DNA of 42,776 bases from Candidatus Bathyarchaeia archaeon (GTDB taxonomy: Archaea; Thermoproteota; Bathyarchaeia; Bathyarchaeales; Bathycorpusculaceae). The position numbers were made by a program, and so were the translations under genes. Location of the stretch: positions 1-42,776 of the forward strand of contig JBBFKZ010000006.1 in the NCBI GenBank assembly GCA_037481775.1, written 5' to 3'. The notes beneath the pieces are model-generated. The model did no database searches, was not told the origin of the DNA, and saw only the letters and a list, made by a program, of their open reading frames with translations. Shown piece after piece: positions 1 through 42,776 of this stretch. Positions within the stretch are counted from its first letter, which is position 1, and each line of letters starts with the position of its first letter.

Positions 1-2468
1 ACATTGAGCGTGTCGTCGATTAGATCTTTTATCAAGTTTTCTTGTTCTTCGGCTGTTGCGTTGACTTTGGTTTTGTCAATTTTCGGCCACTCGGCTAAAG
101 AGATAAAGGTGCGCTTTCCCATGGCGCTCCAAAGTTCTTCGCACATGTGAGGCGCAAAAGGAGCAAGCAGCCTGAGCCAAATCTCCAATGCTTCTTGAGC
201 GGCTTTGGCGTCTGTTTTTCCCTTTCTGCGCATGTACCAGCGGAAGTCATTCCATACCTCGAACAGGGCGATTTCTAAGGCGCTTCGCGTTTTCAACTCT
301 TCAAGGTTCGCTGTAACGTCCTCGATGCGTTGCTGCAGCTTGCTGAGTAGCCACTTTTCCAAATGTGTATTTTCGTTCGTTTTAGCGGATTCAATTATGC
401 TTAAAGCAAAGCTACGAAGCGACTCTAACTTGCTTTGTATGTCAGCGGCGTTCTCGCTTCTCCAGTCTGGATCGTCCATGCCCTCAGCGCCGAGCAGCAA
501 TGCACATCTGGTGGCGTCGGCGCCGTAGCGTTCAACAGCGTTTTTCATTGTGACAAAATTGCCTTTGGACTTATGCATCTGCTTGCCTTCAATCATTAGC
601 ATGCCGTTGACGCCTATGGCTCGGGGCCAATGTTCCGGCGGGAACAAGGCTACGTGATGGAAAATGCAGAAGGACAAATGGTTCGGCACGAGTTCTTTGG
701 CGGAAACCCGAAGGTCAAAGGGATACCAGTATAGGAATTCTTCACGCATTTCCCGAAGTGTCTTTGCGCTTATTCCCACCACCTTGCTGAGCGCGTCTTC
801 GCTGCCTTTACCGTAAAAGATGTAGTCGAAGACTTCAGGAGTAAGCTGCTCTGGCTTGATGCCGTATGCGCGTATGTGCTTATTAATGGTGTAGAACGCC
901 ATGTAAATGGTGGAGTCGCTGAGGGTTTCAATTATCCAGCCTTTACCCCATGGCAGTGGCGTTCCAAAGCCTGTGGTTCTGGCGCAAGCCCACTCCTTCA
1001 GCCAATCAATAACCGCCAAAAACCATTGCCTTGCAGTTTCAGGGTAAATTTTCATCTGAGCTACTGCTGTTTTGGCCTTCTCCTTCCATGCGGGATCAGA
1101 GTAATTCAGGAACCACTGGTCTGACAGAATCTTTACTATGCAGGGCGTCATGCAGCGGCAGACAACTGGCTGCGGCAGATCATACATGCTGTCCGCGATA
1201 CCCGCTTGCTTGAAGTCTCGTATGAGTGTGTCTTTAACATCTTTCACCGTTTGCCCAGCATATGACCCGCAGTTTTGCTTAAGCACGCCCGCGTGAAACT
1301 CTTTCTTATACAAGATTTTCGTGGCTTCATCCGCTCGAGTGTCATGCTGATCTTTTATGCCCATTTGCGTGACAATCTCAACTGCAGGGTACTCGCCGAA
1401 GCCTTCGACTTTAATTATTGAAATTGGTTTAATCTGCTTAACAAAGTCGGCGTCCAAATTGAACTCTCGCAGCGCCGCGGGGTTTTCCTGTAAATCCTTA
1501 AGCGCCAGCCAGTCATAGGGCGCATGGGCTGGAACGCTGTAAACTACGCCAGTAGCCTGCTTCGGGTCGACAAACCAGCCGGGCAGTATAGGGAATTTCT
1601 CTTTTGTAAGCGGATTCTCAAAGAGTTTTCCAATAAGCTCTCTGCCCTTAAACACGCGCTTTACTTCCACGCTGCGCTCCTGCTCGCGGAGTTTTTCCGC
1701 TGCTTCTCGGCTGATTATCCAGCGTTCGCCATCCACTGTAGCTTCGACGTAATCTGCGTCTGGGTTTATCCACATGTTAGTTACGCCGTAGATTGTTTCA
1801 GGCCTAAATGTGGCTGCGGGCAGAAACGTGTCGCCATCCAGCTTATACTTTATTAACGTGTACTCTTCAGGTGTAACGCCTTCGCCTACTTGCCGGTCAT
1901 GGTCGCCGGTTGGGCTTTTGTCTTTTGGGCACCATACAACCGGATGCGTTCCCTTGGTGACGCAGCCTTTCTCCTTTAGGCGAGTGTACTGCCACTCAAT
2001 AAACTTCTGGTAGGTGGGCATTACTGTGGTGAATTCGCGGCGCCAGTCGATCGAGAAGCCTATGCGCTTCGCAGCCGCTCGCCCCTCGTTAGTGTAATAC
2101 TGCGCCATGTATAATGGGTCAACAAACCGCTTAAGCTCCTCCTCGGGCACGCCGTCAATCTCGCGTAGAACACGAATGTATGCCTCATCGCCCTTTGCCA
2201 CGCGCTCACTGGCGCCCAGCAGCGGCTGCCCAGTCCAGTGCCACGCCCATGGCCAAAGCACATTGTAGCCTTGCATGCGCTTGAAACGGGCATATACGTC
2301 TACACGCGTGGCTGTGAACGTGTGACCCACATGTAATGGGCCATTCATGTAGGGGTAAGGAAACGTGACTAGTAGCTTTTTGCGTTTTGGGTCTGGGTCT
2401 GCCTCGAATATGTGGGCTGCTTCCCAGCGGGCTTGCCATTTCTCCTCAATTTGCTTGAGTTGACTCAT
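1..2468 (-). CDS. leuS: Leucyl-tRNA synthetase, archaeal type (runs off the left edge)
   Basis: Not in the ORF track because it is open at the edge. Minus strand from ATG 2468 reads MSQLKQIEEKWQARWE...TFPYPYMNGPLHVGH (HIGH motif), ...FSIDWRREFTT..., and GKQMHKSKGN at the KMSKS position (567-581, same frame). Confidence 0.95.
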   Translation of the reverse strand, partial: MSQLKQIEEKWQARWEAAHIFEADPDPKRKKLLVTFPYPYMNGPLHVGHTFTATRVDVYARFKRMQGYNVLWPWAWHWTGQPLLGASERVAKGDEAYIRVLREIDGVPEEELKRFVDPLYMAQYYTNEGRAAAKRIGFSIDWRREFTTVMPTYQKFIEWQYTRLKEKGCVTKGTHPVVWCPKDKSPTGDHDRQVGEGVTPEEYTLIKYKLDGDTFLPAATFRPETIYGVTNMWINPDADYVEATVDGERWIISREAAEKLREQERSVEVKRVFKGRELIGKLFENPLTKEKFPILPGWFVDPKQATGVVYSVPAHAPYDWLALKDLQENPAALREFNLDADFVKQIKPISIIKVEGFGEYPAVEIVTQMGIKDQHDTRADEATKILYKKEFHAGVLKQNCGSYAGQTVKDVKDTLIRDFKQAGIADSMYDLPQPVVCRCMTPCIVKILSDQWFLNYSDPAWKEKAKTAVAQMKIYPETARQWFLAVIDWLKEWACARTTGFGTPLPWGKGWIIETLSDSTIYMAFYTINKHIRAYGIKPEQLTPEVFDYIFYGKGSEDALSKVVGISAKTLREMREEFLYWYPFDLRVSAKELVPNHLSFCIFHHVALFPPEHWPRAIGVNGMLMIEGKQMHKSKGNFVTMKNAVERYGADATRCALLLGAEGMDDPDWRSENAADIQSKLESLRSFALSIIESAKTNENTHLEKWLLSKLQQRIEDVTANLEELKTRSALEIALFEVWNDFRWYMRRKGKTDAKAAQEALEIWLRLLAPFAPHMCEELWSAMGKRTFISLAEWPKIDKTKVNATAEEQENLIKDLIDDTLN

Positions 2469-2557
2469 GAAACTGTTGAATTAAGCCAAAAGCTATTAAG
2501 AGTTTTGCTCAACATGCAGCGCCAAAAGCAACAAATACTGAATTGCTCCATAGAAGT

Positions 2558-3550
2558 ATGGAAGAGAAAATGTCTAATGAAGAAAAACTTATGCTACGTG
2601 CTATTGCAATTTTGCAGGAAAGAGGCAAAAAGGCAGTGGAACTTGCGAAGCAAGTGATCTTACAAGAGGAAGTCGAGTTTAAACCTCTACAAGACGCACT
2701 GCACTATTTTATGGGCGAGTGGCGAGATGTTTTACATCCTGCTATGCTTTCACTTGCATGCGAAGCCGTAGGCGGTGACCCAGACATGACAACTGACGTT
2801 GGCGCAGCAATTGTGCTTCTTGCGGGTGGTGCAGACATTCACGATGACATTATTGATGAATCAACAATTAAGGGTACTCAACTGACAGTTTATGGCAGAT
2901 TCGGAAAAGACATCGCAATATTGGCTGGCGACGCGCTTCTTTTTAAGGGCATGCAACTGTTGCATAGCGCTTGTGAAAAAATTCCAAACGACAAGAAGCA
3001 GAGGATTCTAGAGTCAGTAAAGCAGGCCTTTTTTGAAGTAAGCAGCGCAGAAGCTGAAGAAGCAAGCTATCGAGGGAAATTTGACTTATCTGAGCAGAAG
3101 TATCTGGATATTATTAAGAAAAAGGTTGCAGCTGGAGAAGCATCCATGAAGATCGGTGCGATCATCGGCAACGGGACAACAGAACAAATAGAGCTTCTTA
3201 GGCATTATGGTAGAACTTATGGAATGCTGATGACTATAAGAGACGAATTCGTAGATATGTTTGAAGCTGATGAGCTTGAGAACAGAGCAAAAAAGGAGTG
3301 CTTGCCATTTCCTCTAATGCTTGCACTTCAGAATTCACCTGAAAAAGCAAGAATTCTCCACCTTCTTGAAGGGAAACTAACTGAAAGGGAAATTGAAGAC
3401 GTGCTTGAATTTGTAATGGAGGCCCCTACAACTTATAAACTGAAAGAGTACATGAAGCATAAGATAGATGTTGCGGCACAGCAAATAAGTTCATTCAAAG
3501 TAAATCAAATATTATTATTACTCCTTAACTCAACAATTGAAGATCTCTGA
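2558..3550 (+). CDS. Polyprenyl synthetase-fold (trans-IPPS) protein, atypical; possible peptide/Trp prenyltransferase
   Basis: First Asp-rich motif DIHDDIID and AILAGDALL helix present. Second motif degenerate (IRDEFVD). Canonical GKRxRP, post-FARM RRG and KT motifs absent. Start could be 2543, 2558 or 2570. Confidence 0.85.
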   Translation: MEEKMSNEEKLMLRAIAILQERGKKAVELAKQVILQEEVEFKPLQDALHYFMGEWRDVLHPAMLSLACEAVGGDPDMTTDVGAAIVLLAGGADIHDDIIDESTIKGTQLTVYGRFGKDIAILAGDALLFKGMQLLHSACEKIPNDKKQRILESVKQAFFEVSSAEAEEASYRGKFDLSEQKYLDIIKKKVAAGEASMKIGAIIGNGTTEQIELLRHYGRTYGMLMTIRDEFVDMFEADELENRAKKECLPFPLMLALQNSPEKARILHLLEGKLTEREIEDVLEFVMEAPTTYKLKEYMKHKIDVAAQQISSFKVNQILLLLLNSTIEDL

Positions 3551-3564
3551 TGTGGGCAACCGAG

Positions 3565-3576
3565 AAAAAATAAAAA
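3565..3576 (-). terminator. T-rich archaeal terminator after the small peptide ORF
   Basis: Minus strand TTTTTATTTTTT begins 4 nt after the TAA at 3581-3583. Confidence 0.5.
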
Positions 3577-3580
3577 GTGG

Positions 3581-3622
3581 TTAAGCCCAAAATCCTTTGA
3601 GTCTGATTGGTTTAGTGCGCAA
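3581..3622 (-). CDS. 13-aa peptide MRTKPIRLKGFWA, candidate prenylated peptide precursor
   Basis: TTG start at 3622 preceded by GAGGAAGAGAGGGCTGAAAC (SD-like). In-frame TGA two codons upstream fixes the start. BRE/TATA upstream and T-tract downstream. Confidence 0.6.
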   Translation of the reverse strand: MRTKPIRLKGFWA

Positions 3623-3666
3623 GTTTCAGCCCTCTCTTCCTCGTGTATTTATGTTGAACAAATATG

Positions 3667-3679
3667 CTTAAAAACTTTG
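3667..3679 (-). promoter_or_regulatory. BRE/TATA-like promoter of the peptide gene
   Basis: Minus strand CAAAGTTTTTAAG about 45 nt upstream of the TTG. Confidence 0.5.
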
Positions 3680-3685
3680 CTATAG

Positions 3686-4641
3686 TGTCAAGTCAAGTTT
3701 CCAACGTTACACTCTTATTCTTGATGCAAACATAATGTTTTGTCTGGTGATGGTTTGAGGCTACCTCCTATCATTAGGGGAGCCTTCAGGAAGCTTGTAA
3801 AGGCCAATCAAACAGTCACCAGTATCGCAAAAACGTTCAAGACCACCAGGCAAACCGTTTACCGTTGGCTGAAAAGAGGCAAACACCGCGGAACAGAAAC
3901 CTTCAAAGACAAGCCGCGGCAGCCAAAAGAGTGCAAAGTCACGTTGGAAGTTGAGCTTTCAATCCTCAAGCTACGAACCGCCTTCAACTGGGGAACCGCA
4001 CGCATACAGCAAGGACTTTTCTGCTTGCCACCCTTTATGCTGGAGTCTGCGCAGTGCGTTCAAGGAGTAAACCTTTCAAGAGAAACCATAAACTGAGTCC
4101 TTGCAAGAAACAACCAGAACGGCTATCAGAAAGAGTGCAAGCGCTGGAAGTTCTTCAGGGCCAAAGAGCCTGACGAGCTGTGGCAGATTGATTTCAAAGG
4201 GCCCTTCAGCGTTCAGGGCAAGAAGTACTGGTTTCTGGTGTGCATCGACGACTACAGCAGATTCATCGTTGCGGCTGAGCAGTTTGACCGTGAACTGTCG
4301 ACGGCTGAAACAGTGGCTGTATTGGAGAAAGTTGGGAGGCTTCCGAAGGCTATTTTGAGTGATCATGGGCAGCAGTTTAAGGAGCAGTGGAAGGACTGGT
4401 GCAGTGCTCACGGGATTGATGCACAGTTTGCTCATCCTTCTTATCCGCAGGATAAGGGCAAGGTTGAACGTTGCATCCGAAACTTCAACCGAGAGTTCAT
4501 CAATCAGCTGCGGAAGTTTCCCGGCTGGCTTGGGCATATCTGCGACTACAGAAATTGGTTTAATCATTCACGGTATCATAGAGGCGTCAAAGCCTACCCA
4601 GCAGACCTCTACAAGTGTAACGTTGGAAAGTTGACATGACA
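3686..4641 (+). mobile_element. IS481-family-like insertion sequence, 956 bp
   Basis: 28-bp terminal inverted repeats TGTCAAGTCAAGTTTCCAACGTTACACT / AGTGTAACGTTGGAAAGTTGACATGACA (2 mismatches). 5-bp target duplication TATAG at 3681-3685 and 4642-4646. Single HTH + rve-type DDE transposase. Confidence 0.92.
3755..4639 (+). pseudogene. IS481-like DDE transposase with one in-frame stop (TGA 4094-4096)
   Basis: ORFs 3740..4096 and 4238..4639 are in the same frame. Read-through gives RETIN*VLARNN...ELWQIDFKG...CIDDYSR...ILSDHGQQF...PQDKGKVER. Confidence 0.88.
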
Positions 4642-4739
4642 TATAGTTACGTTTATTGATATATATAGCGAGTCTGGTTTTCAAATACTAAATACTTATT
4701 TCTCAATGTGAATTCATACTAAAATGAGCAGGACGGCTG

Positions 4740-5966
4740 ATGCGGAAAGAGGAAAGAAAAAGCGCATTCTTGGATGAAAAAAAGAAACTTTTCTCGAATA
4801 TTTTCTTAGTTGCTAATCCACTTGTTTGGTATTACACGGTTATTATTGTCTTACAAGAAAACTTGGGCATGATGTCGATAAGTGCGTTAACAACATTTTT
4901 AATTTGGTGTCTTCATTTTTCTGGGCTCATAGTTTCCGCACTAATAGGTGCGTCTCTAACCAAAAATGTCAAGCGCGAACAACTTTTGAAACTTTGGATT
5001 TTATCAAACGTCTTTTCATCGTTGACTTTGATTTTAATTAATACTCCATCGCTGTTGGCCATTAGTTTTCTTTTCATTCTATATGGTGTCTCTCTAGGTT
5101 GGGCCATGCCCACTTGCATGGGCTACTACACAGAATGTGTACCTGTCGAAAATCGAGGACGCACGAGTGGTTTAGCGATGCTTGCTACCGGCATAGGCAT
5201 AGCAATATTTAGTGTCATCAAAATTAGTGATGTCATATTACTTGGTATAATATTTGCGGCGTGGCGCGCATCCAGTTTATTCACTTTCAGCTTTTTGAAG
5301 ACAACAATGATAAGACAGAAAACTAGCGCTTCCTATAAGTCTATAATTAATCAACGTGCCTTTATCATGTACTTCATACCATGGTTTATGTTTTCTTTGG
5401 TTAATTATCTAAGCACACCTTTAGAATCAGGCCTTATTGGCACGGCACATCAATCGACTGAAGCCTTGCCAACTTTTCAAGCGGGTATTATGGGAATCGC
5501 AGCGGTTATAGGCGGTTTTCTCGTAGATTCTGTAGGACGGAAGCGGGTTGCTATAGCAGGTTTTGTTTTGATAGGCTTGGGGACATCTGTTTTGGGAATT
5601 TATCCTGAAAATATGCTTAGTTGGTATTTTAGCGCTATTACAGATGGTGCTGCTTTCGGTTTCCTTTTGGTAATATTTGTTTTAACTATTTGGGGTGATC
5701 TGAGTTTTGATGCACCCAGCGATAAAGTGTATGCTTTAGGCGTTACACCTTTTTTCATTTCGAAATTCCTTGAATTAACTATAGGCGAATCAATAGCGGC
5801 TGGGATTGAACCCTATGCGCTTTTCTCATTTACGGCTTTCTTTCTGTTTTTAGCGGTTTTGCCATTGGTTTATGCACCTGAAACTCTGCCGGAAAAGCAC
5901 ATTAGGGAAAGGGAGCTTAAGAGTTATCTTGAGAAAGCCATGCGCGAAAGGGAAAAATACGCTTAA
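4740..5966 (+). CDS. MFS-type membrane transporter
   Basis: About 12 hydrophobic segments, motif A GFLVDSVGRKR, ENRGR loop, C-terminal APETLP. Confidence 0.88.
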   Translation: MRKEERKSAFLDEKKKLFSNIFLVANPLVWYYTVIIVLQENLGMMSISALTTFLIWCLHFSGLIVSALIGASLTKNVKREQLLKLWILSNVFSSLTLILINTPSLLAISFLFILYGVSLGWAMPTCMGYYTECVPVENRGRTSGLAMLATGIGIAIFSVIKISDVILLGIIFAAWRASSLFTFSFLKTTMIRQKTSASYKSIINQRAFIMYFIPWFMFSLVNYLSTPLESGLIGTAHQSTEALPTFQAGIMGIAAVIGGFLVDSVGRKRVAIAGFVLIGLGTSVLGIYPENMLSWYFSAITDGAAFGFLLVIFVLTIWGDLSFDAPSDKVYALGVTPFFISKFLELTIGESIAAGIEPYALFSFTAFFLFLAVLPLVYAPETLPEKHIRERELKSYLEKAMREREKYA

Positions 5967-5994
5967 ATTAGTGTTTTTGCTTTAAGGGCAAAGC

Positions 5995-7116
5995 ATGTTC
6001 TTCCATGTGATGCTGACGACAGAGTGCAACTTGCAGTGCAGGTACTGCTTTGGAGAAGCCATTGAGGACTTTAATGAGGACTTTGAAGACTTTGACGTAG
6101 ATTATGCTTTGCCCAGAAAAATCAGCTATGAGCCTGCTTTGCTGGCTGAGTTCTGTCGCAGAGACCCCGAATGTGTTTTGACTTTTTACGGCGGCGAGCC
6201 GCTGCTCTGCGCTGACGCCATCAGGCAGATTATGGATTCTGCAAAGCCGCAGCATTTCATGATTCAGACGAACGGTCTGCTGCTGGACAAGCTTGAGCCT
6301 GAATACATTAATCGCTTCCACACCATTCTCGTCTCCATAGACGGCGACGAAGCCTTGACGGACTTTTACCGGGGCAGGGGCACCTTTCGCCGTGTCATCG
6401 ACAACCTGAAACTGATTGTTAGGAATGGTTTTCGAGGCGAATTAATTGCCCGCATGACTGTTATGGAACAAACGGACATTCACCGGCAAGTTACCTGGCT
6501 TGTGAATAATAGCGAGTTCCCGTTTTCTTCGGTTCATTGGCAGCTTAACGCGGGTTTCTGGGCAAACGATTACGCACGACGCAACTTCAAGGAGTGGAGC
6601 CAAACAAGCTATATCCCGGGCTTAAGGCGGCTGGCGGAGTTCTGGGTTGATCACATGGAAGCGGGGCAGGCTGTGCTGCGGCTTTATCCGCTCTTGGGCG
6701 TTGCGCACTCGCTGCTGCATAATGAGCCGAGTTTACTTCGCTGCGGCGGCGGATGGATAAACTACGCCATCCAAACCGACGGCACAGTAATTCCATGCCC
6801 AACCATGTGGGGAATGAAAAACTACTACCTGGGTCACATCGCTCAAGCGAATCCTCTGGCTCTGAAGAAAATTTTCGTGGGCGCACCCTGCACTGAATGT
6901 GACATTTTCAGCGTCTGCGGCGGCCGCTGCTTGTACGCCAACATAACTAAACGATGGAGCAAAGAGGCATACGCTGAAGTTTGCGGCACCGTAAAAGCCT
7001 TGGTAAACGCCGTGACGGCAGAGCTCTCGAGAATCAAACAGCTTATCAAGCAAAAGAAGATACGCTTGAGTGACTTTGACTTCCTGAAATACAATGGCTG
7101 CGAAATCATCCCATAG
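5995..7116 (+). CDS. Radical SAM/SPASM protein (resembles the AF0577/TIGR04084 putative peptide-modifying family)
   Basis: CNLQCRYC, FYGGEPLL, IQTNG, VSIDG, and SPASM cysteines CGGG...PCP...CTEC...VCGGRC...C. Confidence 0.88.
   Translation: MFFHVMLTTECNLQCRYCFGEAIEDFNEDFEDFDVDYALPRKISYEPALLAEFCRRDPECVLTFYGGEPLLCADAIRQIMDSAKPQHFMIQTNGLLLDKLEPEYINRFHTILVSIDGDEALTDFYRGRGTFRRVIDNLKLIVRNGFRGELIARMTVMEQTDIHRQVTWLVNNSEFPFSSVHWQLNAGFWANDYARRNFKEWSQTSYIPGLRRLAEFWVDHMEAGQAVLRLYPLLGVAHSLLHNEPSLLRCGGGWINYAIQTDGTVIPCPTMWGMKNYYLGHIAQANPLALKKIFVGAPCTECDIFSVCGGRCLYANITKRWSKEAYAEVCGTVKALVNAVTAELSRIKQLIKQKKIRLSDFDFLKYNGCEIIP
7101..7116 (+). repeat. Putative attL (core CGAAAT, recoded EIIP* tail)
   Basis: CGAAATCATCCCATAG matches 28708-28723 with only third-codon-position differences. 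Confidence 0.65.
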
Positions 7117-7143
7117 TTTTTTATTGCATCCGTTATATGCGGA

Positions 7144-8457
7144 TCATTTCCGTTTTCGGAAGAAGGCAAGGCCATCCTTTTGAAGCACATATTCAAACCC
7201 GGTTTCTAGTAGCTGTGTGATTTCCTCTTGTGTTTTGGCAACTTTGACGTGGTAGTCGTCTAGCTCCGTGTTTCTAAACATGGCTTTCTCAATGTGTATG
7301 TAGACTTGTGTGCTTTGCAGGTTCTTGTGCCCAAGATGTTCTTTAACGTAATAAACGTCTTTAGTCTGATGGTAAAGCATTGTGCCTTTCCAATGTCTAA
7401 ATGTATGAAATGATATTTGTTGTAGCCTTGGATTTCCCAGTTTCCTCGCAACTCTTTTTCTCTGCACGTAAAAGCAAGTGCGCATAGCATTCGCATCTGC
7501 AAATAGACGCTCCCCGGTTTTAGGAAGGTTCTTAAGCATTTCGACAGCTTTGTTAGATATTGGAAGCATCCGAGGATAACTTCCTTTTTCACCTTTCACC
7601 CTGACAGTTTTCTGCTCGGAATCTACGTCTGTCCACCGTAGGTTTGATATTTCTCCACATCTTGCCCCTGTTTCTTTGAGCAGTTGAAGATAACATGCCA
7701 TCTTTTTGCCTACGGCTGAAATTAAACTGTCAAGCTCCTGCTCTGTAGGAATGAATGGAATTTCAGGTTCTCCGTAGTATATTGGTTTAATCCATGCAAC
7801 ACCAAGATGTTCAAACCACTTATCCAAAATAATGGCTATGTTTCTTTTCGTGCTTGCTGCAAGCCCCGTCTTGGCAAGCCAAGCCTTACAGTCTTCAGGT
7901 TCCAAAAGGTTTACACCTTGTCGAAACATTTTCATCAGGTTTTTACGGTAGTTAGCTATGGTTCCTTGTTTTCTTCCATTCCTTTCAAGCTTCCATAAGA
8001 GTTCAATGATTTTTCCTTTGACATCTTGCTGTGCTGTATGCTTCGTGGCTCCCGCTGCCCGTTTTTCATTCTGCTTTTCTACTGTGGCCAAGGTTAACGC
8101 CGCCTTTCTAGCGGTGGGTTCTCGCCTTTCAGGGTCATTGTTCCCTTGGCAAGAATAATATGAGGCGGAAGGTGGATTTAAGCCGGATGGAGGATTCTTC
8201 CATCCGGTTCTGTCTTTATTTTTGGGATCTGTGAAACGATATCCGCAGTTTCTGCATAGCCAACGCTGAACGCTGGTGCCATCGCCAAGGTATCTTAGGC
8301 CATCTTTGTAAAGGCGATCTGAACCACATTGTGGGCATTTGAGCTGGGACTGTTTCGACGGCTGTTTTTGCGAAAAATCATGTACGGGCTCAATAAGGCT
8401 GTCCGGTTCTACTCTTTCTGAGGAGCAAATCTTTTCTTCAGCCCCAGCTTCAGCCAT
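7144..8457 (-). CDS. Tyrosine recombinase/integrase with N-terminal Zn ribbon
   Basis: Catalytic R (TGARCGE), K (VKGEKG), HxxR (FHTFRH), H (LGH), Y (TQVY). N-terminal CPQC...CRNC. Confidence 0.93.
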   Translation of the reverse strand: MAEAGAEEKICSSERVEPDSLIEPVHDFSQKQPSKQSQLKCPQCGSDRLYKDGLRYLGDGTSVQRWLCRNCGYRFTDPKNKDRTGWKNPPSGLNPPSASYYSCQGNNDPERREPTARKAALTLATVEKQNEKRAAGATKHTAQQDVKGKIIELLWKLERNGRKQGTIANYRKNLMKMFRQGVNLLEPEDCKAWLAKTGLAASTKRNIAIILDKWFEHLGVAWIKPIYYGEPEIPFIPTEQELDSLISAVGKKMACYLQLLKETGARCGEISNLRWTDVDSEQKTVRVKGEKGSYPRMLPISNKAVEMLKNLPKTGERLFADANAMRTCFYVQRKRVARKLGNPRLQQISFHTFRHWKGTMLYHQTKDVYYVKEHLGHKNLQSTQVYIHIEKAMFRNTELDDYHVKVAKTQEEITQLLETGFEYVLQKDGLAFFRKRK

Positions 8458-8461
8458 ACGA

Positions 8462-8689
8462 TTACCTTCTACTTTCCTCTACAATGGCAAGGGCGAAGCC
8501 CGCATTCTTGCGCTTCTTTTTTGGTTCGCGTTTCAATAGTTGCCTTGCAAGTTTTCGGCATTTTCGTGCAAGCAGTTTCTCTTTAAGAGTTGGAAGCGGA
8601 TCTATTAGAGGTGGCTCTTTGCTTTTGCCTTTATTATTCGCTTCCTTTTTAGAGTGGGGATAGTCCCAACTGTGGTTCAAGGTTTTCAC
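8462..8689 (-). CDS. Small basic hypothetical protein
   Basis: Overlaps the helicase stop by 4 nt and ends 4 nt before the integrase start, so operon-like coupling. Confidence 0.55.
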   Translation of the reverse strand: MKTLNHSWDYPHSKKEANNKGKSKEPPLIDPLPTLKEKLLARKCRKLARQLLKREPKKKRKNAGFALAIVEESRR

Positions 8690-10464
8690 TTCACTCCTAG
8701 CTTGCCAACTTGGTTGATGTCGAAAAGAACTCCTTCGCTTTTCATGATGTCTATGATTCGTGTCGGTTGCTCAGTTAAGCCTGAGAGAAACTCTGTCAAG
8801 CCGAACAAGTCAACAGTGTTTTCGTCATCCTTGTTTTGTTCACACCACTCTCTTGCTTTAACAAGAATTTCCTGCAAAGCCTTCTCTCCTTGCCATCCCT
8901 CTTCAATGCCTAGCTTTCTTAAGACGCGGTCTGTGAAGATGTTGCAAAGCCGGGATTTTTTCTCTGAGTCACCTGGAACTGGTACTTCAAGCTTGGTTCT
9001 GTTTAAGGCGTCTGAGAAGCCGAACTCTAACATGAACTCTTTAAATTTAGCTGGAGAAACTCCTTGCCCATACTCCTTTTTCAAAACTTCATTGTACTTG
9101 TCGTAGATTTCCTTATTGCTGATTTTTACAAGTCCATCTTCAGTTATGTAATCCCTGTTGTCCTTTTTCTCGATCCATAAATCTGTTAAAACTTGTCTTA
9201 AAACGCCAATCAAGCCAATTTCTGTTCTTTCACCTTCCTCTAGCAGCTTCTGTTGGAAGGTTTTAACAATGTCATCGTTGCATTGAATTTTTAAGAGGTT
9301 TGATAGGGCAAAGCATAGAAACATTAGCTCCGTGTTTCTGCCGCTGACTTGACTAACTTGATTAACTTGACCTTCTAATAAGAGAGTTTTCTTTTTCTCA
9401 AACAATAATTGCCTCAGTTTTTCGGCTTGAACGTCTATACTGCTGTAGCTGATTTTTAGGTCAAGTGTGTCAAGTATGTCAAGTTGAGAACCATTTATGG
9501 CGTGGAAATCATTTCCTTTAAATGTTAAAGCATTGTCCAAATACCAGAGGAAATTCTCTGTGTAAACGTATTCTGCGAAGCTTGCCTTATCCATGTTTAC
9601 AATTGGATATTGCGGGTTGCTCGTCTCCCTCACATGGATTGGAACAGTTCTCGTCTGCAAGGCTTCTTCGATTTCAGAATGCACTGTAAAAAGCTTGGGT
9701 CCAAAAACTACGTAGCTTTCAGTTTCAAGCGTGTCAGGATTAACCCTGCTATATTTTAAGCCTCGTCTGTATCCTTGTCTGAAAATGCAGTTTAGGTCGG
9801 AATCCTTTGTGCCTGCAACCGCGTCAAGCTCATCAACCATCAACGTTATTTTATGTTCCTGAACAGCCCTAGCTACGAAGGGCGGGCTTAGATTGCCAGT
9901 CAAATAGCCGTGTCTGCAGATCAAAATAATGGCTTCACCAGTGACTGTTTTGCCTCCGCCAAACTCGCCTTTCACACCAAGATAAAATACAACGGGCAAG
10001 AGATCAACAAGCCATGTTTGCTGAATAAAAAGTTGGGTGACGCTGAACTCGAAGGATCTTGGAAAATCAAGAAATGTTCTCAGGTAAATTCCGTTGAGTT
10101 TCCAAAGCTGTTCTGTAGATAAGCTTTGTTTTTCGCCTTTAACCCATTTCTCAACTGATTCGTAAGCTGGAAAACTAAAAAGGAATTCTCGAGGCGGCTT
10201 ATCTTTGAAATAGTATTGTTCGCCTTCAACCTCTATAAGCCAGTGGGGCTTTCTTTTTTCTTCTTCATCTTCGAACTCGATCTTTAGCGATGTGAATCCC
10301 CTTTTGCCTTCCATTGTCTTGTAAACATATTTGCCTACAGCCACTGGTTCATAGACAAACTTTTCAGTTAATCCGCCTGCAGGATGTAGAACATGAGGCG
10401 CCTCTCTCAATTTTTTAGCTCTTTCCTCAGCCTCAAGTTTTTCAAGCTCCTCGCCTATGCCCAC
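8686..10464 (-). CDS. P-loop ATPase, probable replicative helicase of the element
   Basis: Walker A GEFGGGKT, Walker B LMVDELD, FRQGYRRG; directly downstream of a primase. Confidence 0.72.
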   Translation of the reverse strand: MGIGEELEKLEAEERAKKLREAPHVLHPAGGLTEKFVYEPVAVGKYVYKTMEGKRGFTSLKIEFEDEEEKRKPHWLIEVEGEQYYFKDKPPREFLFSFPAYESVEKWVKGEKQSLSTEQLWKLNGIYLRTFLDFPRSFEFSVTQLFIQQTWLVDLLPVVFYLGVKGEFGGGKTVTGEAIILICRHGYLTGNLSPPFVARAVQEHKITLMVDELDAVAGTKDSDLNCIFRQGYRRGLKYSRVNPDTLETESYVVFGPKLFTVHSEIEEALQTRTVPIHVRETSNPQYPIVNMDKASFAEYVYTENFLWYLDNALTFKGNDFHAINGSQLDILDTLDLKISYSSIDVQAEKLRQLLFEKKKTLLLEGQVNQVSQVSGRNTELMFLCFALSNLLKIQCNDDIVKTFQQKLLEEGERTEIGLIGVLRQVLTDLWIEKKDNRDYITEDGLVKISNKEIYDKYNEVLKKEYGQGVSPAKFKEFMLEFGFSDALNRTKLEVPVPGDSEKKSRLCNIFTDRVLRKLGIEEGWQGEKALQEILVKAREWCEQNKDDENTVDLFGLTEFLSGLTEQPTRIIDIMKSEGVLFDINQVGKLGVK

Positions 10465-11468
10465 TCCAAAGCCTCCCTCACGATTTCCCGCAAACCAGAA
10501 ACAGCCATCAGCCCACTGCCTAGGCTTCGCCTGTTCTGGTAATGATAGTCCACAAGCCTAAGCCTTGCAGCTTTCTCCTCATCTCTTGTTAAGTCGCAAA
10601 CGCGCGCTATTATCCTCATTGCAGATTCGTGGCTTACACCGCGTTTGATGCAGTAGCCCAAAAATGCCAATTCAAGCTGGTTCCGTTGACCTTTCCTCCA
10701 GTATTTAATTAAAAACTTGACAGCCTTCTCCTCTCCCCCACTTTTCAGAGGTTTATTGCCCCGGGGCAAATCAAAAGCTGCCTGAACATGCCTTTTATCC
10801 TCGAAACTCAAGATTTTCGCCAAGTCTGCTTCTGAAAGGCTTAAACCCCACTTTTCAAGCAAAACATTGCTGGATAACGGTTGGAAAGTTTCAAAGTCTA
10901 GTGCTTGGCTCCATTTAAGTTCGACTTGGTGAAATCCAAAAGGCAGCTTAACAAGGTTGCCGTACGGTTGCTCCTTTGTTATTTCACTCTGCTTAGGAAA
11001 AACCTCAACTTGCTTGGGGCTTAAGCTTGCGAGTTCGAGAATGCGTAACCCAAGCCAACGCGCTACTTTAGCGGGCACAGGGACAGCGAATAATATCCAG
11101 ATGTGGTAGCTTGGGTCTGGGAAGCGGCTTGCCTCAAGCAGAACGCTGTGCGGCCAAACCCTAGGTCTTTCAACCTCGTCCTCTTCTTTGCTTTTTTCAA
11201 AGCACACCTGCAATAGTCTTTGGGCTGAAGTTTTAGGATCTTCTAGCTTTTCTGGGTCTAAATCAAAACAAAGCCACTTAACCATGCTCTCATGGTTGAG
11301 CTGGTAAACGCCAACAGTTTCAACGCCTTCTAAATGTTGCTGAACAACCTTGCTTGTCAGAGGCTGCTCGACTTTAACGTACCCTCCTTCAGGTAACTGA
11401 ACTGCATATGCGTCTTGGCGGCTGACAAATTTGGCTAACATAGCTTCGGCAAGTCGCTGATCAATCAT
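10455..11468 (-). CDS. Archaeo-eukaryotic primase (AEP superfamily) with PriCT-like C-terminus
   Basis: WLCFDLD (DxD), SYHIW, EVFPKQ, YGNLVKLPFG motifs; helical GQRNQ C-domain. Confidence 0.8.
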   Translation of the reverse strand: MIDQRLAEAMLAKFVSRQDAYAVQLPEGGYVKVEQPLTSKVVQQHLEGVETVGVYQLNHESMVKWLCFDLDPEKLEDPKTSAQRLLQVCFEKSKEEDEVERPRVWPHSVLLEASRFPDPSYHIWILFAVPVPAKVARWLGLRILELASLSPKQVEVFPKQSEITKEQPYGNLVKLPFGFHQVELKWSQALDFETFQPLSSNVLLEKWGLSLSEADLAKILSFEDKRHVQAAFDLPRGNKPLKSGGEEKAVKFLIKYWRKGQRNQLELAFLGYCIKRGVSHESAMRIIARVCDLTRDEEKAARLRLVDYHYQNRRSLGSGLMAVSGLREIVREALEWA

Positions 11469-11473
11469 GGTTT

Positions 11474-11785
11474 TTAGCCTCTGCTTTTCCTCAGTTTGCG
11501 TCCCAAAACAGCGTTATTCCTGAAGCACCATACAAAATAGTTGCCCACGGTCATTTTGCCGCCGTGCGCTTGCACATCTCCTAGCAAAGCTTTGAAGTCT
11601 GGGCTGTTTACATCTTCAGAACGCTCATATTCGCCGCTTGCACCCTGCGCCTTCTCCCACTTTATAGCCTCAATATTGTAGACTTGCTTAGCTTCTTTGA
11701 CACGTTGCTTGGCAGCTGCTATTCCTGCTTCTACGGCGTTTATGAACTCGAGTAGCGCTTCAAGCGTTAAGTCATTACTAGCCAT
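11474..11785 (-). CDS. Hypothetical protein of the replication operon
   Basis: Tightly spaced between the RHH gene and the primase; ATG 11785 preceded by GGAGCTGA. Confidence 0.7.
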   Translation of the reverse strand: MASNDLTLEALLEFINAVEAGIAAAKQRVKEAKQVYNIEAIKWEKAQGASGEYERSEDVNSPDFKALLGDVQAHGGKMTVGNYFVWCFRNNAVLGRKLRKSRG

Positions 11786-11792
11786 TTTCTCA

Positions 11793-11978
11793 TCAGCTCC
11801 TATTTTGCTGCTGATCATGCACGTTTGCGGACATTACGTTCAACTCTTGCAAAGTTTTCAAAATGCAGTATTGAATGAAGCGGCTACGGTTCATGCCAAG
11901 TTTAGCGCGCGTTGCTTCAATCATCTGGTTTAAGCCGTTGGGCAAGTATATCGCGGTTGGTTTGCCTTTTTCCTCCAT
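11793..11978 (-). CDS. Ribbon-helix-helix (CopG-like) regulator
   Basis: PTAIYLP strand followed by two helices (LGMNRSRFIQYCI); SD GAGGTG. Confidence 0.75.
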   Translation of the reverse strand: MEEKGKPTAIYLPNGLNQMIEATRAKLGMNRSRFIQYCILKTLQELNVMSANVHDQQQNRS

Positions 11979-12073
11979 TTATGTCACACCTCTTTATATG
12001 TCACTCAGAGTAACATAGGACAAACCTTTTATATAGGTTTTTTGTCACGATAAGTCAAAAACCGTGACATATC
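11979..12073. promoter_or_regulatory. Divergent promoter region with repeated TGTCAC/GTGACA operator boxes
   Basis: TGTCAC three times plus GTAACAT and GTGACAT in 95 bp around TTTATATA. Confidence 0.6.
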
Positions 12074-12784
12074 ATGAACCAAGAAAAACTGGAAAAAACA
12101 ATAGAGGACCAACTCATACAAAGGATACTAACGGTCTTGACAGAAATTAACGAGGCAACACCATACCAAATAGAAAAAAGAACAGAAATGCCTCACGCCA
12201 CAGTTCATAAGAAGATTGATCAAGCTTTGAAGGCAAATCTTATACGCGTCAGAAAAGAGGGCAAATTTCGCACTGGGCTACAGACTAGGAGTTATGAGTT
12301 AACACCTTACGGGTTAATAGTTTACCTAAACAACTACTTCAACGAATGTTTCATTAACAAAAAGAAGCCAGAAATCACAAAGAAAATTTCAGAAAAAATA
12401 AATGAGCTACTGTTCAAGAAGTGGAAAGCCTTCTTGCGTTACGTGCCTGAGGGCTATGCCTTGGCTCTGTTAAGCCGCATCGTTGACGTGCTTTGCTTGC
12501 GTGCATACAAAAACACAGAACAATTGTTCTTGGAAGAATTCATAGCTTGGTTAGGCGTGCCGACAATTCGAGAACCATTGATTTGGGAAGAGGGACATTT
12601 CCCAACTGATGAAGTAATCGCCTTTTTAGATAACGAACCGGAGCTGAAAGAAATGTTTGCAAGGCAAATTAACGAAGAAATTGAAGGATTAACAACAACA
12701 TTAGCTCATTGGCAGGGCATAAGAGAAAAGATTCATAAACCTGCAAGGAAGGCTGCAAAAAAGCCAGCTAAACAGGCAACCTAA
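12074..12784 (+). CDS. Winged-helix DNA-binding protein, likely element repressor
   Basis: TPYQIEKRTEMPHATVHKKI HTH followed by wing YELTPYG; divergent from the replication operon. Confidence 0.75.
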   Translation: MNQEKLEKTIEDQLIQRILTVLTEINEATPYQIEKRTEMPHATVHKKIDQALKANLIRVRKEGKFRTGLQTRSYELTPYGLIVYLNNYFNECFINKKKPEITKKISEKINELLFKKWKAFLRYVPEGYALALLSRIVDVLCLRAYKNTEQLFLEEFIAWLGVPTIREPLIWEEGHFPTDEVIAFLDNEPELKEMFARQINEEIEGLTTTLAHWQGIREKIHKPARKAAKKPAKQAT

Positions 12785-12951
12785 AAAATATGCAAAGGGG
12801 CCAAGCTGTTTTTTATTAGGATACTTTCCTAACTTATTAAAAATCTGCAGACGATAAAGTGCAAATACAGCTTTCATAATGTACCTATTAGGGATTAAGG
12901 GTAGCCATATGCAGAGTCTAGTTTTTTATTATTTTTCTTATGGGCGCCTTT

Positions 12952-13242
12952 ATGCCTAGGCCTAGGAAATATGCGGATGTGGTTGTCAAATCCTTCAGCG
13001 TCGAACGTGAAGTGTATATGCGGTTGAAGGCTATCTTGGACGATCAAGGGAAGTCAGTGAGCGAGGAAGTCAACGAGCTTCTAAGGAGGCGCCTAGCAGA
13101 GCTTGAAGGCCTACAAGCCTATCCCAATCCTAATGAAGGCAAGGCTATGATCCGTCTAGACGTAGAAGGACTTCTCTTCCTCAAAAAGGACGAAATAAGC
13201 TTGCTAACACACCAATCAAGACAGTCTTCGTTGGGAAACTAA
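12952..13242 (+). CDS. RHH-domain protein
   Basis: MPRPRKY...KSFSVEREVYMRLK...GKSVSEEVNELL pattern; C-terminus may be degraded. Confidence 0.6.
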   Translation: MPRPRKYADVVVKSFSVEREVYMRLKAILDDQGKSVSEEVNELLRRRLAELEGLQAYPNPNEGKAMIRLDVEGLLFLKKDEISLLTHQSRQSSLGN

Positions 13243-13534
13243 CGCAGACAAAGAAGCCAACGAGGTCAAATCCCCATAACAACAAGTATGATGAAAACAG
13301 CCCAACTCACCATTTCCAGCCCAAGCTTTTTCCGACAAGAACATGGAGTTTCCTGTTAGAAAAATAGAAAACTCAAACACCCCCTCCCCTCCACAATAGT
13401 AATAATAATATACTATTATAGGGGAAGAAAGCCTCAACAATATTTATACTCTCATTGCATTTTCACTCGCGCAATTTCAGCAGTTTTTCCTGTTAGAAAA
13501 CTCCTCCACCCGCCCAAAAATCCATGAAAGGGCT

Positions 13535-13562
13535 TGTTCTGTTAATTCACGTTAACAGACAA
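13535..13562. repeat. dif-like site A
   Basis: TGTTCTGTTAA-TTCACG-TTAACAGACAA. Confidence 0.6.
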
Positions 13563-13683
13563 CGCAGGAAAATTAAGTATTAGAAAATTTTTAAAAACTT
13601 CAAACCGCGCCTTATATAGGAGCCTTTCTGTGTCAACTCTGTCAAGGGCTTTTCGCATTAAATTGAAGTCAAGATTTCATCTG

Positions 13684-13711
13684 TTTTCAATTAAACATTA
13701 CTAACAGAAGC
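13684..13711. repeat. dif-like site B
   Basis: TTTTCAATTAA-ACATTA-CTAACAGAAGC. Confidence 0.5.
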
Positions 13712-13974
13712 TTGCATGCTGGTTATAAAGCTATATATCCGATTTTGTTCAAAGGCAGTTTGCAGGATGGAATTAGCAAGGGTGGACAGCGGTGGATTAT
13801 TTGAACCTTTTCTTCCAGAAGTCACAAAAGGCAATCCTCAATTACAGCCTACTAAATAGTTCACACATCTTATTTTAACAATATTGACATGTACCTTAAT
13901 CGGACAGAATCCAAGAAAGAAATAAAAGCATTTTAAACAATGTCTTTATTCAAATTGTCAATGAGGGCCTCAAT

Positions 13975-15054
13975 GTGAAGGTTCTTGTTCGCAAGCAAAA
14001 AGAGAAAGGGTGGATTAGCTTGCCTTCTGAAGGTTATTCGGGGGAAGCCCATTTACAGGAGATTCTTTTTAGAGATCCAGATATAGTTCCTGTAGAAGAT
14101 ATATCGTCGGATACAGAGCTTTCTCCAATTAAGTTGATGCTTAAAGAAGTTGGTCTTCCAGGCTCTGGAGCGACAGACCTTGTAGGTATTGACAAAAATG
14201 GCAACATATACGTCATAGAAACCAAGCTTGCTCGCAACCCTGAAGTTAGAAGGCAAGTTATAGGGCAAATTTTGGAGTATGCTGCCTTTCTACACGAGAA
14301 GGGCCTAGACTGGCTCGATGACGTCGTGAAAAAGCAAAAAAAGGTCAGCATTTCCGAATACTTTGATGAGCTAAATGATCCTGACTGGGACAAGGAATCT
14401 TTTGAACAGAACTTGCGAGATAACCTAAACTCAGGAACTTTCAAACTTTTCATAGCGGTTGATGAAATGAACCCTGACTTGCAGCGAATCATCAACTATA
14501 TGGAGAACGTTCTCAGCATGGAGATCTACGCCTTAGAGCTTAGATACTTCAAAGACAAGGATGGAATGGAGATTTTGGTACCAAATGTTCACGGCGGAAA
14601 AAAGAAACCACCTAAGCCGCTCCCAACATGGGATTGGGATCGATTCGTAGAAGATGCAAAGAAAAAGGTTGATGCTGCTACGCTAGCAACATTGCAAAAG
14701 TTATATGAGTTTTCTCTGCAACTTGGCAAAGTGGATTTTGGTAAGGGCAGAACTTATGGAACGTTTAGAGTTTGGCTACCCTACAAAAATGATGAGATAA
14801 ACTTGTATGTAATAACATCTACCGGTAAAGGAAACTGGTTCGGGTTCAAGTCAATGGTGGGGAAACAAGTTGACAAAGGGCTAATCTCAGAATATGTAAA
14901 ACAATTGAAGTCTTTGGGCTTTAAACTTGACGAAAAGAAACACGTAGAAGCCTATCCCACATTTGAAACAGCCATATTAAATCAAGAAGAAAAGTTCTCG
15001 GAATTTAAGAGGTATACCAACGAACTTAAAGAAAAATTACTAAGCCGAAGTTAA
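13975..15054 (+). CDS. PD-(D/E)XK endonuclease (NucS/EndoMS-like N-domain), candidate defence protein
   Basis: EAHLQE...TDLVGIDKNGNIYVIETKL...VIGQILEYAA. Confidence 0.78.
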   Translation: MKVLVRKQKEKGWISLPSEGYSGEAHLQEILFRDPDIVPVEDISSDTELSPIKLMLKEVGLPGSGATDLVGIDKNGNIYVIETKLARNPEVRRQVIGQILEYAAFLHEKGLDWLDDVVKKQKKVSISEYFDELNDPDWDKESFEQNLRDNLNSGTFKLFIAVDEMNPDLQRIINYMENVLSMEIYALELRYFKDKDGMEILVPNVHGGKKKPPKPLPTWDWDRFVEDAKKKVDAATLATLQKLYEFSLQLGKVDFGKGRTYGTFRVWLPYKNDEINLYVITSTGKGNWFGFKSMVGKQVDKGLISEYVKQLKSLGFKLDEKKHVEAYPTFETAILNQEEKFSEFKRYTNELKEKLLSRS

Positions 15055-15480
15055 TATGCGCATCTGCCCTTACAAAAAGTTCCTTACGGCACCTTAAAAT
15101 AAAAAGCAGAAGGAGCTGAAAACTGCCCTGGCCATGACTCAACCACAACTCCACCATTCACAAAGCTTCTGGAAAAGGAGCCTATGTTCATGAGGGGGCC
15201 TTTCTGAACGGTTCAAACTGGGCTTTTCCCGTAAAAAACACGACGTAAATAACCATGAGGGTTCCTGTTTGCAAGGAGCAAAAAAGGGGCCCCGTAGGGA
15301 CTCGAGGAGAAACTCCCACTAGAGGGAATTGAAGGTTTTTCCAGTTCAACATACCATTCGGTGCAGGCGACGCGTATAAGAAGCATGTTGAGCAAGCGGA
15401 CTCCAGCCAGCTTGTACACTTAATCAAGGTCTGCGGTTTCCTGATGCAGACAAGAGGTTACCTTTCTGGAAAAACACCTA

Positions 15481-15508
15481 ACTTCAGTTGAACATTATTA
15501 AAAGAGCA
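15481..15508. repeat. dif-like site C (degenerate)
   Basis: ACTTCAGTTGA-ACATTA-TTAAAAGAGCA; same 6-bp spacer as site B. Confidence 0.45.
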
Positions 15509-15569
15509 AAAGCATAGATTCGCTATACTTACTGAATATAGCAAAATTAATTATTGGCTGAATGTATCT

Positions 15570-16079
15570 TTGGAATTGATTGATATGAGTCAGGAAAAGC
15601 GGCTGGAAATTCTGTTACGACAATACAGCGAATGCTTTTCGGATCGAAGAACACAGGTTACCATGGTCTGGCAAATTCCTTCCATTACATTGGCTATAGA
15701 TACTTTCTTAGGTGTTCTCTATTTGGGATATGGAAAAGAGATTACGGCGGCAAGGTTACTTGCATTAGCAGCATCTGTCTTTTTCACTTTCGTTGCACTT
15801 GTGGCTCTAATTAAGCATAGATTTTTTGAAATAGCAAGAACCAGAGATATCATTTGGCTACAAAACGAGCTAAAGAAAATTGAGAGCAATATTAGAGAGA
15901 TAAAATTCAGTAGCGAAGATATTATATGTGATAAGGTAGGCTACCCCGATGTTCCTCGGCATTTCATCTCTCGAAGAAGCGCTTATAATTGGTTGAGAAA
16001 CATGATGGTTGCTATGCTGATAATATTGGTTTCACTCCTATTGCGAGAACTTATCCTCGTCATATACACGTTACATTGA
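15570..16079 (+). CDS. Small membrane protein with about 3 TM helices
   Basis: Two adjacent hydrophobic helices plus a C-terminal one; ATG 15585 is an alternative start. Confidence 0.7.
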   Translation: MELIDMSQEKRLEILLRQYSECFSDRRTQVTMVWQIPSITLAIDTFLGVLYLGYGKEITAARLLALAASVFFTFVALVALIKHRFFEIARTRDIIWLQNELKKIESNIREIKFSSEDIICDKVGYPDVPRHFISRRSAYNWLRNMMVAMLIILVSLLLRELILVIYTLH

Positions 16080-16115
16080 CAGAAGTGACAATTTTTACTT
16101 TGAGAGTTCACCAGA

Positions 16116-16143
16116 TGTTCTTTTAGTGTCTCTTAACAGAACA
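16116..16143. repeat. dif-like site D
   Basis: TGTTCTTTTAG-TGTCTC-TTAACAGAACA. Confidence 0.6.
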
Positions 16144-16229
16144 CTGAAGAAGCACCAATATGCAGTTTGTCGATCTCCATATGTCTGTGGATTTCTCGTG
16201 ATGGGATAAAATCCAAAAAGCTTGAGGGT

Positions 16230-16646
16230 TTATTTATGTTTTTTAGCCAGTTGCCAGAAATATCTAAGCTCTATTACGTCTATTTCTTTTGGGCATTCCT
16301 GCCAATCATGCTTCCAGCAAACAATTATTGTGTCTTTGTAATCTACTGGGGTTACATGCCCTTTTTTAATGTGTTCTACAAAGCCCTTGCTAAACACTTC
16401 AAACTCAACAAACTTAGGCTCATCTTTCCATATAACCCCGCAATCCAATCCTTGTCGCAGTCCAAAGTGTATGCCGGTAAAGTTGAAGAACTTATAAAGT
16501 CTTCCAAAGGCAAAGACTATAGCGTTTTCATACATATATTCTTCAGCTTCCGTTTCCCATAGGGGCGCCTCTTCCTCCCAGCTTTTGATGTCTTTTAGCA
16601 TACTGTCTAAATCTTTCACATACTTTCCAATAATTCTCTCTTCCAT
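16230..16646 (-). CDS. Small PD-(D/E)XK-like nuclease domain protein
   Basis: GLDC...VEFEVFSKGFVEH...IIVCWKHDW pattern. Confidence 0.62.
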   Translation of the reverse strand: MEERIIGKYVKDLDSMLKDIKSWEEEAPLWETEAEEYMYENAIVFAFGRLYKFFNFTGIHFGLRQGLDCGVIWKDEPKFVEFEVFSKGFVEHIKKGHVTPVDYKDTIIVCWKHDWQECPKEIDVIELRYFWQLAKKHK

Positions 16647-16827
16647 AACAGCACCAGCTCACCTTATCTTCAGTAACTTGATTTAAAATTTTCCGCATTT
16701 TTTAAAAATGTAAGCATGAGCGTAGATTTTTGCGTAATGGGATAAAAGAATTTTCGCACAGTTTAGGTTTTAACGGCTATTAGAATTACTAATTAGAATT
16801 ATTAAGTTAGTTGGGCTCCTAACTCAT

Positions 16828-17097
16828 ATGAGTCACATAACCGACATATGGGAACCCGTTCTTGGGAAAGATGGGAAAGTGAAGTTTAAACCTAAAGATA
16901 GGATTCGTGGACGTAAAGTAATATGTGCATGGTGCTCACGCAAATACCTATACTTGAAAACCAGTGATGGGGTAAACGTAAAAGTGAGGATTCGTGAATA
17001 TGAAGGGACTTGCCCTAAGTGCGGTAATATTAATGGTTCAGTAGAAAAATACAATGTTGACAAAAGCAGAGAAGATCCCTATCTTTTTTATAGCTGA
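16828..17097 (+). CDS. Small Zn-ribbon protein
   Basis: CAWC ... CPKC pair. Confidence 0.6.
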   Translation: MSHITDIWEPVLGKDGKVKFKPKDRIRGRKVICAWCSRKYLYLKTSDGVNVKVRIREYEGTCPKCGNINGSVEKYNVDKSREDPYLFYS

Positions 17098-17258
17098 CCT
17101 AAAGTGTTCAAAATGTAACACAACCTACAATGTGAAAGTCAACATCCATGCGCGCGCATTATGCTCTCTTTCTGCTTTTTCGCCAATTTTCGTTAAAATT
17201 TAAGCTTTAATAGCTATTGCTACTCCGCCGCATTTTGGGCAATAATAAGCTCCCTCAC

Positions 17259-17426
17259 TCATGTTCGCAGCCACGCTCCTATTGCAAACATCCTTGCCCT
17301 CCGCATCCTTTCACACTCAAGGTGCACATATTTGTTCTCTTGCAGCGGTATTTTTCTATACGGCTGGTTTTCGTATATTGGGCCTTTACATATCTCGCAT
17401 GTTCCAATTATTTTTGGCTCAGACAT
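17259..17426 (-). CDS. Small Zn-finger protein, 55 aa
   Basis: CEIC ... HLEC; SD GGAGG before ATG 17426. Confidence 0.6.
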   Translation of the reverse strand: MSEPKIIGTCEICKGPIYENQPYRKIPLQENKYVHLECERMRRARMFAIGAWLRT

Positions 17427-17542
17427 TTTTCTTACCTCCTTTACTTTTGACATTAGTAAATATAACTTTTTAACTTTTTTAACTTTTTTACTCTATCGTA
17501 AAATTTAGGTATCAATATGCGCGCGCGCAAAGGATAACGACA

Positions 17543-17570
17543 TGTTCCGTTAGTCGCTGTTAACAGAACA
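17543..17570. repeat. dif-like site E
   Basis: TGTTCCGTTAG-TCGCTG-TTAACAGAACA; the palindrome extends to CATG on both sides. Confidence 0.65.
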
Positions 17571-17600
17571 TGTTTGAGTTAATGCGAAGTGTGGATGCGC

Positions 17601-18696
17601 CAATTCCCTTTATTGGGATTTTTGCTCTGCATCTGAGGTGAACTTTACGGCTGGCGACAGGGACATGTACTTTCAATTCCCTTTATTGGGATTTTTGCTC
17701 TGCATCGTTTGCCTCCTGTTTTCTTTGATCGTATATAATAACATCTTTCAATTCCCTTTATTGGGATTTTTGCTCTGCATCCCGTGTTGACAGGCAAAAT
17801 ATGACATGTATCCACTTCGACTTTCAATTCCCTTTATTGGGATTTTTGCTCTGCATCGGCTTAGGCGCAGTGGATCGCGAGACACGCACACAGCTCTTTC
17901 AATTCCCTTTATTGGGATTTTTGCTCTGCATCGGCGAAGTCTATATCGCCTTCCTGCCATCCGCCTTCTATTCTTTCAATTCCCTTTATTGGGATTTTTG
18001 CTCTGCATCGATCGGGAAAATTGGTGGTCGACTCGAATTGTTCGAGTACTTTCAATTCCCTTTATTGGGATTTTTGCTCTGCATCCTGCTGCTATCTGCA
18101 GCGTCAACAGCTTTAATGTACAAGTTTTCAATTCCCTTTATTGGGATTTTTGCTCTGCATCTTCGTCCCCGTTTGTCAATATGTACTCTACGTCCTAGAA
18201 TTTTTCAATTCCCTTTATTGGGATTTTTGCTCTGCATCAACCAGCCAAGCAGGAACATGCCTACAAACACAGGAAAGTTTTCAATTCCCTTTATTGGGAT
18301 TTTTGCTCTGCATCAGAAGCTCTTATGAGCGATTTTAAGGCGTCTCTTATGAATTTTCAATTCCCTTTATTGGGATTTTTGCTCTGCATCCCGACACCGT
18401 TAGCCTAACGGTGCAAGGCGAAAGCATTATTTTCAATTCCCTTTATTGGGATTTTTGCTCTGCATCGGGCTTGCTGAGTTCTAGTTTTTAAGTAAAAGTT
18501 TACTGGATTTTCAATTCCCTTTATTGGGATTTTTGCTCTGCATCCATTTTGAAAGAAACACGGAACCTGAAGTCGTTCATAGAATTTTCAATTCCCTTTA
18601 TTGGGATTTTTGCTCTGCATCCAAATAAGACAAGACGAGAAAACTAAACTAGTAATAATTTTTCAATTCCCTTTATTGGGATTTTTGCTCTGCATC
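17601..18696 (-). CRISPR. CRISPR array, 15 repeats (1 truncated trailer) and 14 spacers of ~36-41 nt
   Basis: 37-nt repeat GATGCAGAGCAAAAATCCCAATAAAGGGAATTGAAA(G/A) on the minus strand. The ATTGAAAN 3' end and the degenerate copy at 17601 place the leader on the right. Confidence 0.98.
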
Positions 18697-18831
18697 CGTG
18701 GGCATTTTTTGGCGGGTTTGCCATTTTAGGCTATATTTGAGTTTAGTTCTGGTATGTATTTTCGATTATTATCTGAGTGGAATTTGATTTATAAAGATAA
18801 TCGAAATTAGCCTTTTTATGGCTGAGTAGAA
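18697..18831 (-). promoter_or_regulatory. CRISPR leader, shared divergent promoter with csa1
   Basis: AT-rich 135 bp with TTTATAAA at 18788-18795, flanked by inverted repeat TTTCGATTAT/ATAATCGAAA. Confidence 0.7.
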
Positions 18832-19719
18832 TTGTACTTTCTATCGGATGTTGAGCATAAGTATCTGCTTTATCAGCTTTTGCCTACTGCTAGAGAAGTG
18901 GGTGTTAGCAAAGAACTGCGAGGTTGGAGTTGGCATCAGCCCCCATTAAAGCCCTATCATGACAATGTGAAGTTGCCCATGTACGCAGTAAGCTCAAGGT
19001 ACTGTCCCACGAACCGCGATGTTTACTTGCGTTATGTGGAGAAAATTTCACCTGTTCCAAGCGGTAAGGTGGCGCTTGGCAAAATTCTACACGGCGTGGT
19101 CAGCGACTGTTTAATGGCTTTTATTCAGCGTGGTAGCATGGATTTTGATGCTTGGTGGCAGACTATCCGCTGGTTTGAAATTCCTGAAAAGCCTGAAAAT
19201 TTGAGAGAGCCTTCTAGAAGGGTTTGGGAGTTTGTGCAGAAAATTTGTGAGGCACGGTTGGCTGATGTTTCCAGCAGACAACCTTACGCTTCAGAGCTTG
19301 ACCTTAGGGTTTCAGCTGTGCCTTTTCTGGTAGAGCATAAGATTTCAGGCGAACTGCTTGGTTTAAGCGGTATTCTCAGCTTGGATTGCTATGATTATTT
19401 AAAGGCGATAATGTTTGACTTGAAGGTCGCAAGCGAACCACAGGAATGGCATAGGCTTTCGCCTGTGGGTTATGCGCTTGTTTTCGAAAGCGTCCACGAA
19501 GTTCCAGTGGACATCTGCTGTAACGTATACCTTAATGTGGAAAATGGGAAGGTTCTGGTGCGTAAGGATTTGTTCTTCGCTAGCGACGAGTTGAGGCAAT
19601 GGTGGATAGAAGAAAGAGATAGAAAACTGGAGATTGTAGCTGAGGGAAAAGATCCGGGCAAGCCAGATCGTTCGCAATGCAAAGAGGACTGCATGTATTT
19701 CAAAGTATGCTATGAATAA
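18832..19719 (+). CDS. csa1: Type I-A Cas4-like protein Csa1
   Basis: ELRGWSW, YCPTNRDVYL, DLK nuclease motif, C-terminal CxxxCxxxxxC. Confidence 0.9.
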   Translation: MYFLSDVEHKYLLYQLLPTAREVGVSKELRGWSWHQPPLKPYHDNVKLPMYAVSSRYCPTNRDVYLRYVEKISPVPSGKVALGKILHGVVSDCLMAFIQRGSMDFDAWWQTIRWFEIPEKPENLREPSRRVWEFVQKICEARLADVSSRQPYASELDLRVSAVPFLVEHKISGELLGLSGILSLDCYDYLKAIMFDLKVASEPQEWHRLSPVGYALVFESVHEVPVDICCNVYLNVENGKVLVRKDLFFASDELRQWWIEERDRKLEIVAEGKDPGKPDRSQCKEDCMYFKVCYE

Positions 19720-19745
19720 CAACCATAAAAGTCAGTGGTGGTTTT

Positions 19746-20780
19746 ATGAAGATTTTCTTGGATGATTTTGGCATTTTCTTGGGCAGAAAAAGAAATCGCT
19801 TTATCGTGAAGAAAGAAGGCGAGGTAAAAGAAATTGTTGCTGATGATGTTGATTCTATAATTTGCTGCTCCTCTGGCGTCGCATTCTCAGCCAGTGCTTT
19901 AAATTTAGCTGTTCAAAATAACATTCAAGTTGTTTTTGCCCGTTACAGTGGTTGGCCCTACGCTTTTTTGATGCCAGCGTCAATGACCGGTTCAGTAAGG
20001 GCTCGAAGGGAACAATTCACCGCCTACAATGATGAAAGAGGCTTTATTTTAGCCAAAAAGTTCATAGCTGGAAAACTTGTAAACCAAGCGAATCTCTTGA
20101 AGCTTATGGCTAAAAACAGACGTCAGACCGACCCAGCACTTTCCGAAAGGCTTTATGAAGCTGGCAAAGCCATAGATGAAATATACACTAAAGTTGATAA
20201 AGAGCAAGGCTTCAAAATTGATGATAAACGCCAAGATTTGATGAATTTAGAGGCTGAAGCTGCACGTTTTTATTGGGATGCTATCCGGCAAGTATTGCCA
20301 ACGGAGCTAGGTTTCACAGGGCGAATAACAAGGGGAGCACGCGACCCTTTTAACGCTATGCTAAACTTTGGCTATCAAACAATTCTCTTTCCAGAGGTTT
20401 GGAAAGCCATTAGCTATGCTGGTTTAGACTTTTATGCGGGTTACTTACACGCTGACAGACCCGGCAAGCCCTCCCTAGTTTTAGATCTAATGGAAGAGTT
20501 TAGACAGCAAGTTGTAGATAGAACCCTTATCGGCTTAGTAACGAAGAACGTGATTAAACCTGATGAGATTATCGTTGCTGAAACTGCTGAAGAGGGCAGA
20601 GTATTAAACAAGGAAGTTGTTAAAACTTTGCTTGCAAGTTTTCAGGAGCGCTTGGATACAGAGGTCATGTTTGATGGACAACATGGACCCGTAAAAAGCT
20701 TTATTCACCATCAAGCTAGGCGTGTAGCACGCTTTCTACTACGTGAAGCAGATTATACCCCGTTTACCTTAGGTTGGTGA
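19746..20780 (+). CDS. cas1: CRISPR-associated endonuclease Cas1
   Basis: EAEAARFYW, DPFNAMLNFGY, GYLH, SLVLDLMEEFRQ. Confidence 0.97.
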   Translation: MKIFLDDFGIFLGRKRNRFIVKKEGEVKEIVADDVDSIICCSSGVAFSASALNLAVQNNIQVVFARYSGWPYAFLMPASMTGSVRARREQFTAYNDERGFILAKKFIAGKLVNQANLLKLMAKNRRQTDPALSERLYEAGKAIDEIYTKVDKEQGFKIDDKRQDLMNLEAEAARFYWDAIRQVLPTELGFTGRITRGARDPFNAMLNFGYQTILFPEVWKAISYAGLDFYAGYLHADRPGKPSLVLDLMEEFRQQVVDRTLIGLVTKNVIKPDEIIVAETAEEGRVLNKEVVKTLLASFQERLDTEVMFDGQHGPVKSFIHHQARRVARFLLREADYTPFTLGW

Positions 20781-20786
20781 TAGCAT

Positions 20787-21077
20787 ATGCGATACGTGGT
20801 TATTTATGATATTACGGACGACAACCTGCGGGCTTTGGTTGCTGAAACACTCAAAGACTATGGATTGCAGAGAATACAATACAGCGCATTCATCGGCGAT
20901 CTACGCCGCGACGAACTAAACAGCCTAATCGTGGACTTGAAAAACTTGATTAGGGATTTAAAAGAAAATGTCCAACTTTATCCGCTGTGTAATACGTGTT
21001 TTAAGGGCAGAAAGGAGGTGGGAAAACCCAAAAAGTATGAATTAAAAGAGGGAAAAGAGAAAATAGCCTACTTTTGA
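20787..21077 (+). CDS. cas2: CRISPR-associated endoribonuclease Cas2
   Basis: YVVIYDITDD, RIQYSAF. Confidence 0.97.
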   Translation: MRYVVIYDITDDNLRALVAETLKDYGLQRIQYSAFIGDLRRDELNSLIVDLKNLIRDLKENVQLYPLCNTCFKGRKEVGKPKKYELKEGKEKIAYF

Positions 21078-21131
21078 CGTGCCGCAATACTTATGTATGC
21101 GTTCGATATCATTTGTATACGGTGAAGTTGG

Positions 21132-21446
21132 TTGACTCTTAAACCTTTGGCTGTTAGGATTCCTGAAGAAATCGAGAAAGAAATTCAAGAGGTGATTGAG
21201 CGGGAAGGTTTGGATAAGGCTACAGCAGTGAGAACTCTCCTCGAATTAGGTATTGGAGAATGGCGCAAGCAAACAGCTTTGGAGTTGCTACGAGATGGAA
21301 AAGTGACGTTTGCTAAGGCTGCTGAAATAGCCAAGCTTTCACTTTGGGAATTCGCTGACATGGTAAAGCAACGCAATATCGAGTGGGTTAGGCATAGGCC
21401 GGAAGAAATCGATAAAGAGTTTAAGGAAGCAACTGGGCGGAGTTAG
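21132..21446 (+). CDS. UPF0175-like antitoxin/DNA-binding protein
   Basis: N-terminal RHH-like AVRIPEE; GKVTFAKAAEIAKLSLWEF; 1 nt before a PIN gene. Confidence 0.8.
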   Translation: MTLKPLAVRIPEEIEKEIQEVIEREGLDKATAVRTLLELGIGEWRKQTALELLRDGKVTFAKAAEIAKLSLWEFADMVKQRNIEWVRHRPEEIDKEFKEATGRS

Positions 21447-21447
21447 A

Positions 21448-21975
21448 GTGAAAAAGCTCGTTTTTAATGCTACTCCGCTAATCTACTTGACCAAGATAGG
21501 GCTAAGCAGGATTTTTGAGGAGTTGAAGGATGAGAAGTTAACCTCTCCAAGCGTTAAAAGAGAGGTGGTGAATGAAGGAAAACGTAAAGGTGTTGCAGAC
21601 GCCATAATTCTAGACAAGCTGTTTCTAAAAGGCGTGTTCAAGATTGTTGAACCTAAAGATAAGAATTTTCTAGAAAGTCTTTTGCAGACGAGGGGCCTTC
21701 ACGTGACTGACGCCGAGGTTCTAACAGTAGCTAAGGAACAGCGTGGAACAGCCATAATAGACGATGAAGTGGCGAGGAGAACAGCTAAAATTTATGGAAT
21801 ATCCTATGCAGGCACACCATACATCTTAGCAAAAGCAGTTTCTGAAGAAATTATTACAAAGGAAAAGGCTAAACAAGCCATAAACGAGATGGTTTATGCC
21901 GGTTGGAGATGCAGCATCGAAACCTACGCTAAAATCATGGAAACTATAGAAAAGCTTGGAAAAAGTAAGCGATGA
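21448..21975 (+). CDS. PIN-domain (DUF3368/VapC-like) ribonuclease toxin
   Basis: VFNATPLIYL, VKREV, LHVTDAEVL, IIDDEVAR, GTPYIL. Confidence 0.82.
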   Translation: MKKLVFNATPLIYLTKIGLSRIFEELKDEKLTSPSVKREVVNEGKRKGVADAIILDKLFLKGVFKIVEPKDKNFLESLLQTRGLHVTDAEVLTVAKEQRGTAIIDDEVARRTAKIYGISYAGTPYILAKAVSEEIITKEKAKQAINEMVYAGWRCSIETYAKIMETIEKLGKSKR

Positions 21976-22640
21976 GCGAGGTTAAACATGTGAGTGCCCA
22001 TCTAGGGGAGAGGCAGACCCTGCCTGTTTCAGATGTTGCTGAACCTTATGTTTCAGTAACCGACGTAAAACATTACATTTATTGTCCTAGGCTTGTGTAT
22101 TTTGATCGCGTTTTGCATGCCCAACCCGTTTTCGGCTCTCAACAGGAGGAAAGCCAAGAGCTACATGAGGAATATGTGCGCAAAGAACTCCGTCGCAAAG
22201 ACGCTGTTTACTATTCGCCGGAATTTGTCGGCGCCGAAAAATTGCTTTTTGTTCAGCTTGTTTCAGAAAAGCTTCAGCTTCAAGGCGTTGTGGACTGCGT
22301 AATCAAGACAGCTAAAGGCGAGTATATTCCAGTTGAGTATAAGAATATGAATTCTGATTGTGGAAAGGCGTATATGGATCATAAGTATCAGCTTGTGGCT
22401 TACGCTTTGCTTGTTGAAGAAAATTTTAGCTCTGTTGTTAAGCGAGGTTTTGTCAATTATATTCCAGAAAAGCTAATTTTGCAGTTTGAAATTACGCCGA
22501 CTATGAAAAGTTATGTGAAAAGGGTGATTGGACACATAAAGAGGATAATCAAAGAGGAAAGGCTGCCGCCCATAAGAGTAGCCCAAAACAAATGCCAAGG
22601 AGGATGCGGACACAAACAAATATGCCAAATTAACCTATAA
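21972..22640 (+). CDS. cas4: CRISPR-associated exonuclease Cas4
   Basis: YCPR, GVVD, PVEYK, QLVAYA, CxxxCxxxxxC. Confidence 0.93.
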   Translation: MSEVKHVSAHLGERQTLPVSDVAEPYVSVTDVKHYIYCPRLVYFDRVLHAQPVFGSQQEESQELHEEYVRKELRRKDAVYYSPEFVGAEKLLFVQLVSEKLQLQGVVDCVIKTAKGEYIPVEYKNMNSDCGKAYMDHKYQLVAYALLVEENFSSVVKRGFVNYIPEKLILQFEITPTMKSYVKRVIGHIKRIIKEERLPPIRVAQNKCQGGCGHKQICQINL

Positions 22641-22679
22641 CGTAAAACTTAAATTGATTAACAAGGTTAACAATCGCAT

Positions 22680-23006
22680 ATGTCAGAAGCAAGTTTTAGG
22701 AAAATTTTCGACTGGGCTTTTGCGGTAGGCAAAGACATCGTTAGCAAGTCTAAATGCGGGCATGAGAGAGGAAAGGATTACTTAAAGCGGCTGATTTTTG
22801 ATATTAGAGCTGAGGAAATGCCTGGTCGATTCTTAGATAAACTCTCCCAAAGACTTGGTGAATATAGAACGAACATCAATATACAAGCCCCTGTAAGTTT
22901 GCTCCCTGAAATTTTTCAGTCAAAGGAACGATGGAGTGGAGATAGTTTTTATTACTTAAAATCGGCGATTCTCTCTGGGTTACTAAATGCTTTAAGTAGT
23001 TACTGA
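22680..23006 (+). CDS. Probable Cascade small subunit (Csa5/Cas11-like)
   Basis: 108-aa helical protein directly upstream of cas7; the call is positional. Confidence 0.55.
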   Translation: MSEASFRKIFDWAFAVGKDIVSKSKCGHERGKDYLKRLIFDIRAEEMPGRFLDKLSQRLGEYRTNINIQAPVSLLPEIFQSKERWSGDSFYYLKSAILSGLLNALSSY

Positions 23007-23016
23007 GGTATGAAAG

Positions 23017-23973
23017 TTGAAAGTTGCCCAAATATCCATAATCGCAAAGGTTTCAGGTAATGTAAATGCAGATGAGGTAATAGGAACTCGGGTAACACTG
23101 AAGAAAATGTATTCTTCAAGTGGTGAGGTTTTACCTTTTGTCTCAGCAAGAGCGATAAAATACGCCATAAGACATGCTTTGAAGGACATGGGATTTGAGG
23201 TTGACCCTTTCATTGAAAATCCTGGGGCGGAGGAAACACTTAGATTAAGTGATACGGGTGATCCTGTAAAATTTATTGATAACGATTTGTTTGGATACAT
23301 GGTGACGCTTGGAAGAGGTAAGACTGCCAGAAGGAGACAAGGTCCAATTGCCCTTTCGTATCTTAAAGCGCTAAGAGATACTCCGGTAAAAGCTGAATTT
23401 GCTGCGCGATTTCCAAGACCATGGAGTAAAAAGGAGGAGGAAAACCCTGTTCCCTTTGAAGTAGAAGTGGCTGAGTTTATAGGAAAAGTCAATTGTGTAA
23501 TATACGAAAACATTGGGATATTTGATGAAAGCGAGCTGAAAGGTGAAGATGAATTAAAAAAGAAGCTCAGCCATAAAGAAGTTAACGGAAAATCAATTTT
23601 TATGCTGGATGAAGATACTAGGAAGAATAGGATTAAAGCCTTTTTACAGGTTTTCTTAACACCGTCCTACGTCTTACCACGAAGAACAAACTCACTAAAT
23701 ATGCCGGAATATCTAACAGCTCTCATAGCATTGTCAGCCAATGGACCATTACCAATTTTCCAGTATTTAACATTCGACTTCGATCAAAATTGTGTTTGCT
23801 TAGATAGTTTAAATAATCTATTATCAAGAGATGAAATTGCGAAAATTGGTGCGAGTTTCTTTTTAATTGACTATACAAACCGGTTGCACTTATCTAATCA
23901 AACGATTCTCAAAAAGCTATCAGTGTCAGAGGCTATTAATAAGATAGCCGACTTCTTTTGCGTGACAAAATAA
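23017..23973 (+). CDS. cas7: Cas7 (DevR/Csa2-like) backbone subunit
   Basis: NVNADE, LPFVSARAIKYAIR, DNDLFGYM, RRQGPI. Confidence 0.88.
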   Translation: MKVAQISIIAKVSGNVNADEVIGTRVTLKKMYSSSGEVLPFVSARAIKYAIRHALKDMGFEVDPFIENPGAEETLRLSDTGDPVKFIDNDLFGYMVTLGRGKTARRRQGPIALSYLKALRDTPVKAEFAARFPRPWSKKEEENPVPFEVEVAEFIGKVNCVIYENIGIFDESELKGEDELKKKLSHKEVNGKSIFMLDEDTRKNRIKAFLQVFLTPSYVLPRRTNSLNMPEYLTALIALSANGPLPIFQYLTFDFDQNCVCLDSLNNLLSRDEIAKIGASFFLIDYTNRLHLSNQTILKKLSVSEAINKIADFFCVTK

Positions 23974-24653
23974 TGAAGGCCGTCATAGTTAAAGTTTCTT
24001 TCTCTGAAGCTTTTTTTAAGGTTCACTACACAAAGGGGTTCAGGCTTACATATCCTATTCCATTACCAACATCCGTTGCTGGAATGTTTGGTGCTTTTTT
24101 AGGTGTGGAAAGGGAAAAAATCAGCGATCTTCAAAAATTTTTGTTTGGGGCAAAACTTGAGAAATATAACGGTTTCATAAATGAAAATGCAACTTTCAGA
24201 CAATACAAAAGCTATGGAGTGGAAATAGGCGTTGCGACATTAAACCTCATTAACAATCCAACATACCTAATTGCACTTGCAGGAGAAAAAGAAGAGGTAA
24301 TTAAAATACAAGATAAGATAAGAAAGGTTGTTGAATTTCTGCCTTACGGTGGGCAAAATGATTTCTTTGCAGAAGATTGGGCTGTTGTTGGAATAGATGA
24401 CGTCACAGAATCAGATGAAATTACAAATTACGCTCCTCGAGACTGGGTTGACCTAAGCATAAAAAGCAATCTAGAAGTTACATTACAAATCCTCCCAGTG
24501 ATGCATACACTATCAGATAATCCTAATTTTTACTTTATGACAAGAGGAAAAATAAAGTTGAACAGGAAAATACCCTGCACAAGTAGCGAAAAAATAGGTC
24601 TTTATAATCTAAATAACTTCAAAATGGAGAAGCATAATGGAAAAGTGGGTTAA
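23973..24653 (+). CDS. cas5: Cas5
   Basis: AFFKVHYTKGFRLTYPIPLPTSVAGMFGAFLG, PYGGQND; ATG overlaps the cas7 stop. Confidence 0.9.
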   Translation: MKAVIVKVSFSEAFFKVHYTKGFRLTYPIPLPTSVAGMFGAFLGVEREKISDLQKFLFGAKLEKYNGFINENATFRQYKSYGVEIGVATLNLINNPTYLIALAGEKEEVIKIQDKIRKVVEFLPYGGQNDFFAEDWAVVGIDDVTESDEITNYAPRDWVDLSIKSNLEVTLQILPVMHTLSDNPNFYFMTRGKIKLNRKIPCTSSEKIGLYNLNNFKMEKHNGKVG

Positions 24654-26748
24654 CCCAGCTTGTAAGCTAAGCCATGAAAATAAAACAATTTCCCAGCATA
24701 TTCAAGAAGTTCTGGCAATACTAGGCGAATACTTACAGTTTTATGGACTCAGAGAAAGATATTTTGAAATAGCAAAATTTCTTGCAGAGCATCATGATGC
24801 CGGAAAAATGCATGTCAATTGGAACTTTAACTCAAAAGAGGGGCATGCTCACCACTCACTAGAGTACATGTTGGAGAAAAAAATCGAATGCCATGAAAAA
24901 AATCTGGATCCCATTCTAAAGTTTTTAATTTTGAAGCATCATTCATCACTTTCTGATGTCATCGGAGAAAAAACAATAGAGTATTGTGGGAAAAAATATT
25001 CGATTAGAAATGTTTTTAATGTGCTTTTCAAGGATGAGATGAACTCTTCATTAAGCAAAATAGTCAATAACCAATTTAATTTGATAATTGATGTGGTCGA
25101 TGTTTTTGGGCTTTTCAAAATAGCCGACGTATGTTCAGCAAAAGGTAAAGCGGTGCGACTGAAACGTCCAGCGATCACAGAAGATTTTGTGAAGCGAATT
25201 GTCGCAAAAAAATTAGACGAAGTTAGGTGGAATGAGCAGAAAACTCTGGCTAGTCTGCCTAACATTTCAATGCTTAGAGCGTATACTGGTTGGGGAAAGA
25301 CCGACGTTTCATTACTATTTTTTAGAGACAAAAAGGTTTCGAAAGTTTTTTATCTTCTTCCTACAATAACCGCAATAAATAATTTTTTTAAAAAACTTCG
25401 CAAAGCATCTGATGAAGAAGTTGCAAAATACTTTTACTTTCTCGACACTGAATTGAAGGAAGATTATGAAAAACTCTCAAACTTATATTTTATAGAGAAC
25501 TTTACGGCACCTTATAACATAACTACCATAGATCAGTTTTTATTGGTTTTTCTTCAGGTCGGAAAATATTATACCAAACGTGTTATGTTCAGAGATTCCG
25601 GTCTAATAATAGACGAGGTTCATTTATTAAATCCTCTGATGCTCGATTTATTGACATTTTTTCTTAAAAAATATGCTATGACCTACAATTTCAAAATTCT
25701 TTTTATGTCAGCAACTTTTCCTAGTGCTTTAATTAAATATTTTTGTGAAAATTTTAAGGTAAATCGTTTTTTAGATTATTCTAAGGGTTATGAGGAAAAG
25801 CGGCGAGTAATGTGGGAATACATAAATGAGCAAATTGAAAATTCTGTAGAGAGCATTATCAGAGAAAGACAAAAGGGTAAAAAAGTTTTGGTTATAACCA
25901 ATACCGTAGAAGACGCAAATAATTTGGGCAAAAAATTTGAAAATGAAATCAAATTATCCTACGGCGAAGATTTCATAGTTTTTCATGCAAGAACCATGTA
26001 TAAAGATAGGAAAGAAAAAGAGAACTGGTTAAATAATAACCGGGAGAAACCGCACGTTGCTATTACAACACAAGTATGTGAAGTTTCATTAGATCTATCT
26101 TATGATGCCATGTTCACAGAGCTTGCTTCACTTCCAGCGCTTGTTCAAAGGTTCGGCAGAGTTAACAGGTATGGAGATAAAACCAAGGAAATAAATGTCT
26201 ATATCTTTAAGCCGCATGTTAAAAATCCACAAACTTATCCTTATTCTGAAAACGAACTAAAAATTTCTGAAGAGATCGTTAGAGAGCTTGAAGGCGAAAA
26301 CCTACGTAATGAAAAACAGTTGATAGAAAAAGCAGATTTATCGCTTGGTTATGAAGAATTATTAAATGAGATAACCCTTGCAAAAAGAAGCATCAACATG
26401 AAATACTGGGAGGAACTATTGAAATTTTTTTACTCTTTTGATGTGAAAGATGAAAAAATATCCCGAGCACTAAATTACAGAGAAGGTTTCACTACGCTGG
26501 TGATTCCACACCCGGACTGTATAGAGGAGCCAATGAGAAGTTATGTAGCTGAATTATTGCGAAAGGATTTTTCATGCAAAAGTTTCAATGAGAAAAGTAA
26601 GTTAATAGCAGAATTAAAAGAATTGGCTGTCCCTATTCCATTTTGGTGGTTAAGAAATGCAAAACTTGAAGAAAGCATTTTTCCTATAGCTTACTTAAAG
26701 GACATAATTTATAACTCTAAATACGGATTTCATAAGCGAGGTATATGA
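24637..26748 (+). CDS. cas3: Cas3, fused HD nuclease + SF2 helicase
   Basis: HHDAGK, HH motifs, AYTGWGKT, DEVH, MSAT, QRFGRVNR. Confidence 0.95.
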   Translation: MEKWVNPACKLSHENKTISQHIQEVLAILGEYLQFYGLRERYFEIAKFLAEHHDAGKMHVNWNFNSKEGHAHHSLEYMLEKKIECHEKNLDPILKFLILKHHSSLSDVIGEKTIEYCGKKYSIRNVFNVLFKDEMNSSLSKIVNNQFNLIIDVVDVFGLFKIADVCSAKGKAVRLKRPAITEDFVKRIVAKKLDEVRWNEQKTLASLPNISMLRAYTGWGKTDVSLLFFRDKKVSKVFYLLPTITAINNFFKKLRKASDEEVAKYFYFLDTELKEDYEKLSNLYFIENFTAPYNITTIDQFLLVFLQVGKYYTKRVMFRDSGLIIDEVHLLNPLMLDLLTFFLKKYAMTYNFKILFMSATFPSALIKYFCENFKVNRFLDYSKGYEEKRRVMWEYINEQIENSVESIIRERQKGKKVLVITNTVEDANNLGKKFENEIKLSYGEDFIVFHARTMYKDRKEKENWLNNNREKPHVAITTQVCEVSLDLSYDAMFTELASLPALVQRFGRVNRYGDKTKEINVYIFKPHVKNPQTYPYSENELKISEEIVRELEGENLRNEKQLIEKADLSLGYEELLNEITLAKRSINMKYWEELLKFFYSFDVKDEKISRALNYREGFTTLVIPHPDCIEEPMRSYVAELLRKDFSCKSFNEKSKLIAELKELAVPIPFWWLRNAKLEESIFPIAYLKDIIYNSKYGFHKRGI

Positions 26749-26751
26749 AAT

Positions 26752-27723
26752 ATGAGTTACAAAGAAATGCTTTTCAAATTTTTGGAAAACGACATAAGCG
26801 CACAATACTGCTTACCTATCGTAAAAAAACTGTTGCAAGCTAACTTTCGTGGCGGTAACTTTGTTATAACGGCCGGTAATGAAAAATTGGTTGTCGCGCC
26901 TAATGAAATAAAGACAAAGATCCAAACAGTTCTTGATTTTATTGTAAAGAAGGCTTTATTAGAAGGTTATAATGTGCTGGTTACTCCTTGCATTATCAGC
27001 AAGGAGCAGGCCCCAAATTTTTATTTGGAAGATGAGGTTCCAAAATCGGAAGAATTATGGAGGTTTCTTTACCTTTTATTAACCGGAGTGCACGGTTTTG
27101 ATCACGTCTTAAATATTGAAAATGCCCCAGCGAAGGTGACTGAGAGTTTCAAAGAATGGTTGATAAATAAAAACTATTTGGTAATAAGCGCTGAACGTTC
27201 TGGGTTAAATGTCAAGAAATTGCTTTCAAGCTTGAATGTACCTAGAGGATTGACATTAGAAGAATTTATAATGAGTTTCATATTTCTTTCATATTTTGCT
27301 AAATTCTGGAAAGACATGCAAGAAAGAATCGAAATCGCTGGGAATGTTGGGAAGCTGCTTTCAGAGATACCTGATGACGCTTCACTAGTTGTTTTTGTAC
27401 TTTCCCGACAAAAGAAAAGAATGTATGTTTTTTCCAGACTAAAAGAGATTATAACGAAATATTACGGCGACTTCTTTATAAGCGATGACCAAATCCCGAG
27501 CATTTGTAGATTCATTTTTTCATTATACATAAGCGATGCGAATTACAGAGAGATATGTGTAGGGATATTGAACAAATTACTGTATTATTTGCTTCAAGGG
27601 CATATAAATGGCGAACTCCTTTCAAGAGCCGTAGAGCTCAAAACAAATTATGAGCTTAGAAAGAAAGAGCGCAAAATTTTCGGTTTACACAATGCACAGC
27701 AATTCCTAACAAAACTTGGATAG
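26752..27723 (+). CDS. Probable Cas8a-like large subunit (short, divergent)
   Basis: Last gene of the effector operon, 3 nt after cas3; no other Cas8 candidate in the locus; no motif recognised. Confidence 0.5.
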   Translation: MSYKEMLFKFLENDISAQYCLPIVKKLLQANFRGGNFVITAGNEKLVVAPNEIKTKIQTVLDFIVKKALLEGYNVLVTPCIISKEQAPNFYLEDEVPKSEELWRFLYLLLTGVHGFDHVLNIENAPAKVTESFKEWLINKNYLVISAERSGLNVKKLLSSLNVPRGLTLEEFIMSFIFLSYFAKFWKDMQERIEIAGNVGKLLSEIPDDASLVVFVLSRQKKRMYVFSRLKEIITKYYGDFFISDDQIPSICRFIFSLYISDANYREICVGILNKLLYYLLQGHINGELLSRAVELKTNYELRKKERKIFGLHNAQQFLTKLG

Positions 27724-28521
27724 ATTACACTTAATTTTTGTAATTCCGAATCCTGCTGTTTTGTTTCCTCCTATGTTTGAGTATTCCGCGTATTTCGCCA
27801 GCATAACTGTCACTTTGCTCCATTCGCTTTCCAAATCTTTCATCTCGTAAGCACACCACCCCACAAACCCCACAGCCTTCTTTTCACGCATAACAGCCAA
27901 CCTGGTTCTAAGCTTGTAACCGCAAACCCCAACATTCTTACCCAACCACTCCTTATAAGCCAAAAACTCCTCTTTACCAAAGCGTCTACCATCGCTGAAC
28001 TTGTTCCAAACACGCATCAACCCAGAAAAAATCCTCACGGAGTCGGGAAACATCCAACGATAACTACTACCCAAACAAGGCAAGTAGGTAGGCGTCTCAA
28101 AAACAAGCTTGAACCGCTCAGCCACTTCCGCTTCACGCTCCAAATCCGCGTAGCTTTTACTTTTAATGCTTAAGGAGGCTACGCGAAAAACCGTGTCAAA
28201 AATCATAACGCTATTCTGCCGCTCAAAAAACCTCAAAACGTAACCAGCCAAATCATCCCGCAAAAACCTAAAACCCACGTAACATGGAGAAGCAGGATCC
28301 AAAACAAAGCCATTCTCAACCCGCGAAACACTCCTAAAACGCAAAGGCGTAACACTGTAAGGCTTAGAAACATTCAACTCATGCAAAACACAAGCTGCAC
28401 TAGGATCCACAAGCCTAACAATATGCAGCAACAACCCCCTAGCCACATGCCCAGTAAAAAACGGCAAAACCACACCTTTCTCCCCAAACAACTCCAAACC
28501 AACCTCAACAGGCAAGTCCAC
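27706..28521 (-). CDS. cas6: CRISPR RNA-processing endoribonuclease Cas6
   Basis: KPYSVTPL, FETPT, C-terminal G-rich loop NIGGNKTAGFG. Confidence 0.92.
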   Translation of the reverse strand: MDLPVEVGLELFGEKGVVLPFFTGHVARGLLLHIVRLVDPSAACVLHELNVSKPYSVTPLRFRSVSRVENGFVLDPASPCYVGFRFLRDDLAGYVLRFFERQNSVMIFDTVFRVASLSIKSKSYADLEREAEVAERFKLVFETPTYLPCLGSSYRWMFPDSVRIFSGLMRVWNKFSDGRRFGKEEFLAYKEWLGKNVGVCGYKLRTRLAVMREKKAVGFVGWCAYEMKDLESEWSKVTVMLAKYAEYSNIGGNKTAGFGITKIKCNLSKFC

Positions 28522-28600
28522 TCAACTCCCCAACTGAGATTCACATTATTTATCAAGTAATTAAGGATAAAACATGAATTAAACCTTAAAGATTTTTATG

Positions 28601-28628
28601 TATTCTGTTAGTTGCTGTTAACTAAAAT
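28601..28628. repeat. dif-like site F
   Basis: TATTCTGTTAG-TTGCTG-TTAACTAAAAT; direct repeat of site E (18/20 over TTCYGTTAGTYGCTGTTAAC). Confidence 0.65.
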
Positions 28629-28707
28629 GGCAAAAACAAGCCTTAAATTGTCTAGAAACAGAAAAAGAGGGGATTTTGCGGGAGAAGTCTCCAGTTTGTG
28701 GCGAATT

Positions 28708-28723
28708 CGAAATAATTCCCTAA
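28708..28723 (+). repeat. Putative attR, displaced original 3' end of the radical SAM gene
   Basis: CGAAATAATTCCCTAA encodes EIIP*; 22 nt from the convergent kinase stop codon. Confidence 0.65.
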
Positions 28724-28745
28724 GCTACCAAGCCTTTCCCGTCGT

Positions 28746-30838
28746 TTATTTTCCCTTTAGTTCATTTGAAGCGTTTTGCGCCACAGCTATTGGCAATGGC
28801 GCGTATCCGTTAAAAAGCCATTTGCTTGCCCCTTCATCTTTTTGTTTCGGCTTGGCTGGAATTGTAACGGTGACTATGGTTCCCCTTCTCACGGTGCTCT
28901 TCACGTGAATTTTTCCGCCATGGGCTTCTATTATGCGTCTGCAAATGGGCAAGCCGAAACCCATGCCCTTTGCTTTGGTCGTGAACAGGGGCGTTCCGCC
29001 TTTGATTTCGCTTAGGGTTTCTTTTGACATGCCGGTGCCGGTGTCTCTGAAAGCGATTTCTATTTTGCCTCTCACTTTTCTGCTTGTTACCTTTAAGGTT
29101 CCTCCCCTAGGCATGGCGTCTATGGCGTTTTGGATTATTCTGGCGAAAGCCTCGCGCATTTTTTCCTCGTCAGCCTTAAACTTAAGCCGTGAATTCGTCG
29201 CGTCTATAACACGGATTTTCTTAGGCACCTCTATTGTGGACAGCGCTTTCTGCAAAAGTGCCTTTGGATTGACCCTTATGTATTCAAGTTTTAAATCTTG
29301 CGAGTACTCCAGCAAATCATTTATGATTTTATTTGAATAGCTAATGGCTTTTTCAATGGTTTCAAGCATTTCTTTGCCTTTAGCGCCTAATTCTGGGGTA
29401 CACTTAGTTTTCAAGTAATATGCAGCGCCCATTATTCCTGTTAAAGGATTACGCAAATCATGTCCGAGTATTGCTGCTAATTCGCCAATGGCAGCTAGCC
29501 GCTCAGCTTTAACAAGCTTGGCCTGCGTTTGCTGCAGCTGCCGTGTTCTTTCTTCCACCAGCTGTTCCAGCTTTTCAGAATACTCTTTCAACTTATTCTG
29601 TAACAGCTTCTTTTCAGTAATATCAACTGACAACTCCAAAGCAGCTATAACATTTCCTTCCGCATCCTTAATGGGCGTCGCAATAAGCTCAACCCACATT
29701 GGCCTGCCATCTATACCCGTGAAGGCGTACTCGTGCCTATCAAGGCTTACCCCTTCCTCGAATATTTTCCTCACTCCACAGCCAGGACAGACATGTGTCA
29801 GGTGGTTAAAGGTTGAATAGCAGATTTTGCCTTCACAACCAGGATTACATTGCCGCAGATACCTGTTAACCCATAGAATTCGGTAGTCTCTACTGATGAT
29901 TCCAAGCCCAGCGCCAACGTTCTCCGTAACCGCCTCAAGCGTGTCGCGCTCACGCTTAAGGGCATCCTCAGTTTTTTAAGTTCCTCATATAACCTGCGGT
30001 ATTCTCTTTCTGAAGCCAATAATTTTGCTTCTGCCTTTTTTCGTTCAGTGATGTCTCTTGCAATGCTTAAGATGGCTTGTTTTCCCTGATAGGTCATGAG
30101 GCTGGAGCTGATTTCCATAGGAATTTCTTTTCCATCTTTGGTGATGTGGGTTGTTTCAAAAACCTGTATACGATCAGCAGGCATATTTTTGATTAGATTA
30201 CGAATTTGCTCCCTAGTTAAGCTGCCATCGATGTCCATTGGTTCCATGCGAAGCAGTTCCTCTCTTGAATAGCCGAGAGTCTTAACAGCCGCGTCATTCA
30301 CGTCAACAAATTTGCCATCAAGGCTTATGACCCAAACAGTGTCATTCATTTTATTGATTAGTTCACGGTATTTCTCTTCGCTTTCGTGAATTTGTTTAAC
30401 CTTCTCATTTACGAGTTCTTCCATTTTCTCAGCATATTCCTTTAGTCGCCTTAGATTTTCCTTTCTCCGAGTTATGTCCCTTAAAATGACAACATTAGCC
30501 TCTTGCCCAAAATAATCAATCCTTTTTGCCTTAAGTTCAAAATATCGAGTCTGCCCGTCCTTATCCGTTAAGCTAATTTCGTACGGTTCAATATGCATGC
30601 CTTGCATTCTCTTTCTCAGATTTTCTGCCATACGCGCTTTTATTTCAGGCGTTAAAAAGTTCATTTCCGAATATTTCTTGCCGAGCAGTGCTTTCTTGCT
30701 TAGCCCTGTCAAGTTCTCTACTGCATCATTTACCGCCAAGAAAAACCCTTCTTTGTCAACGACGACCGTTGGATCAGCAAGGAAGTTTAGAAGTGTCATG
30801 AAGTTGCTGCCACTGCTTTCTTGGCAATTACGCGGCAT
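28746..30838 (-). pseudogene. Cytoplasmic multi-PAS histidine kinase split by a 1-nt frameshift
   Basis: Two PAS domains in 29798..30931 and HisKA/HATPase (GHDLRNPL, NAIDAM, DTGTGM, GMGFGL) in 28746..29774. Adding one A to the A6 run at 29972-29977 joins them through a third PAS (EELKK-TEDALKRERDTLEAVTENVGAG...). Confidence 0.85.
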
Positions 30839-31033
30839 ACTTTCCCCAACGTTATTGCAATCTCGATTCTCCGGTATCCAGCGAGATTTAAACAAAAGTA
30901 TCATTACAACAAATAAAGCCTTATGAATCATCCATACAGATCCAGGTTCTCTTAAAGGGGATAACTATGCAAATGCATATTCAAGATTTGGCGCAAACTA
31001 TATCGCTTGACAAAAAGAAGAAAAAAGAAAAAT

Positions 31034-31294
31034 TTAGAGTCTCTTATAAACCACGTCCTTTTCCCTAGCTTGCTGTGCCATCTTCAAGCCTATGCTTTGC
31101 CCCGCTTCAGCTCTTTGAATGTTCTTATGCTCAATTTGCATAGATTCCACGACTTGCTCAAAATCAGTTGACGGCCCCTTAACAAGAATTTTGTCACCTA
31201 CGACTAAGGGCGCTGTTAACTCAACTACGGCAACGCTAATTTTAGAGAAGAAATGAATTATGCGTCCAACCTCGACAATATTTTCCTCACCCAA
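31034..31294 (-). CDS. Small beta-barrel protein (EF-Tu domain II / U32 C-terminal-like)
   Basis: VGRIIHFFSKISVAVVEL...GDKILVKG...VESMQIEHKNIQRAEAGQSIGLK. Confidence 0.8.
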   Translation of the reverse strand: MGEENIVEVGRIIHFFSKISVAVVELTAPLVVGDKILVKGPSTDFEQVVESMQIEHKNIQRAEAGQSIGLKMAQQAREKDVVYKRL

Positions 31295-31582
31295 CTATGT
31301 TCGCCTCTCACTACTATATAACGTGCCAAGCGCATAAAAAACTTGTTTACACCCACATGAATCCGAAGACTCAAATATTAAGCAAACAAAAAAGTGATCT
31401 TCGCAAGCGCCCCACTCCTCCACCTACTTCGTCATATTTGGCGCCTATTAGCAATTCAATGCAGAAACCTATAGAGGGGCTATCACGGTACAGAACGCGT
31501 GCCTGTTTCTAATGGGTAATCCTAAACAAAGCTCATGTAAAATGAACAAAAGCCACATATTATTGTTCACGCATCGGCGCTG

Positions 31583-32959
31583 TTAACTCATAAATTTTTT
31601 AACAGTTTCGTAAAGTACGCTTGCTCCGAAAACAAGATTTTCTATGCTGATGCGCTCGTCTATGGCATGTTCCAGTTTGACCACTTTTCCAGAGACCATC
31701 TCGGGGTACATTGGTTGAAAGCCATAGCACACACTGCCCATTCTTCGGAAGACTCGCGAGTCGGTTCCGCCTGTCATGAGCATCGGTGTTACGCCACAGT
31801 TAGGCGCGAATTCGCGAATCACCGTAGCGATCGCCTCGTAAAGTGGTGTTTCCGTGGGTGATTCTGAAGGCTCCTGCGCTTGTAGCGCTTCAAACTCAAG
31901 TTTCTCCGGGTCAACGGTGTGAAGCAAGTCTTTGATTATTTCCATGGTTTTGGCTGTTTCCTGTCCTGGCAGTATTCTGCAGTCAAATACGGCTTCGCAT
32001 TCGGAGGGGATGACATTTTCTTTAACGCCGCCGCGAATAATCGTTGGCGTGATGGTCATCTTTAAACGTGGTCGAATTTCTTCCGCTAAATACGGCGTTA
32101 TTCGCGATAATTCATCCAGTATTTGGTCGCTTAGCTCGGGATTAGCTATTAACCGTTGAAGTGGCTCCTGTAGCGCCGGATCTTCCTGTGCCATTTGAGC
32201 TATAAAATTCCGTACAGTATGGGTAAGCAGCGTTTGTGGGCGGTAATTCTCTATTTTCGCTATGACTTTGTTAATGCGTAGTATAGCATTGTCTGCCAAG
32301 TTAGGTAGCGAGCCGTGACCAGGTGTGCCCTTAGCTTTAACTTTAAACCATAAAAGTCCCTTCTCGGCAGTTTGCACCGTGAACAAGTTTCTATTCTTGG
32401 TTGGGATTGCGAATCCGCCGCCTTCATTCAGCACGTATGGTGCATAAACCTTCTCAGAATGATGCTGCATAAGGTATTCTGCGCCTAATGCGCCTCCCTG
32501 TTCCTCATCCGCGGTCGCTGCCAAAATCACGTCGCCCTTTAGCTTTACCCCGTTTCGCCTCAGCAGTTTCATGACCATTATTTCCATGGCTGTCATGCTT
32601 TTCATGTCTACTGCACCGCGCCCCCAAACAAAGCCATCTTTGACCACGCCGCCGAATGGGTCGACACTCCACTCTTTTGGGTCAGCGGCAACGACGTCTA
32701 AATGCGAAAGCAGAAGCAAACTTGGCTTTTCGCTTGTTCCTTTCAAGCGAGTAACAACGCTGCCCCGTTTGGGTGCACTCTCAACCAGCTCGCAGTTAAA
32801 GCCGTCTTTTCCAAGTTGCATGGCCACATATTTGGCAGCTGCAATTTCATTTCCAGGCGGGTTAGTAGTGTTTATGCGGATGAGGTTGCTGAGTAAATCG
32901 ACGATTTCTTCCTCAATTTCCTTAAGTAACTGCGCCGGCATCTTCGGTTCACTTGCCAT
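31583..32959 (-). CDS. M20 family metallopeptidase / ArgE-DapE-like hydrolase
   Basis: SHLDVV, GRGAVDMK, ADEE, GHGS, GGTDSR, HAIDERI. Confidence 0.92.
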   Translation of the reverse strand: MASEPKMPAQLLKEIEEEIVDLLSNLIRINTTNPPGNEIAAAKYVAMQLGKDGFNCELVESAPKRGSVVTRLKGTSEKPSLLLLSHLDVVAADPKEWSVDPFGGVVKDGFVWGRGAVDMKSMTAMEIMVMKLLRRNGVKLKGDVILAATADEEQGGALGAEYLMQHHSEKVYAPYVLNEGGGFAIPTKNRNLFTVQTAEKGLLWFKVKAKGTPGHGSLPNLADNAILRINKVIAKIENYRPQTLLTHTVRNFIAQMAQEDPALQEPLQRLIANPELSDQILDELSRITPYLAEEIRPRLKMTITPTIIRGGVKENVIPSECEAVFDCRILPGQETAKTMEIIKDLLHTVDPEKLEFEALQAQEPSESPTETPLYEAIATVIREFAPNCGVTPMLMTGGTDSRVFRRMGSVCYGFQPMYPEMVSGKVVKLEHAIDERISIENLVFGASVLYETVKKFMS

Positions 32960-33111
32960 GAGATTATGGCCGCACATTTCTCTTAAAATTTTCCCGTATC
33001 CGCAGCGCGTTTAGCTGATTGTTTAGAAAATGATGCATTATTACTCTTATTGTAACAAGAAGTTTATATATGAAAACCAAAAATGCTTACTGGTCAATAG
33101 GTTGATCGGAA

Positions 33112-33606
33112 ATGAAGGAACTTAAACAAATAGATTACAAGCTTTTGTTTGAGCTGATGAAAGATTCGCATAGAAGTGATCGACAGTTAGCAAAAGCATT
33201 AGGTGTATCTCAGCCTACTGTAACCCGAAGAAGATCGATGCTTGAGAAAAACTACATTGAAGGATACACGATTATTCCAAAGTTTGGTAAGATCGGATTT
33301 GAGCTTGCGGCATTCACTTTCTTGAAAAGCAAGCAGGGAACAAGCAAAAATGAAGCCCTAAGCAAGATGAAGGAATGGTACCTGAACCAGCCAAACGTCA
33401 TCTTGGTTCAAAGTGGCCAGGGCATGGGCTGGGACACAATTTGCGTTTCTTTGCACAGAAACTACACAGAGTTCGCTGAATTCAAAAGGACCCAGGACGC
33501 TACATTGTCAGAGTGGATAGTTGACAGCCAAACATTTCTCGCCGACCTGACGCCCGGAGTCGCCGTCAAACCTTTCCATCTAAAGTATCTCTCAAACCAA
33601 AAATAA
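33112..33606 (+). CDS. Lrp/AsnC family transcriptional regulator
   Basis: IDYKLLFELMKDSHRSDRQLAKALGVSQPTVTRR...IEGYT. Confidence 0.88.
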   Translation: MKELKQIDYKLLFELMKDSHRSDRQLAKALGVSQPTVTRRRSMLEKNYIEGYTIIPKFGKIGFELAAFTFLKSKQGTSKNEALSKMKEWYLNQPNVILVQSGQGMGWDTICVSLHRNYTEFAEFKRTQDATLSEWIVDSQTFLADLTPGVAVKPFHLKYLSNQK

Positions 33607-33875
33607 ACAGCAATGCTATCTGACCACAGAGCGGTCGCCATCAGCTAAATAGTTCTTTTCTTTTTTTAAGACTTCATCATTTAGTTTTATCATAGGCTGA
33701 GAGCGGCATTCAGATACCTTGCCCACCTAAAAATGACGCCGCGCGCAGTGCGCAGCTGCAATCATGGATCCAAATGTCAGCTTGCAGCGTAGCGTGCTAC
33801 TAAAGGGTGAACATTTATTATATCTTGACTAATTTATTATACACTGCATAGACTTATTTCCAGAGGGCATAGGCA

Positions 33876-34418
33876 ATGGCCAGCGAGCAAGCAACGATTT
33901 CGCATGAGGCTACAAGTTTTAAAGCATCCAAAACGGTTGGTTTAATCTCTGATACGCATGTGCCTACCCGGGCAAAATGCATCCCCAAAACTGTCTTCAG
34001 AATTTTTGAGAACGTTGACTATATTGTACACGCTGGTGACCTTGTCCAGTTGGCTGTAATCGACGAGCTGGAGCAGCTTGCGCCAGTTTTAGCGGTCCAT
34101 GGCAACATGGACGGGCCCGAGGTCAGCGGTGCCTTACCGAAGCTTAATGCGTTGAAAATTTTTGATTGGAAGATAGGCGTCATGCATGACCCACGCACTC
34201 TGTTTGGGATGAGTAAGATGCGGGAGATTGCTAAGCAGAATAATTTTAACGTTTTTGTTTACGGGCATACGCATAATGCCAACATAAAATGGGAAGGAAA
34301 AACCTTGTATATTAACCCGGGCAGCGCAACAAACCCTTTGCCCTTCACGAATAAGCCCTCTGTGGCGCTTTTGAAAGTGACAAAAGAAACGGTAACTCCC
34401 GAAATAATCCAAATCTAA
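33876..34418 (+). CDS. YfcE/Vps29-like metallophosphoesterase
   Basis: ISDTH, HAGD, GNMD, GHTH, NPGS. Confidence 0.92.
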   Translation: MASEQATISHEATSFKASKTVGLISDTHVPTRAKCIPKTVFRIFENVDYIVHAGDLVQLAVIDELEQLAPVLAVHGNMDGPEVSGALPKLNALKIFDWKIGVMHDPRTLFGMSKMREIAKQNNFNVFVYGHTHNANIKWEGKTLYINPGSATNPLPFTNKPSVALLKVTKETVTPEIIQI

Positions 34419-34444
34419 AAAGCAATTTAGCGCGCTGGCTTCGC

Positions 34445-34867
34445 CTAGAGTATCTGCAGGATCTTTAAGTATAATAAAATGCCGAGAAGCATGGTGATTA
34501 GCCATAGCCCTATTGTCACACGCATAGCGCCTTTTTTGGCGAAGCACGTCGTCATATCAGCACGTAGCCGCCAGGAAGCCACAAGCCAGATGCCTAAACC
34601 GTCAGCTGCAATCCCTGTGAACGCATGAGCCATAATAGCCACTGTGATTATGTCAGTAAAATTTGTGCTGACAGCGAAAAGCGAGGCAAAAGACGGAATC
34701 ATCCACACTAATATAAGCACCGTATGCACCGCAACCGCGGCAACCATAGCAAGACCGTGCTGACGAAGCTTCTTTCTCCTCTTGAACGCTAAGCCTGCGA
34801 AAAGCATGCACAACGCTGCAATCTGGAGAAGTAAGCTGACTGTGGCAATGGTTTGGTAATAATCCAT
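34445..34867 (-). CDS. 4-TM membrane protein with conserved histidines (DUF420-like)
   Basis: Four hydrophobic helices; QHGLAM, VHTV, AHAFTG. Confidence 0.7.
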   Translation of the reverse strand: MDYYQTIATVSLLLQIAALCMLFAGLAFKRRKKLRQHGLAMVAAVAVHTVLILVWMIPSFASLFAVSTNFTDIITVAIMAHAFTGIAADGLGIWLVASWRLRADMTTCFAKKGAMRVTIGLWLITMLLGILLYLKILQIL

Positions 34868-35017
34868 TAAAACTTCACTGAACAATTTTTACGTGCTGCA
34901 CGTATAAAAGTTTCACTTTAACTCACCTCTCTCCCCGCCGTCGGAATGTCGTTTCGCAACGAGTTTTAAAAGCAATCTGAGTCATCAATCAGAGACGTTA
35001 AGCACTGGAGGTAAGCG

Positions 35018-35161
35018 ATGTTGGAGCATTGCAGAAATCCTTGGAATGATAAGTGTAAAAGCGAAAACATTAAGCTGTACATCCTCTTTAAAGGAGAAAA
35101 ACTGCCCATCTGCAAGCATTGCTGGAGTCACTTGGCAGACAAGGAAAACTGGGGTGATTAA
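35018..35161 (+). CDS. 47-aa Zn-finger protein (below the ORF-track cutoff)
   Basis: MLEHCRNPWNDKCKSENIKLYILFKGEKLPICKHCWSHLADKENWGD; SD GGAGGT; 3 nt before the next ORF. Confidence 0.75.
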   Translation: MLEHCRNPWNDKCKSENIKLYILFKGEKLPICKHCWSHLADKENWGD

Positions 35162-35164
35162 TGC

Positions 35165-35404
35165 ATGGAGAGTTTCTGTTTAAACAGTGCCAAGTCTTTT
35201 CTGGGGAAAAACGTTAACTTGCATCTTAAAGATGGCACAGTAATAATCAACGTGCGGTTAACAGGTATTCGAAAAAGCGATTTGGGAAAAGAAAGCCTTG
35301 TTGAGTTTGTGCCCTATGGTGGCTGCAAAAGCGGCCAGATACCCTTGAAGCGCATCGCATGGGCTGAACTGCTAAATTTGACAATGCTGCAGACGGCAGA
35401 CTGA
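35165..35404 (+). CDS. Small Sm/LSm-like beta protein
   Basis: FLGKNVNLHLKDGTVIINV resembles Sm1; SD GGGGTGA. Confidence 0.6.
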   Translation: MESFCLNSAKSFLGKNVNLHLKDGTVIINVRLTGIRKSDLGKESLVEFVPYGGCKSGQIPLKRIAWAELLNLTMLQTAD

Positions 35405-35431
35405 AATAGTAGCCAAGCTAAAATACAGTTC

Positions 35432-35857
35432 ATGCACTGCTTACGCTGTGGTATCTGCTGTAAAGAAACAGAGATGTTGCTTACCAACGCGGATATAGAA
35501 CGCCTAGAGCGGAAAGGCTACAGCAAAGATTTCTTCGTTCAGTTTGCCGCGGCGGGCTATGCGAAACTGCGCAACAGGCGCGGATACTGCGTCTTCTACG
35601 ACGCCGAAACAAAGCGCTGCAGCGTCTACAGGGAGCGCCCCTTAGGTTGCCGACTCTATCCAGTAATCTATTTTGAAGGAAAGGGCGTAGATGTTGACAA
35701 CCTCTGCCCCGCAAGAAACAAATGGAACAGGAAGCAAATAGAGAAAAAAAGCGCAAAATTGATGAAACTCATAGAAAAAATAGACTCGGAAGCAAAACAA
35801 AGACGCATAAACATCGCCCTTTCCAACAACACCAATCAACAAACTGGTGACCTCTAA
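35432..35857 (+). CDS. YkgJ-family cysteine cluster (CxxCxxCC) protein
   Basis: CLRCGICC, CVFYD, CSVYRERPLGCRLYP. Confidence 0.9.
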   Translation: MHCLRCGICCKETEMLLTNADIERLERKGYSKDFFVQFAAAGYAKLRNRRGYCVFYDAETKRCSVYRERPLGCRLYPVIYFEGKGVDVDNLCPARNKWNRKQIEKKSAKLMKLIEKIDSEAKQRRINIALSNNTNQQTGDL

Positions 35858-35882
35858 AGGAATCAGATAGAGGATTCCATAA

Positions 35883-36284
35883 CTACTTCCGTTTTTTCCT
35901 TTTTAATATACGTTCAGATCGCTTTTGCTTATATAATTTAGAAATACTCTGGTCAATAAGTACGGTTACTGGAATCAGATTTTGTGGCACATATTCTTTC
36001 AACTCGTCCAAGTTATGTTCGGATACAGCAAATTTTTTCTTTGCTCTTTCCAGCTCTTTTAGGCTATTCAAAAATTTCCTTCTGGTAGTTGCTTTCAGCC
36101 CTCTCATATATTCTGGGCGCATTGTTTTTTCAATGCGATCAAGAAGTGCTCTTGCCGCTTCTACCAATTTATTTATTGTTTTAGCATCTTTTTTAGAAAA
36201 TATCTTGCCTTCATACAACTTTGCGAAGGCAACAAAATCCATGTTAATTCTAATAGTTCCTGCGTCTGTTGCCATATCGCCCAT
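35883..36284 (-). CDS. Hypothetical basic helical protein
   Basis: 133-aa ORF in AT-rich DNA; no motif recognised. Confidence 0.5.
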   Translation of the reverse strand: MGDMATDAGTIRINMDFVAFAKLYEGKIFSKKDAKTINKLVEAARALLDRIEKTMRPEYMRGLKATTRRKFLNSLKELERAKKKFAVSEHNLDELKEYVPQNLIPVTVLIDQSISKLYKQKRSERILKRKKRK

Positions 36285-36380
36285 TTGGGTTATGAAATCA
36301 TGTAAAAAAAGGGATCCAAATCACTCAATTTTTCCATGACACTGCTGCTAGTAAACCTTTTGCATCTCAATTTTCACTTT

Positions 36381-36405
36381 TGGCGCGGTCGCCGGGATTC
36401 AAACC
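36381..36405 (-). repeat. Degenerate copy of the tRNA-Gly 3' end (att site)
   Basis: TGGCGCGGTCGCCGGGATTCAAACC vs TGGTGCGGTCGCCGGGATTTGAACC at 41985-42009 (22/25). Confidence 0.85.
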
Positions 36406-36793
36406 TCTAGCTCTGGTGCGCTCACCTTCTTTTTTGGGTTTACTTTTCATGTGAAGACACCATACTTTATTTTTAATCGGGCTGAAATTAAAGTTGTTTT
36501 CTCGACAAATGACTCCTGCCAACTGCGCCAAAACAACTTAGCTGAACAATATCGTTAATTAACAATGCACCAGAATGAGCCGGGCATGCTTATTACCGCA
36601 AAACATGCCAAAAAACATAGATACTCTTAAAGGCAAAAATCCACATACCGTTTACTACTCATTTAAAACATCATACAACACAACCCACAAGAATCCGTTA
36701 ATTCAGTTTGTAAATCTCATCCTCAAACAACCCCGCCGAATTTAGTTAAAAATAACTTTTTCCAGCAGTTTTGTTCAGGATCGTGATTCCCTA

Positions 36794-37072
36794 TTAGAAT
36801 ATTATGGTTATAGCTTTGATGTTTTCTTTTGCCTTTCTGCAAAGGAGATTTATAAACGCGCCCAGAGTAAGGGCTTCATAATCACTATTTTCCGCCGAAA
36901 CCGTCATATAATCGCCCTTATAAAGACGCACCTTTCCACCGTAGCGGTTATGCGTTAAAACTGTTCCACCACTACTAAACTGCCACGCTCTAACATCAGC
37001 ATTTGTAAAGATGTCCCCCAAGATTTTTCTTATACTAAACCCTTCAGCTGGAACAATAACTATTGTAGGCAA
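36794..37072 (-). CDS. Hypothetical protein
   Basis: 92-aa globular-looking ORF with GGGGGA upstream of the TTG. Confidence 0.55.
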   Translation of the reverse strand: MPTIVIVPAEGFSIRKILGDIFTNADVRAWQFSSGGTVLTHNRYGGKVRLYKGDYMTVSAENSDYEALTLGAFINLLCRKAKENIKAITIIF

Positions 37073-37469
37073 CTATTAAATCCCCCAATTGATCTTACAA
37101 ATCCTTAGAATTTTGATCTTGCGCATTCCAAATCAATATCAGTTATACTGCATAAACAGAACTCTCGTATCATCTCATTGCCAATCACTACGAAAACATC
37201 ATTTGCTGTCCTAATGCGCTCTCCAACATCAAGATCATTGAAAACCCACCAACAATTTGCCAATTTTCTTAATAAACATTCAAAATCTCATAACTGCTAA
37301 TAATTCTCACTTTATTGCAAATCTGGAAATACCCATTTACTAAGAAAGCTTGCTGGGCATTGTAGTAAGCTCGAGCAATAATCACGCGCTTAGACGATTG
37401 CTATGAACCCTAACAAATAACAACAACCATGTTATATTTGATTAATCTTTTCTACGTTCTAATAGCCAT

Positions 37470-37805
37470 TTATTTTTCCACTTTTTCAATCTTGATTGAA
37501 ACTGTAGGCGATTCTCCCCTGACATACAATCCATTATCTTCAAGCATCTCTAACACAGCTTCTTCGGTAAGTTCATCCGTATAGTAAACCTCATCATCAA
37601 GTTCAAAATAACACACGACAACCCTCTCCCCATTCTTGATCGGACGCACATCCACCTTTAATCCTAACTGCTTTTCACCAGGATGCCAAAAACGCCCATA
37701 GATAAGAGTCTCTCTAACATACGACTCCGTTATTTCATTAAGATCATACTCGCTTTCATGAAAAACAAAAGTTATCGTTACCTTAGTTGCTGTTTTTCTG
37801 CTCAT
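37470..37805 (-). CDS. Acidic hypothetical protein with internal duplication
   Basis: ATG 37805 preceded by GGTGGGTGA; the longer track ORF extends into low-complexity DNA. Confidence 0.65.
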   Translation of the reverse strand: MSRKTATKVTITFVFHESEYDLNEITESYVRETLIYGRFWHPGEKQLGLKVDVRPIKNGERVVVCYFELDDEVYYTDELTEEAVLEMLEDNGLYVRGESPTVSIKIEKVEK

Positions 37806-38080
37806 TTCACCCACCTTACTCAAAGCTACAAGCCTTGCTACGTTAGATTGATCTTTCCGACGTAAATAATAAATAATTATCGCACAAAGCCAACAAACCC
37901 AGATAAAAACTAAACCATAAACCCACAAATCTACTACACCAAAAACCAAACAACCCAAAATAACCCCTTATCACCGCCCCAAACACAATAACCAAAATAC
38001 ACACCTCAAATACTTACCGAAAAATCATCAGTTTTTTAAAGCACACAAAATACCAAAAAATAATCCAAAAGGGGATAATA

Positions 38081-38797
38081 TTGGCTACGAAGACGCGAAC
38101 AAACATGTATGCTAACGTGAAAACATGGAACCCGTTTGTCGGCTGCAACCACGACTGCGTATACTGTGACGCATCTTTTCAGAGACAACTGAAACGTTGG
38201 GCAAAAAGCAACTGCAAAGCATGTTACAACTTCACCCCACACTACCACCCTGACAGGCTCCGGCGACTTCCAAGTGCCGAAACCATATTCGTCTGCGGCA
38301 ACGGCGACATAGCCTTCTGCGAAACAAGCTTCATAGAAAAGATAGTGGATAGGATAACGGAGCACTACGCCAGAAGCCCGGAGAAAACCTACTACTTCCA
38401 GAGCAAAAACTGGGCCAGCGCTTCCAGGCTACTGCCGCTCTTAGAGGATAAACCGTTCAACGCCATAATCCTGGAGACGCTTGAAACAAATAGGGACGAA
38501 GGCTACCGCCGCATATCAAAGGCGCCTATGCCAAGCCAGAGACACAAAACATTCCTCGAACTCAACCACCTCCGAAAAGTGATAACGGCTGAGCCACTAT
38601 TGGACTTCGACGTGGATGTCTTCTTTGAGATGATCGCCAAGACTGAGCCGGAATACGTGTGGATAGGCTACAACTCAAAGCCAGCGCTAATCAGCCTACC
38701 CGAACCCACGTTGGATAAGACCAAGCAGTTAATAAAGCTTTTAAAATCTAGCGGCCTCGAAGTGAGGGGTAAAGAACTCAGAGGACTTACTGTTTAA
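38081..38797 (+). CDS. Radical SAM protein, DUF5131 / phage Gp37-Gp68-like
   Basis: TWNPFVGCNHDCVYC, FQSKN, TLET, ITAEPLL, VWIG. Confidence 0.8.
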   Translation: MATKTRTNMYANVKTWNPFVGCNHDCVYCDASFQRQLKRWAKSNCKACYNFTPHYHPDRLRRLPSAETIFVCGNGDIAFCETSFIEKIVDRITEHYARSPEKTYYFQSKNWASASRLLPLLEDKPFNAIILETLETNRDEGYRRISKAPMPSQRHKTFLELNHLRKVITAEPLLDFDVDVFFEMIAKTEPEYVWIGYNSKPALISLPEPTLDKTKQLIKLLKSSGLEVRGKELRGLTV

Positions 38798-38845
38798 AAA
38801 ATTCATCCGAAGCATTCGAAAACACCCTAAAGAACTGAAAATTAT

Positions 38846-39430
38846 TTAGGATAAGGCCTTTCTCGCCTTTCGGGTTTTCCAAGCCTTTTTGGCAGGATTA
38901 TTTGCGGCTTGAAGAAAATTTGAACAATAAACGAGGCTACGACATGTTAATTCTAGCCTGTAAACGTATCCAATCCAATCAGTCGGCTCATTCATTGAAG
39001 CACTGCCCAGAATCAACAAAAACTCTTGATTAAAGTTAGCATCCCTTAAATACCCAAGTAACCTATTAGCTATGCTTTCTCCAGGAAACTCGTCATCGCC
39101 AACATATGTTATCAGCACCTTTAAAGGCGCAACAGTCTTCAGAAGACTTGGGATTTCCCTGTCCCAAACAGACGTTACATCATTTTCATGCTCAATAGCG
39201 ACTAAAATGCCCTCTGGAAACTTTTCCCACGTAAGGTCAACTCCATATACTCCTTCCTTCGTTATTTTAAAACCGAAATTCTTAGCCAATTCGCATAAGA
39301 AACCATCCTTTACATAAACCGTCCACGCAGCATCACTCAACGCTCGTTCATACTTATTTCTGTTCCTTTTCACATAATCCTGAAAACCACAAAAGAAATA
39401 TTTGTAGAACTCTTCGCCTGTAAATCTCAT
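38846..39430 (-). CDS. PD-(D/E)XK-like restriction endonuclease fold protein
   Basis: EGVYGVDLTW...VAIEHEND...LKVLITY. Confidence 0.62.
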   Translation of the reverse strand: MRFTGEEFYKYFFCGFQDYVKRNRNKYERALSDAAWTVYVKDGFLCELAKNFGFKITKEGVYGVDLTWEKFPEGILVAIEHENDVTSVWDREIPSLLKTVAPLKVLITYVGDDEFPGESIANRLLGYLRDANFNQEFLLILGSASMNEPTDWIGYVYRLELTCRSLVYCSNFLQAANNPAKKAWKTRKARKALS

Positions 39431-39886
39431 AACTCAAAACTCAGCTAGCAGCAATATATAAACAATTATGCTCATTTACCCATGCTAAAATTTGACCTAA
39501 AAATACGGGCCAAGCAATCATAAAGAAGACAGGGGACACAAAACTTCCAGTTAATTTTGATGGATCTGTGGTGAGAGGACATAAAAAGAAGGCGAAATTG
39601 AAATTTCTATGGTTAACCAGCTGCACATTATAAGCTTTTTAACGTTATCTACTCCATTATCAAACGCGGTGCACAATTCAAAATTTTTAACATTAAAATC
39701 GGTGAATAGCAGAGTGCAAACGAGGAAGGTATAAGTCGACGAGCAAACTGCGTCGAGTCACGACATAAAAAGTGGCAATTACTATAAGAACAGGCGAAGG
39801 CACGAAATATAAAGGAACATGCAACCAGCGCTGGTTTTCTGAAACTTTATATATTTGCAAGTGTTGGTTGCCCTTGGTGTTTTGAT

Positions 39887-41434
39887 ATGCAAAACTATTC
39901 AATAGAGTGGTTAAACGAGTTCCTAATAAAACGGGAATCGCAATACACAAATGTTTTCCTGTTTGAAACGTACGACATACAGCGCATAAACCAATTCATT
40001 TCTCTTGCCAAGGGCAAACTTGCGGAATTGCTCAAAACTGATTTCAAATTCTACCATTGGCGATTGCAAAAGGGCTATGTAGTGGATGCGGATGGCGTAA
40101 AGCTCGAAATAGAGCCGACAGTTGATACCTCAGAATTGCTGACTACGCAGACGAGCGTTCTGCTGATAAGCTATGCCTTTCTGAAGGAACATGTGGAACT
40201 CTTGTCTGAAGACCTTTTCGATTGGTCGCAATCGCAGGAATTATATCGCAAGGGAAGCACGGTGGTCGTGTTCTGTTCGGATGCGGGTCTGTTCAATGAA
40301 ACATTGAGGCGCATGTGCTACACAATAGCGGTCCCGCCGAGCCTTGAGGTTGAGCGCAGAAACTTGATGAAAAAATTGATTGATGACCTTGTAGCAGTTG
40401 CTAACATTAAGCTTGAACCGAGCGAGGAAATTGTGCAGGCTTCAGCAGGGCTTGATCTGCACAGCTTTCAAACGGCTTTCTTGGAAAGTGTAAGTCGTTA
40501 TGGCAAGTTGCAAACTTTGCCGTTTACGGAACACAAGAAAAACGTCTTGCGGAATTATGGGCTTGTGTTCGTGGAGCCAAAGATCGGTTTCGAGCAAGTT
40601 GGTGGCTATGCAAAGCTAAAGCAATACGTGAGCAACCGCATCATTTTGCCATTGAAGAATCCTGAAATCGCCAACTATTACGGTGTGGGCTTACCGAGGG
40701 GCATGATCTTCTATGGTCTTGCTGGAACAGGCAAGAGTTACTTTGCGGAGGCAATGGCAAAGGAATTGGGAATTGCAATGGTTCGCTTATCGCCGAGCGA
40801 CTTCTTCAGAGGCATTGTGGGAGAGAGCGAGTCGCGGGTGCGACAAATTACAAGGATGATTGAGATGCTTTCGCCTATAATGGTGTTCATGGATGAAGTG
40901 GATCAGATCGCGATGGCAAGGGACAAGATCGGTAGCGGGGACAGCGGAGTAACGAGGCGAGTTACCAATATGCTTCTTGAATGGCTTGGTCAAAGGACAC
41001 GCCAAAGTTTTCTCATAGGCGCGACAAACTTCCTCGAGGACATAGACTATGCCTTTATCCGTGCGGGTCGCATTGACGAGATTTGCCTTATTCCGCCGCC
41101 AGATTTTGAGGCTCGAAAGGAAATCCTTGAAGTGCATACTCAAAAACTGCGAAAGATTCCGCTTGCCAAAACGGTTGATCTTAATGCGCTTGCGAAGATG
41201 ACGGCTTGGTGGACAGGTGCGGAACTTGAAAAGCTGGCTTTGGATTCCGCGAGGATGGCGATGGAAGAAAAGGCGAAATTCGTGGAAATGAAGCATTTTG
41301 AAGCTACAATCAAGAGTCTTGAGGTAAATGGTCTTGAGCGGAAACAAAAACTTGAGCGAATGATTGCGGTTCTTAAGAAACTAGAAAATGTGAACATGCA
41401 CTTCCTCAATGAAACGTTGAAGATGATAATGTAG
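39887..41434 (+). CDS. AAA+ ATPase (degenerate N-terminal + intact C-terminal AAA; Ycf46/Cdc48-like)
   Basis: VGGYAKLK, GLAGTGKS, FMDEVD, GATN, RAGRIDE, WTGAELE. Confidence 0.9.
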   Translation: MQNYSIEWLNEFLIKRESQYTNVFLFETYDIQRINQFISLAKGKLAELLKTDFKFYHWRLQKGYVVDADGVKLEIEPTVDTSELLTTQTSVLLISYAFLKEHVELLSEDLFDWSQSQELYRKGSTVVVFCSDAGLFNETLRRMCYTIAVPPSLEVERRNLMKKLIDDLVAVANIKLEPSEEIVQASAGLDLHSFQTAFLESVSRYGKLQTLPFTEHKKNVLRNYGLVFVEPKIGFEQVGGYAKLKQYVSNRIILPLKNPEIANYYGVGLPRGMIFYGLAGTGKSYFAEAMAKELGIAMVRLSPSDFFRGIVGESESRVRQITRMIEMLSPIMVFMDEVDQIAMARDKIGSGDSGVTRRVTNMLLEWLGQRTRQSFLIGATNFLEDIDYAFIRAGRIDEICLIPPPDFEARKEILEVHTQKLRKIPLAKTVDLNALAKMTAWWTGAELEKLALDSARMAMEEKAKFVEMKHFEATIKSLEVNGLERKQKLERMIAVLKKLENVNMHFLNETLKMIM

Positions 41435-41579
41435 GCGGCAATTGTTAGGAATATTATTGCTCAGAGCACGTCATCGTAGTTATTGAATGATTGAATTGTA
41501 GAGGACCACCCCTCCAAAACCCTACTACAACACCATTGTAGCGCGCAAGTGTTTGTTCTAATTATAGTTTCAATCCTTG

Positions 41580-41931
41580 TTATGTTGGATTAGTCTTTTC
41601 GACCTTCCCCATTTAGCGTACTGGACAATTTGCTTTATGACAAGCCTAAAGTCATCTTTCGTGGAAGCCTTATATGGTTGACTGTTAATCCACGCTATGG
41701 CGTTCTCTACTTGGCTTCTGCTTATGGTTGAGGGGTCAAACGGGTGCTCCTCATGATGACGCAGAGGTGGTTCGCGTACTTGGTCAGTCGGCCATCTGAA
41801 AGGCCGAGAGCTTTTAAATGATCAATAAAGGCTAAAAGCGCCTGTCCGTTAGCAAGCCTTGAAAGCCGTAGCTTAGCCGCCTCAAGTCTCCTATCATAAT
41901 CATGTATCACGGTGGTCCCGCAAATGTCCAT
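41580..41931 (-). pseudogene. Tyrosine integrase N-terminal remnant (frameshifted, truncated)
   Basis: IHDYDRRLE...FIDHLKALGLSDGRLTKY, then in another frame RSQVENAIAWINSQPYKASTKDDFRLVIKQIVQYAK; no catalytic domain follows. Confidence 0.7.
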
Positions 41932-41984
41932 ACGTCTACATTTAAAAAAGGCAGGAATGGCCAGTGCACCAGAACTAGTGGTGA

Positions 41985-42061
41985 TGGTGCGGTCGCCGGG
42001 ATTTGAACCCGGGTCGTCAGCGTGGGAGGCTGATGTCCTAGCCAAACTAGACTACGACCGC
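41985..42061 (-). tRNA. tRNA-Gly (CCC)
   Basis: Acceptor stem GCGGTCG/CGACCGC + ACCA; anticodon arm TCAGC-CTCCCAC-GCTGA; T loop GGTTCAAATCC. Confidence 0.97.
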
Positions 42062-42176
42062 AATTGCACACTTAAACATGCACATATTAAACTTAAACTT
42101 TTATCCCGCAAGTCGAACAGCAACTATTATCTGCTACCATCACGAAAGAAGTAGCAACAGGAGAACCAGACGCGCC

Positions 42177-42776
42177 ATGGTTAAAAACTTTACTTACGCA
42201 GATGCTGGCGTGAACCGCGAGCAACGCGCAGAATCCAAGAAAGCCCTAAAGCGACTGCAGGAAACCTACAGGTACAGCCGCCAAGGCGCAGTGCTGCAGC
42301 TGCCCTACGGCAACATATTCCCGATTAGCGAAGACGCTTATTTGGACTTGGTCATCGAGGGCGTCGGCACCAAGGTGCTGCTGGCGCAGCTGGCAGGCAA
42401 ATACGATACAATAGGCGTTGACGCCGTTGCCATGGCGGTTAACGACGTGATACGCTCAGGCGCCACGCCGCTTGCATTAGCCGACAACATTCACGCGCAA
42501 GTCAGCGACCCCGCGCTTGTGCGGCAGTGGCTCGAGGGAATCGCCCGCGGCGCAGAGGAAGCGGAATGCCCTGTCACAAGCGGAGAAATAGGCGACGTAG
42601 CTGAACTCATCAAGGGCATTGCGGAGGGCAAAGGCTTCGACATGATTGTCGCTGCCATAGGCAGAGTGGAAAAGCCTCGAATAATCACTGGTGAGGGCAT
42701 CAAGGCAGGCGACCCGATAATAGGCTTGAGAAGTAGCGGTCTACACAGCAACGGCATAACCCTTGCACGGAAAATT
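42177..42776 (+). CDS. purM: Phosphoribosylformylglycinamidine cyclo-ligase (AIR synthase), runs off the right edge
   Basis: TYADAGVN, EGVGTK, DTIGVDAVAMAVND, SSGLHSNG. Confidence 0.92.
   Translation, partial: MVKNFTYADAGVNREQRAESKKALKRLQETYRYSRQGAVLQLPYGNIFPISEDAYLDLVIEGVGTKVLLAQLAGKYDTIGVDAVAMAVNDVIRSGATPLALADNIHAQVSDPALVRQWLEGIARGAEEAECPVTSGEIGDVAELIKGIAEGKGFDMIVAAIGRVEKPRIITGEGIKAGDPIIGLRSSGLHSNGITLARKI

Follow-up and report, generated by a model that had tools for sequence, protein, structure and literature searches.

A conserved three-gene module in Bathyarchaeia, comprising a polyprenyl-synthase paralog, a short Trp-ending peptide and an MFS transporter, is a candidate system for peptide prenylation

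Might an archaeon modify a small peptide with an isoprenoid, in the way in which the ComQ enzyme of Bacillus modifies the ComX peptide? This question is raised by a DNA stretch of 42,776 nucleotides from a Candidatus Bathyarchaeia archaeon (GCA_037481775.1 JBBFKZ010000006.1:1-42776), here referred to in its entirety as the window. A preliminary description of its sequence had reported a gene for an isoprenyl diphosphate synthase (IPPS)-fold enzyme that converges on a small ORF, which in turn is divergent from the gene of an MFS transporter followed by a radical SAM/SPASM gene. We found the same gene order at the same coordinates, and the features relevant for the following analysis are these:

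2558-3550, plus strand: divergent polyprenyl-synthase paralog (PF00348, polyprenyl_synt); the real start may be the ATG at 2570
3581-3622, minus strand: small ORF of 13 codons plus stop with a TTG start, (M)RTKPIRLKGFWA; putative leaderless precursor peptide
3623-3680, minus strand: promoter and leader of the small ORF, with a TATA-like sequence, a palindrome core and an SD-like motif
3681-4641, plus strand: IS481-family insertion sequence (HTH and rve domains, IS481 model), outside the cassette
4740-5966, plus strand: MFS transporter (MFS_1), putative exporter of the peptide product
5995-7116, plus strand: radical SAM/SPASM protein (TIGR04084, AF0577 family), a frequent neighbour

Other ORFs in the first 10 kb of the window encode a leucyl-tRNA synthetase (LeuRS), an integrase and one protein of 592 amino acids without an assignment.

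Judged from this window alone, the small ORF could be a product of chance. Its codons read TTG CGC ACT AAA CCA ATC AGA CTC AAA GGA TTT TGG GCT TAA, and its stop lies 30 nt past that of the synthase gene, on the opposite strand. TTG is the only start available to it (with an SD-like GAGGG 7 nt upstream), while the two closest relatives use an ATG that in the window reads CTG and is out of frame. Both strands of the window together contain 613 ORFs of 10-25 amino acids, 24 of which carry a Trp within the last three residues; the ending [FY]W-x-stop is present only in the ORF at 3581-3622. Comparison with related genomes already contradicts a chance origin. A regular expression retrieved a basic ORF of 12-29 amino acids at the same place and on the same strand in 84 of 92 related loci, as compared to 4/92 when the opposite strand was searched, 110/1840 (6%) after shuffling and a genome-wide expectation of 0.08 per region; these figures are to be read with the expression having been composed after the peptides had been seen, and with the loci being kin and not independent. 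The addition of five variants accepted by eye raised the number to 89/92, so that the conserved Trp-ending ORF beside homologues of the enzyme, on which the preliminary description had staked its proposal, is indeed present and convergent to the synthase paralog. No recognisable small ORF was found at L098, L100 and L122, nor at 11 of 18 more distant or additional paralog loci.

The codons of the conserved peptide motif point in the same direction. All six Arg codons are used there (AGA 38, AGG 15, CGA 19, CGC 5, CGG 3, CGT 4), as are all four Pro codons, and codon changes of this kind, from CGN to AGR or back, attest, at the level of the aligned sequences, to selection acting on the protein. 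The small ORF is furthermore provided with conserved expression signals: a TATA-like TTTTTAAG (3667-3674, minus strand), a palindrome core TGT-N3-ACA (3652-3660) and an SD-like GAGGAAGAGAGGG (3630-3642) are positioned upstream of it in the window. Alignment of 78 upstream regions yielded the consensus CAAA.CTTTTAAG....TGTTCAACA...ATACAG..GG, with the pairs of the palindrome core kept in 76-77 of the 78 sequences; the SD-like motif was detected in 67 and the TATA-like hexamer in 72 of 83 regions. Because of its conservation in relatives, we regard the small ORF, on this comparative evidence, as a real gene.

The encoded peptides form a recognisable family. They start with a stretch rich in Lys and Arg, continue with the core P-[IV]-R and close with a few hydrophobic residues, among which Trp usually takes the final or the penultimate position. 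Their median net charge is +5; the median pI of the enzymes is 5.6. Trp occurs in 79 of 89 peptides; in 18 of them the final residue is a Trp, and in 54 the Trp nearest the end occupies the second-last position (together 72/89). The residue in front of the first Trp is most often Gly (20/79). Ten peptides have no Trp, three of these no aromatic residue at all, and their tails include YIIP, TLPL, TFPF, IFPV, VML, AGP, IYA, LYAV, LYHI and LYYV. On the enzyme tree these losses correspond to at least four changes, mostly within one clade of 18. The most conserved feature of the peptide is therefore P-[IV]-R and not the Trp.

The enzyme, peptide and transporter genes travel together. In all 21 loci of related genomes, the order synthase paralog (plus), small ORF (minus), MFS gene (plus) is kept despite differing genes upstream of the trio, which are LeuRS in some loci and PadR pairs in others, and of 74 additional loci in which there was space for an MFS gene, 71 have one at this place; the transporter of the window itself scores 66 bits against MFS_1. 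PadR regulators, an ABC-2 exporter and an amidohydrolase are encoded upstream in about 10 of the 21 loci, and the conserved neighbours found in relatives (PadR, ABC-2, amidohydrolase, ParA-like and TrmB-like genes) comprise no other gene related to a prenyl acceptor. The same trio is present at 7/7 loci of another class-level lineage outside Bathyarchaeia (f25), where the peptides read MK.YNPTP[VI]R.W.P.. and are tandemly duplicated in L158 and L159. As far as sequence comparison goes, the window holds one copy of a module of three genes that is conserved among Bathyarchaeia and in at least one further Thermoproteota lineage.

Can the synthase paralog be a conventional chain-elongating enzyme? 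Its fold is that of the all-alpha trans-isoprenyl diphosphate synthases: PF00348 matches with 94.2 bits, the AF2 model has a pLDDT of 92.6, and the top Foldseek matches are trans-IPPS enzymes with TM scores up to 0.84, the best in both sequence and fold being the archaeal GGPP synthase 1wy0 (139 bits, TM 0.84). The ESM Atlas record of the protein begins at residue 5, which corresponds to position 2570 of the window. All scores fall far below the NCBIfam synthase cut-offs (best IdsA, 129.9 versus 468; GGPP_syn, 111.1 versus 500), and the same genome encodes a separate canonical synthase on C22 (220.9 bits). The paralog shares with canonical archaeal GGPP synthases the first Asp-rich motif H-DDxxD, whose residues H95, D96, D97 and D100 are each present in 95/95 sequences. 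The second motif is R-D-E-F-V-D in the window and R-[DE]-[ED]-x-x-D in the family, with the last Asp kept in 92 and the Arg directly in front of the motif in 88 of the 95 paralogs; it is a full DDxxD (RDDxxD) in f25.

Chain-elongating trans-IPPS enzymes carry the classical Koyama/Poulter regions I, III, IV, V and VI, with the basic or polar IPP-site residues GGKRxR, RRG, GQxxD, KT, FQ and GK. Five of the classical regions are altered in the paralog. Where the canonical synthase encoded elsewhere in the genome has GGKR-W-R, the paralog has GE-WRDVLH; RRG is replaced by KG, GQxxD by AExxE, KT by KV, FQ by MT and the GK-containing EGKRT behind the second Asp-rich motif by KKECL, and the basic C-terminus is replaced by LEDL; relatives have T, A, S, G, I, V, L or N at the F-Q position. 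The f25 members still have some of the basic residues of region I, and loss of the IPP site is thus not uniform across the family. We read these replacements, as the best account of the sequence, to mean that the paralog derives from archaeal GGPP-type synthases and has probably kept the ability to bind and ionise an allylic prenyl diphosphate, while having given up the site for isopentenyl diphosphate.

Which known system does such a cassette resemble? ComQ of Bacillus and StheQ of Sphaerobacter share with the archaeal enzyme the trans-IPPS fold and an intact first Asp-rich motif (PMC5331326, PMC4008528, preprint 10.64898/2026.08.29.745113); their substrates ComX and StheX are likewise described as having variable tails and a conserved Trp acceptor 2-4 residues from the C-terminus, and short basic C-terminal fragments suffice as substrates, an 11-residue fragment of ComX being enough for ComQ (PMC5331326). 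The acceptor Trp is reported to be C-terminal in PalX of Paenibacillus alvei (PMC10853753), second from the end in StheX (preprint 10.64898/2026.08.29.745113) and third or fourth from the end in ComX (PMC5331326), positions matched by the C-terminal or penultimate Trp of the archaeal peptides. Gly in front of the Trp is reported to favour PalQ (PMC13290415). PalQ, too, has an isoprenoid-synthase fold and is encoded next to a small precursor gene whose product is modified at a conserved C-terminal Trp (PMC10853753).

The differences are equally clear. The preliminary description had cast the enzyme as ComQ-like, and membership in the ComQ family does not hold. ComQ is reported to need a pseudo-second motif N/G-D-x-x-x in place of DDxxD, an acidic motif being unsuitable for Trp prenylation (PMC5331326), and the archaeal family has R-[DE]-[ED]-x-x-D; the Gln just upstream of the second motif that the characterised Trp prenyltransferases, PalQ among them, are described as having in common (PMC13290415) is missing as well. 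Whereas comX is co-directional and overlapping with comQ and is followed by comP and comA (PMC5331326, PMC4008528), the archaeal small ORF is convergent to its enzyme gene and has its own promoter, which precludes co-transcription of the two, and no ComQXPA-type sensor histidine kinase and response regulator were found beside the enzyme and peptide genes, either in the first 10 kb of the window or among the conserved neighbours in relatives. Precursors of the ComX type have 53-73 amino acids and are processed (PMC5331326, PMC4008528), and PalX, a precursor of the NHLP type, carries a leader that is cleaved, its core starting only past residue 72 (PMC10853753), in contrast to the leaderless archaeal peptides of 12-26 residues, some of which have no Trp. 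The PalQ cluster, as described, contains a histidine kinase where the archaeal cassette has an MFS transporter, and PalQ forms a sequence cluster of its own, remote from trans-IDS enzymes (PMC10853753), unlike the archaeal enzyme with its closeness to 1wy0. Censuses of ComQ are reported to have found none outside the Firmicutes, a range that StheQ widened to the Chloroflexi, and none is archaeal (PMC5331326, PMC4008528, preprint 10.64898/2026.08.29.745113). Since the motif patterns of both ComQ and PalQ are missing, the archaeal enzyme does not belong to either family; the cassette, by analogy, is best read as resembling these systems in the way it would work.

A further relative is the indole farnesyltransferase Ord1 (PDB 9v4g-i), which is detectable with the archaeal enzyme as query (96 bits, Foldseek rank 23). 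Ord1 has the all-alpha IPPS fold, opens its second motif with D-D and prenylates indole instead of IPP (PMC12510300). It differs in that its substrate is free indole, that it depends on Y215/Q216 in front of the motif, where the archaeal family has the nearly invariant Arg and no Gln, and that its description reports no peptide gene (PMC12510300).

Against this background, we favour prenylation of the peptide at Trp, followed by export, as the best reading of the cassette, while giving it slightly less than an even chance. The enzyme would prenylate the Trp near the end of the peptide at its indole, in the manner of the bacterial enzymes ComQ, StheQ and PalQ; a donor with a long chain would be permitted by the small residues that stand 4 and 5 positions ahead of the first Asp-rich motif. 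The MFS protein would then export a cationic lipopeptide that may serve for signalling outside the cell or attack membranes there as an antimicrobial. The acidic second motif (DDxxD in f25) and the missing Gln speak against Trp as the acceptor. Somewhat more tentative still is the wider proposal that ribosomal peptide lipidation evolved independently in archaea: a re-tooled GGPP-synthase paralog would prenylate the terminal Trp of leaderless polycationic peptides of 12-26 residues, and an MFS pump would export them. These products would be the first pheromones of peptide nature, or the first lipopeptide antimicrobials, known from archaea. The system would be common both in Bathyarchaeia, which are abundant worldwide, and in a second lineage of the Thermoproteota, and its control would run through the palindrome conserved as an operator, perhaps with the PadR proteins often encoded upstream as regulators. 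On the favoured reading as on this wider one, the product would be a lipid-tagged exported peptide of a kind so far known only from bacteria.

An alternative that we consider unlikely, yet the most serious one, is that the peptide works unmodified or with some other modification, as a cationic membrane-active or regulatory micropeptide that partners the MFS protein or the enzyme, while the paralog prenylates a non-peptide acceptor and the transporter moves the product. The invariance of the basic stretch and of P-[IV]-R, the ten Trp-less peptides, the retention of both acidic motifs by an enzyme unlike ComQ and PalQ, and the separate promoter of the small ORF all fit this possibility; but an unmodified amphipathic peptide does not need a Trp at one of the last two positions in 72/89 cases, the linkage of enzyme, peptide and transporter survives changing neighbourhoods and class boundaries, and no other gene related to an acceptor is conserved in the module. 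Far less probable is a regulatory device: either a leader peptide or arrest peptide that is translated, or simply the 5' portion of an antisense transcript reaching into the 3' end of the synthase gene. The convergent orientation would suit such a role, the stop of the small ORF falling in most loci somewhere between 27 nt before and about 65 nt after the end of the synthase gene, as would the IRAGP ending of one relative's peptide, which we take to resemble a bacterial arrest motif. There is, however, no downstream gene on the small-ORF strand to regulate, and amino acid conservation through CGN/AGR switches together with the conserved position of the C-terminal Trp argues for a functional peptide. 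That the small ORF is no gene at all, as its 13 codons, its TTG start and the many short ORFs of the window might suggest, has a negligible probability in view of the comparative, codon and expression-signal evidence.

It is also improbable, although less so than a regulatory device, that the peptide serves mainly as substrate for the neighbouring radical SAM/SPASM protein of TIGR04084, which might for instance join Arg/Lys to Trp by a carbon-carbon cross-link, as in RiPPs of the streptide, darobactin or triceptide type, with prenylation absent or secondary. This protein scores 305.9 bits against TIGR04084 (cut-off 225), 46.2 bits against Radical_SAM and 20.1 bits against SPASM, slightly below the Pfam cut-off of 21.5; its next-best models are peptide maturases (PapB, 2.1e-29; also YhhB, DynA and FxsB). 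In the two sets of loci, it is encoded after the MFS transporter in 17/21 and 42/60 cases, and Arg/Lys and Trp lie 2-4 residues apart in 61 of 78 peptides. TIGR04084 proteins, however, are encoded by 130 of the 301 genomes of Thermoproteota and also by S. acidocaldarius, which served as control, and 20 TIGR04084 loci sampled in other lineages had neither a synthase paralog or MFS gene within 6 kb nor a conserved neighbour nor a peptide of the cassette type (nine matches to the regular expression, 14.6 expected). Conversely, the trio is present and a TIGR04084 match absent in genome G030 (99% completeness), the radical SAM gene lies about 205 kb away from the trio in G040, and no such gene adjoins the trios of f25. 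An RiPP cluster centred on a radical SAM maturase was rejected in view of this lack of co-occurrence between maturase and precursor. The doubt already voiced in the preliminary description as to whether the SPASM enzyme belongs to the system was justified, and from its distribution the gene is most probably an accessory with which the cassette can dispense, or a neighbour specific to certain lineages, and not an obligatory part of the cassette.

The copy of the cassette in the window has one peculiarity, which the preliminary description overlooked. The 1117 nt between the small ORF and the MFS gene are due to an IS481 element of 961 bp (3681-4641) located between the small-ORF promoter and the MFS gene. 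It has all the features of this family: a transposase with HTH and DDE (rve) domains, imperfect inverted repeats of about 27 nt at its termini, a target duplication (TATAG) and an empty site, the latter on a 6866-nt contig of run X5 from another sample, which joins 3680 to 4642 without the 961 nt. The ancestral spacing between the starts of the small ORF and of the MFS gene was therefore 156 nt. The element is present in a single copy in the genome, its transposase frame (3740-4639) is interrupted by one in-frame TGA (4097-4099), and it is a recent insertion between two divergent promoters and not a part of the cassette. With the ancestral ATG lost and an insertion sequence beside its promoter, the cassette copy in this window might be decaying.

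A divergent polyprenyl synthase gene (the paralog; its start is at 2558 or 2570), a 13-codon small ORF encoding a putative leaderless precursor peptide, and an MFS transporter gene form a trio that lies in the window among the following features.

Features of the window in and around the trio
3-2468 (-): leucyl-tRNA synthetase (LeuRS), by ORF listing and family scan
2558-3550 (+): polyprenyl_synt protein, Pfam 94.2 bits
3581-3622 (-): small ORF, TTG start, (M)RTKPIRLKGFWA; its stop lies 30 nt past the synthase stop, on the opposite strand
3740-4096 and 4238-4639 (+): IS481-type transposase in two fragments, by family scan
4740-5966 (+): MFS transporter, by family scan
5995-7116 (+): TIGR04084 radical SAM/SPASM protein (the rSAM gene), 305.9 bits against a cut-off of 225
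7144-8457 (-): XerA-like integrase with an N-terminal zinc-ribbon, by family scan
8686-10464 (-): 592-aa ORF, by ORF listing

The small ORF reported in the preliminary description is present as sequence, and the overall observation made there stands, with an IS481 element, which it overlooked, to be added. The window holds 613 ORFs of 10-25 aa; 24 of them have a Trp among the final three residues, and the small ORF is the only one that ends in [FY]W-x.

The paralog was found at 171 bits or more in 26 of 41 related genomes (the window's own, G000, included), all remaining matches scoring 101 bits or less. On first inspection, the paralog was directly followed in most of these loci by a short basic ORF on the other strand, whose core resembles K-P-I-R and whose tail ends in Trp. 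All 21 loci compared (20 related genomes and the window) had the order synthase(+), small ORF(-), MFS(+), and the rSAM gene came next after the MFS gene in 17 of them. We also sampled more widely by scanning one genome per species, which yielded 245 relatives. Among the best 80 of these 245 loci, whose titles were almost all Bathyarchaeota or Bathyarchaeia, an MFS gene followed the paralog in 71 of the 74 with room for it, and the rSAM gene was present after the MFS gene in 42/60. The module of enzyme, peptide and transporter genuinely exists and is widespread.

The surroundings of the trio vary. Upstream of the paralog, LeuRS was found in 9 and PadR-type genes in 10 of the 21 loci; two divergent PadR-family genes precede the paralog in about ten (L037, L040, L042, L049, L052 and others), where the window has LeuRS. 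Past the PadR pair lie genes for an amidohydrolase, an ABC ATPase with two ABC-2 permeases, an ADP-forming acyl-CoA ligase-like protein and a kinase-like protein. L038, L039 and L042 lack the rSAM gene; there the MFS gene is followed, on the other strand, by genes for a ParA-like ATPase and a small TrmB-like protein.

The existence of such a peptide gene beside homologues of the enzyme, on which the preliminary description depended, was borne out by a detector for ORFs of 10-30 codons that start with ATG, GTG, TTG or ACG, contain at least three K/R within the first ten residues and carry a [PVLIK][IVLMFPTA]R motif 2-10 residues before the stop. This pattern, drawn up after the peptides had been inspected, matched on the expected strand in 84 of 92 non-identical loci, as against 4/92 on the other strand, 110/1840 in shuffled regions and a genome-wide background of 0.08 per region. 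Five of the eight misses are clear variants by eye (L093, L094, L102, L128, L131); in the other three (L098, L100, L122), where the gene context differs, no small ORF was seen by detector or by eye. The conserved motif is written with varied codons for Arg (AGA 38, AGG 15, CGA 19, CGC 5, CGG 3, CGT 4) and for Pro (CCA 45, CCT 18, CCC 9, CCG 6), and this mixed usage indicates that selection acts on the peptide rather than on DNA or RNA. Upstream of the small ORF, a TATA-like hexamer is located at -62 to -35 in 72 of 83 loci and an SD-like motif in 67 of 83; the alignment of 78 upstream regions gave the consensus CAAA.CTTTTAAG....TGTTCAACA...ATACAG. A chance ORF, which the window taken alone would not convincingly dismiss, is rejected on these comparative data; the small ORF is a true gene and is conserved.

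Six loci (L070, L078, L080, L081, L087, L092) have a conserved ACG at the start position of the small ORF, 5-8 nt after a strong GGAGG, and in none of them does the stretch from the SD to the KPIR motif hold an in-frame ATG, GTG or TTG; this ACG may serve as a non-canonical start codon. The interval separating the TATA-like box from the SD contains a TGT-N3-ACA palindrome (window 3652-3660), the core of which is kept in 76-77 of 78 loci, while its outer arms covary weakly (both sides changed in 49 cells, against 31 +/- 5 in shuffles). A second copy is present upstream of the TATA box in some lineages. The palindrome resembles the operator of a dimeric regulator; a search for the motif across the G000 genome gave 8 and 7 loose matches.

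The 89 peptides are mostly 12-26 residues long, with a median net charge of +5, and share a layout in which an N-terminal Lys/Arg-rich part is followed by P-[IV]-R, at times doubled (PIRPIR), and a tail of 3-9 residues. Trp occurs in 79 of the 89; the last Trp closes the peptide in 18 and stands one residue before the end in 54, 72/89 in all. The first Trp is preceded by Gly in 20 peptides and by Phe or Tyr in 30. The tails follow the enzyme tree, with clades ending, for example, in ..RFWWR, ..IRG.WW or ..GGWA. When the G000 genome was searched by regex for further family copies, 81 Trp-ended matches of random appearance were obtained, and only the locus itself resembles the family.

Outside the class, the paralog profile gave 255-343 bits in members of the families f25, f40, f47 and f37 when run against 301 Thermoproteota genomes, in which canonical synthases scored about 140-160 bits. 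Among 18 out-of-class or extra-copy loci that we examined, the trio was present in all seven from f25, with peptides of the form MK.YNPTP[VI]R.W.P..; two of these loci (L158, L159) carry the small ORF as two tandem copies whose identical or near-identical peptides end in PVRLWVPG. A recognisable small ORF was absent from the other 11 (five from f40/f47, four from genome G300, and the second copy of G183, and G203), and the five f40/f47 loci had no MFS gene either. The f25 trios and these 11 loci together indicate that the module is old and mobile within the phylum and that some paralogs occur without it. Tandem duplicate paralogs were seen at G030:C13:75578-77633 and G288:C31:22690-24748; among the four G300 loci, the one with adjacent MFS and rSAM genes (L168) offers no room for a small ORF.

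The window paralog falls far under the cut-off of every NCBIfam synthase model (best, IdsA, 129.9 against 468). The G000 assembly (1.82 Mb, 54 contigs) has another polyprenyl synthase, encoded on contig C22 and scoring 220.9 bits, and the window gene is therefore a paralog and not the housekeeping enzyme. AlphaFold2, run with 20 relatives, returned a confident all-helical model (pLDDT 92.6) whose closest counterparts among solved structures are archaeal and bacterial trans-IPPS, headed by 1wy0 (TM 0.84 by fold, 139 bits by sequence); the indole prenyltransferase Ord1 came 23rd by fold, with 96 bits by sequence. H-D-D-x-x-D, E168 and R243 are invariant in 95 family members, and K189 (93), D233 (92), R228 (88) and W55 (86) nearly so. 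Relative to the canonical enzyme of its own genome, the paralog has GE-WRDVLH for GGKR-W-R, KG for RRG, AExxE for GQxxD, KV for KT and MT for FQ; the canonical GK/EGKRT region has become an ELxxR...KKECL stretch, and the basic C-terminus LEDL. We take the altered classical regions to be the IPP and diphosphate sites of this enzyme family. The second Asp-rich motif reads R-[DE]-[ED]-x-x-D in the family and is a full DDxxD in f25, whose members also retain some basic residues of region I. Our reading of these residues is that the enzyme could still bind and ionise an allylic diphosphate and is not built for IPP; an acceptor other than IPP would then be expected. The small subunit of a heteromeric synthase was also considered for the peptide and set aside on motifs and sizes: known large subunits retain all canonical motifs, and known small subunits exceed 100 aa.

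In the portions of the literature available to us, peptide Trp prenylation by synthase-fold enzymes is documented in bacteria only (ComQ, PalQ, ChrPC, StheQ; PMC13290415, 10.64898/2026.08.29.745113). Spread beyond Firmicutes is treated there as news by both the 2026 review (PMC13290415) and the 2026 preprint (10.64898/2026.08.29.745113), which presents StheQ/StheX from Chloroflexi as an extension of the range; a ComQXPA census, as far as accessible, lists none outside Firmicutes (PMC4008528). The same searches returned no archaeal case, supplementary similarity networks, which may hold archaeal nodes, aside. With PalQ/PalX (PMC10853753), StheQ/StheX (10.64898/2026.08.29.745113) and ComQ/ComX, as described in those portions, the archaeal locus shares the logic of an IPPS-fold enzyme adjoining a small gene with a Trp near the C-terminus. 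In the known systems the enzyme prenylates this terminal or near-terminal Trp, and short basic fragments from the C-terminal end are a sufficient substrate (PMC5331326). Two motif features ascribed to the bacterial enzymes in these sources are absent from the archaeal one, namely the N/G-D pseudo-second motif of ComQ (PMC5331326) and the Gln before the second motif of ComQ, PalQ, ChrPC and Ord1 (PMC13290415, PMC12510300). Unlike in the known systems, moreover, the archaeal small ORF is convergent, leaderless and under its own promoter, with an MFS gene adjoining and no kinase. Given the two missing features and the different gene arrangement, we file the module as one that works like the ComQ/PalQ/StheQ systems and lies outside the ComQ family. 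Its enzyme probably descended independently from an archaeal GGPP synthase, a placement made by HMM and fold ranking.

The best explanation of the locus, which we hold with somewhat less than even confidence, is that the near-terminal Trp of the peptide would be prenylated and the product then exported. Its main rival, to our minds rather unlikely, accepts a functional peptide that is not a substrate of the enzyme. The choice between the two is touched by the ten of 89 peptides from which Trp is absent, three of them with no aromatic residue at all. A quick tree built from the 89 enzymes calls for at least four changes to account for the loss of Trp from the last four residues, and the losses gather in a single clade, where 10 of the 18 rows lack a Trp at these positions. 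A complex prediction for the enzyme of locus L063 with a 30-codon read (L063:5050-5139(-)), which comprises the 17-residue peptide and 13 upstream codons that are probably untranslated, gave a score of 0.02 (mark 0.32), which speaks neither for nor against binding.

A RiPP centred on the rSAM enzyme, which the frequent presence of its gene beside the trio might suggest, is quite improbable and conceivable only with that enzyme as an accessory. Matches to TIGR04084 at or above its cut-off were found in the Sulfolobus acidocaldarius control and in 130 of the 301 Thermoproteota genomes. At 20 loci from other lineages, neither a paralog or MFS gene within 6 kb nor any conserved neighbour was found, and the flanks gave nine regex matches for family-like peptides against 14.6 expected, none resembling the family. 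In G030 (99% complete) the trio is tandem-duplicated without any TIGR04084 match, and in G040 the rSAM gene lies about 205 kb away. The doubt expressed in the preliminary description about the membership of the SPASM enzyme was justified by these separate loci and by the G030 trio; the rSAM gene is a frequent neighbour of the trio and not a core part, and perhaps encodes an optional tailoring enzyme. The literature searched held no published function for the TIGR04084/AF0577 family: TIGR04084 went unmentioned, and the AF0577 matches listed looked unrelated by title.

Bathyarchaeia are abundant sediment archaea, mostly uncultured, and to our knowledge archaeal cell-to-cell signalling and antimicrobial peptides are poorly known. 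A module of one soluble enzyme and a 13-residue peptide is testable with recombinant protein and synthetic peptide. If active, the enzyme would take very short cationic peptides without a leader, which would make it attractive for peptide lipidation; prenylation of the Trp, if true, would show that chain-elongating synthases have given rise to peptide prenyltransferases by a second, independent route, with the acidic second motif retained.

The IS481-family element, of 961 bp (window 3681-4641), ends in imperfect inverted repeats of about 27 nt, is flanked by a TATAG target duplication and occurs once in the genome. Its transposase frame (3740-4639) is open throughout save for one in-frame TGA at 4097-4099. 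A 6866-nt contig of sequencing run X5 passes from 3680 directly to 4642, lacking exactly the 961 nt, and is otherwise about 96% identical to the window (46 differences in one piece and 73 in the other); it indicates an ancestral layout in which the small ORF and the MFS gene stood back to back, 156 nt apart. Without the element, the synthase-to-MFS spacer measures 228 nt; in relatives it ranges from 77 to 335 nt and is mostly about 170-217 nt. The element adjoins the TATA-like box of the small ORF on its upstream side and leaves the box intact. Where the two closest relatives start with ATG, the window has CTG (3623-3631), out of frame with the KPIR core, so that TTG is the sole start left. 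Given the lost ATG and the insertion beside the promoter, the window copy of the trio may be weakened. Contigs of runs X2, X4 and X5 part from the window sequence at 7106, just ahead of the rSAM stop; beyond this point, in the region of about 7106-10464, the window carries the XerA-like integrase and the 592-aa ORF, and an integrated element probably starts at about 7106.

Follow-up and report, generated by a model that had tools for sequence, protein, structure and literature searches.

Near-palindromic sites in a fixed order separate swappable gene blocks, including an entire CRISPR-Cas system, in mobile elements of Bathyarchaeia: what looks like a natural cassette-exchange platform

The stretch of DNA analysed here, hereafter the window, comprised 42,776 nucleotides of a Candidatus Bathyarchaeia archaeon (contig JBBFKZ010000006.1, positions 1 to 42,776) and harboured an integrated element. 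At one side of the element lay an integrase gene (7144..8457, minus strand; 437 aa) whose product had a zinc ribbon at its N-terminus and, behind it, a core-binding and catalytic domain of Xer-like type. Homology of the flank with genus-mates ended at 7141, at the integrase stop. The replication module (8686..11468, minus strand) encoded an AEP primase (10455-11468; PF22548 AEP-TOTE, 82 bits) and a protein of 592 aa that belongs to no known family. The module had a counterpart of 82-91% protein identity in genome G013 (locus L025) and was present in L057 too. A small backbone gene of 114 aa followed (11474-11818, minus strand), and then, on the plus strand, genes for a winged-helix-like protein of 236 aa (12074-12784; weak matches to MarR_2, 19.5 bits, and to MreA/ArsR) and for a 100-aa protein (12940-13242) whose N-terminus appeared ribbon-helix-helix-like when the alignment was judged by eye. 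The backbone was completed by a non-coding block (13315..13711) that was conserved at the nucleotide level in L023, L024 and L025 and contained the sites A and B described below. The 100-aa protein family adjoined this A-B block in five loci.

The accessory genes lay in cassettes between the sites. The B-C cassette (13712..15480) carried a 359-aa gene (13975-15054, plus strand) and a small ORF (15188-15427, minus strand), while the C-D cassette held a gene of no known family for a 169-aa protein (15570..16079, plus strand), which had no match in Pfam or NCBIfam. Small ORFs made up the D-E cassette (16144..17542), namely 16230-16646 on the minus strand or 16167-16562 on the plus strand, 16828-17097 on the plus strand with a weak phage zinc-binding match, and 17259-17453 on the minus strand. 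Family searches identified the largest block (17587..28521) as a CRISPR-Cas cassette. Its array of 15 repeats (17587-18698, minus strand; leader at about 18700-18830) is presumably oriented as stated, a direction that we take from the ATTGAAAG-type repeat end, and was followed by csa1, cas1, cas2, a UPF0175/DUF3368 pair, cas4, cas7, a cas5 candidate, cas3, a 323-aa gene that matched no assigned family and cas6 (27706-28521, minus strand). The adaptation part showed 75-87% protein identity to that of G013 (L029). The element terminus (28629..28745) consisted of the motif GGGGATTTTGCGGGAGAAGTCTCC and a decayed tRNA-T-arm-like stretch, and a host histidine kinase gene, with kinase domains found by family search, started at 28746. 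A motif similar to GGGGATTTTGCGGGAGAAGTCTCC was also located beside two E-class sites (G000:C1:3258 and C3:35969) and next to tRNA 3' fragments in C3. A reading of this DNA from sequence only had regarded the cargo as defence cassettes. The cargo elsewhere was mixed and not confined to defence; it consisted mostly of secreted proteins and methyltransferases.

The same sequence-only reading had claimed six dif-like sites, all intergenic. A scan of the window with the 28-nt pattern TGTTCTGTTAR-N6-YTAACWGAAMA, allowing up to three mismatches, found five distinct sites (eight strand-wise matches) at 13535, 13684, 16116, 17543 and 28601, where 100 dinucleotide shuffles gave a mean of 0.00 and a largest value of 0. 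The sites are real, the sixth (15481) being degenerate with four mismatches in the 18 arm positions of the 9-6-9 pattern TTCTGTTAR-N6-YTAACAGAA, and all six did lie between ORFs. The conserved non-coding block held site A (13535-13562, centre TTCACG), the surroundings of which comprised a TATA-like box and extra half-site-like repeats, as well as site B (13684-13711, centre ACATTA). The A-B distance was 147-149 nt in the window (149 nt), L024 and L039, and 123 nt in L025. The degenerate site C (15481-15508) had the centre ACATTA and was in direct orientation relative to B. A homologous copy of C with the same centre was found at G000:C3:40004, window positions 15410-15502 being 86% identical to G000:C3:40097-40004; the left flank of C was common to L033:7961, while the right flank was not shared. 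It had been proposed that B and C bracket a NucS-like nuclease. Two ACATTA sites do flank the 359-aa gene, but the PD-(D/E)xK/NucS-like match of its product was weak, with a score of 16.9 bits where the cut-off is 216. Site D (16116-16143, centre TGTCTC) matched the pattern and recurred with an identical centre at G000:C11:6335 and in G013, G008, G009 and G031.

Site E (17543-17570, centre TCGCTG) adjoined the trailer end of the CRISPR array, and site F (28601-28628, centre TTGCTG) had a degenerate right arm; the TTGCTG centre was also found in G304. That E and F flank the CRISPR-Cas system is correct, but their interpretation as a simple direct-repeat pair was not supported. In G013 the homologous CRISPR-Cas block ends after cas6 at a site of another class, with the centre TTGCAG (L078:5729), and for this reason a slot of its own, 'G', is the most likely place of F. 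Site F is then probably the counterpart of the TTGCAG site that follows cas6 in the G slot of G013. An E-type junction, in which the site is followed by 45-58 nt and the terminal repeat, was seen at five of 41 E-class sites.

If the motif were a common regulatory signal it should be scattered over the genome at promoters, a prediction by which the sequence-only reading could have been refuted. The site proved to be rare and without expression-signal placement. A loose 10-8-10 scan of the host genome, a Bathyarchaeia MAG of 1.82 Mb, with five of 20 mismatches allowed, gave 14 places, of which five were in the window locus, four elsewhere had B/C, D or E centres and five looked like chance; nine of the 14 thus had class centres. 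Genome G000 had at least 11 sites in all, six of them inside a 15-kb part of the window, and G013 had 13 forward-strand matches; copies per genome number tens and not hundreds. The pattern TTCTGTTAR-N6-YTAACAGAA was present in 13 of 41 related genomes and in 64 of 401 genomes of the class; 337 of the 401 were without a site at two mismatches, so that this sequence is no universal chromosomal dif. The reversed pattern, used as a control, gave 0-2 matches per genome, compared with as many as 13-14 on a strand when the true pattern was used. Sites were present in elements of more than one kind, among them a tailed-virus contig (L066), a provirus in G000:C3 and a viral contig with an array (L092).

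All but one of 99 sites lay outside ORFs, and every gene arrangement was represented. Of 81 sites flanked by a gene to either side, 23 were in convergent gaps, where both genes end, and 17 in divergent gaps, where both start; tandem gaps occurred too, and the distance from site to start codon ranged from 8 to 536 nt. Because there is no T-run, the gap types are mixed and the start distance is variable, no role as promoter or as terminator would suit every site. Rfam, searched at the gathering threshold, gave nothing at the sites.

The sites are imperfect palindromes of 24-28 bp with an asymmetric 6-bp centre. Position counts over 46 sites showed that the two arms are alike over 9-11 bp (TTCTGTTAR / YTAACAGAA) in the order GTTA...TAAC. 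When 60 sites were selected by their arms only, the centre being ignored, 51 used just seven six-base centres and the total was 16 words. Identical centre words recurred across genera, families and even other phyla-level bins. The order and orientation of the centres, A-B-D-X-E-G, held in 45 of 46 neighbouring pairs (26 loci). Counts of this kind overstate how many events took place, the genomes being related and hence non-independent. One orientation was common to D, X, E and G, and B was inverted. What lay between the sites was variable: the X-E distance ranged from 469 to 4141 nt, and the E-G slot was occupied by CRISPR-Cas in the window and in G013:C2 and by a C39-peptidase gene in G013:C1.

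Related loci lost homology at the sites, as expected of the module boundaries that had been claimed. Of 1279 pairs formed by two sites of one class (B, D, X, E or G), 26 shared a flank, and 25 of these 26 shared one flank only; the other 1253 pairs were without any shared flank. Site A was different in that both flanks were conserved in six of six pairs, and backbone homology between the window and L025 ended at about 13655, just 5' of B. A cassette with an O-methyltransferase gene (OMT) was 92% identical in two contexts (G013:C2 and G013:C1) over exactly the stretch that D and X, themselves included, enclose. Its similarity ended at the outer edges of the sites, and its own conserved upstream region lay inside them. 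One G013 cassette stood alone with its two sites between core genes.

Contigs from other metagenomes branched at B, D, E and F, although these joints come from assembled contigs, have sides of only 24-26 nt and may derive from paralogous loci such as that in G000:C3. The B-C block was reached from differing left flanks in runs X2 and X3, with the break at 13691, inside B. Pieces of contigs from X2, X3 and X4 started or stopped at D (16117/16118, 16132 or 16141). Contigs of X4 diverged inside F at 28622 and 28625, one of them restoring the canonical right arm, and in three of four runs an E site was joined to the terminus motif without CRISPR-Cas. The expectation that breakpoints coincide with sites was borne out, in favour of the sequence-only reading. 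Some indel boundaries lay elsewhere: at 17158, a breakpoint present in all four runs, and at about 22629-27745, the off-site limits of a cas effector gene swap in these contigs. A further exception was the indel carrying D-OMT-X, an insertion of about 840-890 bp in G013 that is absent from G041 and ends 94 and 50 nt beyond the sites, between 54-nt imperfect direct repeats.

The sequence-only reading had named host XerA or the element integrase as the enzyme. The integrase is indeed Xer-like, and the site geometry fits a tyrosine-recombinase core. The integrase matched PF00589 with 86.6 bits and, over residues 156-395, the archaeal XerA profile NF040815 with 102.9 bits, which is below the cut-off of 220; its best solved relative was XerA of P. 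abyssi (4a8e; E 2.5e-15, residues 150-391), and the R, HxxR and GH..Y motifs were visible in the alignment with 4a8e. Host XerA was not supported: none of 41 related genomes had a protein over the NF040815 cut-off, and the best score in the window's own family was 131.9 bits against 220. Integrase genes of this family were found within site arrays or next to them in the window, L025, L027, L054, L057 and G013:C1 (936 kb), and the family is our first candidate for the putative recombinase of the sites. The association is incomplete. The array in G013:C2 had no integrase nearby, and G002, G007 and G015 possessed many integrases of the family yet no site at two mismatches. No palindromic site was found at the integrase-side junction of the window element or of L025. 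Paralogous integrases adjoin tRNA genes, and the ends of elements are marked by 3' fragments of tRNAs, so their own attachment sites are tRNA-like and not the palindromes described here.

On balance we lean, by a modest measure, towards the view that a Xer-like tyrosine recombinase uses the sites as its core sites and that matching centres limit exchange to equivalent slots. The architecture, two alike arms around an asymmetric 6-bp centre, would be that of a tyrosine recombinase core site. Such sites occupy the accessory region of elements integrated in Bathyarchaeia, namely a primase-type element in the window and tailed proviruses in other places. The common arms would be read by a single enzyme, while strand exchange would require matching centres, confining recombination to one class. 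With about seven classes in the order A-B-D-X-E-G, an inter-slot block could be swapped by two crossovers, either from one element to another or between an element and an island in the chromosome. A circle with one site could enter or leave a slot by a single crossover, leaving same-class direct repeats such as B/C here and D/D in L027. Slot order would be retained while slot content changes. Ordered sites with swappable blocks look like a natural cassette-exchange platform. More tentatively still, and with rather less than even confidence, we suggest that plasmid-like primase elements, tailed viruses and chromosomal islands of Bathyarchaeia share a 'docking rail' of mutually non-reacting sites, on which one recombinase and some seven address centres would permit slot-for-slot trade between unrelated elements in blocks as large as the 11-kb CRISPR-Cas system.

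Other explanations have to be considered. The sites might be boundary sequences with another primary role, such as protein binding or transcription, and modules might be swapped by homologous recombination over about 24 bp of identity. Exchange at short conserved intergenic motifs, mini-circles included, is documented for the promoter/stem-loop cassettes (PeSLs) of T4-type phages (PMC2839356), the sites are tied to no recombinase here, some boundaries are off-site and, in the few pairs judged by eye, arm variants did not clearly follow the flanks. We nevertheless think this unlikely. It leaves unexplained some seven position-specific centres kept across genera and orders with constant arms; a role in transcription is at odds with sites in convergent (23/81), divergent (17/81) and tandem gaps at no fixed start distance, and the O-methyltransferase cassette keeps its conserved upstream region inside its sites. 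Operators of an element regulator, the ribbon-helix-helix or winged-helix protein by the A-B block, with the arrays as syntenic descendants of one island, would account for the constant neighbourhood of the former gene family and that block, for the TATA-like box and half-site-like repeats at A and for the conserved site order. Most sites are in loci without the regulator gene, however, and are kept amid unrelated genes, as the 1253 of 1279 pairs without a common flank and the solitary G013 cassette with its two sites illustrate; nor does an operator need conserved class-specific centres, and we consider this explanation distinctly improbable.

Still less probable, in our estimation, is a true Xer/dif system in which a host chromosomal Xer acts on plasmid-dif-like sites, as in Acinetobacter pdif or IMEX. 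The 11-6-11 geometry with TAA/TTA inner ends, the occurrence of one module in different contexts and the nearest profile and structure of the integrase, both archaeal XerA, are in its favour. Against it stand the lack of XerA over the cut-off in the 41 related genomes and the alike arms of directly oriented sites, where an XerC/D-D/C alternation is reported for pdif modules. Finally, the palindromes could form hairpins and might be the ends of small non-autonomous units (IS200/IS605-like, REP-like or mini integrative) moved in trans, a notion with which the D-OMT-X insertion between direct repeats in G013 but not G041 is consistent. The ends of IS200/IS605 elements extend 10-20 nt beyond the hairpins, whereas here cassette identity stops at the site edge without such extra ends. 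The ORFs put through family searches included no Y1/HUH transposase, copies number tens per genome and not hundreds, and a fixed class order is unexpected under transposition. We regard this last explanation as very improbable indeed.

The favoured reading, slot-specific exchange by a Xer-like recombinase, invites comparison with known systems. In recombinase-mediated cassette exchange with heterospecific lox or FRT sites, identical arms are combined with non-cross-reacting spacers, so that a block is swapped and its neighbours are undisturbed. The sites described here similarly have common arms and class spacers, with a proposed swap between two unlike sites, but the former is a laboratory design with Cre or Flp and the latter would be a natural array with about seven spacer classes and a candidate enzyme only. 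If our reading is true, the array would be a natural counterpart of heterospecific lox/FRT exchange and a third cassette system beside integrons and pdif modules; our literature searches found no description of a natural cassette-exchange platform with ordered sites. The pdif sites have distinct XerC and XerD arms in alternating orientation, with host XerCD as the presumed enzyme. They are reported as 11-6-11 sites between accessory genes, with a module recurring in different contexts. The analogy that had been drawn with pdif holds for short sites bounding mobile accessory modules, as D-OMT-X in two contexts demonstrates. It fails in that the arms here are alike, the seven or so centre classes keep a fixed order and orientation, the two ends of a module may differ (D and X) and the sites D, X, E and G all point the same way. 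The hosts, moreover, are archaea, and none of 41 relatives had an XerA match over the cut-off.

Integrons, including those of archaea, are described as site-separated cassette arrays, often without a nearby integrase, with longer attC sites that are structure-specific and single-stranded and an extra domain in IntI (Ghaly et al. 2022; PMC9668308). The arrays here resemble them as gene cassettes split by putative recombination sites with an integrase not always near, and differ in having 24-28-bp duplex-type palindromes, genes facing either way and one site class per slot. Identity with integrons was rejected, since short GTTA...TAAC sites are not of attC type, for which the outer order is AAC...GTT, and the integrase scored far below the integron-integrase cut-offs (TIGR02249, 64.6 against 265 bits; NF011946, 31.7 against 435). 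The dif site of archaea comprises two 11-bp inverted repeats and a 6-bp spacer, serves one recombinase species and is single-copy in the terminus region (PMC2958812, PMC8371274, PMC5357621). The likeness lies in inverted repeats of about 11 bp with a 6-bp spacer and in an integrase nearest to XerA; in contrast, the present sites are multi-copy, located on mobile elements and patchy among genomes. We rejected identity with dif because 15 kb of the window have six sites and G000 as a whole at least 11, because the sites lie inside integrated elements and because XerA was over the cut-off in 0 of 41 related genomes.

In T4-type phages, modules are reported to be inserted, deleted or replaced at PeSL cassettes, motifs that recur between genes (PMC2839356). 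PeSLs are promoter-plus-terminator units recombining by homology, unlike the present sites with their class centres and lack of a fixed gene relation. A PeSL-like cassette between co-directional genes is not what was seen (23/81 convergent, 17/81 divergent, starts at 8 to 536 nt). Conjugative plasmids of Sulfolobus carry one recombination motif at the borders of variable regions, which is not known to form ordered classes. They share with the elements studied here a short palindromic motif, an archaeal mobile element as carrier and its location at the borders of rearranged regions.

The six-site array that the sequence-only reading had described in the cargo region (A at 13535, B at 13684, C at 15481, D at 16116, E at 17543 and F at 28601) was confirmed. 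The pattern matched five of the six places at no more than three mismatches, with none expected in 100 shuffles. The sixth site, C, is degenerate, yet it is real and shares its centre with B. The consensus of 46 aligned sites was TTCTGTTAR, six variable bases and YTAACAGAA, with a palindrome extending outward, more weakly, by two or three more bases. A spread of such sites over promoters was looked for and not seen. A loose scan of the whole genome returned 14 places: five window sites, five noise-like matches and four sites outside the window with the centres of B/C, D or E (contig positions C2:106203, C11:6335, C1:3258 and C3:35969). The sites are thus not distributed over promoters throughout the genome. 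One more copy of the B/C type lies at C3:40004.

The motif was present in 13 of 41 related genomes (two mismatches allowed), where up to 13 copies per genome were counted on one strand against zero or one for a reversed-pattern control. Across the class it was found in 64 of 401 genomes, clustering in some genera of the family to which the window belongs (31 of the 103 family genomes) and nearly missing from other genera. The exact 19-letter pattern of class E, one of the groups defined by the six-base centre, occurred in 31 stretches of species-representative genomes, labelled Bathyarchaeota or Bathyarchaeia (24), 'uncultured archaeon' (3), Baldrarchaeota (2), Micrarchaeota (1) and Poribacteria (1), and in two viral contigs as well. 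Among viral contigs the D-class pattern gave eight matches, every one weak in the other arm (3-6 mismatches), the X-class pattern gave three, of which only the one in contig L092 was convincing, and the B-class pattern gave none.

The window comprises the initial 42.8 kb of an 80-kb contig in a genome of 1.82 Mb assembled in 54 contigs. Host genes, the last a radical-SAM gene (5995-7116), lie to the left of the element, which begins with an integrase gene (7144-8457, minus strand, 437 aa). To its right lie two genes, one for a 592-aa protein and one for an AEP primase, then three small genes and a conserved non-coding block that carries A and B. Sites C, D and E divide the next part into three short gene blocks, and between E and F there is a CRISPR array with a type I cas operon. 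Beyond F there is a short terminus motif and then a host histidine kinase gene. Homology with genus-mates on the left stops at 7141, the integrase stop codon. A search for empty sites showed that in two relatives (G002 and G005) the left flank is retained as far as 7141 and gives way to unrelated DNA beyond it, and that G041 keeps the integrase-side flank, and that flank only, of the related element in genome G013. Direct repeats marking both ends of the element were not found between the integrase end and the flank of F. The idea that F is the right end of an IS200/IS605 element with a TnpB RNA was dropped because the neighbouring gene is a histidine kinase. A tRNA or split tRNA in the flanks of F and of the C3 site was also rejected, since hand folding failed; there is a 3' fragment only, beside the repeated terminus motif. 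The PAS/histidine-kinase gene adjoining the element (28746-30931) consists of two open reading frames, 29798-30931 and 28746-29774, and as the latter begins within a PAS domain it may reflect a frameshift or a split gene.

Among 60 sites chosen by their arms alone, leaving out of the count all those fetched by centre, 16 centre words were found, and seven of them cover 51 sites: CGATGA (14), GAGACA (12), CAGCGA (10), ACGTTA (5), CGTGAA (4), CTGCAA (3) and ACATTA (3). Other words that recur, CACCTC and TTGCTG among them, came from the class census. In 26 loci, 45 of 46 neighbouring pairs followed the single order and orientation A-B-D-X-E-G; the sole exception was a locus (L061) whose D sites match poorly. 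The series in the window runs A, B, a second B-type site (C), D, E and F. The centre of F, TTGCTG, is one change away from E and one from G. We read F as a site of the G slot and not as a second E, since the homologous CRISPR-Cas block of G013 extends from an E site to a TTGCAG-centred site just beyond cas6. The claim that E and F bracket CRISPR-Cas holds as to position, but the two are probably not a matched pair. Sites of one class do occur twice in an array, as direct repeats around a block, in the case of B and C in the window and of two D sites in G009 (locus L027).

The sites also coincide with the ends of homology. Stretches of 70-80 nt to the left and right of the sites were aligned, and a local score of at least 35 over 80 nt was taken as sharing. 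In class A both flanks were conserved in six of six pairs, because A sits in the backbone block. Of 1279 same-class pairs of B, D, X, E and G, 26 had a shared flank; one flank alone was common in 25 of these, and the only pair alike on both sides came from two contigs of one virus. The backbone common to the window and G013, from the integrase to site A (54-91% protein identity), stops just short of B. In the clearest case, G013 carries an O-methyltransferase gene in two copies, one within an array and one solitary beside an Lhr helicase gene. Identity between them is about 92% over the stretch that begins with the first base of site D and ends with the last base of site X, and beyond these limits the two contexts are unrelated. 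Slots likewise vary in content and length: E-G holds CRISPR-Cas or a C39-peptidase protein depending on the locus, and X-E measures 469 to 4141 nt. In these flank comparisons breakpoints coincide with the sites, in support of the earlier idea of cassettes moved by recombination.

Part of the segment 13300-17700 was present in 20 public metagenome runs from 17 studies, and assembled contigs of four runs were compared over 11000-30500. In two runs (X2 and X3) contigs reached the B-C block from different left flanks and broke at 13691, within B. Pieces began or ended at D in X2, X3 and X4, and contigs of X4 departed from F at positions 28622 and 28625. In X3, X4 and X6 the end of E (17569) was joined to the terminus motif (28656), with CRISPR-Cas skipped. 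The sides of these contig joints are only 24-26 letters long, and the joints may stem from a paralogous arrangement like that on contig C3, where an E site stands beside the same terminus motif; we give them little weight. Other breaks were off-site. In all four runs contigs diverged leftward at 17158, between two small open reading frames of the D-E block. In contigs of other metagenomes the cas effector genes at about 22629-27745 (cas7, a cas5 candidate, cas3 and a 323-aa gene) were swapped as a block, with joints from 22624/22628 to 27735/27745 and loose ends at 22629, and the adaptation genes and cas6 were kept. Within this operon, between cas2 and cas4, lies a UPF0175/DUF3368 gene pair (21132-21975), conserved in G013, which we take to be of the antitoxin and PIN-like toxin type.

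One clean empty site counts against reading the motifs as recombination sites. G041, a genus-mate of G013, is without the solitary block from D through the O-methyltransferase gene to X. The indel of about 840-890 bp (G013 contig C1, 474.7-475.6 kb, or L032:6668-7615, against G041 contig C2) reaches 94 nt past D and 50 nt past X, and an imperfect direct repeat of the target, 54 nt long, frames it. The gain or loss of this block did not use D or X, so there are other routes of movement, and larger mobile pieces may carry the site-bounded unit along. The insertion resembles a mini integrative element without an integrase of its own.

The best account of the sites, held with moderate confidence, is a tyrosine-recombinase system with the centre choosing the partner. 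Alike arms, few and conserved asymmetric centres, a fixed order and homology ending at the sites all point to it. The centre sequence would decide which site recombines with which, and blocks would be traded slot by slot or inserted as circles. Comparative evidence supports the recombination cassettes of the sequence-only reading, but not in their Xer/dif form nor in the likeness to pdif modules. Homologous exchange at boundary sequences with some other function is rather unlikely as an explanation. Operators of an element regulator, kept in place by synteny, are clearly less probable. Almost all sites (98 of 99) lie outside open reading frames of at least 80 aa, and the 81 sites with genes on both sides fall into all types of gap (41 end/start, 23 end/end and 17 start/start), and the nearest start codon is 8 to 536 nt away; an obligatory role as promoter, operator or terminator does not fit. 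That the sites are ends of small non-autonomous elements we hardly expect.

As for the enzyme, the earlier proposal named host XerA or the element integrase. A true host Xer/dif system is very unlikely, because the NCBIfam cut-off for archaeal XerA was reached in none of 41 related genomes of one order (the top scores, 183 and 181 bits, came from two other families of the order) and the motif is lacking in most genomes of the class. In the window integrase a zinc ribbon precedes a region that, among protein families, matches archaeal XerA best, at 102.9 bits against a cut-off of 220. The nearest solved relative of the integrase is XerA of P. abyssi, and the catalytic motifs are present. Its closest homologues (60% identity in G008, 54% in G013) occur in site-bearing genomes. 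Several observations count against its role: paralogues of the element integrases adjoin tRNA genes, no site of this type was found at integrase-side junctions, some arrays have no integrase nearby and several genomes rich in these integrases carry no site. An enzyme acting at the sites is therefore something that we infer. Integrase identity and site counts showed no clear link over 41 genomes, many of which have family members without a site. A second recombinase family (represented on contig C27 of the window's genome and in loci L028, L030, L048 and L051) is near sites in four loci; its member in the window's genome has no site nearby, and it is also present in genomes without sites.

The cassettes are not limited to the defence genes of the earlier proposal. 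In other arrays the cargo consists mainly of large secreted proteins (NosD/beta-helix, PKD, CARDB, SBP_bac_5, peptidases C39 and M14), small methyltransferases and an F420-dehydrogenase-type protein, and this mixture identifies the blocks as general accessory genes. The array of G009 follows tRNA-Cys, an integrase gene and small genes, in that order, and consists of B, D, D and E. On contig C3 of the window's genome a tailed-virus-like provirus (35700-76900), about 41 kb long and containing tail-like genes, lies between tRNA-Arg and a 3' fragment of tRNA-Arg. It runs from tRNA-Arg and an integrase at about 76.8 kb through to the B-type site at 40004, beyond which come two cargo genes, the E site at 35969, terminus motifs and two tRNA 3' fragments, one of them with 17 bases identical to the 3' end of tRNA-Arg. 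In the tailed-virus contig L066 an E site separates a PKD-domain gene from the tail genes, and the viral contig L092 has the series E, X, D-like and B-like. The sites therefore occupy the integrase-distal accessory part in at least two kinds of element. At the far end of the C3 provirus a second 3' fragment, tRNA-Gly-like, is nested with a second copy of the terminus motif.

We found no description of such arrays in archaea in the openly accessible literature on archaeal XerA/dif, integrons, IMEX and Bathyarchaeia mobile elements. In the accessible parts of these sources, a review of archaeal tyrosine recombinases (PMC8371274) does not use the words 'cassette' and 'IMEX', and a paper on Bathyarchaeia viruses (PMC10848311) mentions integrases but no sites of this type; archaeal dif (PMC2958812, PMC5357621) and PeSLs (PMC2839356) are also treated there. 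Archaeal integrons, as far as the available text of PMC9668308 describes them, have canonical attC sites and IntI, whereas the Bathyarchaeia arrays have neither. Judged from sequence comparison, the arrays would belong among site-specific cassette systems. If the sites are recombination sites, they would explain how accessory genes move unit by unit among viruses, plasmid-like elements and chromosomes, and the mobile units of an abundant uncultured archaeal class would include complete CRISPR-Cas loci, methyltransferases and large secreted proteins. An archaeal cassette system would be added, with the same arms, address-like centres and fixed slots, whose logic is unlike that of either integrons or pdif modules. 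A naturally orthogonal set of sites, with a recombinase from a thermostable lineage, would also become available for genome engineering. Even under the rival explanations, cassettes and element cargo in Bathyarchaeia MAGs can in practice be delimited by using the sites as markers, and one protein family with a few 28-bp oligonucleotides is enough for a direct test of the question.

Some further features were noted near sites or elements. On contig C2 of the window's genome (103122-106228) tRNA-Val has a compact tyrosine-recombinase-like gene (209 aa) 2.3 kb upstream of it and a B-type site 61 nt after it, and this site is followed by the gene for an 817-aa secreted protein. In locus L045 (4765-4843) an E site is 55 nt from a lone CRISPR repeat, which may be the remnant of a lost array; no more repeats were present in the 8-kb locus. 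A single Rfam CRISPR-DR7 match in the window (41567-41603, 39.2 bits, cut-off 37) is far from the main array and about 400 nt from tRNA-Gly(CCC) (41985-42061). The recurrent motif GGTTTAGATCTCGGTTTAAATTCTCGG near some sites was rejected as site-linked, being found far from any site too, and was taken for a common element resembling a promoter. A motif about 40 nt long (GGTTTAGATCTCGGTTTAAATTCTCGGAATTT-like) occurs both near some sites and at a distance (L026:1878, L028:5236, L031:7181, C11:51541 of the window's genome and others) and may be a strong promoter.

Follow-up and report, generated by a model that had tools for sequence, protein, structure and literature searches.

The stretch of Bathyarchaeia DNA that was analysed (the window, 42,776 nucleotides) carries a CRISPR–Cas locus that sits in a 21.6-kb island at about 7125–28725. 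An earlier sequence-only reading had placed only the array, cas genes and a toxin–antitoxin pair between two direct repeats here. The interval 17545–28626 was found to hold the array, csa1, cas1, cas2, a UPF0175/DUF3368 pair, cas4, a 108-aa open reading frame (ORF), cas7, cas5, cas3, a 323-aa ORF and cas6; no other non-nested ORF of at least 60 aa lies between these positions. The features of the region are as follows, where letters denote copies of a 24-bp site.

5995–7116, + strand: radical SAM/SPASM gene, chromosomal left flank and integration target (Pfam Radical_SAM, Fer4_12, SPASM)
7101–7124: attL region at the island's left junction; matches to empty sites in relatives stop at 7122–7124
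7144–8457, − strand: Xer-like tyrosine integrase, 437 aa, N-terminal zinc-binding domain (Pfam Phage_integrase, 2.2e-24)
8686–10464, − strand: 592-aa protein, no family, replication-type backbone
10455–11468, − strand: archaeo-eukaryotic primase, replication-type backbone (Pfam AEP-TOTE, 6.6e-23)
11474–13242: backbone genes for a 114-aa protein (−), a weakly MarR-like wHTH protein of 236 aa (+) and a 100-aa protein (+, 12940–13242)
13537–13560, + strand: junction site x, TTCTGTTAA TTCACG TTAACAGAC, paired with site E′ at a distance of 149 bp
13686–13709, − strand: junction site E′, spacer TAATGT, orientation opposite to the other sites
13975–16079, + strand: cargo of the E′-to-A slot, 359-aa and 169-aa proteins, no family
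16118–16141, + strand: junction site A, TTCTTTTAG TGTCTC TTAACAGAA, between convergent genes
16230–17453: cargo of the A-to-C slot, proteins of 138 aa (−), 89 aa (+, zinc-binding) and 64 aa (−)
17545–17568, + strand: junction site C, TTCCGTTAG TCGCTG TTAACAGAA, the left repeat of the sequence-only reading
17597–18696, − strand: CRISPR array, 15 repeats of 37 nt, repeat end on the − strand ATTGAAAG/A
17597–17633: degenerate terminal repeat
18697–18831: CRISPR leader
18832–22640, + strand: adaptation module of csa1, cas1, cas2, UPF0175 antitoxin-like, DUF3368 PIN-like and cas4 genes (Pfam)
22680–27723, + strand: effector module, type I-B-like, with the 108-aa ORF, cas7 (Cst2/DevR), cas5b-like, cas3 with HD and the 323-aa ORF
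27706–28521, − strand: cas6 (Pfam CRISPR_Cas6, TIGR01877)
28603–28626, + strand: junction site D, TTCTGTTAG TTGCTG TTAACTAAA, the right repeat of the sequence-only reading
28656–28700, + strand: conserved element terminus, the U unit (...GAGGGGATTTTGCGGGAGAAGTCTCC...)
28708–28724: probable attR, degenerate repeat of the radical SAM gene's final bases
28746–29774, − strand: histidine kinase gene, chromosomal right flank (Pfam HisKA and HATPase)

The array is probably read on the − strand, judging from the 3′ end of the repeat and the position of the degenerate repeat, features that indicate orientation in type I and III repeats. Below, G denotes genomes (G000 being that of the window), C after a G label a contig, L loci including metagenome loci, and X metagenome runs.

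The piece that can be seen to have been inserted is the larger island and not the C–D unit, as had been proposed: it has its own integrase, a different att and empty sites in relatives. In G004, G001 and G014 the island site is empty, and the radical SAM and kinase genes are directly adjacent, 60–80 bp apart. The blastn matches at attL were L009 1–558 to 6568–7124, L010 to 7122–5691 and L013 to 7122–5837, and the histidine kinase has orthologs 74–77% identical in G001 to G005. At the other end, the attR candidate matched the gene end of G004 at 15 of 17 bases, a score reached by none of 1,000 shuffles (19 of 1,000 for G001 and 39 of 1,000 for G014), while against the window's own left copy it matched only 12 of 15, a score that 552 of 2,000 shuffles reached. 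The 3′ end of the integrase gene abuts attL, and its best NCBIfam match was recomb_XerA_Arch (102.9 bits over profile positions 6–260 of 263, short of the 220-bit cut-off). Its paralogs adjoin tRNA genes (tRNA-Arg, tRNA-Phe and tRNA-Leu) on contigs C3, C5 and C10 of the window's genome, and in sister elements the U unit is followed by a tRNA 3′ fragment. Paralogs of the 114-aa protein occur in the C3 and C10 elements, and the primase is 61–65% identical in site-bearing loci of G211 and G008. On the explanation that we favour, the radical SAM gene was the target, at its 3′ end, of an insertion carried out by the island's own Xer-like tyrosine integrase.

The flanking 20-mers of the CRISPR–Cas locus are real. 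TTCCGTTAGTCGCTGTTAAC at 17545–17564 and TTCTGTTAGTTGCTGTTAAC at 28603–28622 are identical at 18 of 20 positions, both on the + strand; with up to three mismatches allowed they were the sole two matches in the window, and none of 100 dinucleotide-preserving shuffles yielded two. Their placement was also as described, since the left 24-bp site ends 28 nt before the degenerate terminal repeat that starts at 17597 and the right one begins 82 nt past the cas6 start codon at 28521. We found that each 20-mer is the core of a 24-bp inverted repeat (17545–17568 and 28603–28626) in which a 6-bp spacer is enclosed by inverted arms of 9 bp, TTCTGTTAG and TTAACAGAA, and that further copies lie in the same island (13537, 13686 and 16118) and elsewhere in the genome (C1:3260, C3:35971 and C11:6337); the earlier reading had missed the 24-bp structure and all of these further copies. 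Site C widens to a 34-nt near-perfect palindrome at 17537–17570. Paired first sites like those at 13537 and 13686 recur in G058 (2810/2959), L094 (49/198) and L142 (98/242), and an 83% match of the window to G013:C2 stops at 13709, the end of site E′. A relaxed, arm-only rule gave 12 matches in the real genome and 8 chance matches in the reversed genome, so single unclassed x sites may be noise.

When 201 sampled Bathyarchaeia genomes were searched, the site pattern was found in 28, with a reversed control pattern giving 0–2 matches per genome; it was not found in the other 173, among them three of the same genus. The pattern also turned up in at least 120 stretches of metagenome sequence. In 73 non-redundant sites the information content was restricted to the 24 bp (flanking positions at most 0.39 bits), the conserved arm was 9 nt long, and 69 of the sites were intergenic. 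The spacers of these sites were TGTCTC (19, plus 1 reverse), TCGCTG (17), TCATCG (7, plus 2 reverse), TTGCTG (4) and TTGCAG (2), frequencies that are biased because the patterns used to find loci prescribed the arms and some of the spacer. TCATCG (22) and TGTCTC (15) were also present among 146 sites of 80 metagenome loci fetched only by the C- or D-type pattern. The spacers fall into discrete classes in one recurring order: x/E′, A (TGTCTC), B (TCATCG), C (TCGCTG) and D (TTGCTG, TTGCAG or TTGCTA). Across 39 multi-site metagenome loci, the forward steps were A–B 11, B–C 18, C–D 3, B–D 2 and A–C 1, against one C–A step and also one C–C, and in 34 loci all classed sites had a single orientation. 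Many of the loci analysed stem from related elements and do not count as independent.

The cargo between like sites is hypervariable and almost never the same in two elements. There were 27 homology groups among 28 intervals of the B–C slot, 16 among 17 for A–B and 6 among 6 for A–C, and 117 cargo proteins matched 112 Pfam families. Neither the E′-to-A nor the A-to-C cargo of the window had a homolog in sister loci, and near-identical contigs covering the A-to-C cargo were found in metagenome runs X2, X4 and X8. The C–D slot gave 8 homology groups among 12 intervals, with CRISPR–Cas as a group of four; others included a type IIG restriction–modification enzyme in L071 (PADLOC, 6.4e-261) and a C39 peptidase-like protein in G013:C1.

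Comparison of CRISPR-bearing loci demonstrated that the two repeats are true boundaries of a portable CRISPR–Cas module. Both sites were present in G000, G058:C8, L064 and G013:C2; in three genomes besides that of the window, the module is framed by one TCGCTG and one TTGC-type site. Site C was found in five of six CRISPR-bearing loci whose contig reaches the trailer side, and site D in all five whose contig reaches the cas6 side. Homology to the window starts at 17545 in G058:C8 and L062 and at 17542 in G013:C2, and stops at 28620/28621 in G058:C8, L064 and L065; contigs of X2 (two) and X4 (one) are unrelated up to 17545 and match from there. Homologous cas loci sharing DNA beyond the repeats had been named as contrary evidence, and none was found: no two of five CRISPR-bearing loci shared DNA within 2.5 kb upstream of C, where all 12 loci compared gave only a 774-bp match (two G013 elements) and a 28-bp A site, and no pair of five had common DNA downstream of D. 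The cargo-side right arm of C was TTAACAGAA in four of five CRISPR-bearing loci and in none of seven others, and the flank-side right arms of D all differed among the five CRISPR-bearing loci.

Within the module, the adaptation proteins are 71–97% identical across eight other loci and cas6 is 85–89% identical in G058, L064 and L065. The effector module (GC 0.32–0.35) is swapped for a type I-D module in G058 and for another module in L064. Its joints were found at 22628/9 to 27732/45 in runs X4 and X8. In X2, a contig of 5,189 bp matched it with no differences. The swap borders (22629 and 27732–27745) fall inside cas4 and cas6. Sharp mosaic borders can also arise without a site, as these do, an observation that counts against recombination at the sites.

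We considered how the pair of sites came to bound this module. The sequence-only reading, taken literally, has a one-site CRISPR–Cas circle joining a single island site, giving two hybrid sites that a later private spacer mutation locked. On each of contigs C3 and C1 of G000, a lone TCGCTG site does immediately precede the conserved terminus, no cargo intervening. Site C of the window shares a 15-mer on its upstream side with the C3 site, the sequence beyond D agrees with the C3 terminus at 40 of 47 positions, and in L074 a pair of TCGCTG sites is separated by 5.1 kb, the outcome expected of single-site integration. The left-flank likeness to C3 is, however, just 15 nt. The C/D spacer difference (TCGCTG versus TTGCTG) is identical in G058, and the D spacer starts with TTGC in L064, L065, G013:C2 and non-CRISPR elements too, so it is a conserved class difference, present in other genera, and not a private lock. 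The module with both sites occupies unrelated contexts in four genomes and therefore did not arise in this island. D-type spacers also appear to predate the CRISPR cargo, which weakens this model; ancestral elements in which C and D surround other cargo are G013:C1, G171:C16, L071, L119 and L126. The two sites belong to a series of set order that recurs in many elements carrying different cargo, and they were not created together by the integration of a single circle at this place. We regard that origin as quite unlikely. The earlier interpretation is partly supported: besides the module boundaries, what stands is that the sites resemble recombination sites, with the inverted arms and 6-bp spacer of a tyrosine recombinase core site. 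They are not private att sites.

A less improbable alternative, though still an unlikely one in our view, is that the sites bind an element-encoded regulator, such as the 100-aa protein or the wHTH protein, that silences or co-ordinates cargo genes, the borders then being homologous or microhomology crossovers at the sole conserved 24 bp. The sites are palindromic, like operators of dimeric regulators; the commonest distance from site to gene start is 80–100 bp (12 of 61 distances), three G013:C1 sites lie 85–91 bp upstream of start codons, and site D lies 82 bp upstream of cas6 beside an A/T-rich box. More generally, sites are often 60–120 bp upstream of a gene start, a pattern fit for a regulatory site and one that speaks against site recombination. 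The 100-aa protein appears ribbon-helix-helix-like by eye, its gene adjoins the first sites in G000, G058, G008 and G013, and its N-terminus is conserved in the latter three; the effector module, moreover, has borders without any site. This reading is opposed by the gene arrangements at the 75 classed sites that have an ORF to either side (23 convergent, which offers no promoter, 21 and 19 co-directional and 12 divergent, so that the four are about equally frequent) and by the occurrence of the 100-aa protein in only seven of 201 genomes, five of them among the 28 that bear sites. A regulator reading the arms leaves discrete, fixed-order spacer classes amid unrelated flanks unexplained, and 24 bp is very short for homologous recombination. 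It is highly improbable that the palindromes serve only as hairpin structures, be it as transcription terminators, RNA processing signals or REP-like extragenic repeats, with no part in recombination and only an incidental place at borders. In favour of this reading, 26 of the 69 distances from a site to a gene end fall within 60 bp, and the window's left copy is the near-perfect palindrome noted above. The arm sequence itself is conserved beyond complementarity, however; no T-run follows sites C and D, the 12 sites between divergent genes have no gene end nearby, no Rfam family matched in four site regions searched, and sites number at most about ten per genome, are restricted to islands and keep a fixed order.

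Among the closest known systems are the dif modules bounded by pdif (XerC/XerD) sites in Acinetobacter Rep_3 plasmids (PMC13141974, PMC6449649), where short two-arm sites with a 6-bp spacer flank accessory modules, the same module recurs in different contexts bounded by sites, and spacers vary, with exchange proposed to need matching spacers on each side and to proceed by cointegrate and resolution. Recombination there requires identical or nearly identical spacers (PMC13141974). The Bathyarchaeia sites differ in their archaeal hosts, in lying in chromosomally integrated islands and not plasmids, in being known from sequence alone, in near-symmetric arms with only 9 nt conserved, in direct, not alternating, orientation with spacer classes in a fixed order, and in cargo that includes a complete CRISPR–Cas system. 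According to PMC8371274, dif consists of two inverted repeats with a 6-nt spacer, cleaved at the spacer edges. Archaeal chromosomal dif/XerA shares this layout, and XerA is the best family of the island integrase, but dif occupies one place in the chromosome and has arms of 11 nt, whereas the present sites are multi-copy and island-restricted; the 9-nt conserved arm also tells against dif likeness. The same source describes archaeal elements integrated at tRNA genes whose integrases are non-split (class II, pNOB8/XerA-like). Like these, the island has an intact integrase beside its target, a primase-type replication module and paralogs at tRNA genes; unlike them, the copy in the window has a protein-coding gene as its target, at the 3′ end. 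The parts of the literature searched hold no description of an internal junction-site series for such elements. Integrons, among them those described in Archaea by Ghaly et al. (10.1101/2022.02.06.479319), are similar in having a tyrosine recombinase gene at one end and then variable cassettes split by imperfect palindromes. Unlike in integrons, the cargo here lies in any orientation, often as several genes with their own upstream regions, the sites are position-specific and not cassette-specific, and the island integrase scored 64.6 bits against an integron-integrase cut-off of 265. Integron attC sites have an R/L-box layout, which these 24-bp sites do not.

Taken together, we lean, with moderate confidence, towards the explanation that the pair of 20-mers represents classes C and D of a dif-like site family that sets out ordered slots with swappable cargo, CRISPR–Cas being the C–D cargo of an island inserted by its own integrase. 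The comparisons show the site family itself, its distinct spacer classes in their order, the variability of the cargo, a portable CRISPR–Cas module that breaks at the sites, and an island whose place is empty in relatives. In this account, a one-orientation series of sites divides integrated islands of Bathyarchaeia into slots, and CRISPR–Cas (array, adaptation genes with the embedded toxin–antitoxin pair, swappable effector module and cas6) travels as a unit bounded by C and D. The sites may be crossover points of site-specific recombination between like-spacer sites. Among the assembled contigs of four metagenome runs, a kind of data that does not reveal rare forms, no recombination product was seen. 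The candidate enzyme could be the island's Xer-like integrase, a paralog or host XerA; it speaks against the integrase that C10 and C5 have elements with an integrase of this family but lack any site, and that its own att is unlike the sites. By analogy with the Acinetobacter dif modules, cargo may be swapped one slot at a time, a cointegrate forming at one pair of sites and being resolved at the following pair, and unlike spacers on neighbouring sites would protect the resident cargo from deletion.

The two 20-mers that the sequence-only reading had reported around the CRISPR-Cas locus were recovered at 17545-17564 and 28603-28622, both on the + strand and identical at 18 of 20 bases. No further copy was present in the window at up to three mismatches, and such a pair arose in 0 of 100 shuffles. 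We found that both 20-mers belong to 24-bp inverted repeats with 9-nt arms (TTCTGTTAG / TTAACAGAA) and 6 nt between them, and these junction sites are termed here site C (17545-17568) and site D (28603-28626). Between the two sites lies a repeat array:

17597-18696, CRISPR array of 15 repeats

The genes accompanying it are csa1, cas1, cas2, a UPF0175/DUF3368 pair, cas4, a 108-aa ORF, cas7, cas5, cas3, a 323-aa ORF and cas6 (- strand). With cas1, cas2, cas3, cas5, cas6, cas7 and the array, the type I gene set is complete. The subtype markers are mixed, since Csa1 is a I-A marker and Cas7 and Cas5 match I-B models, Cas5 below the cut-off; the 108-aa and 323-aa proteins were left without a family assignment. 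The UPF0175/DUF3368 (PIN-like) pair resembles a toxin-antitoxin system, is embedded between cas2 and cas4 (21132-21975) and was found at 71-97% identity in all eight related cas loci. One of these loci, L065, carries a second, diverged pair directly past site D. Two short alternating GC runs were also seen to the left of site C, in the region of a 64-aa gene (..TGCGCGCGCA.. at 17149-17162 and ..TGCGCGCGCGCA.. at 17516-17534).

The extent of the inserted DNA was read from relatives of the host genome, G000 (1.82 Mb in 54 contigs), in which the window forms the first 42,776 bases of contig C6. In G004 and G001, which belong to the same genus, and in G014 from another genus, the radical SAM gene (5995-7116) and the histidine kinase gene (28746-29774, - strand) adjoin, 60-80 bp apart, and represent the empty site (contigs G004:C101, G001:C56 and G014:C82). 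Homology of the window to these three relatives ends at 7122-7124 and restarts at 28808-28845. Because the flanking genes are adjacent in all three, G000 holds a 21.6-kb insertion, and the interval between the two repeats, which had been taken as the inserted unit, is smaller than what was actually inserted. Three further genomes (G005, G003 and G002) were rejected as empty-site references, as a different rearrangement interrupts their synteny at the kinase gene, which has an Sm-like gene beside it. At the left end of the island is the following gene:

7144-8457, - strand, intact tyrosine integrase of 437 aa, separated by 28 bp from the stop codon of the radical SAM gene

Its best family match was archaeal XerA, at 102.9 bits and thus below the 220-bit cut-off. 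After the integrase come genes for a 592-aa protein, for an archaeo-eukaryotic primase and for small DNA-binding proteins; a wHTH protein is encoded at 12074-12784. GC is low across about 12000-28000, with a minimum of 0.32-0.35 at the effector genes. Three paralogs of the integrase adjoin tRNA-Arg, tRNA-Phe and tRNA-Leu on contigs C3, C5 and C10 of the same genome, respectively, and in the C3 and C10 elements a repeated tRNA 3' fragment, 41 kb and 5 kb away, marks the far end. At the right end of the island, a 17-nt stretch (28708-28724) matched the radical SAM gene end of G004 at 15 of 17 bases, a score reached by 0 of 1000 shuffles; the corresponding figures for G001 and G014 were 19 and 39 of 1000 shuffles. 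When the island ends were compared inside the window, the stretch matched the window's left copy at 12 of 15 positions, a score that 552 of 2000 shuffles reached and that is not significant alone. Since it resembles the gene ends of the relatives but its match to the island's own left copy is not significant, we regard 28708-28724 as the probable attR only.

Two observations concern the DNA to the right of the island. The PAS/histidine kinase gene (28746-30931, - strand) occupies two frames, of 342 and 377 aa and out of register, whereas a single open frame of 689-696 aa is present in G005 and G003; the two frames reflect a frameshift, an assembly error or a real split. G000 and G005 differ by an inversion of about 25 kb that is bounded by a 48-52-bp repeat at 31432-31483 and its partner past the window (C6:56563-56614); the repeat is one of a dispersed 55-60-bp family, of which dozens of copies are found on the G000 contigs.

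Comparison with eight other loci carrying relatives of the CRISPR-Cas module revealed that its borders coincide with the sites. A C site was present in five of the six loci whose contig reaches the trailer side (L065 has none), and a D site in five of the five reaching the cas6 side; both flank the module in four genomes (G000, G058:C8, L064 and G013:C2). For G058 and L062, homology to the window starts at 17545, and for G013:C2 at 17542; in G058, L064 and L065 it stops at 28620/28621. Furthermore, contigs from metagenome runs of two other studies (two from X2, one from X4) start matching exactly at 17545. Homologous cas loci sharing DNA past the two repeats would have told against the sites as borders; their outer flanks proved to be unrelated, with no DNA common to the CRISPR-bearing loci beyond the sites save a conserved terminus of 60-70 nt after D in G000 and G013:C2, which is also present in non-CRISPR elements. 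The module is portable, has its borders at the sites and occurs in different contexts. Arm sequence covaries with whether the arm faces cargo or flank: at C, the right arm on the cargo side is TTAACAGAA in four of five CRISPR-bearing loci and in none of seven others, and the flank-side right arms of D each differ among the CRISPR-bearing loci. In a first global test, 12 of 154 unique HSP ends fell within 15 bp of a site (expected 2.1, maximum 8 in 1000 randomisations), a result given little weight because duplicate, overlapping loci and HSPs from CRISPR repeats had been counted in it.

Within the module the effector genes have been swapped separately, with a type I-D module in G058 and another module in L064. 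The effector joints span 22628/9 to 27732/45 in the X4 and X8 runs, and X2, a hot-spring metagenome from another study, contains a 5,189-bp contig identical to 22591-27779 and adaptation genes that differ by 2-7%. The GC of the effector module (22629-27745) is 0.32-0.35, against 0.42 for the adaptation genes. No palindrome is present at these inner borders, which fall in cas4 and cas6. This calls for caution, since ordinary recombination in conserved genes can also give sharp borders.

We examined how the sites are distributed. G000 holds eight good copies, five in the island (13537, 13686, 16118, 17545 and 28603) and one each on contigs C1, C3 and C11. With two mismatches allowed, the pattern was found in 28 of 201 sampled genomes of the order, the reversed control giving 0-2 matches per genome, and the exact IUPAC C-/D-type pattern matched at least 120 metagenome stretches. 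Exact IUPAC scans of IMG/VR returned no match for C-type and none for A-type sites, and there was no sign that the site-bearing elements are recognised viruses. The 100-aa protein encoded at 12940-13242, considered as an obligatory partner of the sites, was dismissed, being present in only 7 of 201 genomes. Among 73 non-redundant sites the 9-6-9 layout was general and conservation was limited to the 24 bp, flanking positions reaching at most 0.39 bits; 69 of the 73 were intergenic.

The spacers of the sites fall into discrete classes: TGTCTC (A), TCATCG (B), TCGCTG (C) and TTGC.. (D). The 73 sites comprised 19 TGTCTC (plus one reverse), 17 TCGCTG, 7 TCATCG (plus two reverse), 4 TTGCTG and 2 TTGCAG, counts that are biased because the first search pattern fixed part of the spacer. 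A cleaner test came from 80 metagenome loci, among the matches listed, that were retrieved solely through T[CT]GC[AT]G spacers and also contained 22 TCATCG and 15 TGTCTC sites. The classes were ordered. In the 39 loci with at least two sites among the matches listed, A was followed by B 11 times, B by C 18 times, C by D three times, B by D twice and A by C once, the exceptions being one C-to-A and one C-to-C. Classed sites were uniform in orientation in 34 of these 39 loci, and the alternation typical of dif modules was not seen. The island follows the same plan, with x (13537), E' (13686, inverted), A (16118), C (17545) and D (28603); x and E', the first pair, are 149 bp apart and are likewise paired in G058, L094 and L142. 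As a rough count, some loci being cut from longer contigs, 32 of 146 sites in the metagenomic loci L071-L150, among the matches listed, lay within 150 bp of a locus end, which points to assembly breaks at the sites, a single site being linked to several contexts within a community.

Between like sites, different elements almost always carry unrelated DNA. The 28 B-to-C intervals fell into 27 homology groups, the 17 A-to-B intervals into 16, the six A-to-C intervals into six and the 12 C-to-D intervals into eight, the sole group of four among the last being CRISPR-Cas. Other C-to-D slots contained a type IIG restriction-modification enzyme (L071), a C39 peptidase-like protein (G013:C1), or unknown proteins together with a wHTH protein (G171:C16). 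At the C-type sites of the metagenome loci, among the matches listed, this CRISPR repeat came next in only 5 of 56 cases. Overall, 117 cargo proteins matched 112 Pfam families, including beta-helix surface proteins, methyltransferases, acetyltransferases and transporters.

Related elements elsewhere in G000 were also inspected. On C3, a probable 41-kb integrated element (35736-76828) has tRNA-Arg(CCT) at one end, an 18-nt copy of the tRNA 3' end at the other and its integrase at 75616-76764. A TCGCTG site (35971-35994) is present at the far end, and after it come two 'U units' in tandem, of which one includes the 3' portion of another tRNA. This 'U unit' (..GAGGGGATTTTGCGGG..CTCC..) is conserved ahead of the att remnant at element ends (window 28656-28700, C3:35730-35960, C1:3170-3250 and C14:6040-6110), in several copies it leads on to a tail resembling a tRNA acceptor/T-arm with CCA at its end, and it is possibly an integrase arm-binding region. 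ARAGORN detected no tRNA genes in five site regions. The tRNA-like tails past the 'U unit' are remnants of att and not genes; Rfam gave nothing meaningful in four site regions, only one 15-nt T-arm-like match and a weak CRISPR-DR match. On C5, a cas6 paralog of 64% identity (57982-58731) lies just past tRNA-Phe and an integrase of the same family (59543-60652), and no further cas gene of this type was found on that contig.

To interpret the sites, we considered gene direction around them. At 75 classed sites with ORFs of at least 100 aa on both sides, the genes were convergent at 23, co-directional at 21 and 19 in the two directions, and divergent at 12. This indifference to gene direction, together with the persistence of ordered, discrete spacer classes where the flanks have lost all similarity, argues that the sites are crossover points and not promoter elements. 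It bears directly on the reading in which the sites are the operator of a regulator and the sharp borders arise by microhomology recombination. Many sites do lie 60-120 bp ahead of a start codon, and a small DNA-binding gene adjoins the first sites in four elements, but a fixed promoter-proximal position was not observed, with the four arrangements nearly equal and the convergent sites included, and we consider this reading unlikely. A purely structural hairpin is likewise unlikely. The earlier proposal that the CRISPR-Cas locus integrated as a single circle and was then locked in by one spacer mismatch accords with a lone TCGCTG site directly ahead of the terminus in G000:C3 and C1, and with locus L074, where two TCGCTG sites stand 5.1 kb apart. 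The difference between C and D is, however, a class difference common to several genera; the mismatch was thus not a change that locked in this cassette, and single-circle integration appears quite improbable. In assembled contigs of four runs neither a C-to-D deletion joint nor a circle junction was present, which is uninformative because contigs cannot show rare forms; two apparent joints in X8, 15324 to 16118 and 16141 to 17545, whose ends coincide with site borders, were discounted, one side consisting of 24 letters only.

A bolder reading, put forward tentatively and considered somewhat less likely than not, is that these Bathyarchaeia islands may carry a natural equivalent of recombinase-mediated cassette exchange, in which ordered sites A-D with differing spacers and a Xer-like recombinase would allow slots to be reloaded independently from a community-wide cargo pool (whole CRISPR-Cas systems, restriction enzymes), with unlike neighbouring spacers protecting the residents. 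The layout of the sites, with inverted arms and a 6-bp spacer, is shared with dif, in which cleavage by Xer recombinases occurs at the edges of the spacer (PMC8371274). By analogy, exchange would occur between sites with like spacers, following the logic of the Acinetobacter dif modules; the enzyme may be the island Xer-like integrase, a paralog or host XerA, candidate host Xer-type recombinases lying at C27:8122-8643 and C12:2930-3280; and unlike spacers on neighbouring sites would guard the cargo against deletion. The integrase family also occurs without any junction site in the C5 and C10 elements. Recombination despite a one-base spacer mismatch is reported for the Acinetobacter modules in PMC13141974, so the C/D difference may slow, and not forbid, deletion of the CRISPR-Cas module.

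Like known tyrosine-integrase elements, the island has an intact integrase at one end beside its target and an empty site in relatives. Integron attC sites are about 55-140 bp long with an R/L-box structure, one per cassette. The junction sites, in contrast, are 24 bp without conservation outside, their class follows position and not cargo, and the island integrase scores only 64.6 bits with TIGR02249 (cut-off 265) and 31.7 with NF011946 (cut-off 435). Among described systems, the closest are the dif modules that Acinetobacter plasmids carry (PMC13141974), which share the inverted arms, the 6-bp spacer and the occurrence of the same site-bounded module in different contexts, but differ in that the present sites are in direct and not alternating orientation; the conserved arms are also 9 nt long, versus 11 in dif. 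Literature on CRISPR-Cas in archaeal integrated elements, on mobile elements of Bathyarchaeia, on archaeal integrons and on Xer/inverted-repeat archaeal islands, so far as its sources were accessible (PMC10541130, 10.1101/2022.02.06.479319, PMC8371274, PMC13141974), described neither these sites nor CRISPR-Cas modules bounded by them in Bathyarchaeia, and within the same portions we found no natural counterpart to ordered sites differing in their spacers. The proposed process is of a known kind, namely dif-module-like or integron-like cargo exchange; what is unusual is the archaeal host, the chromosomal island, the direct orientation, the ordered spacer-differing sites and a whole CRISPR-Cas system as cargo.

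Movement of complete CRISPR-Cas systems between genomes has largely been inferred from phylogenies; in the present case, the transfer unit is delimited with single-base precision. Defence and accessory genes of other kinds lie within the same borders across several families of this uncultured class of archaea. If the sites do recombine, the 24-bp defined substrates and candidate enzymes would become testable in vitro, the assembly breaks at such places (the 32 of 146 sites within 150 bp of a locus end, among the matches listed) would be explained, and these archaea would possess a modular gene-exchange platform comparable to bacterial dif modules or integrons.
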